Positions 1 through 55,832 of a stretch of 55,832 nt of DNA are shown here, in pieces. The position numbers and the translations under genes were made by a program. How positions within the stretch are numbered: the stretch's first letter is position 1; each line of letters opens with the position of its first letter. The stretch covers positions 1 through 55,832 of the forward strand of contig CAWIIV010000009.1 of NCBI GenBank assembly GCA_963836205.1, read 5' to 3'. Below the pieces are notes generated by a model. That model was not told the origin of the DNA, searched no databases, and worked only from the letters and a program-made list of their open reading frames with translations. Origin of the DNA: an uncultured Acidimicrobiia bacterium. Its GTDB lineage: Bacteria; Actinomycetota; Acidimicrobiia; Acidimicrobiales; AC-14.

Positions 1-82
<82 letters not shown>

Positions 83-153
83 GAGTGGAAGTCCAACGGT
101 AGCCGACTCCCTACGCCTGGGTTCCTGGTCTCGTGGGTATGCTCGGCCGTGCG

Positions 154-810
154 ATGGGATTGAACCAGTTCGAACAGCGGCTGGAGCGGCTGGTCGAAGG
201 AGTGTTCGCCAGGACGTTCCGCAGCGGGCTCAAGCCGGTGGAGCTCGCCCGCCGCCTGACCCGGGAGATGGACCTCCACCGGGTGGTCGGGGTGAGCGGC
301 CTCATCTCGCCCAACCGCTTCGAGATCGCCATCAGTCCGTCCGACTACGAGCAGTTCGAGTCGTACGCCGAGGCCCTCACCCGTGAACTGAGCGATGCGG
401 TTCGGGCCCACGCCCGGGAGGAGACATATGCCTTCGTGGGCCCGGTGCACGTGGAGATCAACGCCGACGAGAGCGTGGGCGTGGGCGAGTTCCTCGTGGC
501 GAGCGAGATCGCGGAGGCACCGGGCGGGGCGGCGGTGGGCAGCCTGTCGCTCACCGACGGCACCCGGATCGGTATCGGCGAGGAGCCGGTGACGATCGGA
601 CGCCTGCCCGAGTGCGACGTCATCCTGGGCGACCCCAACGTGAGCCGGCGCCACGCCGAGATCCGCCGGCAGGGGACCGGGTTCGTCGTCGTCGACCTCG
701 GTTCCACCAACGGCACCCGGGTCAACGGTGCCGGCGTGAAGGAACGACGACTGGTGGACGGCGACGAGATCACCGTCGGCGGCACGCGAATCCGCTTCGA
801 GGCCTCCTAG
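154..810 (+). CDS. fhaA: FhaA (DUF3662 + FHA domain)
   Basis: N-terminal FEQRLERLVEGVFAR..KPVELARRL; C-terminal FHA motifs IGR, SRRHA, DLGSTNGT. Start set at ATG 154 (track starts at 133). Confidence 0.92.
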   Translation: MGLNQFEQRLERLVEGVFARTFRSGLKPVELARRLTREMDLHRVVGVSGLISPNRFEIAISPSDYEQFESYAEALTRELSDAVRAHAREETYAFVGPVHVEINADESVGVGEFLVASEIAEAPGGAAVGSLSLTDGTRIGIGEEPVTIGRLPECDVILGDPNVSRRHAEIRRQGTGFVVVDLGSTNGTRVNGAGVKERRLVDGDEITVGGTRIRFEAS

Positions 811-821
811 CCCCCAGGCCT

Positions 822-1316
822 ATGCCCGACAGCGTCCTGACGATCCTCAAGTTCTGCTTCCTGGCCCTGCTCTACCTCTTCTTCATCCGCGTCCTGCGGG
901 CGGTGTGGGTGGAGGTCAGCGGCCGGGCCCCGACGGCCCGCACGGTGGCCGCCAACTACGGGTCCACCCCCGCCGCCCGCCCCACCCGCAGCCGGGTGGG
1001 CGACATGCGGGCCGCGGTCGGGGGCAAGAACGGCACCCGGCTCAAGGTCATCGAGCCGCCCGAGACCAGAGGCAAGGTCTACGAGCTCACCGACGAGCTC
1101 ACCATGGGCCGGGCGACGGGCTGCCACATCACCCTCGACGACACCTACGTCTCGCAGTTGCACGCGCGCGTCTTCAAACGGGACGGCCAGGTCTTCATCG
1201 AGGACCTGGGGTCGACCAACGGCACCTACGTCAACCGGACCAAGGTGACCGCCCCCCTGGTGGTTCGCCGCGGCGACCGCCTCCAGGTGGGCAAGACGGT
1301 GATGGAGGTGACGTGA
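822..1316 (+). CDS. fhaB: FhaB/FipA membrane-anchored FHA protein
   Basis: N-terminal TM helix (FCFLALLYLFF), FHA motifs GR/SQLHA/DLGSTNGT, synteny. Confidence 0.9.
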   Translation: MPDSVLTILKFCFLALLYLFFIRVLRAVWVEVSGRAPTARTVAANYGSTPAARPTRSRVGDMRAAVGGKNGTRLKVIEPPETRGKVYELTDELTMGRATGCHITLDDTYVSQLHARVFKRDGQVFIEDLGSTNGTYVNRTKVTAPLVVRRGDRLQVGKTVMEVT

Positions 1317-2665
1317 CCACCCTCAAGGCGGGTGCCGCCACCGACGTGGGCCGGGTGCGTCAGATCAACGAGGACCGTTTCCTCTGCGAGGACGACTTGT
1401 TCGCGGTGGCCGACGGCGTGGGCGGCCACCAGGCGGGCGAGGTCGCGGCCCAGACCGCGGTCGAGACCCTGGTGAAGGCGTTCCTTGCCCGGGGCCGAAC
1501 CACCGACGGCCTGGTCGACGCCATCCAGGACGCCAACGAGGCGGTGTGGCGGCTGGCCCAGACCACCAGCGAGAAGCGGGGCATGGGCACCACCATCACC
1601 GCCGCCGCCCTGGTACGGCAGGACGGCGAGGAGCTGTTGGCCCTGGTCAACGTGGGCGACTCCCGGGTCTACCGGTTGCAGGACGGCGAACTGCTCCAGC
1701 TCACCGACGACCACAGCCTGGTGGAGGAGATGGTGCGGGAGGGCAAGCTCACCCGGGAGGAGGCGGGCGTCCACCCCCAGCGCTCGATCATCACCCGGGC
1801 CCTGGGCATGGAGCCCGACATCGAGGTCGACTCGTGGGAGCTGATCCCCTACCGGGGCGACCGGCTCCTGCTCTGCAGCGACGGCCTTACCAACGAGCTG
1901 AGCGACGACCGCATCGCCGCCACCCTGCGCCAGGTGGCCGACCCCCAGGAGGCGGCCCAGGACCTGGTCCGCCAGGCCCGGGCCGAGGGCGGGGGCGACA
2001 ACATCACCGTGGTCGTGGTCGACGTGGTCGATGACGAGGGGCGGGCCGAGAAGGCGTCGGAGGAACTGGCCAAGGACGCGGTGCTCGCCGGTGCCGCCAA
2101 CAGCATGCACCGCGGCGGTCCGCCGACCATGCCAGTGGCCCGCGTCGACGCACCCACCGAGGAGGACGTCCCCCGACCCCGGGCCGCGGTCGCCTCGGCC
2201 ACCCTCGACCCGCCCCCGCCCCCACGGCCGCCGGCGCCCCCCGCCCCCCCGGCCGCACCCAAGCGCTTCACCTGGCGGGTGGCCGGTTTCGCCCTCCTGC
2301 TGCTGGCCGTGGTGTTGGGGACGATGGCGGCCATCGGCTGGTACGCCCGCAGCACGTACTACGTCGGCTTCGCCGGCGATCAGGTGGCCATCTACAAGGG
2401 CCGCCCGGGCGGGGTCCTGTGGTTCAAGCCCACCCTGCGGGAGCGCAAGCCCCTGACCCGGGCCGAGGTGCCCGCCACCTACCTGGCCGACGTGGAGAAG
2501 GGCAAGGAGGTCGACTCCAAGGCCGAGGCCGACCGCTACGTCACCAACCTCCGCGACAAGCACCTGGAGGAGGAGCGGGCGGGCGCCACCACGTCGACCA
2601 CCACCGCCCTCCCGGCCACGACGATCCCGCCCAACACTGTTCCCGCACTGGAACCGCCCCCTTGA
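1313..2665 (+). CDS. pstP: PP2C-type Ser/Thr phosphatase PstP
   Basis: Motifs TDVGRVRQINED, VADGVGG, GMGTT, NVGDSR, LCSDGL, GGGDNIT; TM helix and extracellular domain; GTGA overlap with fhaB. Confidence 0.94.
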   Translation: MTTLKAGAATDVGRVRQINEDRFLCEDDLFAVADGVGGHQAGEVAAQTAVETLVKAFLARGRTTDGLVDAIQDANEAVWRLAQTTSEKRGMGTTITAAALVRQDGEELLALVNVGDSRVYRLQDGELLQLTDDHSLVEEMVREGKLTREEAGVHPQRSIITRALGMEPDIEVDSWELIPYRGDRLLLCSDGLTNELSDDRIAATLRQVADPQEAAQDLVRQARAEGGGDNITVVVVDVVDDEGRAEKASEELAKDAVLAGAANSMHRGGPPTMPVARVDAPTEEDVPRPRAAVASATLDPPPPPRPPAPPAPPAAPKRFTWRVAGFALLLLAVVLGTMAAIGWYARSTYYVGFAGDQVAIYKGRPGGVLWFKPTLRERKPLTRAEVPATYLADVEKGKEVDSKAEADRYVTNLRDKHLEEERAGATTSTTTALPATTIPPNTVPALEPPP

Positions 2666-3999
2666 TGCAGCGTGACCCGGTGGTCGCCGTACGCCGGACG
2701 ACCGAGCTGGGCCTGCTGGTCCTGGCCGGGGTTGTCACCGGCGGCGCCTACGTGCTGGCCGCCCTCGGGCGCAGCTCGTCGCTGCCGGCCAACCTCGTCC
2801 CGCTCCTCCTCGTCATTCTCGGCCTCCTGGTGGTGGCCCACGTGGCCGTGCGCAAGCTGGCCCCCGGCGCCGATCCCCTGCTCCTGCCACTGGCAGGGCT
2901 GCTGAACGGCATCGGCTACGTGTTCGTGGCCCGCCTCCGTCCCGATCTGGCCGGGTTCCAGTCGATGTGGACGGTGATCGGCATCGGCGCCTTCGTCGCC
3001 ACCCTGGCCCTCGTCCCCCGCACCCGGAACATCGAGCGCTTCCGCTACACCCTGGCCCTGTTCGGGATCGGCCTGCTGCTGATGCCCCTCCTCCCGGTGC
3101 TGGGGCAGAACATCAACGGCTCCCGGCTGTGGGTGAAGCTGGGGCCGGTGAGCTTCCAGCCGGGGGAGCTCTCGAAGATCGTGCTGGTCGTGTTCTTCGC
3201 GTCCTACCTGGTGGAGAAGCGGGAGCTGCTCTCCATGGGCACCCATCAGGTGGCGGGCATGTGGCTGCCCGAGATCCGCCATCTCGGCCCCATCGTCCTG
3301 GCCTGGAGCTTCTCCCTCGTCATCATGTTCTTCGAGAAGGACCTGGGCTCGTCTCTCCTGTTCTTCGCCCTGTTCATCACCATGCTGTGGCTGGCCACCG
3401 CCCGGGGGGTGTACCTGGGTATCGGCGGGATCATGTTCGCCCTCGGCGCCTTGCTGGCCTACACGTCGTTCGACCACGTCCGCACCCGGGTCTCGATCTG
3501 GCTGAACCCCTGGAAGGTGGCCAACGACGCCGGCTACCAGATCATCCAGGCCCTGTTCGCCTTCGCCGCGGGAGGGCTGGCGGGCGCCAACCTCGGCCAG
3601 GGAAGTCCCCAGCGCATCCCGGCGGTTGCCACCGACTTCACGTTCGCCGCCATCGGTGAGGAGCTGGGCCTGCTGGGGACGGTGGCCATCCTGATGAGCT
3701 TCCTGCTCATGATCGGCGCCGGCCTGCGGATCGCCATGCGGGCCGAGCCGCCGTTCGAGAAGCTGCTGGCCGCCGGCCTCACCGCCATCCTCGGCATCCA
3801 GAGCTTCATCATCCTGGGCGGGGTCACCCGCCTCGTTCCCCTCACCGGCATCACCCTGCCGTTCGTCTCCTACGGGGGTTCGTCGCTGATCTCGAACTAC
3901 ATCCTCCTGGCCCTGCTCCTGCGCATCTCCGACGACCAGGCCCATCGGGCGGCCCAGGCGGCCGGCGCCCAGGACTCGACCCAGCTCGGCGCCCGATAA
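2665..3999 (+). CDS. rodA: SEDS family protein RodA/FtsW
   Basis: Multi-TM; motifs SFQPGE, KDLG, TDFTF..IGEELG, PLTGITLPFVSYGGSS; TGATG overlap with pstP. Confidence 0.94.
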   Translation: MQRDPVVAVRRTTELGLLVLAGVVTGGAYVLAALGRSSSLPANLVPLLLVILGLLVVAHVAVRKLAPGADPLLLPLAGLLNGIGYVFVARLRPDLAGFQSMWTVIGIGAFVATLALVPRTRNIERFRYTLALFGIGLLLMPLLPVLGQNINGSRLWVKLGPVSFQPGELSKIVLVVFFASYLVEKRELLSMGTHQVAGMWLPEIRHLGPIVLAWSFSLVIMFFEKDLGSSLLFFALFITMLWLATARGVYLGIGGIMFALGALLAYTSFDHVRTRVSIWLNPWKVANDAGYQIIQALFAFAAGGLAGANLGQGSPQRIPAVATDFTFAAIGEELGLLGTVAILMSFLLMIGAGLRIAMRAEPPFEKLLAAGLTAILGIQSFIILGGVTRLVPLTGITLPFVSYGGSSLISNYILLALLLRISDDQAHRAAQAAGAQDSTQLGAR

Positions 4000-4023
4000 G
4001 CGTGCCCCGATGAGCGTGACCGG

Positions 4024-5478
4024 ATGAACACCCAGATCCGCACGCTCGGGATCGTGCTGATGGTGATGTTCAGCGCCCTGTTCGTGCAGCTCAACAACCT
4101 CCAGGTCTTCAGCGCCAACAAGCTCAACAACCACCCGGCCAACACCCGCACCGTGGTGCGCGACTTCTCCCAGCCGCGGGGAGCCATCCAGACCTCCGAC
4201 GGGGTGGTGATCGCAGAGTCGGTTGAGGTCGACGACGCCTTCGAGCGCCAGCGCCGCTACCCCGAGGGCGAGCTGTTCGCCCACGTCACCGGATACTTCT
4301 CGTTCACGTTCGGGGACGAGGGGGTGGAGCGCACCTACAACGACGCCCTCACCGGCCGCGACCGGGAGATCACCCTCGACCGGCTGGGCGACATCCTGCT
4401 CGACAAGGACAAGACGGCCGACGTGACCCTGACGGTGTCGAAGTCGCTGCAACAGATCGCCACCGACGGGTTGGCCGGGCGCAAGGGCTCGGTGGTGGCC
4501 ATCGATCCCCGCAACGGGGCCATCCTCGCCCTCGCCGACTACCCGTCGTACGACCCCAATGTGCTGGCCAGCCACAACCAGGACGACGTCCGCCGGGCGT
4601 GGGCCGACCTCAACGCCGACGAGGACCGTCCCCTCCTTCCCCGCACCTACCGCGAGCGCTACTTTCCGGGGTCGAGCTTCAAGGTGGTGACCGCCGCCGC
4701 CGCCCTGGCCTCGGGTGCCGCCACCCTCACCCAGCCGGTGTACCCCACGCTCACCGAGCTGCCCCTGCCCCAGAGCGTGGAGCCGCTGCGCAACTTCGGG
4801 GGCTCGGCCTGTGGCGGCCCCCTGCCGGAGATCCTCCGGATCTCGTGCAACACCGCCTTCGCCCAGCTGGGCCTCGACATGGGCGCCCAGACGCTGGCCG
4901 ACGGCGCCAACCGGTTCGGGTTCAACAAGGTCCCGCCCATCGACCTGCCGTTCGGGGCGCAGTCGGTGTTCCCCGACCCGAGCGCGTTCGCCCGGGACAA
5001 GCCGGCGCTGGCCAAGTCGGCCATCGGCCAGCAGGACGTGGCCGCAACCCCCCTGGAGATGGCCCTGGTGGCGGCCGGGATCGCCAACAACGGCGTGATC
5101 ATGACCCCCCACGTGATGGCCGAGGTTCGCGACAGCCAGGCCGACGTCCTCGACCGGTACGAGCCGAAGCCGTGGATGGAGGCGGTGCCGCCCGAGGTGG
5201 CCCGCGCCGTGCGGGACATGATGGTGGGGGTGGTGGCCTCGGGTTCGGGCGCCAACGCCCAGATCCCGGGCGTGAGCGTGGCCGGCAAGACCGGTACCGC
5301 CCAGACCGGGCTGGGCACGTCGCACACCTGGTTCATCGCCTTCGCCCCCGCCGAGGCCCCCCGGGTGGCGGTGGCGGTCATGCTCGAGAACCAGCCCAGC
5401 GCCAACGAGTTCACCGGGGGGGCGCTGGCCGCCCCCATCGCCCGCGACGTGATGGTGGCGGCGTTGGGGGCCACCTGA
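4024..5478 (+). CDS. pbpA: Class B penicillin-binding protein PbpA
   Basis: SxxK (PGSSFK), SxN (SCN) and KTG (AGKTGTA) motifs; follows rodA. Confidence 0.94.
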   Translation: MNTQIRTLGIVLMVMFSALFVQLNNLQVFSANKLNNHPANTRTVVRDFSQPRGAIQTSDGVVIAESVEVDDAFERQRRYPEGELFAHVTGYFSFTFGDEGVERTYNDALTGRDREITLDRLGDILLDKDKTADVTLTVSKSLQQIATDGLAGRKGSVVAIDPRNGAILALADYPSYDPNVLASHNQDDVRRAWADLNADEDRPLLPRTYRERYFPGSSFKVVTAAAALASGAATLTQPVYPTLTELPLPQSVEPLRNFGGSACGGPLPEILRISCNTAFAQLGLDMGAQTLADGANRFGFNKVPPIDLPFGAQSVFPDPSAFARDKPALAKSAIGQQDVAATPLEMALVAAGIANNGVIMTPHVMAEVRDSQADVLDRYEPKPWMEAVPPEVARAVRDMMVGVVASGSGANAQIPGVSVAGKTGTAQTGLGTSHTWFIAFAPAEAPRVAVAVMLENQPSANEFTGGALAAPIARDVMVAALGAT

Positions 5479-5522
5479 CCCACTGAGGCTCCGCCGGCGG
5501 GGGCGACCAGTAGGCTGGCGCG

Positions 5523-7382
5523 GTGGCCTCGCAGGTGTTCACCGGCCGCTATCAGATCGTCCGTCAAGTGGCTCGGGGCGGCATGGCCGAGGTGTATTTG
5601 GCGCGCGACCTGCTCCTCGACCGGCCGGTGGCCCTGAAGGTCCTCTTCCCGGAGTTCTCAAGCGACGCGTCCTTCGTCGAGCGCTTCCGCCGGGAGGCCC
5701 GGGCCGCGGCCAACCTCAACCACCCCGGGATCGTGTCCATCTACGACTGGGGCAACGACGGCGGCAAGTACTTCATCGTCATGGAGTACGTCGACGGCAA
5801 GACCCTGCGGGAGGTGATCCGGGCCGAGGGCCCCCTCCTGGCCCACCGGGCAGCCGAGATCGGGGCCGACATCGCCAGCGCCCTGCAGTTCGCCCACGAC
5901 CACCGCACGTTCCACCGGGACGTGAAGCCGGGCAACATCATGATCACCGGACACCAGGTGAAGGTCACCGACTTCGGGATCGCCCGGGCCGGCGACCCCG
6001 GGGAGGCGCTCACCCAGGTGGGGGCGGTGATGGGCACCGCGACCTACTTCTCGCCCGAGCAGGCCCAGGGCCACGACGTCGACGGCCGCAGCGACGTCTA
6101 CTCCCTCGGTGTCGTCCTCTACGAGATGGTCACCGGCCGGCCCCCGTTCAAGGGCGACAACCCGGTGGCCATCGCCTACCAGCACGTGCGGGAGGAACCC
6201 ATCCCGCCCAGCGAGATCAACCCGGATGTCCCCCGCGTCTTCGACGCCATCATCCTCAAGGCCATGGCCAAGGACCGCGACCAGCGCTACCAGAGCGCCG
6301 ACGCCCTCCGGGCCGACCTGCTGCGCTACGCCAACGGCCAGCCGGTGTCGATCGAGCCCGCGGTGCCCACCCCGCTGGCCCGGCCGCCGTCGGCCACCCG
6401 CCGAGCCCCGGCAGCTCCGCCCCGGCCGCCGGTGGGGGCCGCGGTCACGGGCGTCATGCCCCGCACCATCGGCGGGCCCAACGGGTCGGGGGTCGAGGGC
6501 ACCCGCATCGCCACCGCCGGCGACCGGGTGGTCGAGTACGAGGAGCCGCCCCGGCAGCGCACGGGGATCTACATCGGGATCCTCGTCGTCCTGCTCGTGA
6601 TCCTGGGCGGCCTGCTCTACCTGCTCAGCCGGGAGCTCGGCGTCGGCAACAGCAACGCCGAGATCTCCATGCCCACCGTGATCGGCAAGACCGAGATCGA
6701 GGCCAACGCCCTCCTGCGCGACGCCGGCCTGCGGGTGACCAAGAAGGAGGTCACCGACGAGGCCAACGAGGCGGGGAAGGTCATCGACCAGGACCCCGAT
6801 CCCGGCGTGCAGGTGAAGAAGGACTCCGAGGTGACCATCACGGTCAGCCAGGGGGCTCCGTCGGCCACCATCCCCGACGTCAAGGGGCGCAAGGTCGACG
6901 CCGCCACCGAGGCCCTCGAGGCCGACGGGTTCCAGGTGCGGACCGTGCGCCGCACCGACCTGGCGGCCGCGGTCGACATCGTCATCGAGCAGGATCCCAA
7001 GCCGGGACCGGGCAAGCGGGGGGCCGTCGTCACCCTCACCGTGTCCAACGGGCCCGAGCAGGTGCGGGTGCCGGAGGTGCGGGGACGGCCGGAGGGCGAG
7101 GCCGCCAACCTCCTCGGTCAGTCGGGATTCAAGACGAGGACGAGCGTCGAGCAGAGCGCCACCGTGGGCGCGGGCCTGGTGATCCGCACCGAGCCCGACG
7201 CCGGCACCCGCCTCGACAAGGGGGAGACCGTCACCCTGGTGGTGTCGAACGGTGCCCCGGCCACGACGTCGCCGCCGACCAGCGAGGCCCCCCCGACCAC
7301 GTTCGGACCCATCATCACCCTCCCGACGACGGTGCCCACCACCGACCCGCCGAGCACCACCAGCACGACCGAGGCGCCCTGA
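5523..7382 (+). CDS. pknB: Ser/Thr kinase PknB with 3 PASTA domains
   Basis: GGMAEVY, HRDVKPGN, DFG, SPEQ; TM helix; three PASTA repeats (MPTVIG, IPDVKG, VPEVRG). Confidence 0.95.
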   Translation: MASQVFTGRYQIVRQVARGGMAEVYLARDLLLDRPVALKVLFPEFSSDASFVERFRREARAAANLNHPGIVSIYDWGNDGGKYFIVMEYVDGKTLREVIRAEGPLLAHRAAEIGADIASALQFAHDHRTFHRDVKPGNIMITGHQVKVTDFGIARAGDPGEALTQVGAVMGTATYFSPEQAQGHDVDGRSDVYSLGVVLYEMVTGRPPFKGDNPVAIAYQHVREEPIPPSEINPDVPRVFDAIILKAMAKDRDQRYQSADALRADLLRYANGQPVSIEPAVPTPLARPPSATRRAPAAPPRPPVGAAVTGVMPRTIGGPNGSGVEGTRIATAGDRVVEYEEPPRQRTGIYIGILVVLLVILGGLLYLLSRELGVGNSNAEISMPTVIGKTEIEANALLRDAGLRVTKKEVTDEANEAGKVIDQDPDPGVQVKKDSEVTITVSQGAPSATIPDVKGRKVDAATEALEADGFQVRTVRRTDLAAAVDIVIEQDPKPGPGKRGAVVTLTVSNGPEQVRVPEVRGRPEGEAANLLGQSGFKTRTSVEQSATVGAGLVIRTEPDAGTRLDKGETVTLVVSNGAPATTSPPTSEAPPTTFGPIITLPTTVPTTDPPSTTSTTEAP

Positions 7383-7387
7383 CGACA

Positions 7388-7493
7388 GTCGGGGGGCTCC
7401 GCCCCCCGACGGCCCCCCGACTCAACGGCATGGAGTGCCTTCGGCACCTGCTTTTTGTTCCGCCAGGCGGATCGGCGCCTTCGGCGCCTGCCT
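7388..7493. terminator. Cluster of GC-rich hairpins between convergent pknB and trpG
   Basis: GTCGGGGGG-CTCCG-CCCCCCGAC (7388-7410); GTGCC-TTC-GGCAC followed by TTTTT (7435-7456); GGCGCC-TTC-GGCGCC (7474-7488). Confidence 0.5.
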
Positions 7494-7564
7494 GGCGGTG
7501 GCGCCTGCGGCGCTGGGCTGCAAGTGGCCCTCGACCTGCCATCGACACCCTGCCCGGGCGGGGA

Positions 7565-8161
7565 TTACGGCGTAGGGGTGGCGATCGCTGTCTGGGCCAG
7601 GAAGTTCTTCAGGAGGTCGCGGCCGGCCTCGGTGAGGATCGACTCGGGGTGGAACTGCACGCCCTCCACCGCCATCTCCCGGTGGCGGAGGGCCATCACC
7701 ACGCCGTCGTCGGTCTCGGCGGTGACCTCGAGCACAGGGGGCATGGTGTCGCGGTCGACGACGAGGGAGTGGTAGCGGGTGGCTTGGAACGGCTGGGGCA
7801 GGCCGGCCAGGACGCCATCGCCCCGGTGGTGCACCAGCGAGGTCTTGCCGTGGACGACGGTGGGCGCCCGCACCACCTGTCCCCCGAACACCTGGCCGAT
7901 GCACTGGTGGCCGAGGCAGACCCCGAGGATGGGCGTGACCCCGGCGAACCTCTCGATCACCTCGTTGCTGACGCCGGCGTCCTCGGGACGGCCGGGACCG
8001 GGCGAGATGAGGATGGCGTCGGGGGCGAGGTCGGCCACCGCGGCGATGGTCAGGTCGTCGTGGCGGTGGACGATCGGCTCCGCCCCCAGCTCGCCCAGGT
8101 ACTGGACGAGGTTGTAGACGAACGAGTCGTAGTTGTCGATCACCAGCACCCTCGGGCCCAC
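7565..8161 (-). CDS. trpG: Anthranilate/aminodeoxychorismate synthase component II (glutamine amidotransferase)
   Basis: [36 protein letters not shown]; GTG start at 8161. Confidence 0.94.
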
Positions 8162-8215
8162 GGACGACGAGCGTAGGCGGGACGGCCGGGGGGTCGATCC
8201 TCTACTCTCGGCGCC

Positions 8216-8476
8216 ATGGCCAAGTCGACGAAACCCAAAGGTGGACGGGTCACGCCGCCGCAGAGCAAACGCTACACGCCGCCGGTGCCGAGGACGGAGA
8301 AGGTCAGCCCCCTGTGGGTGCCGATCGTGATGTTCACCACCCTCGGCCTGGGGATGCTGATCATCCTGGCCAACTACGTCGACCTGCTGCCCGGTGACGG
8401 CCCCAACAACTACTACCTGCTGGGCGGCCTCGCCCTCATCACCACCGGATTCATCACCGCCACCCGTTTGCACTGA
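8216..8476 (+). CDS. crgA: Cell division protein CrgA
   Basis: 86 aa, basic N-terminus (YTPP), SPxW motif, two TM helices; usual position divergent from trpG. Confidence 0.9.
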
Positions 8477-8522
8477 GCCCCGCCGGGGTAGGTGTTTGCT
8501 TCAGGCCTGGGAACGCCATCGG

Positions 8523-8608
8523 TGTAATTACCCACAGGTAAGCCCCATCCTGGGGATTCCTGCGTCCCACGATTGTAATTACCCCCAAGTAAGTCCCAGT
8601 CTGGGGAT
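8523..8608. repeat. Two 35-bp direct repeats containing degenerate DnaA-box-like 9-mers
   Basis: TGTAATTACCCACAGGTAAGCCCCATCCTGGGGAT (8523-8557) vs TGTAATTACCCCCAAGTAAGTCCCAGTCTGGGGAT (8574-8608), 30/35 identical. Confidence 0.75.
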
Positions 8609-8880
8609 CACTCGAAGGGGGGAGCGACCAGGTCCATCTCCTCCTGGCAGTGCCTGGGCGGAAGCGGCAGCTCCTCGGTGGCCTGCACCATCCTCACCTC
8701 GGCCAGGCAGATCGAGCATCGGTAGCGGAGGTTGACCCGCCGCAGCAACCCCGGCTCGGGCGGGGGGTGGGGACGGGCCAGGCCGCCCACCATCACCATG
8801 CCGATGCGCATGAGCAGGACGAACACGGCGATGGCGATCACCACCTTGAGCAGGAACCCGAGCGTCAGGGCGACGATCAC
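8608..8880 (-). CDS. Small membrane protein with CxxC...HC putative metal-binding motif
   Basis: GTGA-coupled to the thiolase stop; N-terminal TM helix, then YRCSICLAE...PRHCQEEM. Confidence 0.75.
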   Translation of the reverse strand: MIVALTLGFLLKVVIAIAVFVLLMRIGMVMVGGLARPHPPPEPGLLRRVNLRYRCSICLAEVRMVQATEELPLPPRHCQEEMDLVAPPFE

Positions 8881-10070
8881 ACGCGCTCCAGGACGAGGGC
8901 GTTGGCCATCCCGCCACCCTCGCACATGGTCTGCAGCCCGTAGCGCCCGCGGCTGCGCTCGAGCTCGCACAGGAGGGTGGCGGTGAGGCGGGCGCCCGAG
9001 CACCCGAGGGGGTGGCCCAGGGCGATGGCCCCGCCGTTGACGTTGACCCGCTCCGGATCGGCGGGGTGCTCGGCGGCCCACGCCAGCACGACCGAGGCGA
9101 AGGCCTCGTTGACCTCGAAGCGGTCGATGTCGTCGAGGACGAGGCCGGCTCGGCGCAGGACCTCGGTGGTGGCGGGGACGGGGCCGGTGAGCATCATCAC
9201 CGGGTCGACGCCGACGACCGCGAACGAAACCAGCCGGGCCCGGGGGATGAGGCCGAGCGCCGCCGCCCGGGCCTCGCTCATGATCAACACCGCCGCCGCG
9301 CCGTCGGTGATCTGGGACGAGTTGCCGGCGGTGATGCGGCCCCCATTCTCGAAGGCGGGCTTGAGGGCGGCCAGGGCCTCCAGGCTGGTGTCGCGGCGGA
9401 TGCCCTCGTCGGTGCGCATCTCGACCTTGCCCTTGGGGGTGTCGACCGTCAGCGGCACGATCTCGCGGGCGAACCGTCCTTCGTCGGTGGCCGCCGCCGC
9501 CCGCTGGTGGCTGCGGAGGCTGTAGGCGTCGAGATCGTCGCGGGACAGGCCCCACTCGGTCGCGATGCGTTCGGCGGCGATCCCCTGGGGGACGAGCCCG
9601 CCCACGGGCAGGTAGCGCTGGTGCACGGTGGGGCCGAACGGCAGGCCGGGGCCGTTGATGATGGCCGACCCCATCGGGACCCGGCTCATCGACTCCACCC
9701 CGCCCGCCACCACCACCTCGTAGGCGCCGGCCATCACCCCCTGGGCCGCGAAGTGGATCGCCTGCTGGGACGAACCGCACTGCCGGTCGACGGTGGTGCC
9801 GGGCACGGATTCCGGGAACCCGGCGGCCAGGGCCGCGCTGCGGGCCACGTTGAGGGCCTGCTCCCCCGTCTGGCTGAAGCAGCCGAAGATCACGTCGTCG
9901 ATGGCGGCGGGGTCGAGGTCGTTGCGCTCGACCAGGGCTCGGAGGACCTCGGCCGCCAGGTCGACCGGGTGCCAGTGCCGCAGCCGGCCCAGGCGCCGGC
10001 CGAGGGGCGTGCGCACCGCGTCGACGATCACGGCGGGGACGACCGTGGAGGCGGGGGCGGGGGCGGCCAT
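8877..10070 (-). CDS. Acetyl-CoA C-acyltransferase (thiolase)
   Basis: DAVRTP, DRQCGSSQQA, NEAFA, NVNGGAIALGHPLG, MCEGGG motifs. Confidence 0.95.
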   Translation of the reverse strand: MAAPAPASTVVPAVIVDAVRTPLGRRLGRLRHWHPVDLAAEVLRALVERNDLDPAAIDDVIFGCFSQTGEQALNVARSAALAAGFPESVPGTTVDRQCGSSQQAIHFAAQGVMAGAYEVVVAGGVESMSRVPMGSAIINGPGLPFGPTVHQRYLPVGGLVPQGIAAERIATEWGLSRDDLDAYSLRSHQRAAAATDEGRFAREIVPLTVDTPKGKVEMRTDEGIRRDTSLEALAALKPAFENGGRITAGNSSQITDGAAAVLIMSEARAAALGLIPRARLVSFAVVGVDPVMMLTGPVPATTEVLRRAGLVLDDIDRFEVNEAFASVVLAWAAEHPADPERVNVNGGAIALGHPLGCSGARLTATLLCELERSRGRYGLQTMCEGGGMANALVLERV

Positions 10071-10113
10071 GGAGCCATTCTGCACGCCTCGTGGCGCAAC
10101 CTACGCTGCCCCG

Positions 10114-11203
10114 GTGCTCGGGTTCATCGACGTGCTGGTCTTCGTCTGGGGCGCCGTCATCGTGCTCGCCACCATCGGGTCGGCGATACGCACGGTGGTG
10201 CTGCCCCGGGCCATCCCCGCCCGGCTGGGCGGTCTGGTGTTCGTCACCATGCGCCGGCTGTTCGAGCTGCGCATGCGGCGGGTGTCGACGTACGAGGAGC
10301 GGGACCGGATCATGGCCCCCTACGCCCCCCTCAGCCTGTTCGTCCTGGCCCTCACCTGGCTCGTCGTCGTCTACGCCGGGTACACGGCGATGTTCTGGGC
10401 GCTACGGGAGGGATCGATCCGGGAGGACCTGGCGTCGAGCGGGTCGGCGCTGCTCACCCTCGGGTTCGAGCCGCCCGACAGCCTGCCCACCACCGCCCTC
10501 GCCTTCTCCGAGGCGGTGATCGGCCTCACCCTGGTCGCCCTCCTCATCACCTACCTGCCCAGCCTGTATTCCGCCTTCTCGACCCGGGAGTCGGAGGTCG
10601 CCCTGCTGGAGGTGCGGGCCGGGTCGCCACCGTCGGGCGTGGCCATGATCGAGCGCTTCGCCCGCATCAACTGGGTGGGCGGGCTGTCGTCGGTGTGGGG
10701 CCGGTGGGAGCGGTGGTTCGTCGACGTGGAGGAGAGCCACACGTCGTTCCCGGCCCTCGTGTTCTTCCGATCTCCCCAACCGGACCAGTCGTGGGTGACG
10801 GCGGCGGGAGCGGTCCTCGACACGGCCTTCCCTGCACGCGGCCGCGGTGGAGGAGCACGACCCCGACGCCATGCTGTGCATCCGGGCCGGGTACATCCGC
10901 CTGCGCCGGATCGCCACCTTCTTCGGGATCCCCTCCGACCCCAGTCCGAAGGCCGACGATCCCATCTCCGTCACCCGGGACGAGTTCGACGAGGCCTACG
11001 ACCGGCTGGCGGCGGCCGGCGTCCCCATGAAGCCCGACCGCGACCAGGCGTGGCGGGACTTCGTGGGCTGGCGGGTGAACTACGACGCCGTCCTCCTCAC
11101 CCTGGCCGCCCTGGTCATGGCGCCCTACGCCCCGTGGTCGTCGGACCGTTCCATCCGCTTCCGGGTCTCGGCTGTGCGGGGACGGCGGTTCACCGCCCGC
11201 TGA
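10114..11203 (+). CDS. Potassium-channel-like membrane protein, frameshifted near 10828
   Basis: TM helices and pore-like SALLTLGF. GAC ACG GCC T TCC CTG CAC: removing one base joins it to the 10847..11203 ORF (..LHAAAVEEHDPDAMLCIRAG..). Confidence 0.7.
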
Positions 11204-11230
11204 GCCCCTCGGTGTGGTAGGCAACGGTCC

Positions 11231-12691
11231 GTGGACCCTGGGGGGACCGGGTTGGCAGGTCGGATCGACGGCTACTTCGGCATCCGCGAGCGGGGCTCCA
11301 CCGTCCAGACCGAGCTGCGGGGCGGGCTGGCCACCTTCTTCACGATGGCCTACATCGTGGTCCTCAACCCGATCATCCTGAGCAGCGCGGCCGACGTGAA
11401 CGGCACCCGCCTCGACTTCGCCCAGGTGGCCAGCTCGACCGCCCTGGTGGCGGCGGTGATGACGATCCTCATGGGCGTCATCGGGCGCTACCCGTTCGCC
11501 CTCGCTGCCGGGCTGGGGCTCAACGGGGTGGTGGCCTTCCAGCTCGCCTCCCAGATGTCGTGGGCCGCGGCCATGGGCGTGGTGGTGATCGAGGGGCTCC
11601 TGATCACCGCCCTAGTGCTCACCGGGTTCCGGCAGGCGGTGTTCGAGGCGGTGCCCCTGCCGTTGAAGCACGCCATCAGCGTCGGGATCGGGTTGTTCCT
11701 GGCGTTCATCGGCTTCGTCGACGCCGGCTTCGTCCGCCGGGTGCCGGACGCGGCCAACTCGCCGGTGCCGGTGGGCATGGGCATCGGCGGCCGGCTCCTG
11801 GGCTGGCCGACGCTGGTGTTCGTGGTCGGTCTGCTGATCGCCATCGTCCTCGTCGCCCGCCGCACCCGGGGCGCCATCCTCATCAGCATCGTGGCGACCA
11901 CCGTGTTCGCCGTCGTCCTGAACGCCATCGTCGACGTCACCGCCCAGATCACCCCCGGCCAGCCCTACAACCCCAAGGGCTGGAGCCTCAACGTTCCCCA
12001 GGTGCCGGACAGGATCCTGTCGAGTCCCGACTTCGGGCTCATCGGCGACTTCAGCCTGGGCGGGTCGTTCGCCAAGGTGGGCGTGATCAGCGCGTTGCTG
12101 CTGGTGTTCACCCTGATGCTGGCCGACTTCTTCGACACCATGGGCACGGTCGTGGGCGTGGCCGCCGAGGGCGACCTGCTCGACGACGACGGCGGGTTGC
12201 CCGGCTCGCAGCGGGTGCTGCTGGTCGACTCGCTGGCCGCGGCCGCCGGGGGGGCGGCGTCGGCGTCGTCGAACACGACCTACATCGAGTCGGCCTCGGG
12301 GGTGGCCGACGGCGCCCGCACCGGCCTGGCGTCGGTGGCCACCGGGGTCCTGTTCCTGGGCGCGCTGTTCGTGTCGCCCCTGACCGCGGTCGTCCCCTAC
12401 GAGGCGGCCTCGCCCGCCCTGGTGGTGGTCGGCTTCCTGCTCATGGTCCGGGTCAAGGACATCCCGTGGGACGACTACGAGATCGCCATCCCCGCCTTCC
12501 TCACCATCGTCCTCATGCCCTTCACCTTCTCGATCACCAACGGGATCGGGGCCGGGTTCGTGTCCTACGTGCTGATCAAGGCGGTCCGGGGCAAGGCCCG
12601 CGACGTGCACGTCCTGCTCTGGGTGGTGGCGGCCCTGTTCGTGGTCTACTTCGCAATCGACTGGGTCGAGCGGCTGCTCGGGGTTTCCTAG
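11231..12691 (+). CDS. NCS2/AzgA-family purine permease
   Basis: TFFTMAYIVVLNP, DFFDTMGT, YIESASGV..GARTGL, MPFTFSITNGIG motifs. Confidence 0.93.
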   Translation: MDPGGTGLAGRIDGYFGIRERGSTVQTELRGGLATFFTMAYIVVLNPIILSSAADVNGTRLDFAQVASSTALVAAVMTILMGVIGRYPFALAAGLGLNGVVAFQLASQMSWAAAMGVVVIEGLLITALVLTGFRQAVFEAVPLPLKHAISVGIGLFLAFIGFVDAGFVRRVPDAANSPVPVGMGIGGRLLGWPTLVFVVGLLIAIVLVARRTRGAILISIVATTVFAVVLNAIVDVTAQITPGQPYNPKGWSLNVPQVPDRILSSPDFGLIGDFSLGGSFAKVGVISALLLVFTLMLADFFDTMGTVVGVAAEGDLLDDDGGLPGSQRVLLVDSLAAAAGGAASASSNTTYIESASGVADGARTGLASVATGVLFLGALFVSPLTAVVPYEAASPALVVVGFLLMVRVKDIPWDDYEIAIPAFLTIVLMPFTFSITNGIGAGFVSYVLIKAVRGKARDVHVLLWVVAALFVVYFAIDWVERLLGVS

Positions 12692-12706
12692 AGGCCGCCG
12701 GCCGGC

Positions 12707-13615
12707 TCAGGCCAGGCGCCAGCGGCGGATGCGGTCGGTCTCGACGGTGAGCCAACTGCGCTTGCCCGCCGGCACCAGCCAGCCGTCGCCGACGTTGAGG
12801 ACCTCCAGCTTGCCGTCGCGGTGGACGGCGACGGTGACCTCGGGGGCGCCCGACAGCCGGGCCACCAGGTGCTGGCCGACGAAGCAGGCGTTGAGGTTCC
12901 AGAAGGTGTCGGGGTTGGGCGTGGCCACCCGCTGGAGGGGCTCGAGGTCGGGAAAGGTCCAGATCACGAGGGGTCCGGTGCCGTGGGGGGCGGTGACGAC
13001 GAGCTTGCCCGAGGGGTCGACGTCGGTGAGCACGGTGTCGTCCCACCCGGCGTCGATGACCTCAAGAGTCGCTGGGGGCTCGTCCGAGAGGCGGACCCAC
13101 CAGGCCCGGGCCGCGTCCTGACCCTCGCCCACCGACAGCCCGACCCACCCGTCGCGGTGGTGGATCGGCTGGATGCCGGCGGGGGCGGTGGCGATCGGGA
13201 ACTCGGCCACCACCCGGCCGGTGGCGCGGGAAAGGGCGACGATGAGGCAGCCGTCGTAGTCGGCGGTGGGGACGATCGCCAACGGCCGCCCGAGGTGGTC
13301 GAACCAGGTGCAGCCGGCCTCGAAGTCACCGTCCCACAGGGGGTGGCGCAGGCCCCAGACAGGCCCGTTGGGGTGACGGAGGACCACGGCGCGGGGGCCA
13401 GACTCGAGGGCGAACTGGGTGGCGGGCCAACTGGAGTGGCTGGCCTGCGACCGCGGGTCGACCGGCCAGGTGGCGAGTACGGAGAGGTCGGCGCCGGCGA
13501 GGGCGTGGACCAAGCCGCCGACCTGGACGGTGAAGCTCGTCCGCCGGGCGTCGTTGGCCACCACCCGCCCCACCCGCTCCGGGAATCTGGCCTCGGCCAC
13601 GAGCAGCGCCGGCAT
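12707..13615 (-). CDS. Hypothetical protein (possibly beta-rich)
   Basis: ~300-aa ORF with globular composition and GC3 bias; no family recognised; start uncertain. Confidence 0.6.
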   Translation of the reverse strand: MPALLVAEARFPERVGRVVANDARRTSFTVQVGGLVHALAGADLSVLATWPVDPRSQASHSSWPATQFALESGPRAVVLRHPNGPVWGLRHPLWDGDFEAGCTWFDHLGRPLAIVPTADYDGCLIVALSRATGRVVAEFPIATAPAGIQPIHHRDGWVGLSVGEGQDAARAWWVRLSDEPPATLEVIDAGWDDTVLTDVDPSGKLVVTAPHGTGPLVIWTFPDLEPLQRVATPNPDTFWNLNACFVGQHLVARLSGAPEVTVAVHRDGKLEVLNVGDGWLVPAGKRSWLTVETDRIRRWRLA

Positions 13616-13896
13616 CGCCCCCATCCTGCCGGTCCCTCGGGGTCGAGGCGCGGTTGGTGGCCCATGATGGGGCATGGCGGAACGGGTGGGTGGTACGGCA
13701 GCCGGCGGCGATTCGCCTCTCCCTCCTCGGCTTCGGGATCGTGTGGTGCGGGTTCCTCGTCACGTTCCCGTCCTGCTGCGGGACGGACGATCATGACCCT
13801 CGACGTGACGATGCGACCGTTCGGGCGGGCCAGGCTGGAACGGAACATGGTCGCTCTCCGTTCGTGGCTGGCGGCTGGGAGCCGGTGAGCGTTCGG

Positions 13897-15465
13897 TCAG
13901 GTCGGGCGGCGGGTCCGTCGGCGGAGGGAGTGGCGGGCGTGTTTGATCGCCTGACGGGTCGAGGTGGCCAGGCGGCGGACGGCGACCCGGCTCTGGCCCA
14001 TCGCCGTTCGGACCTTGGCGGCGATGGGCCGCAGGCGGAGTCTGACTCTGGATCGGATCAGGCGGGCCCGGGCCGCGGCCAAGACGGCCGGCCGCCGGAC
14101 CCACCGGACTGCGTATCGGATGGCGCTCGTGAGGGACGTGGCCAGTCGCCGGGCTGCGGTCGCCGCGACACCCAAAAGGCGGGCGACGGCCCGAGCCGCC
14201 GATCTTGCGGCGGCGGCAATCGGCGCGGCGGCGGCACGGGTCGCGGCCGCGACGGTCCGCCGGGCTCGGCGGGCGACCGCGGCCAACCATCCGATGGCCA
14301 CGGCCGCCCGCCGGATCACGCCTGTGACCGTCCGGGTGGCGGCGCGGAGCGGGATCGTCATCAGCCGGCCGACGGCTCGGATGGCGGCGGCGAGACGGGT
14401 GAGGGTGGCGGCGATGGCGCGGGCGGCGGCGAGGGCAGGGGTCGACATCCGCCGGGCCAGGGTCCGGATCGCGATGGCGACGCGCGCGGCCACGGCGCGG
14501 GACGCGTCACGGAGGGCGGTGACGACGGTCAGGGCGGCGGCGGCGGTCCTGGCAAGCAACGCGGCGGCGGCGCGGATGGGCACGGCCGCGGTGCGGGCCG
14601 CGGCCCGCACCGCCACCGCCAGGCGCCGGACGAGGGCGGCGACGGATCGTCCGAGCATGCGCACCGGCATCGCACCGGCCTTCGCCGTCGCCCGCGCCGC
14701 CACCGCGACCCGGCGCAGGAGGGCGATCGTCATCCGGCCCGCTTGACGAACGGCCGCGGCCCCGCTTCGGGCGAACGCCCGCAGGGCCACCACTCCCCGG
14801 CGGACGAGCGCGGCCGAGCCCCGTGCGAGGACGCGGATCGGGTTCGCCACCGCCCGGGCGAACGCCCGCGCCGCGACCAACGCCCGGCGGAGAAGGGCGG
14901 CGGCGGCCCGCGCTCCAGCCCGTATTGCGACGCCGATCCGTCGAGCCGCCGAGACCGCCGCCCGCCAGCCGATCCGCGCCGGTCGGAGCACGATTCGGGC
15001 GGCCGCGGCCAACACCCCGGCGGTCCACCGGATCCCGGCCGCCGCCACGCGACCGGCGGACGCCAACGCGCCCCAAATGCATCGCGCCAGCCATTCCACG
15101 AGCCGGTAGGCAGCTCGGAACGGCCAGCGGACCGCCCGGCCGACGGTGCCGATCAGCCCACCGACCCAGCGGCCGACCCTGATCAGCCCGGCCCGCAACC
15201 ATCGACCGCCGGCGGCGACGCCTCGTCCGGCGGCCTTGAGCACCTCCCACCCGGCCACGAAAGGCACCAGCGGGAGCGCCAGGACCCGGCCGAGTAGACC
15301 GAGATCATCGTCCCGGGTAGGGACATCCTCGGCGGACGGATCGGTCGAATCGAGCGCGACCGGCTCCGTCGGTCCGGGCGGAGGGACCGCCGCCTCGGGC
15401 GGGGCCGCCAGATCAGCCGACGCCTCGGGCGGGGCCGCCCCGTCGGCTGCCGGCTCGGGCGGCAT
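13897..15465 (-). CDS. Hypothetical protein with Pro/Glu-rich N-terminus and long Arg/Ala-rich repetitive region
   Basis: 522-aa ORF. The same frame stays open upstream to the stop at 15760, so the real start is uncertain (possibly ATG 15773 plus a frameshift). Confidence 0.45.
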   Translation of the reverse strand: MPPEPAADGAAPPEASADLAAPPEAAVPPPGPTEPVALDSTDPSAEDVPTRDDDLGLLGRVLALPLVPFVAGWEVLKAAGRGVAAGGRWLRAGLIRVGRWVGGLIGTVGRAVRWPFRAAYRLVEWLARCIWGALASAGRVAAAGIRWTAGVLAAAARIVLRPARIGWRAAVSAARRIGVAIRAGARAAAALLRRALVAARAFARAVANPIRVLARGSAALVRRGVVALRAFARSGAAAVRQAGRMTIALLRRVAVAARATAKAGAMPVRMLGRSVAALVRRLAVAVRAAARTAAVPIRAAAALLARTAAAALTVVTALRDASRAVAARVAIAIRTLARRMSTPALAAARAIAATLTRLAAAIRAVGRLMTIPLRAATRTVTGVIRRAAVAIGWLAAVARRARRTVAAATRAAAAPIAAAARSAARAVARLLGVAATAARRLATSLTSAIRYAVRWVRRPAVLAAARARLIRSRVRLRLRPIAAKVRTAMGQSRVAVRRLATSTRQAIKHARHSLRRRTRRPT

Positions 15466-15759
15466 GGCTCGGCCGAGCGGGGCCGGCCCGGGAGGCCCCG
15501 ACGGCTCAGGCGAGGCGGGCCAGGCGGGCGGCTCGGGCGCGGGCAGTTCGGGCGACGTTGGCCAGGCGGGCGGCTCGATCGGCTCGGGCTCGGGCGGCTC
15601 GGGCTCGGGCGGCTCGGGCGCGGGTGGCTCGGGCCGCGTGGCCGACGCAGGCGGCGCGGGCGGCTCAGCCGCGGGCGGCGCGGCCGAGGGACGGCGCAGG
15701 CGGCGCAGGGACGGCGCGGCGCGGGCGACGCGGGCCAGGTGAAAGGCCCTGGACGCGGG

Positions 15760-16485
15760 TCAGGCAGGGCCATGGCGCCGGGTCCGGATCTCGTCGGCCA
15801 GTTCCTCCAGGCGGGACACGGCGTTGAAGCCGGCGATCTCGTCCAGCTCGTCCCTCGCCTCCACGAGCGTCGCCGGGGACCCGTCCCCGGTGGTCGGGCC
15901 GAAGGCGGCGGCCAACGCCTCGATGGCGGCGGTCCGTTGGTCGACGTACTCGCGCTCGCGGTCCGACGTCGGGACCCGTCCCCCGAGGAGGGTGGCCGCC
16001 TCCAGGACGGCGCCGTGGGCGGCGGCGATCGCGGGTGCCCCGTCGGCGTCGCCCCCCACCGCCACGAGCAGGCCCGCGTACGCAGTCGCCAGCCGGCTCG
16101 TCGTCGGCGAGGAGATGTCGACGGGGACGCCGCCGGCCAGCACGGCCGACCGGCGACGGCCCTGGCGCCGGGCCGCGACCCGCCGCCACCCCGTACGCAG
16201 CGGGAGGACGCACCCCAGCGTCAGGGCGGCCACGCCGGCGACGACGGCGAGGGTCGAACCGCCGCTCGCCAGCCCCCACACCAGGAGCGCCGCGCCCACC
16301 ACGAGGAGGCCGGCGTCGAACCAACCGGCGCGGTCGTCGACGTCGGGGAGGAGGTCGTCGATCAGCTCGTCGAGGTCGTCCCGGCCCCGGCCGCCACCGG
16401 CGACGGGCTCCAACGGGACGAGCGGACCGGGCCCGTCGGGCACCACCACCATGTCCCGCCCAGGCTCGCCGCGGCCCGAAGTCAC
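15760..16485 (-). CDS. Hypothetical two-TM membrane protein
   Basis: Two hydrophobic helices then a helical domain; -10-like CATACT 6 nt before the GTG. Confidence 0.65.
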   Translation of the reverse strand: MTSGRGEPGRDMVVVPDGPGPLVPLEPVAGGGRGRDDLDELIDDLLPDVDDRAGWFDAGLLVVGAALLVWGLASGGSTLAVVAGVAALTLGCVLPLRTGWRRVAARRQGRRRSAVLAGGVPVDISSPTTSRLATAYAGLLVAVGGDADGAPAIAAAHGAVLEAATLLGGRVPTSDREREYVDQRTAAIEALAAAFGPTTGDGSPATLVEARDELDEIAGFNAVSRLEELADEIRTRRHGPA

Positions 16486-16602
16486 CCTGCCAGTATGCGA
16501 CGCCTACCGCCGTAGGCGGATATCACCTCCGCCCGGACGACGGCCCGGCCCTGAACCGGCATCCGAAACCCGAGCCGCGGACCCTCTGTCGAGAGGCGCC
16601 GA

Positions 16603-17301
16603 TCAGGCGACCAGGACGGCGGCGGCGTCGGCCGGCACCCGGAGGTCGGCGAACCACCGGCCGGACGGCGTCCGGTCGAGGGAGGCGACGTCGAAGCCGG
16701 CGGGGCGGGCGAGGTCGGCGACGGTGTCGGCGCCCACGACGGCCCAGTCGAAGGCCGGTCCCCGCCCGTCGTCCCGCTCGAACCAGGCGACCAGGCGTCG
16801 CGATCGCGTCCCCGGGGCCTCGACCTCGGCGATGACCCGCCCGCCCGACCCGGTCAGCTCCCGGCAGCGGGCCAGGAGCCGGGTGGGGTCGCCGCCGATC
16901 CCGATGGTGCCGTCGAAGAGGAGGCAGGTGGCCCACCGGCCTTCGAGCGGCAAGGGGCTGAAGACGTCGGCCTGGAGGACGGCTGCGCCCCGCTGCCGGG
17001 CCAGGAAAAGGGCGGCCGGCGACGAGTCAACGCCGAGGGCGGGCACGCCGGCGCCGGCCAGGCTGACCACCAGGCGCCCGGGGCCGCACCCGAGGTCGAT
17101 CACGGGGCCGGCCACGGTGCTGAGCATCAGCTTCTCCTCGGCGGTGGCGGGAGCGTTCCACCGGGCCCGGTCGAGGACGAGGTCGTCCCCGGTGTGGGTG
17201 TGCAGCACGAGGGGGGGCGCCGCCCGCCGGGGCACAGGCGGATGCCACCCGTCGGTGCGGGACGGGGTCCGGAAGGGGAGGACGGCGGTGGCGGACATCA
17301 C
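16603..17301 (-). CDS. Class I SAM-dependent methyltransferase
   Basis: VIDLGCGPGR, LGVDSS, LLFDGTIGIGGDP motifs; overlaps the DUF2064 stop. Confidence 0.88.
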   Translation of the reverse strand: MMSATAVLPFRTPSRTDGWHPPVPRRAAPPLVLHTHTGDDLVLDRARWNAPATAEEKLMLSTVAGPVIDLGCGPGRLVVSLAGAGVPALGVDSSPAALFLARQRGAAVLQADVFSPLPLEGRWATCLLFDGTIGIGGDPTRLLARCRELTGSGGRVIAEVEAPGTRSRRLVAWFERDDGRGPAFDWAVVGADTVADLARPAGFDVASLDRTPSGRWFADLRVPADAAAVLVA

Positions 17302-17969
17302 GCCACCCGGTCGAGCGGTGCGAGGGGGCGGAGGAGGCCGGCCAGGCGGGCGGTGTGGGTATCGGGGCCGGCCGCGATCACCGCGGCCAGGTCGTCGATG
17401 GTGTCGAGGTCGACGAGCGTCGGCAGGAGGGCGACGTCGAGGCCGAGGGCGCGCAGGCGAGCCTCCTGGGCTCGTCCGGTGCGGGCCGTGCTCATGGGCA
17501 GGCCCCGGAACACGCGCCCGTCAGGGCGGCGCAGGCCGAGCGCCCACCAGCCCCCGTCGGCGGCGTGGCCGAGGGCGGCGGCCGACGCGTCGAGCATGGC
17601 CAGGGCGTGGTCGAGGTCGGCCGCCGTCACCTGGGGTGTGTCCATGCCGATCTGCACGCCCGGCCCGCCGGCCGTCGCCCAGGCGTGGGTGAGGCGGCGA
17701 TTGAGGCTGCCCTGGCATTGGGCCACGACCTCGAAGCCCGGCGGCAGCCACGGTCCGGGGACGCCGTCGAGGGCGAGGACCCGTCGGCCGGCGCTACACG
17801 CGGCCACCGCTTCCAGGGTGTCGGCCAGGGCCACCTCGGCCAGGGCGGCCGCTTCGGCGGGGGAGCATGGCGGGCACAACCGGGTCTTCACCCGGCCGGG
17901 GACGGGCGCCTTGGCCATCACCAGCACGTGGGGGGCCGGCGGGCACCGCCGTGGCACTGCGGTCGACAT
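17298..17969 (-). CDS. DUF2064 (CofC-like GT-A) protein
   Basis: MAKAPVPGRVKTRL, IGMDTPQ, DGGWWALGL, DLDTIDD motifs. Confidence 0.9.
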   Translation of the reverse strand: MSTAVPRRCPPAPHVLVMAKAPVPGRVKTRLCPPCSPAEAAALAEVALADTLEAVAACSAGRRVLALDGVPGPWLPPGFEVVAQCQGSLNRRLTHAWATAGGPGVQIGMDTPQVTAADLDHALAMLDASAAALGHAADGGWWALGLRRPDGRVFRGLPMSTARTGRAQEARLRALGLDVALLPTLVDLDTIDDLAAVIAAGPDTHTARLAGLLRPLAPLDRVA

Positions 17970-18130
17970 CGGGCTTCCTTTGCGATCGGGGGACGGCGGT
18001 GTGGTGATGGATTCGGCGCCGACTGCGGGGTGGGATGAAGGGCCCGCAACCCGACAGCCCTCAGTCCGACCGAGGACGACGCCGTTACAGCGGTCCGGCC
18101 TCCCGAACCGGGTGCGGCATCATTGCCCCG

Positions 18131-19192
18131 GTGAAGGTCCTGGTCACCGGCGGCGCCGGTTTCATCGGCTCCCACGTGGTCGACCAGCTCCTGGCGGGCG
18201 GCGCCACCGTCCGCGTGGTCGACAGCCTCCAGGCCTCGGGCCATGCCGTCCCCGACCACCTCGATCCCCGGGCCGAGCTGATGGTGGGAGACGTGGCCGA
18301 CCGAGCCGTCGCCGCGGCCGCCGCCGTCGGGGTCGACGCCGTCTGCCACCAGGCGGCCAAGGTCGGGCTGGGGGTGGACTTCGGCGACGTGGGCGCCTAC
18401 GTGGCCGACAACGACACCGGCACCGGCTCCCTCCTCGAGGCCCTGTGGCAGCGGTCCTTCCGGGGACGACTGGTGCTGGCCAGCAGCATGGTGGTCTACG
18501 GCGAGGGCCGGTACCGGTGCGACGAGCACGGTGACGTTCGCCCCGGACCCCGCACCCCCGCCGACCTCGACGCCGGCCGCTTCGACCCGACCTGTCCCCT
18601 CCCCGCCTGCGGGCGTCCCACCCGGTGGGCGCCCGTCGACGAGGATGCCCCGATGGACCCTCGCAACGTCTACGCCGCCACCAAGCTCCATCAGGAGCAC
18701 CTGTGCCGGCTGTGGGGCCGGGAGGCGGGGGCGACCGTGGTAGCACTCCGGTACCACAACGTCTACGGGCCCCGGATGCCCCGCGACACGCCGTACGCGG
18801 GGGTGGCGTCGCTGTTCCGCAGCGCGCTGGCCGCGGGCCGGGCCCCCGAGGTGTTCGAGGACGGCGGCCAGACCCGCGACTTCGTCCACGTGCGGGACGT
18901 GGCCCGGGCCAACGTGCTCGCCCTCACCCGATCCGACGGCGAGATCGCCTCGGGCGCCTTCAACGTGGCCAGCGGCACCCCGCACACGGTGGGCGAGCTG
19001 GCCCAGGCCCTCACCGCCACCCTCGCCCCCCACCTCACCCCGGTCGTCACCGGCCGCTGGCGCCTGGGCGACGTCCGCCACGTGGTGGCCTCGCCCACCC
19101 GGGCCGCGGCCGCCCTCGGCTTCCGGGCCGAAGTGAGCTTCGAGGACGGGATGGCCGAGCTCGCCCGTGCCGCCGACGTCGCCCGACCCTGA
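18131..19192 (+). CDS. NAD-dependent epimerase/dehydratase (extended SDR)
   Basis: LVTGGAGFIGS, YAATK, LRYHNVYGP, RDFVHV; Cys/His-rich insert. Confidence 0.92.
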   Translation: MKVLVTGGAGFIGSHVVDQLLAGGATVRVVDSLQASGHAVPDHLDPRAELMVGDVADRAVAAAAAVGVDAVCHQAAKVGLGVDFGDVGAYVADNDTGTGSLLEALWQRSFRGRLVLASSMVVYGEGRYRCDEHGDVRPGPRTPADLDAGRFDPTCPLPACGRPTRWAPVDEDAPMDPRNVYAATKLHQEHLCRLWGREAGATVVALRYHNVYGPRMPRDTPYAGVASLFRSALAAGRAPEVFEDGGQTRDFVHVRDVARANVLALTRSDGEIASGAFNVASGTPHTVGELAQALTATLAPHLTPVVTGRWRLGDVRHVVASPTRAAAALGFRAEVSFEDGMAELARAADVARP

Positions 19193-20657
19193 CGCCGCCC
19201 GCGGCACCCGCGGCGGGCGCGGCCCGACGCTCGGGTTTGCCGCCGCCGGCGGGGCCGGGATCGTCCTGTGCTGGACGATCGCCACCGGCGGAGACGTCCT
19301 CGCCGCCCGCTGGACGATCCTCGCCCGCCTGGCGGGTTGGGTGGCGGTGTGGGCGGTCGCGGTGGCGTGCGCCCTCCGGCTAACCCGCCGGGTGGCGCTG
19401 CCCGCCATCTTCGTGGTCGCCGTCGGCCTGCGCCTGGCCGCCCTGGGCGGGCCGCCCGTCCTCTCCGACGATCTCTACCGCTACGCGTGGGACGGCCGGG
19501 TGCAGGCCGCCGGCATCAACCCCTACGCCCACCAGCCCACGTCGTCGGCCGTGCGTTCGCTCCGGGAGCCCTGGCTGTGGCCCGACGACGCCGGCTGCGC
19601 CGATCTCGGCCGGGCCCCGCACTGCTCCCGAATCAACCGGGCCACGGTGCGCACCATCTACCCGCCCGTCGCCCAGGCCTGGTTCGCCACCGTCTACCGG
19701 CTGGCCGGCATCGACGCCGAGCACAAGGCCTGGCAGGTGGCCGGGCTGGCGGGCGACGTGGCCCTGGTCGGCCTCCTGCCGTTCGTCCTGCGGGCGTGGA
19801 AGCGCGACGAACGATGGACCGCGCTCTACGCCCTGTCCCCCTTCCCCATCCTGGAGGTGGTGAACAACGGCCACGTCGACGGCCTGGCCGCCCTGTTCAT
19901 CGTGGCCGCCCTCCTCGCCCTGGCCCCCCGGCCGCGAGGGCCGACGCGTCGGGACAGCCCAGCCGACCGCGCCGTCGATCCGGGCGCCCCCGTCACTCGG
20001 GTCCTCGACCGGGGCCGGCCGGCAGTGGCGGGGGCGCTGCTCGGCGCCGCCGCCCTGGTGAAGCTCTACCCCGCCCTCCTGTTGGTGGGGGTGGCCGGCG
20101 CCGGCGTGGCCGCGGCGGCCGGACGGAAGCGGCTCCCGGTCGCCGACCTGGTGCGGGCAGGGGCCGCCGCGGCGGCGGTGGTCGTCGCCGGCTACCTGCC
20201 CCACGTGCTCGCGGTCGGGGTCAAGGTGGTGGGGTACCTGCCCGGCTACCTGCGGGAGGAGAGCTACGACAGCGGCGGGCGGTTCCTCCTGGCGTCCCTC
20301 CTCCACCTGCCGGTCGTTCCCGCGGCGGTGGTGGCGGGAGCGGGCATGGCCGCGGTCGTGGCGTGGGTGCTGGTGACGAGCCCGTCGGCGCCCCGGGCAT
20401 TCGCGGCCCTTCTCGGCGCGCTCCTTCTGGCCACCACGCCCGTGCAGCCCTGGTACGCGGTCACCCTGTTGGCGGCAGCCACAGTCGCCGCCGCGCCCGC
20501 GTGGGCCCTGGTGGCGGCGGCCGGCTACCCATACTTCCTGGCCGTGATCCTCGACGCGCCCCACACCGTCGCCATCGGTCGCCTGTCCTACGGGCTCGCC
20601 TGCGCCGGTGTGGTCGCGGCGGCTGCCACCCGGCGAAGATCGGCAGCCGATGCCTGA
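19167..20657 (+). CDS. GT-C family (GT87/DUF2029-like) membrane glycosyltransferase
   Basis: LSDDLYRYAWDG, TIYPP, GHVD, KLYP, QPWY motifs; multi-TM; start uncertain. Confidence 0.82.
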   Translation: MPPTSPDPDAARGTRGGRGPTLGFAAAGGAGIVLCWTIATGGDVLAARWTILARLAGWVAVWAVAVACALRLTRRVALPAIFVVAVGLRLAALGGPPVLSDDLYRYAWDGRVQAAGINPYAHQPTSSAVRSLREPWLWPDDAGCADLGRAPHCSRINRATVRTIYPPVAQAWFATVYRLAGIDAEHKAWQVAGLAGDVALVGLLPFVLRAWKRDERWTALYALSPFPILEVVNNGHVDGLAALFIVAALLALAPRPRGPTRRDSPADRAVDPGAPVTRVLDRGRPAVAGALLGAAALVKLYPALLLVGVAGAGVAAAAGRKRLPVADLVRAGAAAAAVVVAGYLPHVLAVGVKVVGYLPGYLREESYDSGGRFLLASLLHLPVVPAAVVAGAGMAAVVAWVLVTSPSAPRAFAALLGALLLATTPVQPWYAVTLLAAATVAAAPAWALVAAAGYPYFLAVILDAPHTVAIGRLSYGLACAGVVAAAATRRRSAADA

Positions 20658-21330
20658 CGTCGTCATCCCCGTCCTCAACGAGGCCGGCGCCCTGCCCGAC
20701 CTGCTGGCGGCCATGCCCGCCGGCTTCACCGCCATCGTGGTCGACAACGGGTCGGAGGACGGGTCGGCCGACCTGGCCCGGGCGGGCGGGGCCCGGGTGG
20801 TCGACGAGCCCCGCCGGGGCTTCGGTGCCGCCTGCTGGGCCGGTCTGCTGGCCGCCGACGGGCCCGACGGCGTCGTGTGCTTCATGGACGGCGACGGGTC
20901 GTTCGACCCCTCCGACCTGCGCCGGGTGGCCGGACCCATCCTCGAGGGCCGGGCCGACCTCGTCCTCGGCGCCCGGTGCCCCACCCGCCGGGGCGCCTGG
21001 CCGGCCCACGCCCGCCTGGCCAACAAGGTCCTGGTGGTCGAGATCCGGCGGCGGACGGGCGTGCGCCTCCGCGACCTCGGGCCGATGCGGGCCGCCCGCC
21101 GGGAACCGCTCCTGGCCCTCGGCATCGAGGATCGCCGGTTCGGGTGGCCGTTGGAGATGGTGCTCCGGGCCGCGGCCGGCGGGTGGCGGGTGGAGGAGAT
21201 CTCGGTGCCCTACTCGCCGCGGGTAGGGAAGTCGAAGGTGACCGGGACGGTCAAGGGCACCGTCCGGGCGATAACCGACATGAGCAGGGTTCTCCGAGAC
21301 GTCGGGGTGGGTTCTCAGGGACGGGGATGA
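20650..21330 (+). CDS. GT2 glycosyltransferase (polyprenol-phosphate sugar synthase-like)
   Basis: VIPVLNEA, VVDNGSEDGS, FMDGDGS, DLGPMRA, GKSKVTGT. Confidence 0.92.
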   Translation: MPDVVIPVLNEAGALPDLLAAMPAGFTAIVVDNGSEDGSADLARAGGARVVDEPRRGFGAACWAGLLAADGPDGVVCFMDGDGSFDPSDLRRVAGPILEGRADLVLGARCPTRRGAWPAHARLANKVLVVEIRRRTGVRLRDLGPMRAARREPLLALGIEDRRFGWPLEMVLRAAAGGWRVEEISVPYSPRVGKSKVTGTVKGTVRAITDMSRVLRDVGVGSQGRG

Positions 21331-21354
21331 TCCGCTCGGCGAGGCGGCGTCGTA
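21328..21354 (+). promoter_or_regulatory. Possible ECF (SigK-like) promoter for the lipoprotein gene
   Basis: TGATCC-N16-TCGTA upstream of 21389; resembles the SigK-type CCATCC...CGAA promoter; weak. Confidence 0.3.
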
Positions 21355-21388
21355 GAGCGGGTTACACACCGAGAGAGAAAGAGAACCC

Positions 21389-22588
21389 GTGAGAATTCGA
21401 TCAAAAGCAACTGCCGCCGCCTTGCTCGCCGCCCTCACCCTGGTGGGTGCCGCCTGTGGCGACGACTCGTCCGATGAGGCGACCACGTCGTCCGCCTCCG
21501 CCGACATGGTCACCGCCATCCCCAGCCTGTCGGGCGTGGGCACGTCGGTCACCCTCGACGGTGGCACCGCCGCCGCCCTGACCTCGCTGGGCGTGGCCAT
21601 CGCCCCCTCGGGCAGCGCCACCTTCGACGCCGCCACCTCCACCATCACCTTTCCCATCACCGCCGGCTACGCCGAGATCCACTCCGACCTGAGCTTCAAG
21701 CCCGGCTACATCCTCGGCTCCATCGACCACGCGGGGAGCGGCTTCACCCTCACCGCGGGCTCGACCAAGGTCGAGCTGAGCGACTTCGTGGTCGACCCCG
21801 GCAACTCGGTCCTCTACGGCACCGTGGGGGCCACGCCCATGATCCCGCTGCTCGACCTCGACGGCACCGCGGTCAAGGTCAGCACCGAAGACGGCAACGT
21901 CGTGCTCGACGGCACCGTGGCCAAGCTCACCGACACCGCCGCCGGCGCACTCAACGACGCCTTCGACGTCGACGCCATCAAGGCGGGCACGCCCCTCGGC
22001 GTCGTGCACCTGGTGGCCAAGGGCGAGGCCACGACCTACGACGCCTCCACCGACAAGACGGCCGTCATCAGCCGCCTGGCCGGCACGTCCACCTCGGTGA
22101 CGCTCGACGCCGGCACCGCCGGTGCGCTGCAGAGCCTGGGCGTGGCCGTGGCCCCCGTCGGCTCGGCCAGCTTCGACGCCGCCACCTCCACGGTGAGCTT
22201 CCCCATCACCGGTGGCTTCGCCGCCATCCACTCCGACCTGGGCTACAAGCCCGGCTACATCGCAGGCACGGTCATCCACCAGGAGAGCGGCCTGCGCTTC
22301 TCCAAGGGCACCACGTCGATCGAGGTCACCGACTTCGTGGTCGACCCCGGAAACTCGATCCTGACCGCCTCCGCCGGGGGCAAGGCGGGCATCCCCCTCC
22401 TCTTCCTCGACGGCACCGCGGTCAAGGTGGGTAGCCAGGGCTCCGACGTCGTCCTCGACGGCACCGTGGCCAAGCTGACCCAGACCGGCGCCGACGCCCT
22501 CAACGGCACCTTCGGGGTCAGCGCCTTCACCGCCGGGCTGCCCCTGGGTGTGGTCCACCTGGTGGCCTCCGCCGCCTCCGCCGGCTAA
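21389..22588 (+). CDS. Lipoprotein with two tandem ~165-aa repeats (HtaA-like beta domain)
   Basis: Lipobox GAAC. Repeats 21527-22018 and 22076-22567 share TSVTLD, FPITxG, IxHxxSG, DFVVDPGNS, LGVVHLVA. Confidence 0.8.
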   Translation: MRIRSKATAAALLAALTLVGAACGDDSSDEATTSSASADMVTAIPSLSGVGTSVTLDGGTAAALTSLGVAIAPSGSATFDAATSTITFPITAGYAEIHSDLSFKPGYILGSIDHAGSGFTLTAGSTKVELSDFVVDPGNSVLYGTVGATPMIPLLDLDGTAVKVSTEDGNVVLDGTVAKLTDTAAGALNDAFDVDAIKAGTPLGVVHLVAKGEATTYDASTDKTAVISRLAGTSTSVTLDAGTAGALQSLGVAVAPVGSASFDAATSTVSFPITGGFAAIHSDLGYKPGYIAGTVIHQESGLRFSKGTTSIEVTDFVVDPGNSILTASAGGKAGIPLLFLDGTAVKVGSQGSDVVLDGTVAKLTQTGADALNGTFGVSAFTAGLPLGVVHLVASAASAG

Positions 22589-22602
22589 GGCCCGGCGCTC
22601 GG

Positions 22603-22638
22603 GGCCGGCACGACGGGCTTCGGCTCGCCGTGCCGGCC
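22603..22638. terminator. Hairpin between convergent genes
   Basis: GGCCGGCACG...CTTCGG...CGTGCCGGCC stem-loop. Confidence 0.5.
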
Positions 22639-22723
22639 TCGTCGCGTTCCGTGGCGGCGTCGAGCGGCGCTCTCCCGCTCCGCCGCCACGGCCTCTCGTG
22701 CAACCCGCCGGCCCGGACGGCGC

Positions 22724-24616
22724 TCAGACCGAGGGGGAGTTGGTCGAGATCATGACGACGTCGTCGTCGGGGCCGAGGGTGACCGGGTCGGATTTCTTGG
22801 GATTGATGACGACCGCCGCCGTTGCGCCCAGCCGGTACCCGAGGACCGACGCCCCGATGGCACCGCCCGCGGCGACCACGGTGGCATAGAGGACCGCTTC
22901 CGACCCCACCAGCTCGGGCGCGGGCCGCATCTCCAGGATCGCCCCCTCGGCGTCGAACAGGTCGTGGAACACCTCGTCGAGCTCCGCCCGCTCGGAAAGC
23001 TGCGCGATCAACAGGCTGGAGAGGGCGCCGCTGACGATCAGGTCGTCGACGCCACCGGGATCGGCCAGGGCCAGGTTCCGCTGGTCGAGGAGCTCGCCGA
23101 CGACCCGCACGTGGTCGACGGTGACGACCGGCCAGACCGACCGCATCGCCAGCAGCGTGAGGAGCGTCCGGGCGTCGGCGTCGTCGATCGACAGCGCGTC
23201 GCGGTAGCCGAGCACGATGACCTGGGTGGGCCGGGGCCCCTCGTAGAGCTGCCGGAAGGCTTCGGGGCCGCCGTCGCCGAGGCGCAGTTCGAGCGTGGAC
23301 CCGGGCAACGTGAGGTTCTGCATCGACTCGGCGTCGACGAGATTGCGATCGGCCACGATCACGACGGTCGAACCGGCGGGGAGGAACTCGGCCAGCTCCT
23401 TCAACACCATGGCACCGAAGCCGCTCCACCCGAGAATCACGACGCGTACCGGCTCTGGGCGAGCACGTTCCGAGATCGGGGGCGGGGGCGGGTCACCCTC
23501 CCGAAAGCCGGTGAAGGTCACCTTCGAGTCGTCCTCGGCCACGACGATGACCTCGTCCTCGGCTCCGAAAACGCTCTCGGGGGGCGGGTTGACCTTGACC
23601 TTCCCCTCGGCGGTTCTCCACCCGATGACGGAGGACTTCTCGAACGCCAGCAGCGCCTCGCGGTAGGTGTGGCCGGCGAGCTCGGGGATCTTGGCGAAGT
23701 ACATCTCGTCGCCGTCGAAGTCGAGCAGCTCGGTGAACACGGCGGACATCCCTCGCTGCAGGCACGCCTGGGCGGTGACCTCGGCGACGACCTGATCGGT
23801 CGACACGGTGAGCACCCGTCCGCCGGTGAGGGCTCGCATCATGCGGGTCGTGACGGGATCGATGAACTCGGCGACGACGTGGGCCCGCTCCAGCTTCCGG
23901 TCGAGGGAACGAACGGCGAGGACGGCCTTGACCACGCCCGCCTCGCCGGTGTCGTCGCGCACGACGATGACCGAGCGGGCGCCGGCGATGGCGGCCCGTT
24001 CGAGGTCGTCGGGATCGGACGGATTCCCGCTGCGGCAGACGACCCGGGTCGTACGGAGCTCGGGCACCGCGGCCCGGATGGCGTCCTCCACGACGGACTT
24101 GTCCTCGCGGGCGAGGACGACGATCGAGGCCCGCTTCTGGCTCTCGTTGGCGACCACCAGCTCGCTGATGATGGGCGGCACCCGGGACGACCAGCCGAGG
24201 ATCATCGTGTGACCCGACTCGAGCACCCGGCTGCGACCGAGTCGGAGCTCGTCGACCTTCTGATCGACGCCGTTGGCCAGGAGGCCGATCAGGGCGCCCC
24301 CGAGGAGGATCCCCGTCACGGTCACGGCGAGGCCGAACAGGCGGGTCGGCCACCCGTGGTCGTCGGCCGCTCCGGGATCGACGGTGCGGAGCACCGACTG
24401 CCAGAAGGCCTCGACGAAGTTGTCGCCCGTCCACAGGCCGGCCACGGTCGCGATCACTGCGGCCACGACGATCACGGCCAGGAAGAGGAGGCCGAGGTAC
24501 CCGATCACCACCATCGGGCCCCGGGCCATGGCGTTGTCGAATCGGTACCGGAGCCTGGCCTTGAGCGGCGATCGGGGCGCGGAGACGGGGGCTGTCGACT
24601 TCTCGGTCATTGTCAT
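22724..24616 (-). CDS. CASTOR/POLLUX-related ion channel with RCK domains
   Basis: RLRYRFDN, DPG pore-like motif, LRxGRSRVLESGH..ILGWS, ELLDFDGDEMYF; tandem RCK-like domains. Confidence 0.88.
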   Translation of the reverse strand: MTMTEKSTAPVSAPRSPLKARLRYRFDNAMARGPMVVIGYLGLLFLAVIVVAAVIATVAGLWTGDNFVEAFWQSVLRTVDPGAADDHGWPTRLFGLAVTVTGILLGGALIGLLANGVDQKVDELRLGRSRVLESGHTMILGWSSRVPPIISELVVANESQKRASIVVLAREDKSVVEDAIRAAVPELRTTRVVCRSGNPSDPDDLERAAIAGARSVIVVRDDTGEAGVVKAVLAVRSLDRKLERAHVVAEFIDPVTTRMMRALTGGRVLTVSTDQVVAEVTAQACLQRGMSAVFTELLDFDGDEMYFAKIPELAGHTYREALLAFEKSSVIGWRTAEGKVKVNPPPESVFGAEDEVIVVAEDDSKVTFTGFREGDPPPPPISERARPEPVRVVILGWSGFGAMVLKELAEFLPAGSTVVIVADRNLVDAESMQNLTLPGSTLELRLGDGGPEAFRQLYEGPRPTQVIVLGYRDALSIDDADARTLLTLLAMRSVWPVVTVDHVRVVGELLDQRNLALADPGGVDDLIVSGALSSLLIAQLSERAELDEVFHDLFDAEGAILEMRPAPELVGSEAVLYATVVAAGGAIGASVLGYRLGATAAVVINPKKSDPVTLGPDDDVVMISTNSPSV

Positions 24617-24772
24617 GTGAGACGTAGTTTTGCCGCAAAGACGGCGAGGCGTCGGAGGAAGCGACGATGCCCGGCGCTACCAGTTGGCGCCAGCCCGCGA
24701 CGCCGCCCGACGAGAACGCCTCTTGCTGCTCCTTCGGCTCGTGGATCGGCATGGTCGGGGCCGGACTCGGGC

Positions 24773-24838
24773 CCGGCGCAGGAGCTGGGCGTTCAGGGCG
24801 ACGACGATCGTGGACAGGCTCATGGGCACCGCTCCGAC
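24773..24838 (-). pseudogene. Remnant of the last TM helix of a heavy-metal (CopB-like) P-type ATPase
   Basis: Translates VGAVPMSLSTIVVALNAQLLRR, the typical P1B-ATPase C-terminus; rest of the gene absent. Confidence 0.7.
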
Positions 24839-24977
24839 CGGATCACCGACCCGACGGCGGGGGTCACTGGAGACCACCACCACCCCCGCCGAACCCGGAC
24901 GCCGTCCGACGGTCACGCGGCCAAGGTCGCCGAGCTGCCCATCTCACCCGCCGGGCTGGGTTTCGTCGTTGAAGCGG

Positions 24978-25481
24978 CTACACCAGCACCCAGTCGGTGA
25001 CGATCGAGACCGGCTCCACGCCAGTGCCCTGGCAACGGAGGCTCAGGGGGCCGGGAGGGAGGTCGTCGGCCGAGAACCGACCGGCCTCGTCGGCGGCGAC
25101 CGTCACCGATCCGTCGCGATGGCGGACGTCGATCCGCCCCGCCTGAGGCGGCACGAGTTGGCCCACGAGGCGGCACCGCGATCGGGCGGTGGTCGCCTCC
25201 ACCTCAACCGTGACGCCGGATGCCTCGAAGGTGAGCGATCGGCGTGCTGTCGCGCTGCCCCGCACCCCGGACCGTGAAAGGTCGCCCTCGATCGAGTCGT
25301 ACGTCAGCTCGGCCAGCTCGGCCAGCTCGGCGTCGAGCGTGCGCCAAGCGAACACGGCCTTGGCCGCCGCGATCATCTCCGCCGACGGCGCGTCGAGCGC
25401 ACCAAGGCGCCGCAGCTCCGTCATCAACTGGTCGTCGTCGAGATCGAGGGCGGGCACCGACCGATCGGCGGAATCGGTCAT
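24978..25481 (-). CDS. Putative ECF-partner / anti-sigma-like protein with C-terminal beta-sandwich
   Basis: AAKAVFAWRTLDAELAEL.YDS..GVRG, LVGQLVP, DEAGRF, IVTDW: pattern of proteins usually encoded after an ECF sigma gene. Confidence 0.7.
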   Translation of the reverse strand: MTDSADRSVPALDLDDDQLMTELRRLGALDAPSAEMIAAAKAVFAWRTLDAELAELAELTYDSIEGDLSRSGVRGSATARRSLTFEASGVTVEVEATTARSRCRLVGQLVPPQAGRIDVRHRDGSVTVAADEAGRFSADDLPPGPLSLRCQGTGVEPVSIVTDWVLV

Positions 25482-25906
25482 CGGGTCGCCATCGTCAGGC
25501 GTCCGCCGACCGTTTCCAGGCGACGGCGCATCGCGAGCCTCGTCACCCGAGGGATGCGGGAGCCGCGGGCAACCGCCTCCGGCCGGCTGCCAAGGCCTGC
25601 GAGCACCGCCCCATACTACGGCGCCGCGACCGTCCGGGACAGGTGCCTCTCGGACCGGAACGGGGTCCTCGCCACTGGCTCTGCGATCCCGCCGTCTGTT
25701 GCTCCATTGCCACATCGAGCACCGAACCGCCCACGTGGATACATCGAACACGGAGGATTTGGCTCACGACACGGGTTGGGCGCGACCCACCCGAGCCGGG
25801 GCCGGTGCGACCGCCACCCGGGAGGCCGGCCCGGAGACCGGTGTGGAGGACGAGCATGAGCCTCCGCGTCGGGCTGTCGGGCACTGGATCGGCCCGCGGC
25901 CGTTGG

Positions 25907-26371
25907 TCAGACCTGCTGGGCCAGGTAGAGGGGCTCGCCCAACTGCTTCACCAGCTCGAGCTGGGTCTCCAGCCAGTCGGCGTGCTCCTCCTCGCCGGAG
26001 AGAATCCCTTCCAGCAGCTGACGGCTGCCGCTGTCGCTCTCCCGCTCACACAGCTCCACGCCCGCCTGGAGGCGGGCGATGGCCTCCGTCTCCAGGGCCA
26101 ACGCCAACGTGAGCTTCTCGACGACCGTCTCGCCCACCTGGATCGTGCCCAGGCGCTGGAGGTTGGGGACGCCGTCGAGATACAGGATGCGCTCGATGAG
26201 CTTGTCGGCGTCCTTCATCTCGTCGATGGAATCGGCCTTGATGTGCTCGGCGAGGTGGCCGTAGCCCCAGTTGGCGCACATCTTGGCGTCGACGAAGTAC
26301 TGGTTGATGGCCGTCAACTCGGCGGTGAGCACGTCGTTGAGGACCTCGAGAACTGCCGGGTTGCCCTGCAC
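25907..26371 (-). CDS. bfr: Bacterioferritin
   Basis: [42 protein letters not shown]; GGAGG RBS before GTG 26371. Confidence 0.95.
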
Positions 26372-26540
26372 TGGCCTACCTCCGTGCTCGGATGCGCAGC
26401 CGCATTCTACGTGGTGGTTCGGGCCGGCTCGTCGGAGCGGATGACCGTCTGCTGGCCCAGTCCGGCGACGCTCCCGGCGCCGCCGCGGCGCGGACGGACC
26501 GCTCGTGACTGCCCGGCACACGCGAGGCGTCCATCGTCGG

Positions 26541-26723
26541 TCAGCCGTCCGAGCCGGCGGGACGGTCGTGACGAACGACGTAGGGGCAGCCGGCCCGGAT
26601 GAGGGCGTTGGCCCGCGGCAACGGCAGGGGCCGGACGATCGGTCGGCGATGAGAGATGCCGGCCACCTCGGCCCTCACCCCGGCGTCGGAGATGGAGATG
26701 CGTACCCAGAGCACGCGCCGCAT
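26541..26723 (-). CDS. Small (60 aa) hypothetical protein upstream of bfr
   Basis: [28 protein letters not shown]...; lies between an IdeR-like box and bfr. Confidence 0.45.
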
Positions 26724-26816
26724 GCCGAGCTCGAAGGCGTTGTTCTCGGGCGCACGAGCCGGATGACGAACCGCCACCTGGAACCCTAACCTCCGACATT
26801 CGACCTGGCGAACAGT

Positions 26817-26835
26817 TTGGCTTAGGTATTCCTAA
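26817..26835 (-). promoter_or_regulatory. IdeR/DtxR-like iron box
   Basis: TTAGGAATACCTAAGCCAA in an AT-rich gap, versus consensus TTAGGTTAGGCTAACCTAA. Confidence 0.65.
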
Positions 26836-26844
26836 CAACTAGAG

Positions 26845-27639
26845 TCAGGTGCCGATGCGGGCCTGGAGTGCCTGCTCCCGAGCGTCGGGGTCGAGGAGGG
26901 GGCAGTTGGTGCAGAAGGCCCCGGGGACGGCCTTGACGATCAGGCAGCAGGTGTTGCGCTCGTACACCACGGCCCGGCGATCGGCGTCGCCGGCCACGGC
27001 CACGACGCCGAGGCCCCGGAGGCGCGAGCTCGGGCGGTCGAGAAGCTCGCGGGCGGCCCGGGCGGCGTCCTCGGCGTCGCCGGTGAGGTCGCCCACCACC
27101 CTGGCCACACCCGACACGTCGGTGGCCAGGTCGCCTCGCAGCCCGCGCCGGCCGAGGCGCCACCGGGCGGCGACGGCAGCGTGGAGGGCGTCGAGGTTTC
27201 CGCCGAGGACGCGGTCCTCCCACCACGCGGCCCGGTCGGGGCCGGGGCCAGGCGGTCCGACGGCGGCCGAGAGCAGGGCGACCTCGCCCGGGTGGTGGCC
27301 GTGGACACGCACGGCGACGTTCTCGCCGCCGGGATCGGGTGCGACGCCCTCGAGGAGGAGGGGGCCGAGGGTGGCGGCGACGACGCTCCACCCCCAGAGG
27401 TAGCAGAACCGCTGCGCCGCCACCCGCGTCCGGACCGCCGGCGGGCTGCCTGGCGGGAACCCGGCGGCGGTGGCGGCCACCATGGCCTCCAGCGTGGGCG
27501 ACGGGCGGTCACCGTCCACCAGGTCGGCGACGGTGAACCACCCCTCCCCGACAGGGCAACCGACCTCGAAGCCGACGGCGTAGTGGCGGGCCCGGAGGCG
27601 GACGCCAAGTGCCGCCAGGTCGGGCTCGCTCAGCCCCAC
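26845..27639 (-). CDS. FhuF-like ferric-siderophore reductase (2Fe-2S)
   Basis: C-terminal RNTCCL-x8-CTNCP cysteine motif; last gene of the siderophore operon. Confidence 0.85.
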   Translation of the reverse strand: MGLSEPDLAALGVRLRARHYAVGFEVGCPVGEGWFTVADLVDGDRPSPTLEAMVAATAAGFPPGSPPAVRTRVAAQRFCYLWGWSVVAATLGPLLLEGVAPDPGGENVAVRVHGHHPGEVALLSAAVGPPGPGPDRAAWWEDRVLGGNLDALHAAVAARWRLGRRGLRGDLATDVSGVARVVGDLTGDAEDAARAARELLDRPSSRLRGLGVVAVAGDADRRAVVYERNTCCLIVKAVPGAFCTNCPLLDPDAREQALQARIGT

Positions 27640-28397
27640 GTGCGTTTGGGGTCGTCGAGGCGGAGACGGGTGAGGGCGAAGATCCCGAAGCCGGCCGCGA
27701 TCAGGGCGAGGACGACGATCGGCCGGGCGACGTCGCCCAGCGCGCCCCCGTCGAGGATGGCGGTGCGGTATCCCTGCATGGCCCAGTAGGTCGGGGAGAT
27801 GGGAGCGATGGGCTGGACCCAACCGGGGAGGACGCTGACCGGGACGAAGCCGCCCCCGATCCCGCCCAGCACCATCGCGCCCAGGTTGGTGACCGCGTTG
27901 ACCTGCTGGATGGTGGCCAGGGCGGCGGCCGCGGCCAGGGCCAGGGCGAGGACGGCGGCACCGAACGCGGCCGACACCGCGGCCATCGCCAGGCGGGAGC
28001 CGGTCGGCCGCATGCCGAGGAAGAGCAGCCCGTAGTCGAACAGGAGGAGGTGCTGGAGGCCGAGCAGGCCGGCGGGCACGGCCAGCTTGCCCGCAAGGAG
28101 CTGTCCCGACGGGATGCCGGCCGCCCGCAGCCGCACCCAGGTGCGCCACCCGTGCTCCCGGAACAGGCCGAAGCCGACCAGGGCCACCGCGAAGAAGGAG
28201 AAGACACAGACCATGCCCGGAACGGCCTGGTCGCCCCCCGACGCGTTCGGGTACCCCTCGGCGACCAGGGCCAGGCGAAGGGCCGGGGCGAGCAGGGCCA
28301 TCAGCACCATCGGCATGGCCAGGAGGAGGACCGCCGGCACCGGGTCGTGGCGGAGCAGCCGGAGCTCGTTGCGCACGACCGCGCCGGTGCCGGTCAC
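27630..28397 (-). CDS. ABC-2 exporter permease
   Basis: About six TM helices, ERxxxTWxRL-like motif (REHGWRTWVRL), SPTYWA; GTGA-coupled. Confidence 0.88.
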   Translation of the reverse strand: MTGTGAVVRNELRLLRHDPVPAVLLLAMPMVLMALLAPALRLALVAEGYPNASGGDQAVPGMVCVFSFFAVALVGFGLFREHGWRTWVRLRAAGIPSGQLLAGKLAVPAGLLGLQHLLLFDYGLLFLGMRPTGSRLAMAAVSAAFGAAVLALALAAAAALATIQQVNAVTNLGAMVLGGIGGGFVPVSVLPGWVQPIAPISPTYWAMQGYRTAILDGGALGDVARPIVVLALIAAGFGIFALTRLRLDDPKRTWG

Positions 28398-29725
28398 CGC
28401 CGCACGTCCGTGGTCGGGACCGGCGCGGCGGCGGTGTCGGGGGGCGCCACGGGCGATCGGCGCCATCGCGGTCGCCGCCGATCAGTCGGGCGCGCCGTGT
28501 TCCCCACCGTCTGTGGAGGATTAGGGGCGCCGGGCGCCCCTTTTGCCACCACGGACCGGTCGGAGGGGCGGATCGGGTCCGCCCCGTGGTCGGCGGCGGC
28601 CACTCCGGCCGACGGCGAGGACGGGCGCGCGGTGGGGGCCGCGGGCGGTCGGCGCCCCCGGCTACGCCGCCGACCGGTCGGCCGCACGGTGGTCCCCACG
28701 GTCGGTGGAGGAGTGAGGGCGCCGGGCGGGGCCGAGGCGAGGTTCGTGGTCGTGTTCGCCTCGGTCTGTTGAGGAATAGGCGCGCCTGGCGCCCCTTTTT
28801 CGCCCACAGACCGGTCGGCGGGCACCGGCGTGCCGGTCAGTTGGAGGTAGGCGGCCTCCAGGGACGGGCGGACGACCTCGACCGAGCGCAGGCGGGAGGC
28901 GTCGTCGCCGATGGCCAACAGCAGCGCGGCCAGGGCGGTGCCCGGGTCGCGGGATGGCAGGCACAGGCGGTCGTCGACCGCTCGGCCCTGCCCCAGCGGA
29001 AGCGGCGCGCCACCGTCGAACTCGAGGACGAGGAGGGGGTCGCCATGTTTGGCCACCAGCTCGTCGACGGGGCCGGCGGCCACGATTCGGCCGTGGTCGA
29101 GGATGGCCACATCGGCTTCGAGGCTCTCGATCTCGGTCAGGAGGTGGGTCGTGTAGAGGACCGACGTGCCGTCGTCGGTCAGCTTGCGGACCGCCTCCAG
29201 CAGCCGGGCCCGGGTGGGGACGTCGGCGCCGGCGGTGGGCTCGTCCAGCAATACGAGCGCGGGCCGGTGGACGAGGGCGATGGCGGCGTGCAGGCGACGC
29301 TGCTCGCCGCCTGAAAGCTGCCCTGCGGTCCGGTCGAGCAGGTCGACGAGCGCGAACGGCTCGGCCAACTCGACCGCCCGCCGGCGGGCCGCGCCCGACC
29401 GCAGCCCGCACATCTCCCCGAAGCAGCGCAGGTTCTGCTCGACGGTGAGGGCGGGGTAGACGCCGATGTCCTGGGGGGCCAGGCCGACCAGGCGCCGGTC
29501 GCGGGCCCGGCCCGACCGGGGGTCACGCCCGCACACCCGCACCGTTCCCGCGTCGGGCCGCACCAGTCCCGCGGTGATCGACACCAACGTGCTCTTGCCG
29601 GCCCCGTTCGGCCCCAGCAGCCCGAGCACCGTGCCCTCCTCGACGACCAGGTCGACCCCGTCGATGGCGAGGCGGTCGCCGTAGCGCTTGACGATCCCTT
29701 CGAGGACCAGGCGGGGCTCGCTCAC
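28394..29725 (-). CDS. ABC-2 exporter ATPase with repeat-derived C-terminal extension
   Basis: GPNGAGKST, LSGGEQRR, LLDEPT, PSLEAAYL; ~140-aa tail containing the palindromic elements. Confidence 0.9.
   Translation of the reverse strand: MSEPRLVLEGIVKRYGDRLAIDGVDLVVEEGTVLGLLGPNGAGKSTLVSITAGLVRPDAGTVRVCGRDPRSGRARDRRLVGLAPQDIGVYPALTVEQNLRCFGEMCGLRSGAARRRAVELAEPFALVDLLDRTAGQLSGGEQRRLHAAIALVHRPALVLLDEPTAGADVPTRARLLEAVRKLTDDGTSVLYTTHLLTEIESLEADVAILDHGRIVAAGPVDELVAKHGDPLLVLEFDGGAPLPLGQGRAVDDRLCLPSRDPGTALAALLLAIGDDASRLRSVEVVRPSLEAAYLQLTGTPVPADRSVGEKGAPGAPIPQQTEANTTTNLASAPPGALTPPPTVGTTVRPTGRRRSRGRRPPAAPTARPSSPSAGVAAADHGADPIRPSDRSVVAKGAPGAPNPPQTVGNTARPTDRRRPRWRRSPVAPPDTAAAPVPTTDVRR
28510..28555 (-). 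repeat. ~46-bp palindromic interspersed element, copy B
   Basis: TCCGTGGTGGCAAAAGGGGCGCCCGGCGCCCCTAATCCTCCACAGA. Confidence 0.8.
28765..28810 (-). repeat. ~46-bp palindromic interspersed element, copy A
   Basis: TCTGTGGGCGAAAAAGGGGCGCCAGGCGCGCCTATTCCTCAACAGA; inverted termini CGGTCTGT/ACAGACCG. Confidence 0.8.
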
Positions 29726-30327
29726 GCCGACGGAGGCGGTGGCGGACGGCGGGTGGTGAGGCGTTCGAACGTCCGCCGCTCGCAGACCATGAAGGCGGCC
29801 CGCTTGTCGGGCATGTCGAACTCGGCCACCTTGCGGTACCCGATGAACGCGAGCAGCGAGAGGAAGTTGTGGTGGTTGACGTCGGGCTCGCCCACGATGC
29901 GGCGGACCTCGGGGCGGCGGAACAGGAACCGGTTGACCGCCATCCCGATGGCCACGCTGTAGCGCCCGAGGTAGTCCTCCTCGCCGATGATCACGTGGGC
30001 CCCGATGTCGCCCGGAAGCACGGGATAGTGGGCCCCGAGGATGTCCTGGGCGGGGTCGTAGACCTCCAGGTACCCGACGGGGACATCGTCGACGAAGCCC
30101 AGGTACGAGTGGCGGGTGGGGTCCTGGTGGTGGCGGAGGAGGTAGTCGTGGATCCAGGCCAGCGGCCAGTCCATGTTCCAGAACTCGACCACATGGGGCT
30201 TTCGCATCCATGCCTGGACCAGGGGGGCGTCGATGTCGGGGGCGATCTGGCGGCACCACAGGCGACGGTCGAGGGCGGCGTCGTACTCCTCGTAGACGGC
30301 CCGCTCGGCCATCACGGGTGTGGTCAC
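29722..30327 (-). CDS. GNAT N-hydroxyamine acyltransferase (AlcB/Rv1347c-like)
   Basis: WMRKPHVVEFW, GYLEVY, DIGAHVIIGE, IVGEPDV.N, FDMPDKRA. Confidence 0.9.
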   Translation of the reverse strand: MTTPVMAERAVYEEYDAALDRRLWCRQIAPDIDAPLVQAWMRKPHVVEFWNMDWPLAWIHDYLLRHHQDPTRHSYLGFVDDVPVGYLEVYDPAQDILGAHYPVLPGDIGAHVIIGEEDYLGRYSVAIGMAVNRFLFRRPEVRRIVGEPDVNHHNFLSLLAFIGYRKVAEFDMPDKRAAFMVCERRTFERLTTRRPPPPPSA

Positions 30328-32108
30328 CGGGTCCACGACGGCTCCAGGGCCAGGGGGTTGTCGATCCAGCCGACGGCCGAGGCCAGCGGGCGTTCGGCGT
30401 GGTCGCCGTAGCCCCGCTCCAGCACCCGGACCCGGTTGAGGCACAGCTTGACGAAGGCGGGGGCGTCGAGGTCGAACAGCTCGTAGCGGCCGGACAGCTC
30501 ACCGGCGAACCGGTCCTGGTAGGCCCGCACGGTGGTCGCGGCCGCGGCCCAGAAGTCCGCCTCCGGGTACCCGAAGTGGTCCTCCAGCAGCTCGGACAGG
30601 TAGCGGTACACGCAGACCAGCACGCCGCCCTGGATCCACTGCACCAGCAGCCGGCTTTCCAGCCCGCCGCCGAGCACCCGGCGCGCCTCGGCCGGCAGCC
30701 CGGCCAGCTCCGGCAGCGGCTCGCAGCTGATCATGGCGTCGTCGACGAAGTCCTTGACCACCAGGCGGGTGGGAGCGTGGTCGCGCAGCACGACCAGGCA
30801 GTTCTGGGAGTGGGGCGAGAAGGTGAAGCCGAACCGGTACAGGACGTGCAGCAGCGGCGGCAGGACGGCCTCGTGCAGGCGGCGGACCCAATCGTCGACA
30901 GTGATGCCGCTGCGGGCGATCACCGGGTCGAGGAACGGCGTGCCCCAGGGGTCGCGGTGCAGGAGGGCGGCCATGGTGACGGCCCGCTCGTCTGCCGCCA
31001 GCCGGGGGGCCACCGGCTCCCGCCAGATGGCGCCCAGCAACTCCGTGTGCTGGTAGGGGACGTCGGGGATCGACTCCATGGCCCGGTGGGCAACGCTCAC
31101 GCTGGCCGTCTCCCCCAGCAGGACGAGGCCCGTCTCCACGAGGAACGGGTCGGCTGCGGTAACCGTGAGGAGCCACTCGGTGAGCGCGGGCGCGACCAGG
31201 CTGCGGGCCCGGGGCAGACCCCGGTACACGGACGTGTTGAGAACGGAGAGCGGCAGCTTCACCCACCGCCGGTCGGGATGGTCGACGTCGACGAACGTGC
31301 GCAGGGACTGTTGGGGCAGGTAGCGGCAGGGGCCCGGCCCGAGGGGGACGATCGCCCGGCGGGCGATGTCGCCCGCGTGCAACGGGACGATGCGGTTGCT
31401 CCACTGCCACGGGTGGACGGGCAGGTACGTCGCCCGGTCGGGGTCGAGGCCGGCGGCGGCGGCGCGCGATCGGAACCCGTCGAAGGCGTCGTCACCCACC
31501 TGCTCCCGGACCACGGCCGCGTTGTCGAGGCCGCGGACGTCGGCCCGATCGGGCTGCACCGCCAGCCACGGCAGCGTCACCGGCAGGCAGGACTCGGGGG
31601 CGTGGGCGAGGAGATCGTCGGCGTCGAAGCCCAGCCGGCCCTTGTTGGCCACGATCCACGGGTGGCCCCGCATCTCGGCCTCGACCACGAGCGGGTCGAG
31701 GTCGGCCAGCTCCGCCGACGGACGGCCGTGGGCCAGTTGGTAGGTGTCGGAGAGGAGGGTGTTCGCCAGTTCGACCACCGCGTTGGCCGTGGTCGACGGG
31801 TCCACCCCGATGACGGGCGCCAGCATGGCCACCAGGTCGGCCACGTCGGGCAGGGCCGCGGGCTGGCCCGCGACGGTCCAGGTGAGCGAGGCCGGGTCGA
31901 CCCGCCACTGGCCGAGGAACCGGAGGCGGGCGGTGAAGGTGAGCTCGGCCACGCCCTGCAGGCCCAGACGGAAGGTGTCGTCCACCCGCTCCGGGGTCAA
32001 CAGCTCCTCGAACATGAACTCGGTGAGGAGCTTGGCCACCAGCTCGCGGTTGGCCCGGGCCCACCGCTCGGCGTCGAGCCCGAACTCGGCGGGAAGACCG
32101 ATGCTCAT
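30324..32108 (-). CDS. NIS siderophore synthetase (IucC/RhbF-like)
   Basis: GHPWIVANKGRLGF, PVHPWQW, QQSLRT, KLPLSVLNT, HSQN, KDFVDD, KLCLNR. Confidence 0.93.
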   Translation of the reverse strand: MSIGLPAEFGLDAERWARANRELVAKLLTEFMFEELLTPERVDDTFRLGLQGVAELTFTARLRFLGQWRVDPASLTWTVAGQPAALPDVADLVAMLAPVIGVDPSTTANAVVELANTLLSDTYQLAHGRPSAELADLDPLVVEAEMRGHPWIVANKGRLGFDADDLLAHAPESCLPVTLPWLAVQPDRADVRGLDNAAVVREQVGDDAFDGFRSRAAAAGLDPDRATYLPVHPWQWSNRIVPLHAGDIARRAIVPLGPGPCRYLPQQSLRTFVDVDHPDRRWVKLPLSVLNTSVYRGLPRARSLVAPALTEWLLTVTAADPFLVETGLVLLGETASVSVAHRAMESIPDVPYQHTELLGAIWREPVAPRLAADERAVTMAALLHRDPWGTPFLDPVIARSGITVDDWVRRLHEAVLPPLLHVLYRFGFTFSPHSQNCLVVLRDHAPTRLVVKDFVDDAMISCEPLPELAGLPAEARRVLGGGLESRLLVQWIQGGVLVCVYRYLSELLEDHFGYPEADFWAAAATTVRAYQDRFAGELSGRYELFDLDAPAFVKLCLNRVRVLERGYGDHAERPLASAVGWIDNPLALEPSWTR

Positions 32109-33403
32109 CCCGGCTCCGAGCCGAACGTCTGGAACACGTTGCGGGACCGCACCGGGAGGACCTCGCGGCCGCAGACGGCGTTGAGGATGACCGCGTTGCG
32201 GTGGGCGCCCAGGCCGAGGTCGGGCGCGCCGACGCCATGGGTGTGGAGCTCCGCGTTCTGCACGAACAGGCGGGACTTGTCGTGGTCGACCAGGCGGAGC
32301 CGGAAGTCGGCGTCGATCACCGGCCGGGCGGCGGCGTCCCGCTCGACCAGGCCCGGATCGATGGGAAGGGGGGCGGGGCGGTAGCCGGTGGCGAGCACGA
32401 CCAGGTCGGCGTCGTGGGTGAGGGCGACGTCGTCGTCGAGATGATGGAGGTGGAGGCGCACGCCGGCGGGTGTGGACTCCACGCCCCGTAGCTCGCACGT
32501 CGACCGGTAGGTGACGCCCGCCTCCGGCCGGTCGATGGTGCGCTCGTAGAGGCGGTCGTAGATGCGGGCGCTGGTGTCGACCGAGATGCCCTTGTAGAGG
32601 AGGTCCTGGCCGGAAAGAAGCTGGTCACGGGTGTCTTGTGTGAGGCCGTGGAACCACTCGCCGTACTCGGGGGAGAAGTGCTCCAGGCCGAGCTTGGAGT
32701 ACTCCATGGGCAGGAAGCCCCGGCTGCGGGTGAACCAGTCGAGGCGCCGGGTGCCGTCGGTCGGCAGGGCGTCGAGGAGGTCGGCGAACACCTCGGCCGC
32801 GCTCTGGCCCGACCCGACCACGGCCACCGAGCCCGCGGCCAGCGCATCGGCCCGGTGGGCCAGGTAGTCGGCCGAGTGGAAGACCCGGGGCCCGAGGGCG
32901 CCGGCCGCGCAGGCGGGCACCGTCGGCCGGGTGCCGACTCCGAACACGACCGCCCCCGCCCGGTGGACCTCCTCCTCGCCGCCGGGCCCGTGGACCGCGA
33001 CCGTCCACCCGTCGGCGCCGTCGCCCGCCGGCGCCACCGACTCCACCCGCCATCCGAACCGGCACGACGGCAGGCTCCCGGCCACCCACCGGCAGTAGGC
33101 CTCGAACTCCTGGCGGGGGATGTGGAAGCTCTCGTAGAAGTAGAAGCGGTAGAGCCGGCTGCGGCAGTGGAGGTAGTTGAGGAAGCTGCAGGGGTTGGTC
33201 GGGTCGGCCAGCGTGACCAGGTCGGCCAGGAACGGCACCTGGAGCCGAGAGCCCTCCACCATCAACCCGGCGTGCCAGGAGAACTCGGGGCGGGCCTCGA
33301 AGAAGGCGGCGTCGAGGCCGTCGACCTGATCGGCCAGGGCAGCCAGGCCCAGGTTGAACGGACCCAGGCCCACGCCGACCACGTCCCACTCCCGATCAGC
33401 CAC
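32105..33403 (-). CDS. Flavin N-hydroxylase (IucD/RhbE-like)
   Basis: GLGPFNL, LQVPFLADLVT, GSGQSAAE, LATGY, QNAELHTHG. Confidence 0.95.
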   Translation of the reverse strand: MADREWDVVGVGLGPFNLGLAALADQVDGLDAAFFEARPEFSWHAGLMVEGSRLQVPFLADLVTLADPTNPCSFLNYLHCRSRLYRFYFYESFHIPRQEFEAYCRWVAGSLPSCRFGWRVESVAPAGDGADGWTVAVHGPGGEEEVHRAGAVVFGVGTRPTVPACAAGALGPRVFHSADYLAHRADALAAGSVAVVGSGQSAAEVFADLLDALPTDGTRRLDWFTRSRGFLPMEYSKLGLEHFSPEYGEWFHGLTQDTRDQLLSGQDLLYKGISVDTSARIYDRLYERTIDRPEAGVTYRSTCELRGVESTPAGVRLHLHHLDDDVALTHDADLVVLATGYRPAPLPIDPGLVERDAAARPVIDADFRLRLVDHDKSRLFVQNAELHTHGVGAPDLGLGAHRNAVILNAVCGREVLPVRSRNVFQTFGSEPG

Positions 33404-33947
33404 GAGCGGCGTCCGCCGGCGGGAACCGAGCTGCGAACTCGGCCCGGGTGCACGCGAGGAGCAGGGCCCGCTTGTCGGGGAGTTGGAGCACGGCCAGGGG
33501 CAGGTGGGCCAGGCGGAGACACAGGCGGATCATGCGGACGTTGCGGGCGTCGGGCTCGCACACCACCCGGTCGGCGTCGGGGTCGGTCAGGAGTTGGCTC
33601 ATGACCGCCCGTCCCACGCGGTGGGCCAGGCCGGTGCCGATGAGCTCGGGGGGACCCACCAGGACGTGCCAGCCCCGGTCGCCGGCGGTCGCCGGGTAGT
33701 AGCGGGCCAGAGGGTCGGCCGCGGCCCGGTAGGTCTCCACGTAGGCGACGGGCCGGCCGTCGGCGCTCGCGACCCACGGAAGGAGGTGGGCGAGCGCGGC
33801 CTGGGTCTCCAGGTAGGCGCGCACACCCGCCGGCGAACGGTCGACGTCCCACCACGGCACCACGTGGGGCTGGTTCATCCACCCGTGGAGGAGGTCGGCG
33901 TGGCGGTCGGGGTCGGCCCGGTCGAGCGTGATCCCAGGCATCGTCAC
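33396..33947 (-). CDS. GNAT N-hydroxyamine acetyltransferase (RhbD-like)
   Basis: WMNQPHVVPWW, YVETY, DRGWHVLVG, VCEPDARN, LPDKRA; GTGA-coupled. Confidence 0.9.
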   Translation of the reverse strand: MTMPGITLDRADPDRHADLLHGWMNQPHVVPWWDVDRSPAGVRAYLETQAALAHLLPWVASADGRPVAYVETYRAAADPLARYYPATAGDRGWHVLVGPPELIGTGLAHRVGRAVMSQLLTDPDADRVVCEPDARNVRMIRLCLRLAHLPLAVLQLPDKRALLLACTRAEFAARFPPADAARG

Positions 33948-35620
33948 CGGAGGGGGTTGGGCACCGTCACGTACACCGACTGGGTGGCGATGTCGCCGAC
34001 CAGCTCGTCGAGGTCGTGGAGGCGGGTGGCGAGGTTGGCCTTGCACGGCCACCGCTCGTCGTCGAGGAGGCGGTCGAGGAGAGTGGGGGGGTAGCGGCCG
34101 CCGGCGGCGCGCTCGGCTTCGAGCAGCCGGCGAAGGTCGGCCAGGAGCACCGTTTCGTCGCCGCAGCCGGCGGCGCCCAGGGCGTTGATCACGCCCAGGG
34201 TGAGGTTGAGGAAGAGGTAGTAGACGAGGCGCTCGTCGGCCAGGGCTTCCGGGAAGATCGACTCGGTGGCCTCGCCGAGCTTCGGGATCACCCGGCACAT
34301 GTCGTCGTGGGCCAGCTCCCGGTGGAAGTAGCCCTGGCTGTCCCGGTAGATGCCGGCGGCCGGCCACCCGTCGTCCAGCTCGACCAGGGTGTTCTGCTGG
34401 TGGGCCTCGAAGCACAGGCCGACGTCGAGGTAGAGGCGGACGAGCGACCGCACGACGACGTCGCAGAACCGGGCGAACCACTCCCGGCCGACGTCGGTGG
34501 GCGCCCGGCCGTGGCGGGCGGCGATGGCGGCGACGATGGCGCCCAGCCGGCTCGGCCCGCCACCGGGGCGGTCCTGGCAGAGGGTGGTGAGGGCGGAGAC
34601 GTCGGCCCCGGCGGTGACGGTGTTGTCCCGGAAGAGGACCGAGAATCCGGGGTGGCAGGCGCTGAGGTAGGCGGGGTCGTGGACGAGGCGGAAGTGGGGG
34701 GCGACGGCTCGGGTGCGGTCGCCCACCCCGGTGGCAGCCAGCCGGGCCGCCTCCACTGCCCGGTCGAGCTCCTTGGGCAGGGTGACCCGCATGGAGTTGG
34801 TGACCCGCACGTGGAGCGAGAACTTGAGCTGCCACGGCCAGTCCGGGTGGTGGACGGTGCGCACCGAGGTGGTGGGGGCGACCTCGGGGCCCGCCGGCCC
34901 GAGGTCGACGACGGCGCCCGAATCGAACTGGGCGGCGAGGCCCGGTTGCCGGCGGAGGAATGCCGCTTCCCAGGGATGGGCGGGGAGGACGACGCGGCCC
35001 CGAGGGAAGCGGCGGGCGTAGAGGGCGGCGGCCAGCTCGGGGGCGGGCGTGCCGGTGGCGCTGGCGTGGCGGACGAGGTCGGCGTCGATCGAGAACCAGT
35101 GCAGGCGGAAGCGGGCGCCGGCCTCGGGGGCGTAGGCCAGGCGGTCGGCCGGGCTCATCTCCGACCGGCTCTTGGGCGTCGGGTGGACGAGGTGGCCGAG
35201 GAGGAGGGCCTGCTCGGTCTCGGCGAAGGAGAGCGGCCCCGGCCCCCACAGCCGGTCGATGTCGGCGGCGCGCCGGTCGAGGTACCCGGCGGTGTCGCGC
35301 GTGCTGTCGAGGATCCGGGAGAACAGCTCCGTCGGCGGGGCGGCGCCGGGGCCGAGCTCGTCGAGGAGGAGGGCGACGAGGGTGGTGTAGGCGACCGGCC
35401 GGGGGCAGGCGCCGCCGAAGGAGACGTGGGCCGGCAGGTCGAAGAGGTGGCGTCGGGTGGGCGACAGGTAGCGGAGGCCGACCCGCAGCTCGGCGTTGGA
35501 CCGGGTCAAAGGGACCACTGCGGTGGGCCCGTCGTCGACCCGCCAGCCCTCGGCCTCCCGGAGGTAGCAATTGAGGACGGCGTGGGTGGAGGCGCCAACC
35601 GCCTGGTCGAGGGCCGTCAC
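33944..35620 (-). CDS. NIS siderophore synthetase (IucA/RhbC-like)
   Basis: LNCYLRE, EQALLLGHLVHPTPKSR, PTTSVRT, KFSLHVRVTNS, EAHQQN, YRDSQG, KANL.TR. Confidence 0.93.
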   Translation of the reverse strand: MTALDQAVGASTHAVLNCYLREAEGWRVDDGPTAVVPLTRSNAELRVGLRYLSPTRRHLFDLPAHVSFGGACPRPVAYTTLVALLLDELGPGAAPPTELFSRILDSTRDTAGYLDRRAADIDRLWGPGPLSFAETEQALLLGHLVHPTPKSRSEMSPADRLAYAPEAGARFRLHWFSIDADLVRHASATGTPAPELAAALYARRFPRGRVVLPAHPWEAAFLRRQPGLAAQFDSGAVVDLGPAGPEVAPTTSVRTVHHPDWPWQLKFSLHVRVTNSMRVTLPKELDRAVEAARLAATGVGDRTRAVAPHFRLVHDPAYLSACHPGFSVLFRDNTVTAGADVSALTTLCQDRPGGGPSRLGAIVAAIAARHGRAPTDVGREWFARFCDVVVRSLVRLYLDVGLCFEAHQQNTLVELDDGWPAAGIYRDSQGYFHRELAHDDMCRVIPKLGEATESIFPEALADERLVYYLFLNLTLGVINALGAAGCGDETVLLADLRRLLEAERAAGGRYPPTLLDRLLDDERWPCKANLATRLHDLDELVGDIATQSVYVTVPNPLR

Positions 35621-37033
35621 GGGTGGATCTCGTCGAGCAGCGCCCGCACGTCGTCGAGGGTGACGAGGGGATTGACGAACGTGAGCTTCGAGCGCGACCC
35701 GGCCGCCGACCCGGGTCCGCCCGACGACGGCGCGGCCCGACTCGAACAGCCGCCGTTGGATCTCGGTGTTCACCAGGTCGAGATCGCCTTCACCGCACCA
35801 GCGGAACAGCACGGTCACCGTCGAAGCCGGTGCGACAAGCTCGAGATCGGGCCGGGCTACCACCTCGCCTGCCGCCTGGTGGGCCACGTCGACCACGTGC
35901 TCGACCATGGCCGCCAGCCGGCGCCGGCCGGTCGTGCGCAGGCCGACCAGCACCTTGAGCGCGTCGAAGCGGCGGGAGGTCTCCAACGACCTCGCCACCA
36001 GGTTGACGGGCCCGTCCTCCGGCCGGTCGAGGTAGTCGGTGAGGTGACGGGCCGGCTGCAACACCCCGCCATCGGCCACCACCAGGGCGCTGGCCGCGAT
36101 CGGCTGCCACCACAGCTTGTGGAAGTCGACGGTGACCGAGTCGGCCCGTTCCAGCCCCGCCAACGCCGGGCGGAGCCGGTCGGAAAGGGCCAGCGCCCCC
36201 CCGACGGCGGCGTCGACGTGGAACCAGGCGCCGACGGCCGCGGCCCGGTCGGCCATCGCCGCCAGGGGGTCGATGGCCCCGTGGTCGGTGGTCCCGGCGG
36301 TGCCGACCAATTCCAGCGGAACCAGACCGTCGGCGGCCAGGCCGGCCAGGACGTGGTCGAGGGCGGCCAGGTCGACGCGCCCATGGCCGTCGACGGCGAC
36401 GGTCGCAACCGCCCGGCGCCCGAGTCCCAACACGCCCGCGGCCTGGGACACGCTGAAGTGCGCCGCCTCCGACGCCACGATCCGCCACCGGCCGGCGTCG
36501 GCCGGCAGCCCGTCGAGGCGCACCGGCGCGGCCCGCTCCCGGGCCAGGTAGAGGGCGAGCAGGTTGGAGGCCGTCCCCCCGCCGGTGAGCACCCCCGACG
36601 ACGAGGCCGGCAGCCCCAGCTCGCGGCCCAGCCAGGCCAGCAGGTGGTCCTCCACGAGGGTGGCCGCGGGGGCCTGGTCGAAGGAGTCCATCGACTGGTT
36701 GGTGGCCGCCACCATCACCTCGGTCGCGGCCGACGCCATCAGAGGCGGGCAATGGAGGTGGGCCGCGCACCAGGCGTGGGACGGGCGCACGCCGTGGGCC
36801 AGCACCACCTGACCGACCTCGTCGAGCACCTCCGCCAAGTCGACGCCCTCCGCCGGGCACGGGTCGATGGCAGCCACGTCCTTGGCCATGACGGCGGGGT
36901 CCGAACCCGACCAGGGGCCGCCCGCGGTGGGGTAGGCCCACCGGCACAGGGCGTCGACGACCTCGGCGGTGGCGATCCGGAGGCGGCGGTGGCTGCGGTG
37001 GTCGCCCGTCAGGAAGAGGTCGCCGGCCGTCAT
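35617..37033 (-). CDS. ddc: PLP-dependent L-2,4-diaminobutyrate decarboxylase (RhbB/Ddc-like), 1-nt frameshift near 35689
   Basis: AHLHCP, GTAGTTD.GAIDP, HVDAA.GG, DFHK. Removing one G (CTC G AAG) restores ..ALKLTFVNP..EIHP* with a GTGA overlap onto the next gene. Confidence 0.88.
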
Positions 37034-38367
37034 CCGATGAGGGACTGGGCGCTGTTGGTGCGGGCCAGGGCGACGGCGAACGTCTCCACCACCCGGTCGA
37101 CATGGTCGGCGGTGACGATGAGGGGCGGGAGGAACCGCACCACCGCGTCTTCCCGCCCACCGACCTCGACGATGACACCCAGGTCGAGCATCGTCCGCTG
37201 CACCCGGCGGGCGAGGCCGGGCGCCATCAGCTCCACGCCGACCATGAGGCCCCGGCCCCGGACGTCGGCCGTCTCGGCCAGGTCGGCCACCGTCTCCCGC
37301 AGCCCGGCCATGAGCCGTCCGCCGACGACCGTGGCGTGGGCGGGGAGGCCGGCGTCGACGATGTGGCGGATGGTGGCCGCCCCCGCGGCCATCGCCAGCT
37401 GGTTGCCGCGGAACGTGCCCGCATGGGAGCCCGACGGCCATCCGTCGAGCTCGGCCCGGTAGACGACGAGGGCCAAGGGCAGTCCACCGCCGATGGCCTT
37501 GGAGAGCACGAGGATGTCGGGCTCGAGGCCGATGGCGTCGCTGCCCCACAGCGACCCGGTGCGGCCGAGCCCGGTCTGGATCTCGTCCGCGATCAGGAGG
37601 GAGCCGGCGGCGGCCGTCAGCTTGCCCACCGCGGCCGCGAACGACGCCGGCGCCGGGTGCACGCCGCCCTCCCCCTGCACCGGCTCCATCACCACCGCCG
37701 CGGGCAGGGTGATGCCGCTGTGGTCGTCCTCCAGCGCCCACTGCAACGCCCGGGCGCACAGCTCGGCCCCCGCCTCGCCGCCGACGCCGAAGGGGCAGCG
37801 GGGCCCGTTGGGAAAGGGCAGGTGGTGGACGTCGGCCAGCATGGGCCCGAGCCCATCCTTCGGCGCCCGGGCACCGGTGAGCGAGAGGGCGCCCTGCGAC
37901 ATCCCGTGGTAGCCGCCGCCGAAGGCGATCACGCCGGTGCGGCCGGTGGAGAGCTTGGCCAGCTTGAGGGCGGCCTCCACCGCGTCGCCCCCGGTCGGCC
38001 CGCAGAACAGGACCCGGCCGTCGGCCAGGTGCGGGGGCAGGACGCCGAACAGCTCCTCGACGAAGGCGTCCTTCACGGGGGTGGCGAAGTCGAGCGTGCT
38101 GAGGGGGATCTCGGCCCGCATGGTGGCCTCGATGGCCTCGACGACCACGGGGTGGTGGTGGCCGAGGGCCAGCGCTCCCGCCCCGGCCAGGCAGTCGAGG
38201 TACTCCCGCCCGTCGCTGTCGTAGACGAACACGCCCCGCCCCCGGACGAGCGCGATCGGCAGGTGGCGGGGGTAGGTCCGAGCCGACGATTCCCGGCGCT
38301 GCTGGCGAGCCAGGAGGGGGTCGGTGGCGGGTTCGCTGCTGGCGGGTGCGTCGGCTCGGGCGTTCAT
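37030..38367 (-). CDS. dat: Diaminobutyrate--2-oxoglutarate transaminase (RhbA/Dat-like)
   Basis: ESSARTYPR, DCLAGAGALALGH, EPVQGEGG, DEIQTG, SKAIGGG, HAGTFRGN. Confidence 0.93.
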   Translation of the reverse strand: MNARADAPASSEPATDPLLARQQRRESSARTYPRHLPIALVRGRGVFVYDSDGREYLDCLAGAGALALGHHHPVVVEAIEATMRAEIPLSTLDFATPVKDAFVEELFGVLPPHLADGRVLFCGPTGGDAVEAALKLAKLSTGRTGVIAFGGGYHGMSQGALSLTGARAPKDGLGPMLADVHHLPFPNGPRCPFGVGGEAGAELCARALQWALEDDHSGITLPAAVVMEPVQGEGGVHPAPASFAAAVGKLTAAAGSLLIADEIQTGLGRTGSLWGSDAIGLEPDILVLSKAIGGGLPLALVVYRAELDGWPSGSHAGTFRGNQLAMAAGAATIRHIVDAGLPAHATVVGGRLMAGLRETVADLAETADVRGRGLMVGVELMAPGLARRVQRTMLDLGVIVEVGGREDAVVRFLPPLIVTADHVDRVVETFAVALARTNSAQSLIG

Positions 38368-38421
38368 CTCCGTAGGTCGGAGAGTAGAACAGATTGTGTT
38401 CCCAATGCCTTATTCTTCTAC

Positions 38422-38440
38422 TTAGGCTAGCCTAATTCCA
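38422..38440. promoter_or_regulatory. IdeR/DtxR iron box in divergent promoter
   Basis: Perfect palindrome TTAGGCTAGCCTAA (38422-38435) overlapping a -10-like TAGCCT 6 nt before ATG 38440. Confidence 0.85.
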
Positions 38441-39257
38441 TGGCGCTTCAAGGGCCGGCCGCCCCCCCCGTGCTGGCCGCCCGTGGCCTCACCCTCGCCT
38501 ATGAAGACGCCATCGTGGCCACCGGTCTCGACCTCGACGTCACCGAGGGAACGGTCACCGTGATCATCGGCCCGAACGGCTCGGGCAAGTCCACCCTGCT
38601 GCGGGCCTTGGCTCGCCTGATGGCGCCCAAGGCGGGCGTGGTCCTGCTCGACGGCACCGACATCCGTGACCAGCCGACCCGGGAGGTGGCCCGCCGTCTG
38701 GGCCTGCTCCCCCAGTCGCCGCCACTGTCGGTGAGCATCACCGTGGAGGAGCTGGTGGGGCGGGGGCGGTATCCGCACCGTCGGTGGTTCGAGGCCTGGT
38801 CGAAGGCGGACGAGCAGGCGGTGGAGGAGGCCCTGGCCATGGCCCACCTGTCCGAGCTGCGCCGCCGGCCGGTCGACCACCTGTCGGGCGGCCAGCGGCA
38901 ACGGGTGTGGATCGCCATGGCCCTGGCCCAGCAGGCGCCGGTGATGCTCCTCGACGAGCCCACCACCCACCTCGACATGGCCCACCGGCTGGAGGTGCTC
39001 GACCTGCTGGCCGCCCTCAACCGCGACCTCGGGCGCACGGTGGTGATGGTGATGCACGAGCTGGACGAGGCCGCCCGCTACGCCGACCGGCTGGTCGCCA
39101 TGCGCGACGGGCAGGTGGTGGCGTCTGGCCCGCCGGTCGAGGTGGTCACCGCGGAGATGGTCGACGCCGTGTTCGGCGTGCGCTGCCGCATCGTCGACGA
39201 CCCCTTCACCGGCCGGCCCCGGTGCGTGCCGGAACCCCGGCCGTTGTCGCCCTGTGA
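38440..39257 (+). CDS. Fe-siderophore ABC transporter ATPase (FepC/FhuC-like); probable 1-nt deletion near 39229
   Basis: GPNGSGKST, LSGGQRQRVWIAM, LDEPTTHLD. As read, the ORF runs to 39576 over the next gene; one extra base gives ..VPGTPAVVAL* ending at 39257. Confidence 0.88.
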
Positions 39258-39322
39258 GGCGGCGGCGAAGCCAACCGGTGACGATTATCGGGGCCCTGAC
39301 CCCGCAAAGTGTCACCGGTTCG

Positions 39323-40330
39323 ATGGGCGGTCGGCGGTTGGCGGCCGCGGCGGTGGCAGTCGCGGTCGCGCTGCTGGTCCCGGCGTGCAGCTTCGGGCCC
39401 ACTGGGGGGACGGGGCCGGCGGTCGGGGCGGTTGGGGCCGGCCCGGGGGTCGTGAACCCCGACGTCGAGCTCGACTGCGGCACGGTGCGGGAGGGCGTCC
39501 GCCTGGTCGACCACGCCATGGGCACCACGCCGGTGGGGCTGCGGCCGGAGCGGGTCGTGGTCCTCGACACCGGTGAGATGGACTCCATGGACGCCCTCGG
39601 CATCGTCCCGGTGGGAACGGTGGAGGTGGGCAACTACGTCGACCTGCCCGCCCACGTGGCGGCGTTCGCGGCCAAGGCCACCCGGGTGGGCACCATCGCC
39701 CAGCCCAACCTGGAGGCCATCGCCCGGCTCAAGCCCGACCTCATCCTGGGCAACCGGATCCGGGACGAGGAGATCTACGAGGAGCTGTCGGGGATCGGGC
39801 CCACCGTGTTCGCCGACGACATCGGTCCCGTGTGGCGGGAGAACCTGCTCCTGGCCGCCACCGCCACCGGCCGGTGCGACGAGGCGGAGGCCCAGCTGGC
39901 GATCTACGACCGGAAGGTGGCCGCCCTGCGGGCCGCCCTCGGCCCCGACCGGGGTCAGCTGCGGGTCTCGGTGGTGCGGGCCCTCTTCGGCACGGTCCGC
40001 ATCTACGGGCGGGGCTCGTTCATCGGGACGATCCTCGACGACGTCGGCCTCGGCCGGCCCCCGGGCCAGAGCTTCCCCGTCCTCATGAAGGAGGTCGGGC
40101 TGGAGGCGGTGCCGGAGATGGACGGCGACGTGATGTTCGTCAGCTCGTGGGGGCCGCAGCAGCCCGCCCTCGACGTCCTCAAGGGCAGCCCCGACTGGAG
40201 CACCCTGACGCCGGTCCGCACCGGTCGGGTCTTCGAGGTCCAGGACTCCACGTGGATGCTCGGATTGGGCGTCGTCGGCGCCATCGCCGTCGTCGACGAT
40301 CTCACCCGGCTGCTCGTCGCCACCCCGTGA
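39323..40330 (+). CDS. Fe-siderophore ABC substrate-binding lipoprotein
   Basis: Signal peptide with lipobox VPAC; HAMGTT, PERVVVLD, QPNLEAIA.LKPDLILG; alternative start at 39254. Confidence 0.92.
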   Translation: MGGRRLAAAAVAVAVALLVPACSFGPTGGTGPAVGAVGAGPGVVNPDVELDCGTVREGVRLVDHAMGTTPVGLRPERVVVLDTGEMDSMDALGIVPVGTVEVGNYVDLPAHVAAFAAKATRVGTIAQPNLEAIARLKPDLILGNRIRDEEIYEELSGIGPTVFADDIGPVWRENLLLAATATGRCDEAEAQLAIYDRKVAALRAALGPDRGQLRVSVVRALFGTVRIYGRGSFIGTILDDVGLGRPPGQSFPVLMKEVGLEAVPEMDGDVMFVSSWGPQQPALDVLKGSPDWSTLTPVRTGRVFEVQDSTWMLGLGVVGAIAVVDDLTRLLVATP

Positions 40331-41370
40331 CCGCGACAGCGATTGCGGAGCCGGTCCCCGAAGCGCCGGCGCCCCCTTCCCGGGATCGCCGGCTGCGACT
40401 CACGTTCGTGCTGGCGGGGATCGGCCTGGTCGTCTTCGGCGTGGTCAGCCTCTGCGTCGGGCGCCGGCTCCTGGGACCGGGTCAGGCCCTCGCCGCCCTG
40501 TTCGGGCAGGGCGACGCCAGCACCAACGCCCTGGTGCAGGACTCCCGGCTGCCCCGGACCCTGATCGCGGCCTGCGTCGGTGCCGCCCTGGCCGTCGCCG
40601 GAGCCACGTCCCAGGCGCTCACCCGCAACCCGTTGGCGGGGCCCAGCGTGCTCGGCCTCGTCCACGCGTCGGCATTCGCAGTGGTGGCCCTCATCGCTTT
40701 CGCCAGCCCGGGACCGGGCGTGCTCGCGGCGGCCGCGGTGCTGGGGTCGACGGTGTGCTTCGCCGCCGTGTTCCTCTTCGCCTCGGTCGGGTCACGAGGT
40801 CCGAGCCCGGCCCGCCTGACGCTGGCCGGGGTGGGCCTGACGGGCGTGTTCCTGGCCGGGATCGAGTTCTTCGTCATCTACGACGAGGTCACGTTCGAGT
40901 CGGCCCGGCGGTGGATCAGCGGCTCGCTGGCCGACCGACCGCTGGACGCCCTGGTGCCGGTGCTGCCCGTGCTCGTGGTCGGGTGGATCCTGGCCCTGGC
41001 CATGGGTCCCGCCCTCGACCTGTTGGAGACGGGCGACGACGTGGCCTCGTCGCTCGGCCAGCGGGTGCTGGCCAGCCGCCTGCTGGCGGGCGCCGCCGTC
41101 TGCCTGCTGACGGGCGCGGCGGTGGCCGTGGGCGGGCCCATCGTGTTCATCGGGCTGATGGTGCCCCACGTGTGCCGGAAGCTGGTGGGGGCGGCCAACC
41201 GGGCCGTGATCCCCGCCTCCCTCGTGGTCGGAGCGCTCTTCCTCGTGGTCGCCGACACCATCGCCCGCCGCCCGTTCGGCGCGGGCGAGCTTCCGGTCGG
41301 CGTCATCACCGCCCTCGTCGGGGGACCGGTGTTCGTCCTCGTCGCCCGCAAGCTGGGCGAATCGAGGTGA
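40327..41370 (+). CDS. FecCD-family permease
   Basis: SRLPRT, TRNPLA.P, G...A.SLG, FIGLMVPH, ELPVG; GTGA-coupled. Confidence 0.93.
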   Translation: MTATAIAEPVPEAPAPPSRDRRLRLTFVLAGIGLVVFGVVSLCVGRRLLGPGQALAALFGQGDASTNALVQDSRLPRTLIAACVGAALAVAGATSQALTRNPLAGPSVLGLVHASAFAVVALIAFASPGPGVLAAAAVLGSTVCFAAVFLFASVGSRGPSPARLTLAGVGLTGVFLAGIEFFVIYDEVTFESARRWISGSLADRPLDALVPVLPVLVVGWILALAMGPALDLLETGDDVASSLGQRVLASRLLAGAAVCLLTGAAVAVGGPIVFIGLMVPHVCRKLVGAANRAVIPASLVVGALFLVVADTIARRPFGAGELPVGVITALVGGPVFVLVARKLGESR

Positions 41371-42482
41371 CGCAGACCGCGATCCCGCCGGTCGACATCG
41401 GCGAGCCGCCGGAGCCGCCAGGACTGCGCACCCGGTGGCGGGCCCGCGACCGCTACGTCGGCATCCGCCTGCCGTGGACGACGGTGCGCTTCCGCCCGGT
41501 GGTGCCCCTCGCCTTCCTCGCCCTCGTGGCGGTGGCGGTGGCGGGCCTGATCGCCCATCTGGTCGTGGGCGAATACCACCTCTCGGTGGGCGCTGTCATC
41601 GACGCCCTCCGGGGCGACGGCGACGCCGGCAACCGGTTCGTCGTCCGCCAGCTGCGCCTGCCCCGGCCGTTGGTGGGCCTGGCCGCGGGCGCCGCTTTCG
41701 GGCTGAGCGGGGCCCTCCTGCAGCGGGTCACCGGCAACGACCTGGCCTCGCCCGACCTCCTGGGCGTGGTCGCGGGGGCCAACCTCGGGATCACCGTCCT
41801 CACCTTCGGGTTTCCCGAGCTGCCGGCCACCATGCGCCTGCCCGTCGCCCTGGTGTGCGGCCTGGCGGCAGGGGTGTTGGTGCTGCTGGCCGCCGGCGGC
41901 GGGGGCCGGGCGCCGCTGCGGGTGCTCCTCATCGGCGCCGGCGTCACCGTGGTGGCCCAGGCGGTCGTGGCCGCGGTGGCCGCCAACGGGGAGCTGGTGC
42001 ACGCCTTCCGGATCGTCCTGTGGATCGTCGGCGGCCTCTACGGACGATCGTGGACGGAGCTCAACATCGCCGTCAACTCGTTGTGGGTGCTGGCGCCGGC
42101 GGCCTTCCTCCTCTGCCGCCGCCTCGACCACATGGAGATGGGCGACGACCTGGCGGTGGCGGTGGGCGTGCCCGTGCGGTCCACCCGGGGGGCGGCGTTC
42201 GTGGTCGCCTGCGCCCTGGCCGCGGTCGGCGTGGCGACGACCGGGCCCATCGCCTTCGTCGGCTTGGCTGCCCCCCACCTCGCCCGCCGGCTGGTGGGCG
42301 ACGCCACCGCCGGGCTGCTGGCCGTGTCGGCGGCAGCGGGCGCCGTGGTCGTGGTGCTCGCCGACCTCGTCGCCCGCACCGCCCTCGCTCCCCGGGAGAT
42401 CCCGACGGGCGTGCTCGTCCCCCTGGTGGGGGTGCCGGTGCTGCTCAGCCTCCTCCTTCGCCAGGGACGGGACCGGGCGTGA
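41367..42482 (+). CDS. FecCD-family permease
   Basis: LRLPR, NDLASPDLLG, GPIAFVGLAAPH, EIPTG; GTGA-coupled. Confidence 0.93.
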   Translation: MTQTAIPPVDIGEPPEPPGLRTRWRARDRYVGIRLPWTTVRFRPVVPLAFLALVAVAVAGLIAHLVVGEYHLSVGAVIDALRGDGDAGNRFVVRQLRLPRPLVGLAAGAAFGLSGALLQRVTGNDLASPDLLGVVAGANLGITVLTFGFPELPATMRLPVALVCGLAAGVLVLLAAGGGGRAPLRVLLIGAGVTVVAQAVVAAVAANGELVHAFRIVLWIVGGLYGRSWTELNIAVNSLWVLAPAAFLLCRRLDHMEMGDDLAVAVGVPVRSTRGAAFVVACALAAVGVATTGPIAFVGLAAPHLARRLVGDATAGLLAVSAAAGAVVVVLADLVARTALAPREIPTGVLVPLVGVPVLLSLLLRQGRDRA

Positions 42483-45400
42483 CACTGATCGGCAGCCGCG
42501 CCCCTTCGACCGCGACCCGGGCCCCGACGTCGGTGCTCGACCGGTTGGCGTCGGGAACCACGACCGCGGCCGTCACCTTCGCCGGCCAGGGCGTCGACGC
42601 CCTCCCCGAACTGGCCGATCTCGTCGCCGAGCGGCCCGAGCTGGGCCCCGGACTGGTGGCCGCGTCCGCAGTCCTCGAGGGTCTGGCCGCGGCGGACGAA
42701 GGCGGCCGGTTCCGGCACGGGTTCGACGTGGCCGCCTGGGCCGCCGACCCTGACGGCGCCCCGCCCGCGGCCTACCTCCGCAGCAGCGCCGTCTCCTACC
42801 CGCTGATCCTGCTGACCCAGGCCCTCAGATGGCGGGCCCTGTGTGACGAGGGCCTCGACCCGGGCTGTCTCGTCGCAGTCACCGGTCACTCCCAGGGCCT
42901 GCTGGCGGCGATGCTGGTGGCGGAGACCCCCGTCGGTTCCGTCGACGACGAGCGCCTGGCCCGCTACCTGCGGCTGGCGCTGGCCATGGGGGCGCACATG
43001 GGGACGGCCGCGGGCGGGATGGCGGCGGTGGTCGGGCCCCGCCGGGCGCGGGTGGCAGCCGTCCTCGCCGAGGTCGACCCCGCCGGGCAGGCCGTGATCG
43101 CCCTGCAGAACACGCCCACCCGGCTGGTTGTCAGCGGGCCGGCGGCGACCCTCGATCGGCTCCACGCCCGGCTGGACGACGTGGCTCGGGCGGAGTCGGT
43201 CGAGCGCCAGCGGGGTCGCCGGGGCGGGGCCCCACTGCGCTTCGGCTGGCAACCGCTCCCGGTCGACGCGCCCTACCACTCGCCCTCGGGCGCCGCCGGC
43301 CTGGCCCGCTTCACCGACTGGCTTGCCTCCGGGTGGCCCGCGGCCGGTGTCGCCTTCGGCCTGCCCGTCCTCTCGCCGGTCGACGGTTCCGACCTGCGCC
43401 GATGCGCCCCGGCGAGCCTGACGGTGACCGTCGCCCGCAGCCAGTTCGTCGACCCGGTGGACTGGGTCGGCGCCACCCGGGGCCTGGCCGCCGGCTGGAT
43501 CCTCGACCTCGGCCCCGGCACCGACGTCGCCCGCCTCACCGCCGAGAACGTGCGGGGCAGTGGCGCCCGCGTCCTCCCCCTGGCCTCCCCCGAGGGTCGC
43601 CGGCTGCTGGTCACCCCCGGCGCCGCGTCCCCGGCGCCCGATGTCCGATACGCCGACTTCGCCCCCGGCGTCGTCGAGCTGCCCCACGGTCGCCGCCACG
43701 TCGACAACCGCTACACCCGGCTGACCGGCCAGCCCCCCGTCATCCTCCCCGGGATGACCCCGACCACGGCCGACGCCCCCATCGTCGCCGCCGCCGCCAA
43801 CGCCGGGTACACGGCCGAGCTGGCCGGCGGTGGGCAGCGCACGGAGCGGGTGTTCGCCACCCGGATGGCCGAGCTGTCCGAGCTCCTCGTCCCGGGGGCG
43901 ACGGTGGTGTTCAACGCCCTCTACCTCGACCGCAACCTGTGGGACCTCCACCTCGGCAGCCACCAGCTGGTGCTCAAGGCCCGGCGGGCGGGCGTGCCCC
44001 TCGCCGGGCTCACCGTGTCGGCCGGTGTCCCGGAGGTGGCGGAGGCGGTCGAGCTTCTCGACCGGCTGGCGGCCGAGGGCATGGTGCACAACGCGTTCAA
44101 GCCGGGCACCGTCGGGCAGGTGGCCCAGGTGCTGGCCATCGCCGACGCGGCCCCCCGCCACACCGTGTTCGTCCATCTGGAGGGGGGCAAGGGCGGGGGC
44201 CACCACTCGTGGGAGGACCTCGACGAGCTCCTCCTGGACACGTACCACGACCTGCGCCTGCGGCGGAACGTGGTGTTGTGCGTGGGCGGCGGCATCGCCA
44301 CGCCGGACCGGGCCGCCGACCTCCTCACCGGCGTCTGGTCGGTGCCGTACGGCGAGCCGCCGATGCCGGTGGACGGTGTCCTGCTGGGCACGGTCGCCAT
44401 GGCCTGCGCCGAGGCGGCGGCGTCGCCCCAGGTCAAGGCGGCCCTCGTGGACGCGGCCGGTGTGCCCGGGTGGGTGGCGTGGAAAGGGATCGGCGGGGGC
44501 GTCACGTCCGGCCGGAGCAACCTCAACGCCGACATCCACCTGCTCGACAACACTGCCGCCCGCACCGGCATCCTGCTGGAGGAGGTGGCGGGGGACTCGG
44601 CCGCCGCCGCCGCCCGCCACGACGAGCTGGTGGGACTGCTGGCCCGGACGTCGAAGCCGTGGTTCGGCGACCTTGAGGCCATGACCTACGTGGCGGTGCT
44701 CAGCCGGTGGGTCGAGCTGTGCGCCACCGGCCGCCACGGCCGCTACGACGACGGGGCCTGGGGCGATCCCGGCTGGCGGGCGAAGGCCCTGGAGTTGTTC
44801 CGCCGCAACGCGTCCCGGCTGGCGCCGGTGGAGGACGGGCCGGTGGCGGGGGTGCCGGTAGCGGTGGCCGGCGACCTCGACGACCCGGTGGCGGCGTTGC
44901 GCGGGTTCGCCGCCGCCTACCCGGCCGCGGGGTCGACGTTGCTGCACCCGGCCGACGCCCAGCACTTCCTCGAAGTGTGCGACCGCCCGGGCAAGCCGGT
45001 GCCCTTCGTCCCCGTCATCGACGGGGAGGTGCGCCGGTGGTTCATGGCCGACGCCCTCTGGCAGGCGCAGGACGACCGCTACCCGGTCGACTCGGTCATC
45101 GTGATCCCAGGTCCCGAGTCAGTGGCCGGCATCACCCGGGCCGACGAGCCGGTGGCCGACCTGCTGGCCCGGTTCGAGGCGGCGACGATCGGCCGGCTCT
45201 CGGCCGCGGCGGTGCCGCCCGCCCACCGGGACCGGCTGGCCGATAGCGGCCTGGCACCGACCTGGTTGGCGACTGTGGCCCGGGGGCGGGGCGGGGCTGT
45301 CGCCCGCCTCTGCACCCAGGCGTCGGTGGTCGACGACGGACGGTCGGTGACCAACCCGCTCTGGCGGCTGGTTGGTCCCGGTGACGAGATCACCGCGGCA

Positions 45401-48400
45401 GTCGACGACGCCGGGGATCTCGTCCGGATGGAGGCGAAGCCCCCCGGGTCGGGAGAGCAGCTGGTGGCGGAAGCCGACGGTGACTGCGGCGTGCGGCTCA
45501 CGATGTCGATACCCGGGCTTCGCCGCCCGACCGACCACCTCGAGCTGCGGCTGGAGGCAGGGGTGGTCGTCGACGGCCCCGGCCGCCGGGCCGCGTTCTA
45601 CCGGAACGTGCTGCTGGGCGACGTCGCGCCCGGACTGCGCCGACCCGTCGGAACCGGTGGAGACGGCGTGGGTGTGCGATCCCGGTCGGGTCGCCTCGTA
45701 CCGGGCCACAACCGGTGCCGCCCACGACGGCGTTCCCCTCGACCTGGCCTTCTCCCTCGCCTGGCCCGGCCTGGCCGCGCTGCTGGCGGCCGGCGGGCTG
45801 GCCGCCTCGTTCGGCAGCCTCGTCCACCACGAGCACCGGGTCACCGCCGGTGGCGCGTGGCCGCCCCGACCCGGCGAGCGGGGCCAGGTGACGACCCGGG
45901 TGGAGCGGGTCGTCGACGTCGAAGGCGGTCGCCGGATCGAGTGCCGGGCCGAGGTCCGTTCGGCTCGCGGACCGCTGGCCACCGTGGTCGCCGGTCTCCT
46001 GGTGCGGACCGCGAACACCGGCGTCGACGAGCGGCGCACGGGGCCGAGGACCGTCGCCCTGGCGGACCAGGCCGAGGCCGATCTGGTGGCCGAGCAGCCG
46101 TGGATCCGCTTCCGGCCGGGCGTGGTCCTGGCGCCGGGTGACCGGCTGACGGTCGATGGCGGCACCGTCGAACGGGCAGGCGAGGTCGTGGCCGAGGTCG
46201 CCGACGACACCCCCCTCGACGCGCTCCTCGCCGTCCTCGAGCACCGTCCCGACGAGCGCCGTCCCCGTCCCCGGCGCCCGCTGGCCCAGGCGGCCGACCT
46301 GGCCCCCCAGTCGATGCGGTCCTTCGCCCTCGTCGGCGGCGACCACAACCCGTTGCACCGCTCGGTCCTCGCCGCCCGCCTCTCCGGGCTCGACGCGCCC
46401 GTCGTCCACGGCCTGTGGACCGCGGCCCGCGCCGGCGCCTTCGTGGTCGACGAGGTGTGCGCCGGCGAACCGTCCCGACTGCTCGATTGGAGCGTCCGCT
46501 TCGTCGCCCCCGTCGCCCTCGGCACCGCCATCGACCTGGAGGCCACCGGCGTCGCGGTGGAGGCGGGGGGCGAGCGGGTGGAGATGGTCGTCTCTGCCGG
46601 GGGGACGGTCGTGGCCACCGGCGAGGCCCTCGTCGGCCCGCCGCCCACGGCCCTGCTCTTCCCCGGACAGGGAGTGCAGGCCCCCGGCATGGGTGCCGCC
46701 GGCCGGTCGAGGTCGGGCGCGGCGCGAGCCGTGTGGGCCGGAGCCGAGGCCTTCACCCGGTCCCGGCTGGGCTTCTCGCTGCTGGAGGTGGTCGACGACA
46801 ACCCGCTCGCCCTCCGGCTGGCCGACGGTTCGACGCTGCGCCACCCATCCGGAGTTCTGTTCCGCACGGAGATGGCCCAGGTGGCCCTCGTCGCCCTGGC
46901 CGCGGCCCAGGTGGCCGAGTTGGAGGAGGAGGGCGACCTCGGCCGCCACTCCCGATTCGTCGCCTGCGGGCATAGTGCGGGCGAGTACGGCGCCCTCGTC
47001 GCCCTCGGCGTCCTGTCCTTGCACGTCGCCCTCGAGCTCGCCTGGCGGCGGGGCCTCGCCCAGCAGGCCTGTATCGCCCGGGATGCGAGCGGCGGGTCCA
47101 ACTACCGGCTGGCCGTCGTCGACCCCCAGGCCGCAGGCCTCGACCTCGACGAGCTGACGGACCTGGTCGGGAGCGTGGCCCGGTCCACGGGCGAGCTGCT
47201 GGAAGTGGTCAACCACAACGTCGCCGGCCGCCAGTACGCCATCGCCGGTACCGACGTCGCCATCGCCGCCCTCGGCCGGCGGATGAAGGTGCAGGTCGTC
47301 CCCGGGATCGACATCCCCTTCCACTCCTCGGCCATGGCCCCCGCGGTGCCGGCCTTCCGGGCCCACCTGGAGGCCTTGGTCCCCGAGCTCGACCCCGGTC
47401 GCCTGGTGGGACGGTGGATACCCAACCTGGTCGGCCGGCCGTTCTCGCTGGATCCCGCCTTCGTGGCCGATGTCGCCCGCCTCACGGACGAGCACGACCT
47501 GTTGGCGGGAACCGGCAACGGCACCGGCACCGACCCCCGCCGGCTGCTGATCGACCTGCTGGCCCACCAGCTGGCCAACCCGGTGCGATGGGTGGAGACG
47601 CAGGTGGCGCTCGGTGGACTGGCCCAGCTGGTCGAGGTCGGGCCGGCCGAACACCCAGTCCTGGCCAACCTGGCCCGGGCCACCTTCGCCGGCCACGCCC
47701 GCCCGCCGGTGGTCAGCCACGTCGAGCTCGACCGGGTCGACGCCACCACCGGCCCGCCGCCAGAACCGACGCCGACGCCGGCGCCCTCGCCGATGGCCGT
47801 CGCCAAGGCATCGGGGCGCCCGGTCGAGGACTCCGAGGTCGACGCCGGGAGCGCCTTCCGGATGGTGCTCGCCGTCCAGGCCCGCATCCGGCCCGACCAG
47901 ATCCGAGGCGACGAGACGATGGACGAGCTGTTCGGCGGGGCGTCGTCCCGCCGCAACCAGGTGCTCGTCGACCTCGGCCGCGAGCTGGGCCTGTCCGGAT
48001 CGGAGGGCTTCCAGGACCTGCCCGTCGACCACCTGGTCGGCGAGTTGCGGGCCCGGGTGACCCGGTACCGCTTCCCCGGTCCCTACCTGCGCGACACCAT
48101 GGCCGCCGGCGTCACCCGGGCCCTCGGCGGCTCCGGGATCTCCCGAACCGATGCCCTGGGCCACCTGGGCCAGCGGTGGGCGCTCGGCCCGGGCCTGGCC
48201 GAGCAGGTGCTGGCCGGGCTCGTGCTCGACACCCGCCCCGGCCCATCGGCGCGGGGAGGCGCCCTCGGGCGCCTGGCCGGCGACCCGCCCGCGACCGTGG
48301 GCGAGGGGCGGGCCCTCGTCGATCGGGCCGTCGGCCTGGTCGCAGCCGACCTCGGCCTCGATATCACCCCGCCCGTCGACTACGCCGCCGCGCCGGTCGA

Positions 48401-51400
48401 CGCGGCCGCGGTGGCCGACCTCGCCGGCCGGCTGGAGGGCGCCCTGGTGGCCACCGCCCGCCATCTGGCCGCCGCCCTCGACCGCCCGTTCGCCACCGAC
48501 GGCGACCCGCTGCCCCGGCCCGACCCCGACCACAGCCGATTGGCCGCCCTCGATGCAGAGCTGGGCCCGGGCCGGTCCGAGGAGGTCCGGCCCCGGTTCG
48601 ACCACCGCCGCCACGTGCGGTTCGCGTCGGCCTGGGCCGCGGCCCGATGGGACCTGGTCGCCTGCTACCACGACGCTCTCGCCGGGCGCCTCGACCTCCC
48701 CGCCCTCAGGACCGAGGTCGACCGCCTGGCCGCCTTCGGCGACGATCCCGCCTTGGCCGACATCGCCCGCTGGCTGGCGGGCCGGGCCTCGGCCGGCGGC
48801 CGTCCCGACGTGGCCACCGCCCTGGCCGCCGTCACCCCCGCCCGCCGCACCCCGCTCCCCGTCCCCACCACCCGTCCAACCGTCGACGTCACGCCGACCG
48901 GCGAGATCGTCCCCGGCGAGACGCCGGACCCGTCCGGCAACGACCTCTGCCACCACGTGGCCCTCGTCACCCGTCCCACGGTCGACGCCACGCCCACCGC
49001 CGAGATCGTCGCGGCTTCTGTGGTCGGAAAAGGGGCGCCACGCGCCCCCAAACCAACTACGGACGCCGACCTCCGCCACCACGTGGCGCTCGTCACCGGG
49101 GCCAGCCCGGGCTCGATCGCGGCCGAGGTCGTCCGCCACCTCCTGCGGGGTGGGGCGACGGTGGTCGTGGCCACGTCGACCGACACGCCCGGCCGGCGCC
49201 GGTGGTACCGAGACCTCTACCGTCGGGCAGCGGGGCCGGGCGCCGAGCTTCACGTCGTGCCCGCCAACCTGGCCGCCTTCGCCGACATCGACGCCCTCGT
49301 GTCCTGGCTCGAACGGCCGGAGGTGCCCCAGCGGGGCCGGCCCGACCTCCGCCTCGACCCGCTCGTGCCGACGATCGTCGTCCCCTTCGCCGCCGTCCCC
49401 ACCGTGGGCGACCTCACCGAGGCCGGGGCGGCGGCGGAGACCGCCGTCCGCATCCAGCTCCTCGGCCTCGAGCGCCTCGTCGCCGGGATCGCCGGCCTGG
49501 CCGCCCGCCGCGGCGGTGCCGACCGCGTCACCGTCATCCTCCCTCTGTCCCCCAACCAGGGCGCGTTCGGCGGCGACGGCGTCTACGGGGAGACCAAGGC
49601 CGCCCTCGAGGTGCTCATCCGCCGCCGGCGCAGCGAGCACGACGGATGGGGCCGCCACGTGCGACTGGTGGCGGCCCGCATCGGCTGGGTGCGGGGCACC
49701 GGCCTCATGGGGTGGAACGACGCCGTCGCCGCCCTGGTCGAGGAACGCCTCGGCGTGCGCACCTTCTCCGCGGCCGAGATGGGATCGCTTCTCGCCGCCG
49801 GCGCCGTCGCCGGCACCCCCGAGGTCGACCTCATGGGCGGGCTCGACGGGATCGACGACCTCCGGGCCGCGGTCCTCCCCCTCGCCCAGGAGCTGGCGGC
49901 CCGAGCGGCGGCCGCCCGACGGACCGACAGCCTGCGCACCGCACTGGCGGCCCGGATGGCGACGCCTGCGCCCGACACGCCGGCCGCCCTCCCGTCGACC
50001 CCGACCGACACCAGCGCGCCCGCCCACGACCCCGGCCCGAGCCCGCGGGCCGTCGACCTCGACCCGTCCCAGATGGTCGTCATCGTCGGCACTGGCGAGC
50101 TGGGCCCGTGCGGGTCGGCCCGCACCCGGTTCGAGCTCGAGGCCGACCACGATCTCTCCCCCGACGGTGTCGCCGAACTCGCCTGGCTCACCGGCCTCGC
50201 CACCTACCGGCGGGACGGGTACCGGGGCCGGTGGGTCGACAACGCCACCGGCGACGACGTGGCCGAGGAGGACCTCGCCGGTCGCTACCGGTCCGACGTC
50301 ATGGCCCGCGTCGGCCTCCGCCTGCTCGAAGCCGACGGCGTCGTCGACCCCGACGGCCTGTCGGTGCTGGCCACGGTCCACCTCGACCGCGACCTCACCT
50401 TCGAGGTCTCCTCGGCCGACGAGGCCCGCAGCTTCGTCGACCTCGACCCCGCCCACACCGACGCCCGTCGCGACCCCCAGACCGGCGCCTGGCGGGTAAC
50501 CCGGGCCGCGGGCGCTCCGATCCGGGTGCCCCGCCGGGTCCGCCACACCCGGCGGGTGGCGGGCCAGTTCCCCACCGGCCTCGACCTGGCCCGCTACGGC
50601 ATCCCCGGCGACCTCCTCACCGGCGCCGACCGCATGGCCCTCGTCAACCTGGCCTGCACCGTCGAGGCGTTCTGGGACGCCGGCCTCGAGCCGGAGGACC
50701 TCCTTGCGCACGTGCACCCGGCCCTGGTGGCCAACACCCAGGGCGCGGGCCTCGGGGGCATGGGCTCCCTGCGCCGCCTGCTCATGGACTGGCTGCTCGA
50801 CGACGAGCGCCAGTCCGACCGCCTCCAGGAGTCGCTCGGCAACGTGATCGCGGCCCACGCGGTGCAGGGCCTGATCGGCTCCTACGGACCGATGGTCCAC
50901 CCCGTGGCCGCGTGCGCCACCGCCGCCATCTCGCTGGAGGAGGCGGTCGACAAGATCGTGGCCGGCAAGGCCCTGGCCGTGGTCGCGGGCGGGTTCGACG
51001 ACCTCACCCCCGAGGGCATCGTCGGCTTCGGCGACATGCAGGCCACCGCGTCCAGCGACGAGCTCGACGCCATGGGCATCGCCCCCGGCGAGTCGTCCCG
51101 GGCCAACGACGTGCGCCGGCGGGGCTTCGTCGAGGCCCAGGGCGGCGCCACCCTCCTCGTGGTCCGGGGCGACGTGGCCCTCGAAATGGGTTTGCCGGTG
51201 CGGGCCGTGGTCGCCTACGCGGCCAGCTTCGGCGACGGGATCAACGCCTCCATCCCCGCCCCCGGCATGGGCATGCTGGCTTGTGCCCGGGGCGGCTCCG
51301 ATTCGCCACTGGCCCAGGCCCTCAACCGCCTCGGGCTTACAGCCGACGACATCGCCGTCGTCTCCAAGCACGACACCTCGACCGAGCTCAACGACCCCAA

Positions 51401-51974
51401 CGAGGCCGACCTCCACCAACGGGTCCAGGACGCCCTCGGCCGCACCGCGGGCAACCCCCTGCTGGTCGTGTCGCAGAAGACCGTCACCGGGCACTCCAAG
51501 GGGGGCGCCGCCGCCTGGCAGGTGGACGGGGCGGTGCAGATGATGGAGACGGGCATCGTCCCCGGCAACCGGACCCTCGAGAGCCTCGACCCCCTGCTGG
51601 CTCCGTTCCACCACCTCGTCCACGGCGACCGCCCCATCCGCCTGGCCCCCGGCGAGCAGATCCGGGCCTGCCTCGTGACCAGCCTCGGCTTCGGCCACGT
51701 GTCGGCCGTGGTCGCCCTGGCCCACCCCGACCTGTTCCTGGGCGCGGTGCCCGCAGCCCGCCGGGACGAGTACCTCGGCCTCGCCGCCGCCCGCCGGGCC
51801 CGGGGGGCGCAACGCCGGCTGGCCGCTCGCCTGGGCCGTCCCGGGCCGGTGCGGCGCACCGACCGCCGCTTCGGGCCCTCGGGGCCGGCGGAGCGGGAGG
51901 CGGAGGCGGCCATGCTGGTGGACCCGTCCGCCCGCCTGGGCCCCGACGGCTCCTACCGCACCACCCGCCCGTGA
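42479..51974 (+). CDS. fas: Type I fatty acid synthase, mycobacterial/corynebacterial type (AT-ER-DH-MPT-ACP-KR-KS), 1-nt frameshift near 45630
   Basis: AT GHSQG; ER GMTPTT, FKPG, GGHHSWED; DH GDHNPLH..VHGLW; MPT FPGQG, GHSAGEY, PFHS; ACP GASSRRNQ; KR ALVTGASPGSIA, PLSPN, YGETK; KS VAACATA, SKHDTST, GHSKGG. About 3,160 aa once ORFs 41435 and 45372 are joined. Confidence 0.93.
49017..49063 (+). repeat. ~47-bp palindromic interspersed element, copy D, in frame within fas
   Basis: TCTGTGGTCGGAAAAGGGGCGCCACGCGCCCCCAAACCAACTACGGA, similar to the copies at 28510 and 28765. Confidence 0.78.
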
Positions 51975-53518
51975 TCGTCGGCGTCGGCATCGACATCGTC
52001 GACGTGGACTCCTTCGCCCACCAGTTGGACGACGAGGCGTCGGCGTTCGTGGCGACCACGTTCACCCCCGCCGAGCGCCGGGTCCCCGGCGGGGGCGTCG
52101 ACCGCGACCGGCGGGCCCGCCACCTGGCCGCCCGCTTCGCGGCCAAGGAGGCCTTCGTCAAGGCGTGGTCGGGTGCCCGCCGCGGCCTCGCCCCGTCGGT
52201 GCCCGACGTCGACCTGCGGGAGATCGAAGTCGTACCAGACGGGTACGGGCGCCCCGGCCTGCGGCTCCGGGGCCGGGTGGCCGAGGCCGTCCGGGCGCTG
52301 GCCGGGGACGACGAGGTCCACCCGCACCTCTCGCTCACCCATGACGGGCCGGTCGCGGCCGCGGTGGTGGTCCTCGAAGTACTCCAGCCACGCTGACACC
52401 GGGTCGACCTCAGGCACCGGCTCGGGATCGTCGGGCTCGGGCTCGGGCTCGGGAAGCGTCGCCGGCATCGAGATCGGCCCCCACGCGGGCTCCGTCTCCG
52501 ACTCGAGGTCCGGCTCGAGGTCGGGTGTGAACCGGTCGGGCGCGGCGTCGGGCGCGAACTGGTGCTCGAACTCGGCGAAGTCGAAGTCGACCGCGATGTC
52601 GTCGGCGTCGTCGTCCGGTTCCCGCACCCAGTCGGGCTCCACCACGACCGCGGCTGCGGCCGGGACGAGCCGGGACCGCAGCCGGTTCCGCCACCCGAGC
52701 AGCACCAGTTGCACGATGGCGGCCACCGAGACCACGCCCAGCCACGGATGGGCGCTGCCCTCGACCTGGAACCCGGCCGGTTGGTCGAGCCCGGTGACGT
52801 CGCCCCGCACCGTGTAGGAGCCGAACGCCACCGGCCCGAAGTCCAGCGACACCACGAACACCCGCTCCTCGCCCGGTGCCAGCGAGCCGAGACGGGGGGC
52901 GTCGACCAGTCCCGACGGATGCTCGCCCCGCCCCACGGCGATGGTGAAGGCGGGGTCGGCGACGACCACGTTGCCCACGTTGCGGACGGTGAACGAGACC
53001 GTCCGGCGGGGCGGCGCCCCGAACCACGCCGTCCAGGGACCGCCGCCTGCGATCTCGGCCCCGACGATCTCCAGCCGCCGGTCGCGCCGGTCGGCCGGAT
53101 CGACGACCCGGGCCTCGGGGGACGTGCCGTCGAGGGTGATCGGCACCACGACCGACTGAGGACCGCCGGCGCTGGTCGCCCGCACCACGCAGGGGCAGGC
53201 CACCGGGGGCACGGCCAGGGTGAGCAGGGTGGCGAAGCTGCCGTCGGCCTCGACGGGCACCGTGACCGCCCGCCCCTGGTCGCAGTCGGGCGACCCCCGC
53301 CTGGCCTGGTTGCCACACACCTGCACCTGGGCCAGGCGGGCCGCCGGCCACCCCTCCCCCCGCACGACCACCGGCGCGCCGACGGTCGTCGCCGACGCCT
53401 CCACGGCGAGGGTGGGGGCCGGTTGGGCGGTCGCCGGGCCGACGCCGAACAGCCCGCCGACGGCGCAGAAGACCGCGGCCGCAAGGGTCGTTCGAACTCC
53501 CGGCGATCGTGCGTTCAG
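51953..53518 (-). CDS. Secreted/membrane protein with neocarzinostatin-like and Ig-like domains, TM helix and acidic tail
   Basis: Signal peptide read in frame from CTG 53518 (GGGAG RBS); VRGEGW..QVCGN..DCD, CPCVV; FTVRNVGNV; TM. The 3' end overlaps acpS antisense and is uncertain. Confidence 0.7.
   Translation of the reverse strand: MNARSPGVRTTLAAAVFCAVGGLFGVGPATAQPAPTLAVEASATTVGAPVVVRGEGWPAARLAQVQVCGNQARRGSPDCDQGRAVTVPVEADGSFATLLTLAVPPVACPCVVRATSAGGPQSVVVPITLDGTSPEARVVDPADRRDRRLEIVGAEIAGGGPWTAWFGAPPRRTVSFTVRNVGNVVVADPAFTIAVGRGEHPSGLVDAPRLGSLAPGEERVFVVSLDFGPVAFGSYTVRGDVTGLDQPAGFQVEGSAHPWLGVVSVAAIVQLVLLGWRNRLRSRLVPAAAAVVVEPDWVREPDDDADDIAVDFDFAEFEHQFAPDAAPDRFTPDLEPDLESETEPAWGPISMPATLPEPEPEPDDPEPVPEVDPVSAWLEYFEDHHRGRDRPVMGEREVRVDLVVPGQRPDGLGHPAPEPQAGAPVPVWYDFDLPQVDVGHRRGEAAAGTRPRLDEGLLGREAGGQVAGPPVAVDAPAGDPALGGGERGRHERRRLVVQLVGEGVHVDDVDADADDHGRVVR
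51971..52396 (+). CDS. acpS: Holo-ACP synthase (AcpS-type PPTase)
   Basis: VGVGIDIVD, FTPAE, LAARFAAKEAFVKAWS, HLSLTHDG; GTGA-coupled to fas. Confidence 0.95.
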   Translation: MIVGVGIDIVDVDSFAHQLDDEASAFVATTFTPAERRVPGGGVDRDRRARHLAARFAAKEAFVKAWSGARRGLAPSVPDVDLREIEVVPDGYGRPGLRLRGRVAEAVRALAGDDEVHPHLSLTHDGPVAAAVVVLEVLQPR

Positions 53519-53582
53519 CGCCGCTCCCAGGGACTATTCCGATAGATGAACACCGAATCCTCGGCTTGGCTAATGACTTTTC

Positions 53583-53601
53583 TTAGGTTAGCCTTACTCC
53601 A
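53583..53601. promoter_or_regulatory. IdeR/DtxR iron box
   Basis: TTAGGTTAGCCTTACTCCA in the AT-rich divergent intergenic region. Confidence 0.85.
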
Positions 53602-53630
53602 CGGTGTTCGAGCGTCGAGGGGGAGGGAAC

Positions 53631-55667
53631 GTGCGTACCGGCTCCACTGCGCGCCCGGGCGCGATCCGGTTCGTCGCCGCCTCCGCCGCCGGCGCCTTGG
53701 TAGGCGTCCTCGTGCTCGGCAGCGTCCCCGCCCGCGCCGGCCAGGCGTCGGTGCTCAACGCCTGTTGGAGCAGCTTCGAGGCCCGTTACCGCGACCTCAC
53801 CCTCGTCTTCGCCGGCGACGCCACGGCCGGCGACGGGACCGACGTGAACCTCGGCGGCGTGACCGCGTCGGTGACACTGCCCGACTTCCTCCCCCTCGGG
53901 GCGTACAACACGGGCGCCCTCACCGTCGGGGAGAACTCGATCCCCGCCATCGTCTCCTTCGCCATCCAGGGCGACGGCACCACCGAAGGCATCCAGGTGG
54001 TCGACACCAGCGTCACCGCGGTCACCACCATCACCGATCCCGACGGCAGTCCCGGCACGGGCGACGAGACGGCCACGCCCATCACCGCCACCGCCTCCTT
54101 CCCCGACACCACGTGGACCCGGCCCGGCACCGACACGGTCACGTTCCGCCAGGCGGGCCCCAACACCCTGCCCCAGGTCAACCGGCCCGACGGCACCAAG
54201 CTCTACTCGCCCACCGGCAGCTTGTTCTTCTCGGCCGTCCTGCCCGGCCAGCTGCGGGTCAGCTTCGACTGCCGCCCGGGTACCACCAACCTCGGCGACA
54301 TCAAGGGCCCCCCCACCCCCGGCACCGCCGACCCCTTCGCCACCTTCGGCGGGGGTGGGGCAACGACCACGACCGTGGCCGGCGCGACCACCACCGTCGC
54401 CTCCCAGTCGACGACGACCGTCGCGTCAGGGTCGACCACGACCGTCGCCGGGGCGACGACGACGGTCGTCAGCGGCTCCACCACCGTCCCCACCTCGTCG
54501 GGCGTGGTCCAGGTGGCGGCCACGACCACCCTCCCCCGAACCTCGACGACGACCGCCGGCTCCAGCTCGGGGACGCAGAACCAGGGCCAGACCCTGCCCA
54601 ACACCGGCCTCGCCGTCGGCCTGGAGGCACTGGCCGGCATCGTGGTGGCCGACCTCGGGTACCTCATCTGGTCGAGCACCCACCGCGGCCGGCTGCCGGA
54701 CGCGGCAATCGTGATCCGGCGCCCGGCGCTGCCGGCGGCCTTGCTCGGGGCCGCGCTGGCCCTGTCCATCCTCGGGCTCGGGCCGGCCCACGCGGCCCCG
54801 TCCACCACCAAGAACGGCTGCAAGTACAGCTACGACGGCAAGTGGCGCGACCACGACCTGGCGCTGTCGGCCACCGCCTCGGGCACCGCCACCCCGGGCG
54901 GGACGATCACGTTGTCGTCGACCACCATGTCGGCCGAGCTCCCGGCCTACATCCCCGAGTACGGCTACAACCTCGGACTCCTCCAGGCCGGCGACAACCC
55001 CATCCCCACCAAGCTGTGGCTCGCCATCGCCGGCTCCAACACGGAGGAGGGCAGCCAGGTCGTCGAGGCGGAGGTGTCCGCCGTCGCCACCGCCACCGTC
55101 AACGGTGACACCGTGGTGGGATCGCCCATCAGTGTCGACGTCGCCCTGCCCGACACGACGTGGACCGCGACCGGCAACGACATCGTCGTGTTCACCCAGG
55201 CCGGTCCGGACAAGCTGCCCGACGGCCTGCCGGGGGCGGGCGTGTCGGGGACGTTCAACCCCGTCGGCAGCCTCTACGTGAGCTCGAGCCTCACCGCCGC
55301 CCTCCGCTTCAACCTCGACTGCCAGCCCGGACGCTTCGCCGACGAGGGCAACGCCATCACCACCGGGCCCGCCTCGCCCTTCGCCACCGTCACCGGCAGC
55401 TCGGGGGCGGGATCGACCACGACGGTGACGGCGGCCACCTCGGCCACCTCCACCACGGTGGCCACACAACGGCCGGTCACCGACCGGGCGGGGACGGCGA
55501 CCACGACCGGTGGAACCGGCTCGGGGACGGGCTCGGGCGCGGCCCCCCTTGCGACCACCGGCCCCAACCCCCTCGTCATCGTCCTCGAGCTGGCCGCCGG
55601 CGCCCTCCTGCTCGACCTCGGCTACCTCGCCTGGACCGCGAGCCGGCCCGCCCGCCGCCGGCACTGA
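53631..55667 (+). CDS. Two tandem paralogous surface proteins read as one ORF (unit 1 from 53631, unit 2 from GTG 54711)
   Basis: Each unit has a signal peptide, an N-[AG]-C...D-C-x-P-G domain, a Thr-rich stalk, LPNTG/LATTG, a TM helix with DLGYL and a basic tail. Confidence 0.8.
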   Translation: MRTGSTARPGAIRFVAASAAGALVGVLVLGSVPARAGQASVLNACWSSFEARYRDLTLVFAGDATAGDGTDVNLGGVTASVTLPDFLPLGAYNTGALTVGENSIPAIVSFAIQGDGTTEGIQVVDTSVTAVTTITDPDGSPGTGDETATPITATASFPDTTWTRPGTDTVTFRQAGPNTLPQVNRPDGTKLYSPTGSLFFSAVLPGQLRVSFDCRPGTTNLGDIKGPPTPGTADPFATFGGGGATTTTVAGATTTVASQSTTTVASGSTTTVAGATTTVVSGSTTVPTSSGVVQVAATTTLPRTSTTTAGSSSGTQNQGQTLPNTGLAVGLEALAGIVVADLGYLIWSSTHRGRLPDAAIVIRRPALPAALLGAALALSILGLGPAHAAPSTTKNGCKYSYDGKWRDHDLALSATASGTATPGGTITLSSTTMSAELPAYIPEYGYNLGLLQAGDNPIPTKLWLAIAGSNTEEGSQVVEAEVSAVATATVNGDTVVGSPISVDVALPDTTWTATGNDIVVFTQAGPDKLPDGLPGAGVSGTFNPVGSLYVSSSLTAALRFNLDCQPGRFADEGNAITTGPASPFATVTGSSGAGSTTTVTAATSATSTTVATQRPVTDRAGTATTTGGTGSGTGSGAAPLATTGPNPLVIVLELAAGALLLDLGYLAWTASRPARRRH

Positions 55668-55690
55668 CCCCCTTGGGAGGACCCTCCGCC

Positions 55691-55832
55691 ATGCCGTCAC
55701 CCGTCCGCGCCCGCGTCCTCGCCGTCGCCCTGCTGGCCCTGCCCGTGGCCGCCGCGGGCTCGGCCACCCCGGCCGTGGCGGCCGAGGTCAAGACCACCAA
55801 CGCCTGCTACAGCAGCTTCGAGACCCGCAACC
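55691..55832 (+). CDS. Third paralogous secreted protein (truncated by window end)
   Basis: GGGAGG RBS; MPSPVRARVLAVALLALPVAAAGSATPAVAAEVKTTNACYSSFETR matches unit 1 NACWSSFEAR. Confidence 0.75.
   Translation, partial: MPSPVRARVLAVALLALPVAAAGSATPAVAAEVKTTNACYSSFETRN

Follow-up and report, generated by a model that had tools for sequence, protein, structure and literature searches.

A type I fatty acid synthase and AcpS within a siderophore locus of an uncultured Acidimicrobiia bacterium: a candidate acyl-chain supply

In the Acidimicrobiia MAG studied here (an uncultured soil actinobacterium with a 4.05-Mb genome), a siderophore locus carries a type I fatty acid synthase (FAS-I). The window analysed is the whole 55.8-kb contig that bears it. 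A divergent NIS operon lies opposite an ABC importer, whose genes lead through GTGA overlaps into those for FAS-I and the holo-ACP synthase AcpS. We consider it probable that this island includes an iron-regulated acyl-chain source dedicated to a lipo-siderophore of the rhizobactin/synechobactin kind; we found no published precedent for FAS-I in an NIS siderophore cluster. A sequence-only reading had reported the coupling of FAS-I and AcpS into the locus and proposed this role. Its observation was confirmed except for a frameshift in FAS-I that it did not notice, and its interpretation was supported, since every contrary outcome accessible to computation was looked for and none was found.

Gene content and overlaps of the island

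The features of the locus are given below with coordinates in the window, strand and basis of assignment.

26822-26835, no strand: exact TTAGG-N4-CCTAA palindrome, between the FhuF-like gene and a ferritin-like gene (25910-26521, minus)
26845-27639, minus: FhuF-like putative ferric-siderophore reductase (weak FhuF_C match, E 0.0076, under the Pfam cut-off; C-terminal Cys motif)
27630-28466, minus: ABC-2 type permease, putative siderophore exporter (Pfam ABC2_membrane)
28394-29752, minus: exporter ABC ATPase (Pfam ABC_tran; GTGA start overlap)
29722-30444, minus: AT8-2, second Acetyltransf_8 acyltransferase, candidate fatty-acyl transferase (Pfam, 146 bits)
30324-32108, minus: IucA/IucC-family synthetase 2, rhbF/iucC position (Pfam IucA_IucC and FhuF)
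32105-33403, minus: amine N-monooxygenase, IucD/RhbE-like (Pfam Lys_Orn_oxgnase, 371 bits)
33396-33947, minus: AT8-1, first Acetyltransf_8 acyltransferase, rhbD/iucB position (Pfam, 156 bits; PDB relatives; pSymA/pAQ7 synteny)
33944-35671 (start approximate), minus: IucA/IucC-family synthetase 1 (Pfam)
35672-37033 (end approximate), minus: PLP-dependent decarboxylase, rhbB position (Pfam Pyridoxal_deC)
37030-38367, minus: diaminobutyrate--2-oxoglutarate transaminase, rhbA-like, gene 1 of the NIS operon (Pfam Aminotran_3; NCBIfam TIGR00709, 424.5 bits, above cut-off)
38422-38435, no strand: exact palindrome TTAGGCTAGCCTAA (IdeR/DtxR-like), in the 72-nt divergent intergenic region
38440-39576 as listed ORF, plus: importer ABC ATPase (Pfam ABC_tran)
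39254-40330, plus: siderophore-binding lipoprotein (Pfam Peripla_BP_2)
40327-41370, plus: FecCD permease 1 (Pfam; GTGA overlap with the binding-protein gene)
41367-42482, plus: FecCD permease 2 (Pfam; GTGA overlap)
42479-51974, plus: type I fatty acid synthase, AT-ER-DH-MPT-ACP-KR-KS (Pfam)
51971-52396, plus: holo-ACP synthase AcpS, second copy, listed as dedicated to the FAS-I module (Pfam ACPS; NCBIfam NF000831, 135 bits, above cut-off)

In the NIS operon the ATGA start of the decarboxylase overlaps the transaminase stop, and in this assembly the decarboxylase (Pyridoxal_deC) and synthetase 1 (IucA_IucC) form one ORF, 33944-37759. The two acyltransferases previously noted are correct, both being Acetyltransf_8 by Pfam; AT8-2 has an in-frame GTG at 30327 that overlaps the IucC stop, and its PDB relatives are MbtK, Rv1347c, DfoC and SidF. 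The final ∼140 codons of the exporter ATPase, as assembled, cross two palindromic-repeat copies (28496-28567 and 28751-28822). Its partner permease is conserved in genomes G759, G820, G846 and G596, and the FhuF-like gene, whose GTG start overlaps the permease stop, has orthologues in G771 and G774.

On the plus strand, homology of the importer ATPase to its relatives stops near residue 262, so that its true end is probably ∼39,240. The top NCBIfam match of the binding lipoprotein is an Fe(3+)-dicitrate binding-protein family, under its cut-off. The GTGA stop/start overlaps described at 42479 and 51971 are present, with further ones at 40327 and 41367, and the 4-nt permease/FAS overlap is kept in related loci L013, L014 and L015. 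A consensus scan, deemed uninformative, gave no promoter-like sites and two terminator-like sites against 1.6 expected; promoters may also lie within the permease genes. The catalytic motifs of FAS-I are conserved, and fas contains an in-frame insertion of 126 nt at ∼48979-49104.

Accessory status of FAS-I and its association with NIS genes

FAS-I is not the sole FAS of the host, where a search for others revealed a fabD-fabH-acpP-fabF operon at C8:186098-190709. Another AcpS, encoded on C17, scores higher than the locus copy and has orthologues in FAS-less congeners. Given this separate FAS-II operon and separate AcpS, FAS-I is accessory. Genome-sample counts likewise show it to be patchy and not housekeeping: it was found in 3/401 genomes of the class sample, in 3/61 relatives (our genome and two of its seven congeners, or 3/8 with our own included) and in none of 29 genomes from other genera of the family, while the class of G759 has it in 3/251 genomes and the family of G759 in 2/111. 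FabH scored above the curated cut-off in all five other clade genomes tested.

A single clade, with support 100/100, unites the eight FAS-I sequences that are linked to this NIS type. The careful tree had 26 rows and 500 columns; a quick tree (27 rows, 1241 columns), which predates the addition of G846, gave support of 100 for the seven members then available. The earlier label ‘mycobacterial-type’ fits the domain order but not the clade, which is distinct from mycobacterial-like sequences.

Linkage of FAS-I to NIS genes extends well past close kin: for each of the eight clade members, the source genome or contig also bears this NIS type or its importer, and across three genome samples the distribution of the clade matches that of the NIS orthologue genome for genome. 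Of the 251 genomes of the G759 class, three have the IucC orthologue (61-64% identity), and these are the three with FAS-I; one further genome has a 35% homologue alone. IucC orthologues of at least 64% are found in the 401-genome phylum sample only in G596, G759 and our own genome; the next tier, at 45-48%, comprises seven genomes, all without FAS-I. Among the 61 relatives both are present only in our genome, G771 and G774; the NIS genes of G772 are of another type (36-47% identity), and it lacks FAS-I. No genome lacking this FAS-I clade was found to have a synthetase 2 orthologue at 59-64% identity. The members of the clade are related to one another, and these counts overstate independence.

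Linkage is within 14 kb in all six judgeable genomes (G596 was set aside because of contig breaks), in four different arrangements. The importer is fused to fas in our genome, G771 and G774; fas lies 6.6 kb from the NIS genes with an ideR-family gene between in G820 (Paraconexibacter); 14 kb separates fas from the NIS cluster in G759; and the two are convergent, 0.9 kb apart, in G846. The L015 contig includes the importer-fas junction, its NIS side being limited to the importer. Of the 12 other FAS-I genomes in the phylum sample, ten are free of NIS and importer genes around fas, over 20 kb upstream and ∼10 kb downstream; the two exceptions, G759 and G596, both belong to the clade. In G704, 2.2 Mb separates an IucC homologue from fas.

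AT8-2 lies directly 3′ of IucC in all seven FAS-linked clusters, and the AT8-2 sequences form a clade of seven (support 100/100). The nearest FAS-less NIS clusters have a single Acetyltransf_8 in each of the six fetched (of seven), and two are present in both known lipo-siderophore (amphiphile) loci compared, those of pSymA and pAQ7. Because the second acyltransferases of Sinorhizobium meliloti and PCC 7002 fall outside the AT8-2 group, the analogy to these loci is by architecture, not descent.

Predicted iron regulation, proposed mechanism and alternatives

The palindrome at 38422 is perfect over 14 nt, ends 4 nt before the importer ATG and is identical in L013 and L014. It had been called an IdeR box; the palindrome is indeed beyond chance, but it matches 14 of the 19 positions of the IdeR consensus in either register, so we term it IdeR-like and not canonical. 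The 4.05-Mb genome holds four exact copies of TTAGG-N4-CCTAA and six with one mismatch, and three of these ten sites are on this contig; the palindrome also adjoins a Bfd-like gene. In G846, G759 and G820 a copy precedes the NIS operon. Near fas, G820 has an exact copy 626 nt upstream (one of four in 5.8 Mb) and G596 a one-mismatch copy ∼20 nt upstream; none with up to one mismatch is near fas in G759 or G846, nor any with up to two mismatches within 1.5 kb upstream of fas in G846. The host genome encodes two DtxR-family genes.

The siderophore is predicted to be a hydroxamate-citrate of the schizokinen, rhizobactin 1021 or synechobactin kind. Transaminase and decarboxylase would yield 1,3-diaminopropane for N-hydroxylation, the two different Acetyltransf_8 enzymes would acylate the hydroxylamine, and the two IucA/IucC synthetases would join two arms to citrate; the product would leave through the ABC-2 exporter, and the FhuF-like protein would release the iron. 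The ABC importer would start a rightward, co-transcribed operon that continues into accessory FAS-I and then AcpS, chained by 4-nt overlaps, with AcpS activating the FAS-I carrier domain. Since bacterial FAS-I releases its products as CoA esters, this one is proposed to make acyl-CoA. AT8-2 would add the FAS-I chain to one hydroxamate arm and AT8-1 acetyl to the other, so that the siderophore would be amphiphilic. A DtxR/IdeR-family repressor may act at TTAGG-N4-CCTAA, such that both operons, FAS-I included, would be on under iron scarcity.

The island may have been transferred intact, and such joint transfer could by itself hold unrelated genes side by side. In that case FAS-I and AcpS, as a self-contained second synthase, might serve an unrelated job (membrane-lipid remodelling or another lipid), and their company with the NIS and importer genes would reflect nothing more than gain and loss of the entire block. 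Each gene set is patchily distributed and has probably spread horizontally, and fas-acpS is a self-sufficient pair everywhere, acpS being next after fas in 11 of the 12 phylum-sample FAS-I genomes; moreover, 14 kb of other genes lie between the sets in G759, and G759 and G846 lack a box at fas. We nevertheless regard this as unlikely. The linkage has outlasted at least four rearrangements and divergence to 54-64% protein identity, with no uncoupled case in the searched samples; the Acidimicrobiia lineage has fas fused to the importer operon via a conserved 4-nt overlap; the extra acyltransferase was found only where FAS-I was found; and in G820 and G596 fas is preceded by a box.

FAS-I had been taken for a single open frame, which it is not: the frame shifts near 45,630 owing to one extra base at 45628, defined relative to G771 and a related short-read contig (run X2). 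If this base is real, the strain is unable to make the enzyme. Decay of FAS-I to a pseudogene, with the siderophore made without it, would agree with the broken frame and with the lack of the base in both comparators, yet we rate it as a rather unlikely account. In the assembly the housekeeping genes fabH and one fabF are likewise split, isolated 1-nt indels relative to G771 are many throughout the locus, the frame of G774 fas shifts once, at a different position, and both FAS-I halves retain coding-type GC3 and intact motifs; the extra base is probably an assembly error.

That FAS-I aids iron acquisition otherwise than as tail donor (through vesicle lipids, an envelope modified to hold or deliver the siderophore, or a different acceptor) is highly improbable: co-regulation signals and co-location fit any iron-limitation function, and the acyl donor of AT8-2 is one that we infer, but the strict co-appearance of AT8-2 with FAS-I is then left unexplained, and the ORFs of 26845-52396 were seen to include no gene for lipid modification or vesicles.

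Comparison with known systems

The proposed acyl-chain supply for a siderophore can be set beside several known systems. S. meliloti, host of the rhizobactin 1021 genes, is Gram-negative with TonB-type uptake, unlike the host here. Its rhbABCDEF cluster (strain 1021, pSymA) shares our gene order, running from the DABA transaminase through a decarboxylase slot, IucA, Acetyltransf_8 and N-monooxygenase to IucC, at 36-50% identity. A second pSymA Acetyltransf_8 homologue lies ∼4 kb past the rhbF/IucC homologue, separate from the operon and not an AT8-2 orthologue, and there is no FAS-I or AcpS within the 89 kb examined. Rhizobactin 1021 is schizokinen with one (E)-2-decenoyl tail, according to PMC2848241.

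The synechobactin cluster of Picosynechococcus sp. PCC 7002 (pAQ7) has a DABA transaminase, a second aminotransferase-family gene, IucA/IucC, GNAT, an N-hydroxylase and an 813-aa protein, N-terminally like IucC and C-terminally like Acetyltransf_8, in the IucC-then-AT8 order seen here. It differs in that the second acyltransferase is fused and not overlapping, the exporter is of the MFS type and no FAS-I or AcpS is nearby; its second AT8 domain forms a long separate branch in the acyltransferase tree. Synechobactins are schizokinen with C8-C14 saturated tails, as PMC6562677 describes them.

Mycobacterium/Corynebacterium-type fas-acpS shares with our locus the domain order, the catalytic motifs and the position of acpS after fas. 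That FAS-I belongs to another clade, is without NIS or importer neighbours within 20 kb and serves as the main or only de novo FAS, whereas ours occurs sporadically, accompanies FAS-II and is fused to an operon for iron uptake.

The mycobactin lipidation module (MbtK and acyl-carrier partners) is IdeR-regulated. In it an Acetyltransf_8-family enzyme adds a long acyl chain to a hydroxylated amine of the siderophore, as proposed here for AT8-2, and MbtK ranks among the top relatives of known structure for both our acyltransferases (E 1.6e-19 and 1.5e-20); a dedicated lipid supply under an iron box is a further likeness, supply and regulation here being predicted. Mycobactin chains are supplied by an acyl-AMP ligase, a free-standing ACP and a dehydrogenase, and Pfam revealed no genes of this kind in 26845-52396. 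Here a whole FAS-I would replace those three, and the scaffold is NIS instead of NRPS/PKS.

A conserved link between FAS-I and siderophore genes

The link between FAS-I and the genes for an NRPS-independent siderophore (NIS) is conserved, and this is our main result. The source genome (4.05 Mb in 25 contigs, 88.6% complete) contributes the window as one entire contig, C9, and the gene list of the sequence-only reading is borne out by Pfam and NCBIfam. The features needed here are:

38367 down to 26845, minus strand: NIS operon (Pfam, NCBIfam)
29722-30444, minus strand: AT8-2, second Acetyltransf_8 acyltransferase of that operon
from 38440, plus strand: operon of ABC ATPase, binding lipoprotein, two FecCD permeases, FAS-I and AcpS
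42479-51974, plus strand: FAS-I (Pfam), encoded by fas
51971-52396, plus strand: AcpS (Pfam, NCBIfam)

Genes on the minus strand run in the order diaminobutyrate transaminase, PLP decarboxylase, IucA/IucC, first Acetyltransf_8 acyltransferase (AT8-1), N-monooxygenase, second IucA/IucC, AT8-2, ABC ATPase, ABC-2 permease and FhuF-like gene. GTGA overlaps at 40327, 41367, 42479 and 51971 join the last five plus-strand genes to one another; those at 42479 and 51971 had been claimed before. Coupling among the minus-strand genes is equally tight, and the permease/fas overlap is kept in the related loci L013, L014 and L015. A scan for promoter and terminator consensus sequences was uninformative in this GC-rich host.

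Some details of the layout stand by themselves. The decarboxylase and the first IucA/IucC read as one 1271-codon ORF (33944-37759, minus strand), through a true fusion or through an artefact of assembly; several indels relative to the FAS-I-carrying congener G771 lie at 35595-35689, close to the junction of the two. A 483-codon ORF with a transmembrane segment (51953-53404, minus strand) converges on acpS and is open antisense across the whole of that gene. A palindromic repeat with a GGGGCGCC..GGCGCCCC core occurs in two copies, at 28496-28567 and 28751-28822, between the exporter ATPase and permease genes.

FAS-I trees were built from the N-terminal and central parts of the protein, omitting the short loci L057, L059, L061 and L062; L058 and L053 (one long branch, one duplicate) were also removed from the careful tree. 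The closest relatives are uncultured Acidimicrobiia MAGs at 91%, 81% and 60% identity and Paraconexibacter sp. AEG42_29 (Thermoleophilia; G820) at 58%. In the careful tree the window sequence falls in a clade of eight with 100/100 support, together with the congeners G771 and G774, the locus L015, Paraconexibacter and three further carriers, G759, G846 and G596. The enzyme had been called mycobacterial-type, which holds for its domain order but not for its grouping: its own 100/100 clade is separate from the mycobacterial-like clade of ten, from other Acidimicrobiia and from metagenome sequences. A metagenome scan with an alignment of the FAS N-terminus gave 11 loci (29-54% identity), with no importer or NIS genes in their available flanks, and every locus that could be placed lay outside the NIS-linked clade. 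Another clade takes in a Nanopelagicales MAG (L017) and two other Acidimicrobiia (G352 and G364), whose fas-acpS pairs have no NIS genes in their neighbourhood.

Of the 401 genomes in the class sample 3 have FAS-I, as do three of eight congeners (the source genome and two of seven others), none of 29 genomes of the family's other genera, and 3 of 251 genomes of the class and 2 of 111 of the family of G759. A check for FAS-II in the host found separate genes, so that FAS-I is not its sole fatty-acid synthase: contig C8 has a classical fabD-fabH-acpP-fabF operon, and there are further KAS genes, with KAS genes in tandem on C14. The tandem had suggested a mycolate actinobacterium as host, an idea rejected in view of the nearest FAS relatives, which are Acidimicrobiia MAGs. 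The host's other AcpS, on C17, scores better and has orthologues in congeners without FAS-I, and FabH exceeded its curated cut-off in all five other carriers tested. Judged from this distribution and these gene complements, the FAS-I of the window is not a housekeeping enzyme. The range of FAS-I extends beyond the mycolate group and bifidobacteria: soil Acidimicrobiia and Thermoleophilia have it as a mobile accessory that is rarely present.

All seven genomes of the FAS-I clade carry the same type of NIS cluster, AT8-2 and ABC-2 exporter included; the eighth member, L015, is a 7.3-kb contig with the importer-fas junction only. The importer is fused to fas in the three congeners of the clade. 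NIS genes and fas lie 6.6 kb apart in Paraconexibacter, with an ideR-family gene between them, 14 kb apart in G759, and 0.9 kb apart and convergent in G846, and contig ends interrupt the region in G596. Among 61 relatives an IucC orthologue was found only in the source genome, G771 and G774, and in the 251-genome sample (61-64% identity) in precisely the three FAS-I genomes. In the 401-genome phylum sample an orthologue of at least 64% identity occurs only in G596 and G759, and the next tier (45-48%) consists of seven genomes without FAS-I. One of the 61 relatives, G772, has a different NIS type and no FAS-I. The proposed co-occurrence is thus one-to-one in each sample, with linkage kept in relatives. 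Such counts are not independent trials, since these genomes are related to one another and the island may have been transferred whole.

The controls gave the expected picture. The phylum sample has 12 other FAS-I genomes; in 10 of them acpS follows fas, and NIS and importer genes are absent from the surrounding 20 kb, the exceptions being the clade members G759 and G596. In genome G704 an IucC homologue lies 2.2 Mb away from fas. FAS-I might also be a functionally unrelated passenger on the island, but beside the one-to-one association and the linkage kept across the clade we consider this explanation unlikely.

The FAS-I protein and its change of frame

Pfam domains across 42479-51974 follow the canonical order AT-ER-DH-MPT-ACP-KR-KS, and the protein is collinear with residues 6-3324 of the intact 3329-aa Paraconexibacter protein. 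The catalytic motifs, which we take to be ER GGHHSWED, DH GDxNPxH, MPT GHSxGE, KR TGAxxGSI and the KS Cys and His, are conserved in the source genome and in the clade members wherever sequence is present. What the sequence-only reading had observed is confirmed, except that fas is not a single intact frame in this assembly. One surplus base at 45628 relative to G771, which that reading did not see, changes the frame near 45,630, and the gene occupies two frames, 42479-46141 and 45372-51974.

This base is likelier an assembly error, to judge by three comparisons: the family matches of fabH (C8:188488-189451) and of one fabF-like gene (C8:76230-77437) are each divided between two adjacent frames, a split that itself suggests indel errors across the assembly; many isolated 1-nt indels relative to G771 run along the locus; and fas of G774 shifts frame once, elsewhere in the gene. 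In G771, Paraconexibacter, G759 and G846 the synthase is encoded by a single ORF. A search of sequencing runs found no source reads and no RNA run containing the locus, and two soil-metagenome runs with small shares (0.09 and 0.04); their reads gave fragments of relatives, and a 151-nt contig of a relative from one run (X2) spans 45628 without the surplus base. A truly broken copy in the source strain, that is, a pseudogene, would agree with the two frames as assembled; next to the other split genes of the same assembly we think it improbable.

Within 48941-49104, in the linker that precedes the KR NADPH motif of FAS-I, lies a 126-nt in-frame insertion (42 codons) that has a 38-nt direct duplication on its flanks and contains an inverted copy of the GGGGCGCC..GGCGCCCC palindromic repeat. 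It is absent from L013, and L014 has another insertion at the same spot.

IdeR-like boxes at the locus

A perfect palindrome, TTAGGCTAGCCTAA, lies at 38422-38435 in the 72-nt divergent intergenic region. The published 19-nt IdeR iron box consensus is TTAGGTTAGGCTAACCTAA (PMC4598388). The IdeR box reported earlier at 38422 is present as a palindrome but agrees with only 14 of 19 IdeR consensus positions, in either register; what is conserved is the 14-nt unit TTAGG-N4-CCTAA (hereafter the box). L013 and L014 have the 38422 copy unchanged. The host genome has four exact and six one-mismatch copies, 3 of these 10 on the window contig (26822, 38422 and 53583). A reversed-pattern control, run on five related genomes, was outnumbered 1.7- to 4-fold by the motif, and in G774 nine of 17 sites cluster on one contig, in the 52 kb (210-262 kb) that surround the locus.

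Box sites are found at iron genes, namely the ferritin-like and Bfd-like genes, the NIS/importer promoters, and fas of Paraconexibacter and G596. The only visible signal upstream of fas in the Acidimicrobiia lineage is the importer-promoter box, and genomes in which fas and importer are separate differ among themselves. Paraconexibacter has an exact box (locus L016, 9360-9373) 626 nt upstream of fas, one of four exact sites in 5.8 Mb, and G596 has a one-mismatch box ~20 nt upstream. No box was found near fas in G759 and G846, where a conserved gene (L039 1-290; G846:C25 about 23660-24100) directly precedes fas.

The host has two DtxR-family genes (Fe_dep_repr_C). On its contig C25 a small PadR-like ORF next to a Bfd-like [2Fe-2S] ORF has an exact palindrome on either side (51131 and 51428; region 50463-51441), and this PadR-like protein, instead of IdeR, could be the regulator that uses the palindrome.

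Further features accompany these boxes. A ferritin-like gene (25910-26521, minus strand) adjoins the cluster, with the exact palindrome at 26822 ~300 nt upstream. A second conserved inverted repeat, TAGAACAG..CTGTTCTA, lies upstream of the IdeR-like box, at 38383-38402 of the divergent intergenic region, and is perfect in L013 (5944-5965). The ideR-family gene of Paraconexibacter (L016 7485-8459, minus strand) encodes Fe_dep_repress, Fe_dep_repr_C and FeoA domains, and the exact box there is separated from fas by a small ORF (L016 9428-9974) that stops 11 nt short of fas. Products of the pre-fas gene in G759 and G846 share a similar Arg/Lys-rich, repeat-like tail, and L016 8252-9334 ends likewise. 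The one-mismatch box TTAGG-N4-CCTTA at 53583-53596 agrees with 15 of 19 IdeR consensus positions and is kept in L014 at 21664. Directly downstream, 53604-55667 (plus strand) encodes a 687-aa protein with no Pfam match, made of two similar halves with Thr-rich linkers, an LPNTG-like motif and two hydrophobic anchors, which may be an iron-regulated surface protein.

Acyltransferases, proposed product and known systems

Amphiphilic siderophores such as rhizobactin 1021, the synechobactins and acinetoferrin are well known; to our knowledge, the source of their fatty tails is largely unsettled. A GNAT-type enzyme needs acyl-CoA, and CoA esters are what a bacterial FAS-I releases, the product of FAS-II being acyl-ACP, which gives a rationale for recruiting FAS-I. 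A second Acetyltransf_8 gene directly follows IucC in 7/7 FAS-linked clusters, whereas each of the six FAS-less clusters fetched (of the seven nearest) has a single one, in rhbA-F order. In the acyltransferase tree AT8-2 stands in a separate 100/100 clade, whose short branches show it to be more conserved than AT8-1. The solved relatives of the two window acyltransferases include siderophore N-acyltransferases, the long-chain enzyme MbtK among them. A resistance-gene identity was rejected for both, the only NCBIfam AAC(6') matches being far below threshold and reflecting the GNAT fold.

As far as comparative genomics reaches, the earlier interpretation is supported: FAS-I is probably the dedicated acyl supply of the siderophore. 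We also favour, with some reserve, the wider proposal that a distinct FAS-I lineage has turned into an enzyme of secondary metabolism, in a cassette that moved between Acidimicrobiia and Thermoleophilia. Iron starvation would switch on FAS-I within the NIS cluster, and the synthase, with its own AcpS, would provide CoA-activated chains to a cluster-specific acyltransferase, giving an amphiphilic citrate-hydroxamate siderophore. Some other iron-related role for FAS-I would agree equally with the box sites; beside the second acyltransferase of every FAS-linked cluster it seems very improbable.

A full-text literature search found no published case of a FAS-I/NIS pairing. If true, the dedicated supply would be the first case found of a bacterial FAS-I devoted to a specialised metabolite, and a clear, testable answer on tail origin for one lineage. 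The chromosome of Paraconexibacter sp. AEG42_29 is titled complete, and the prediction may be bench-testable if the strain is obtainable. For genome mining, the suggested rule is that a second Acetyltransf_8 after IucC predicts a lipidated product.

With the mycobactin lipidation module the window locus has only the Acetyltransf_8 enzyme in common, no acyl-AMP ligase, stand-alone carrier protein or dehydrogenase being found among the ORFs of 26845-52396. Unlike the housekeeping FAS-I of mycobacteria and corynebacteria, the window enzyme neither groups with that lineage nor is its host's general source of fatty acids.

Two further counterparts are plasmid-borne. The locus has both the DABA transaminase (TIGR00709 above cut-off) and the decarboxylase (Pyridoxal_deC, 157 bits), a pair from which we infer 1,3-diaminopropane as the substrate, and its two IucA/IucC genes, N-monooxygenase and IucB-like acyltransferase in rhb order are collinear with pSymA of S. 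meliloti and pAQ7 of PCC 7002. On pSymA a second Acetyltransf_8 homologue lies 4 kb past the rhbF homologue, and rhizobactin 1021 is described as bearing an (E)-2-decenoyl arm (PMC2848241); on pAQ7 the domain is fused to IucC, and synechobactins are described with C8-C14 arms (PMC6562677). By analogy the product would be a citrate dihydroxamate with one fatty-acyl arm, as suggested by the two acyltransferases, found also in these two amphiphile producers, against one in the six FAS-less relatives. A single lipid-acyltransferase clade uniting AT8-2 with the second enzymes of S. meliloti and PCC 7002 was rejected, the latter two lying on long separate branches. Those enzymes and AT8-2 are not orthologues, so that the parallel is one of architecture alone. 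Unlike the pSymA and pAQ7 clusters checked, which contain no fatty-acid synthase, the window locus carries a synthase of its own.
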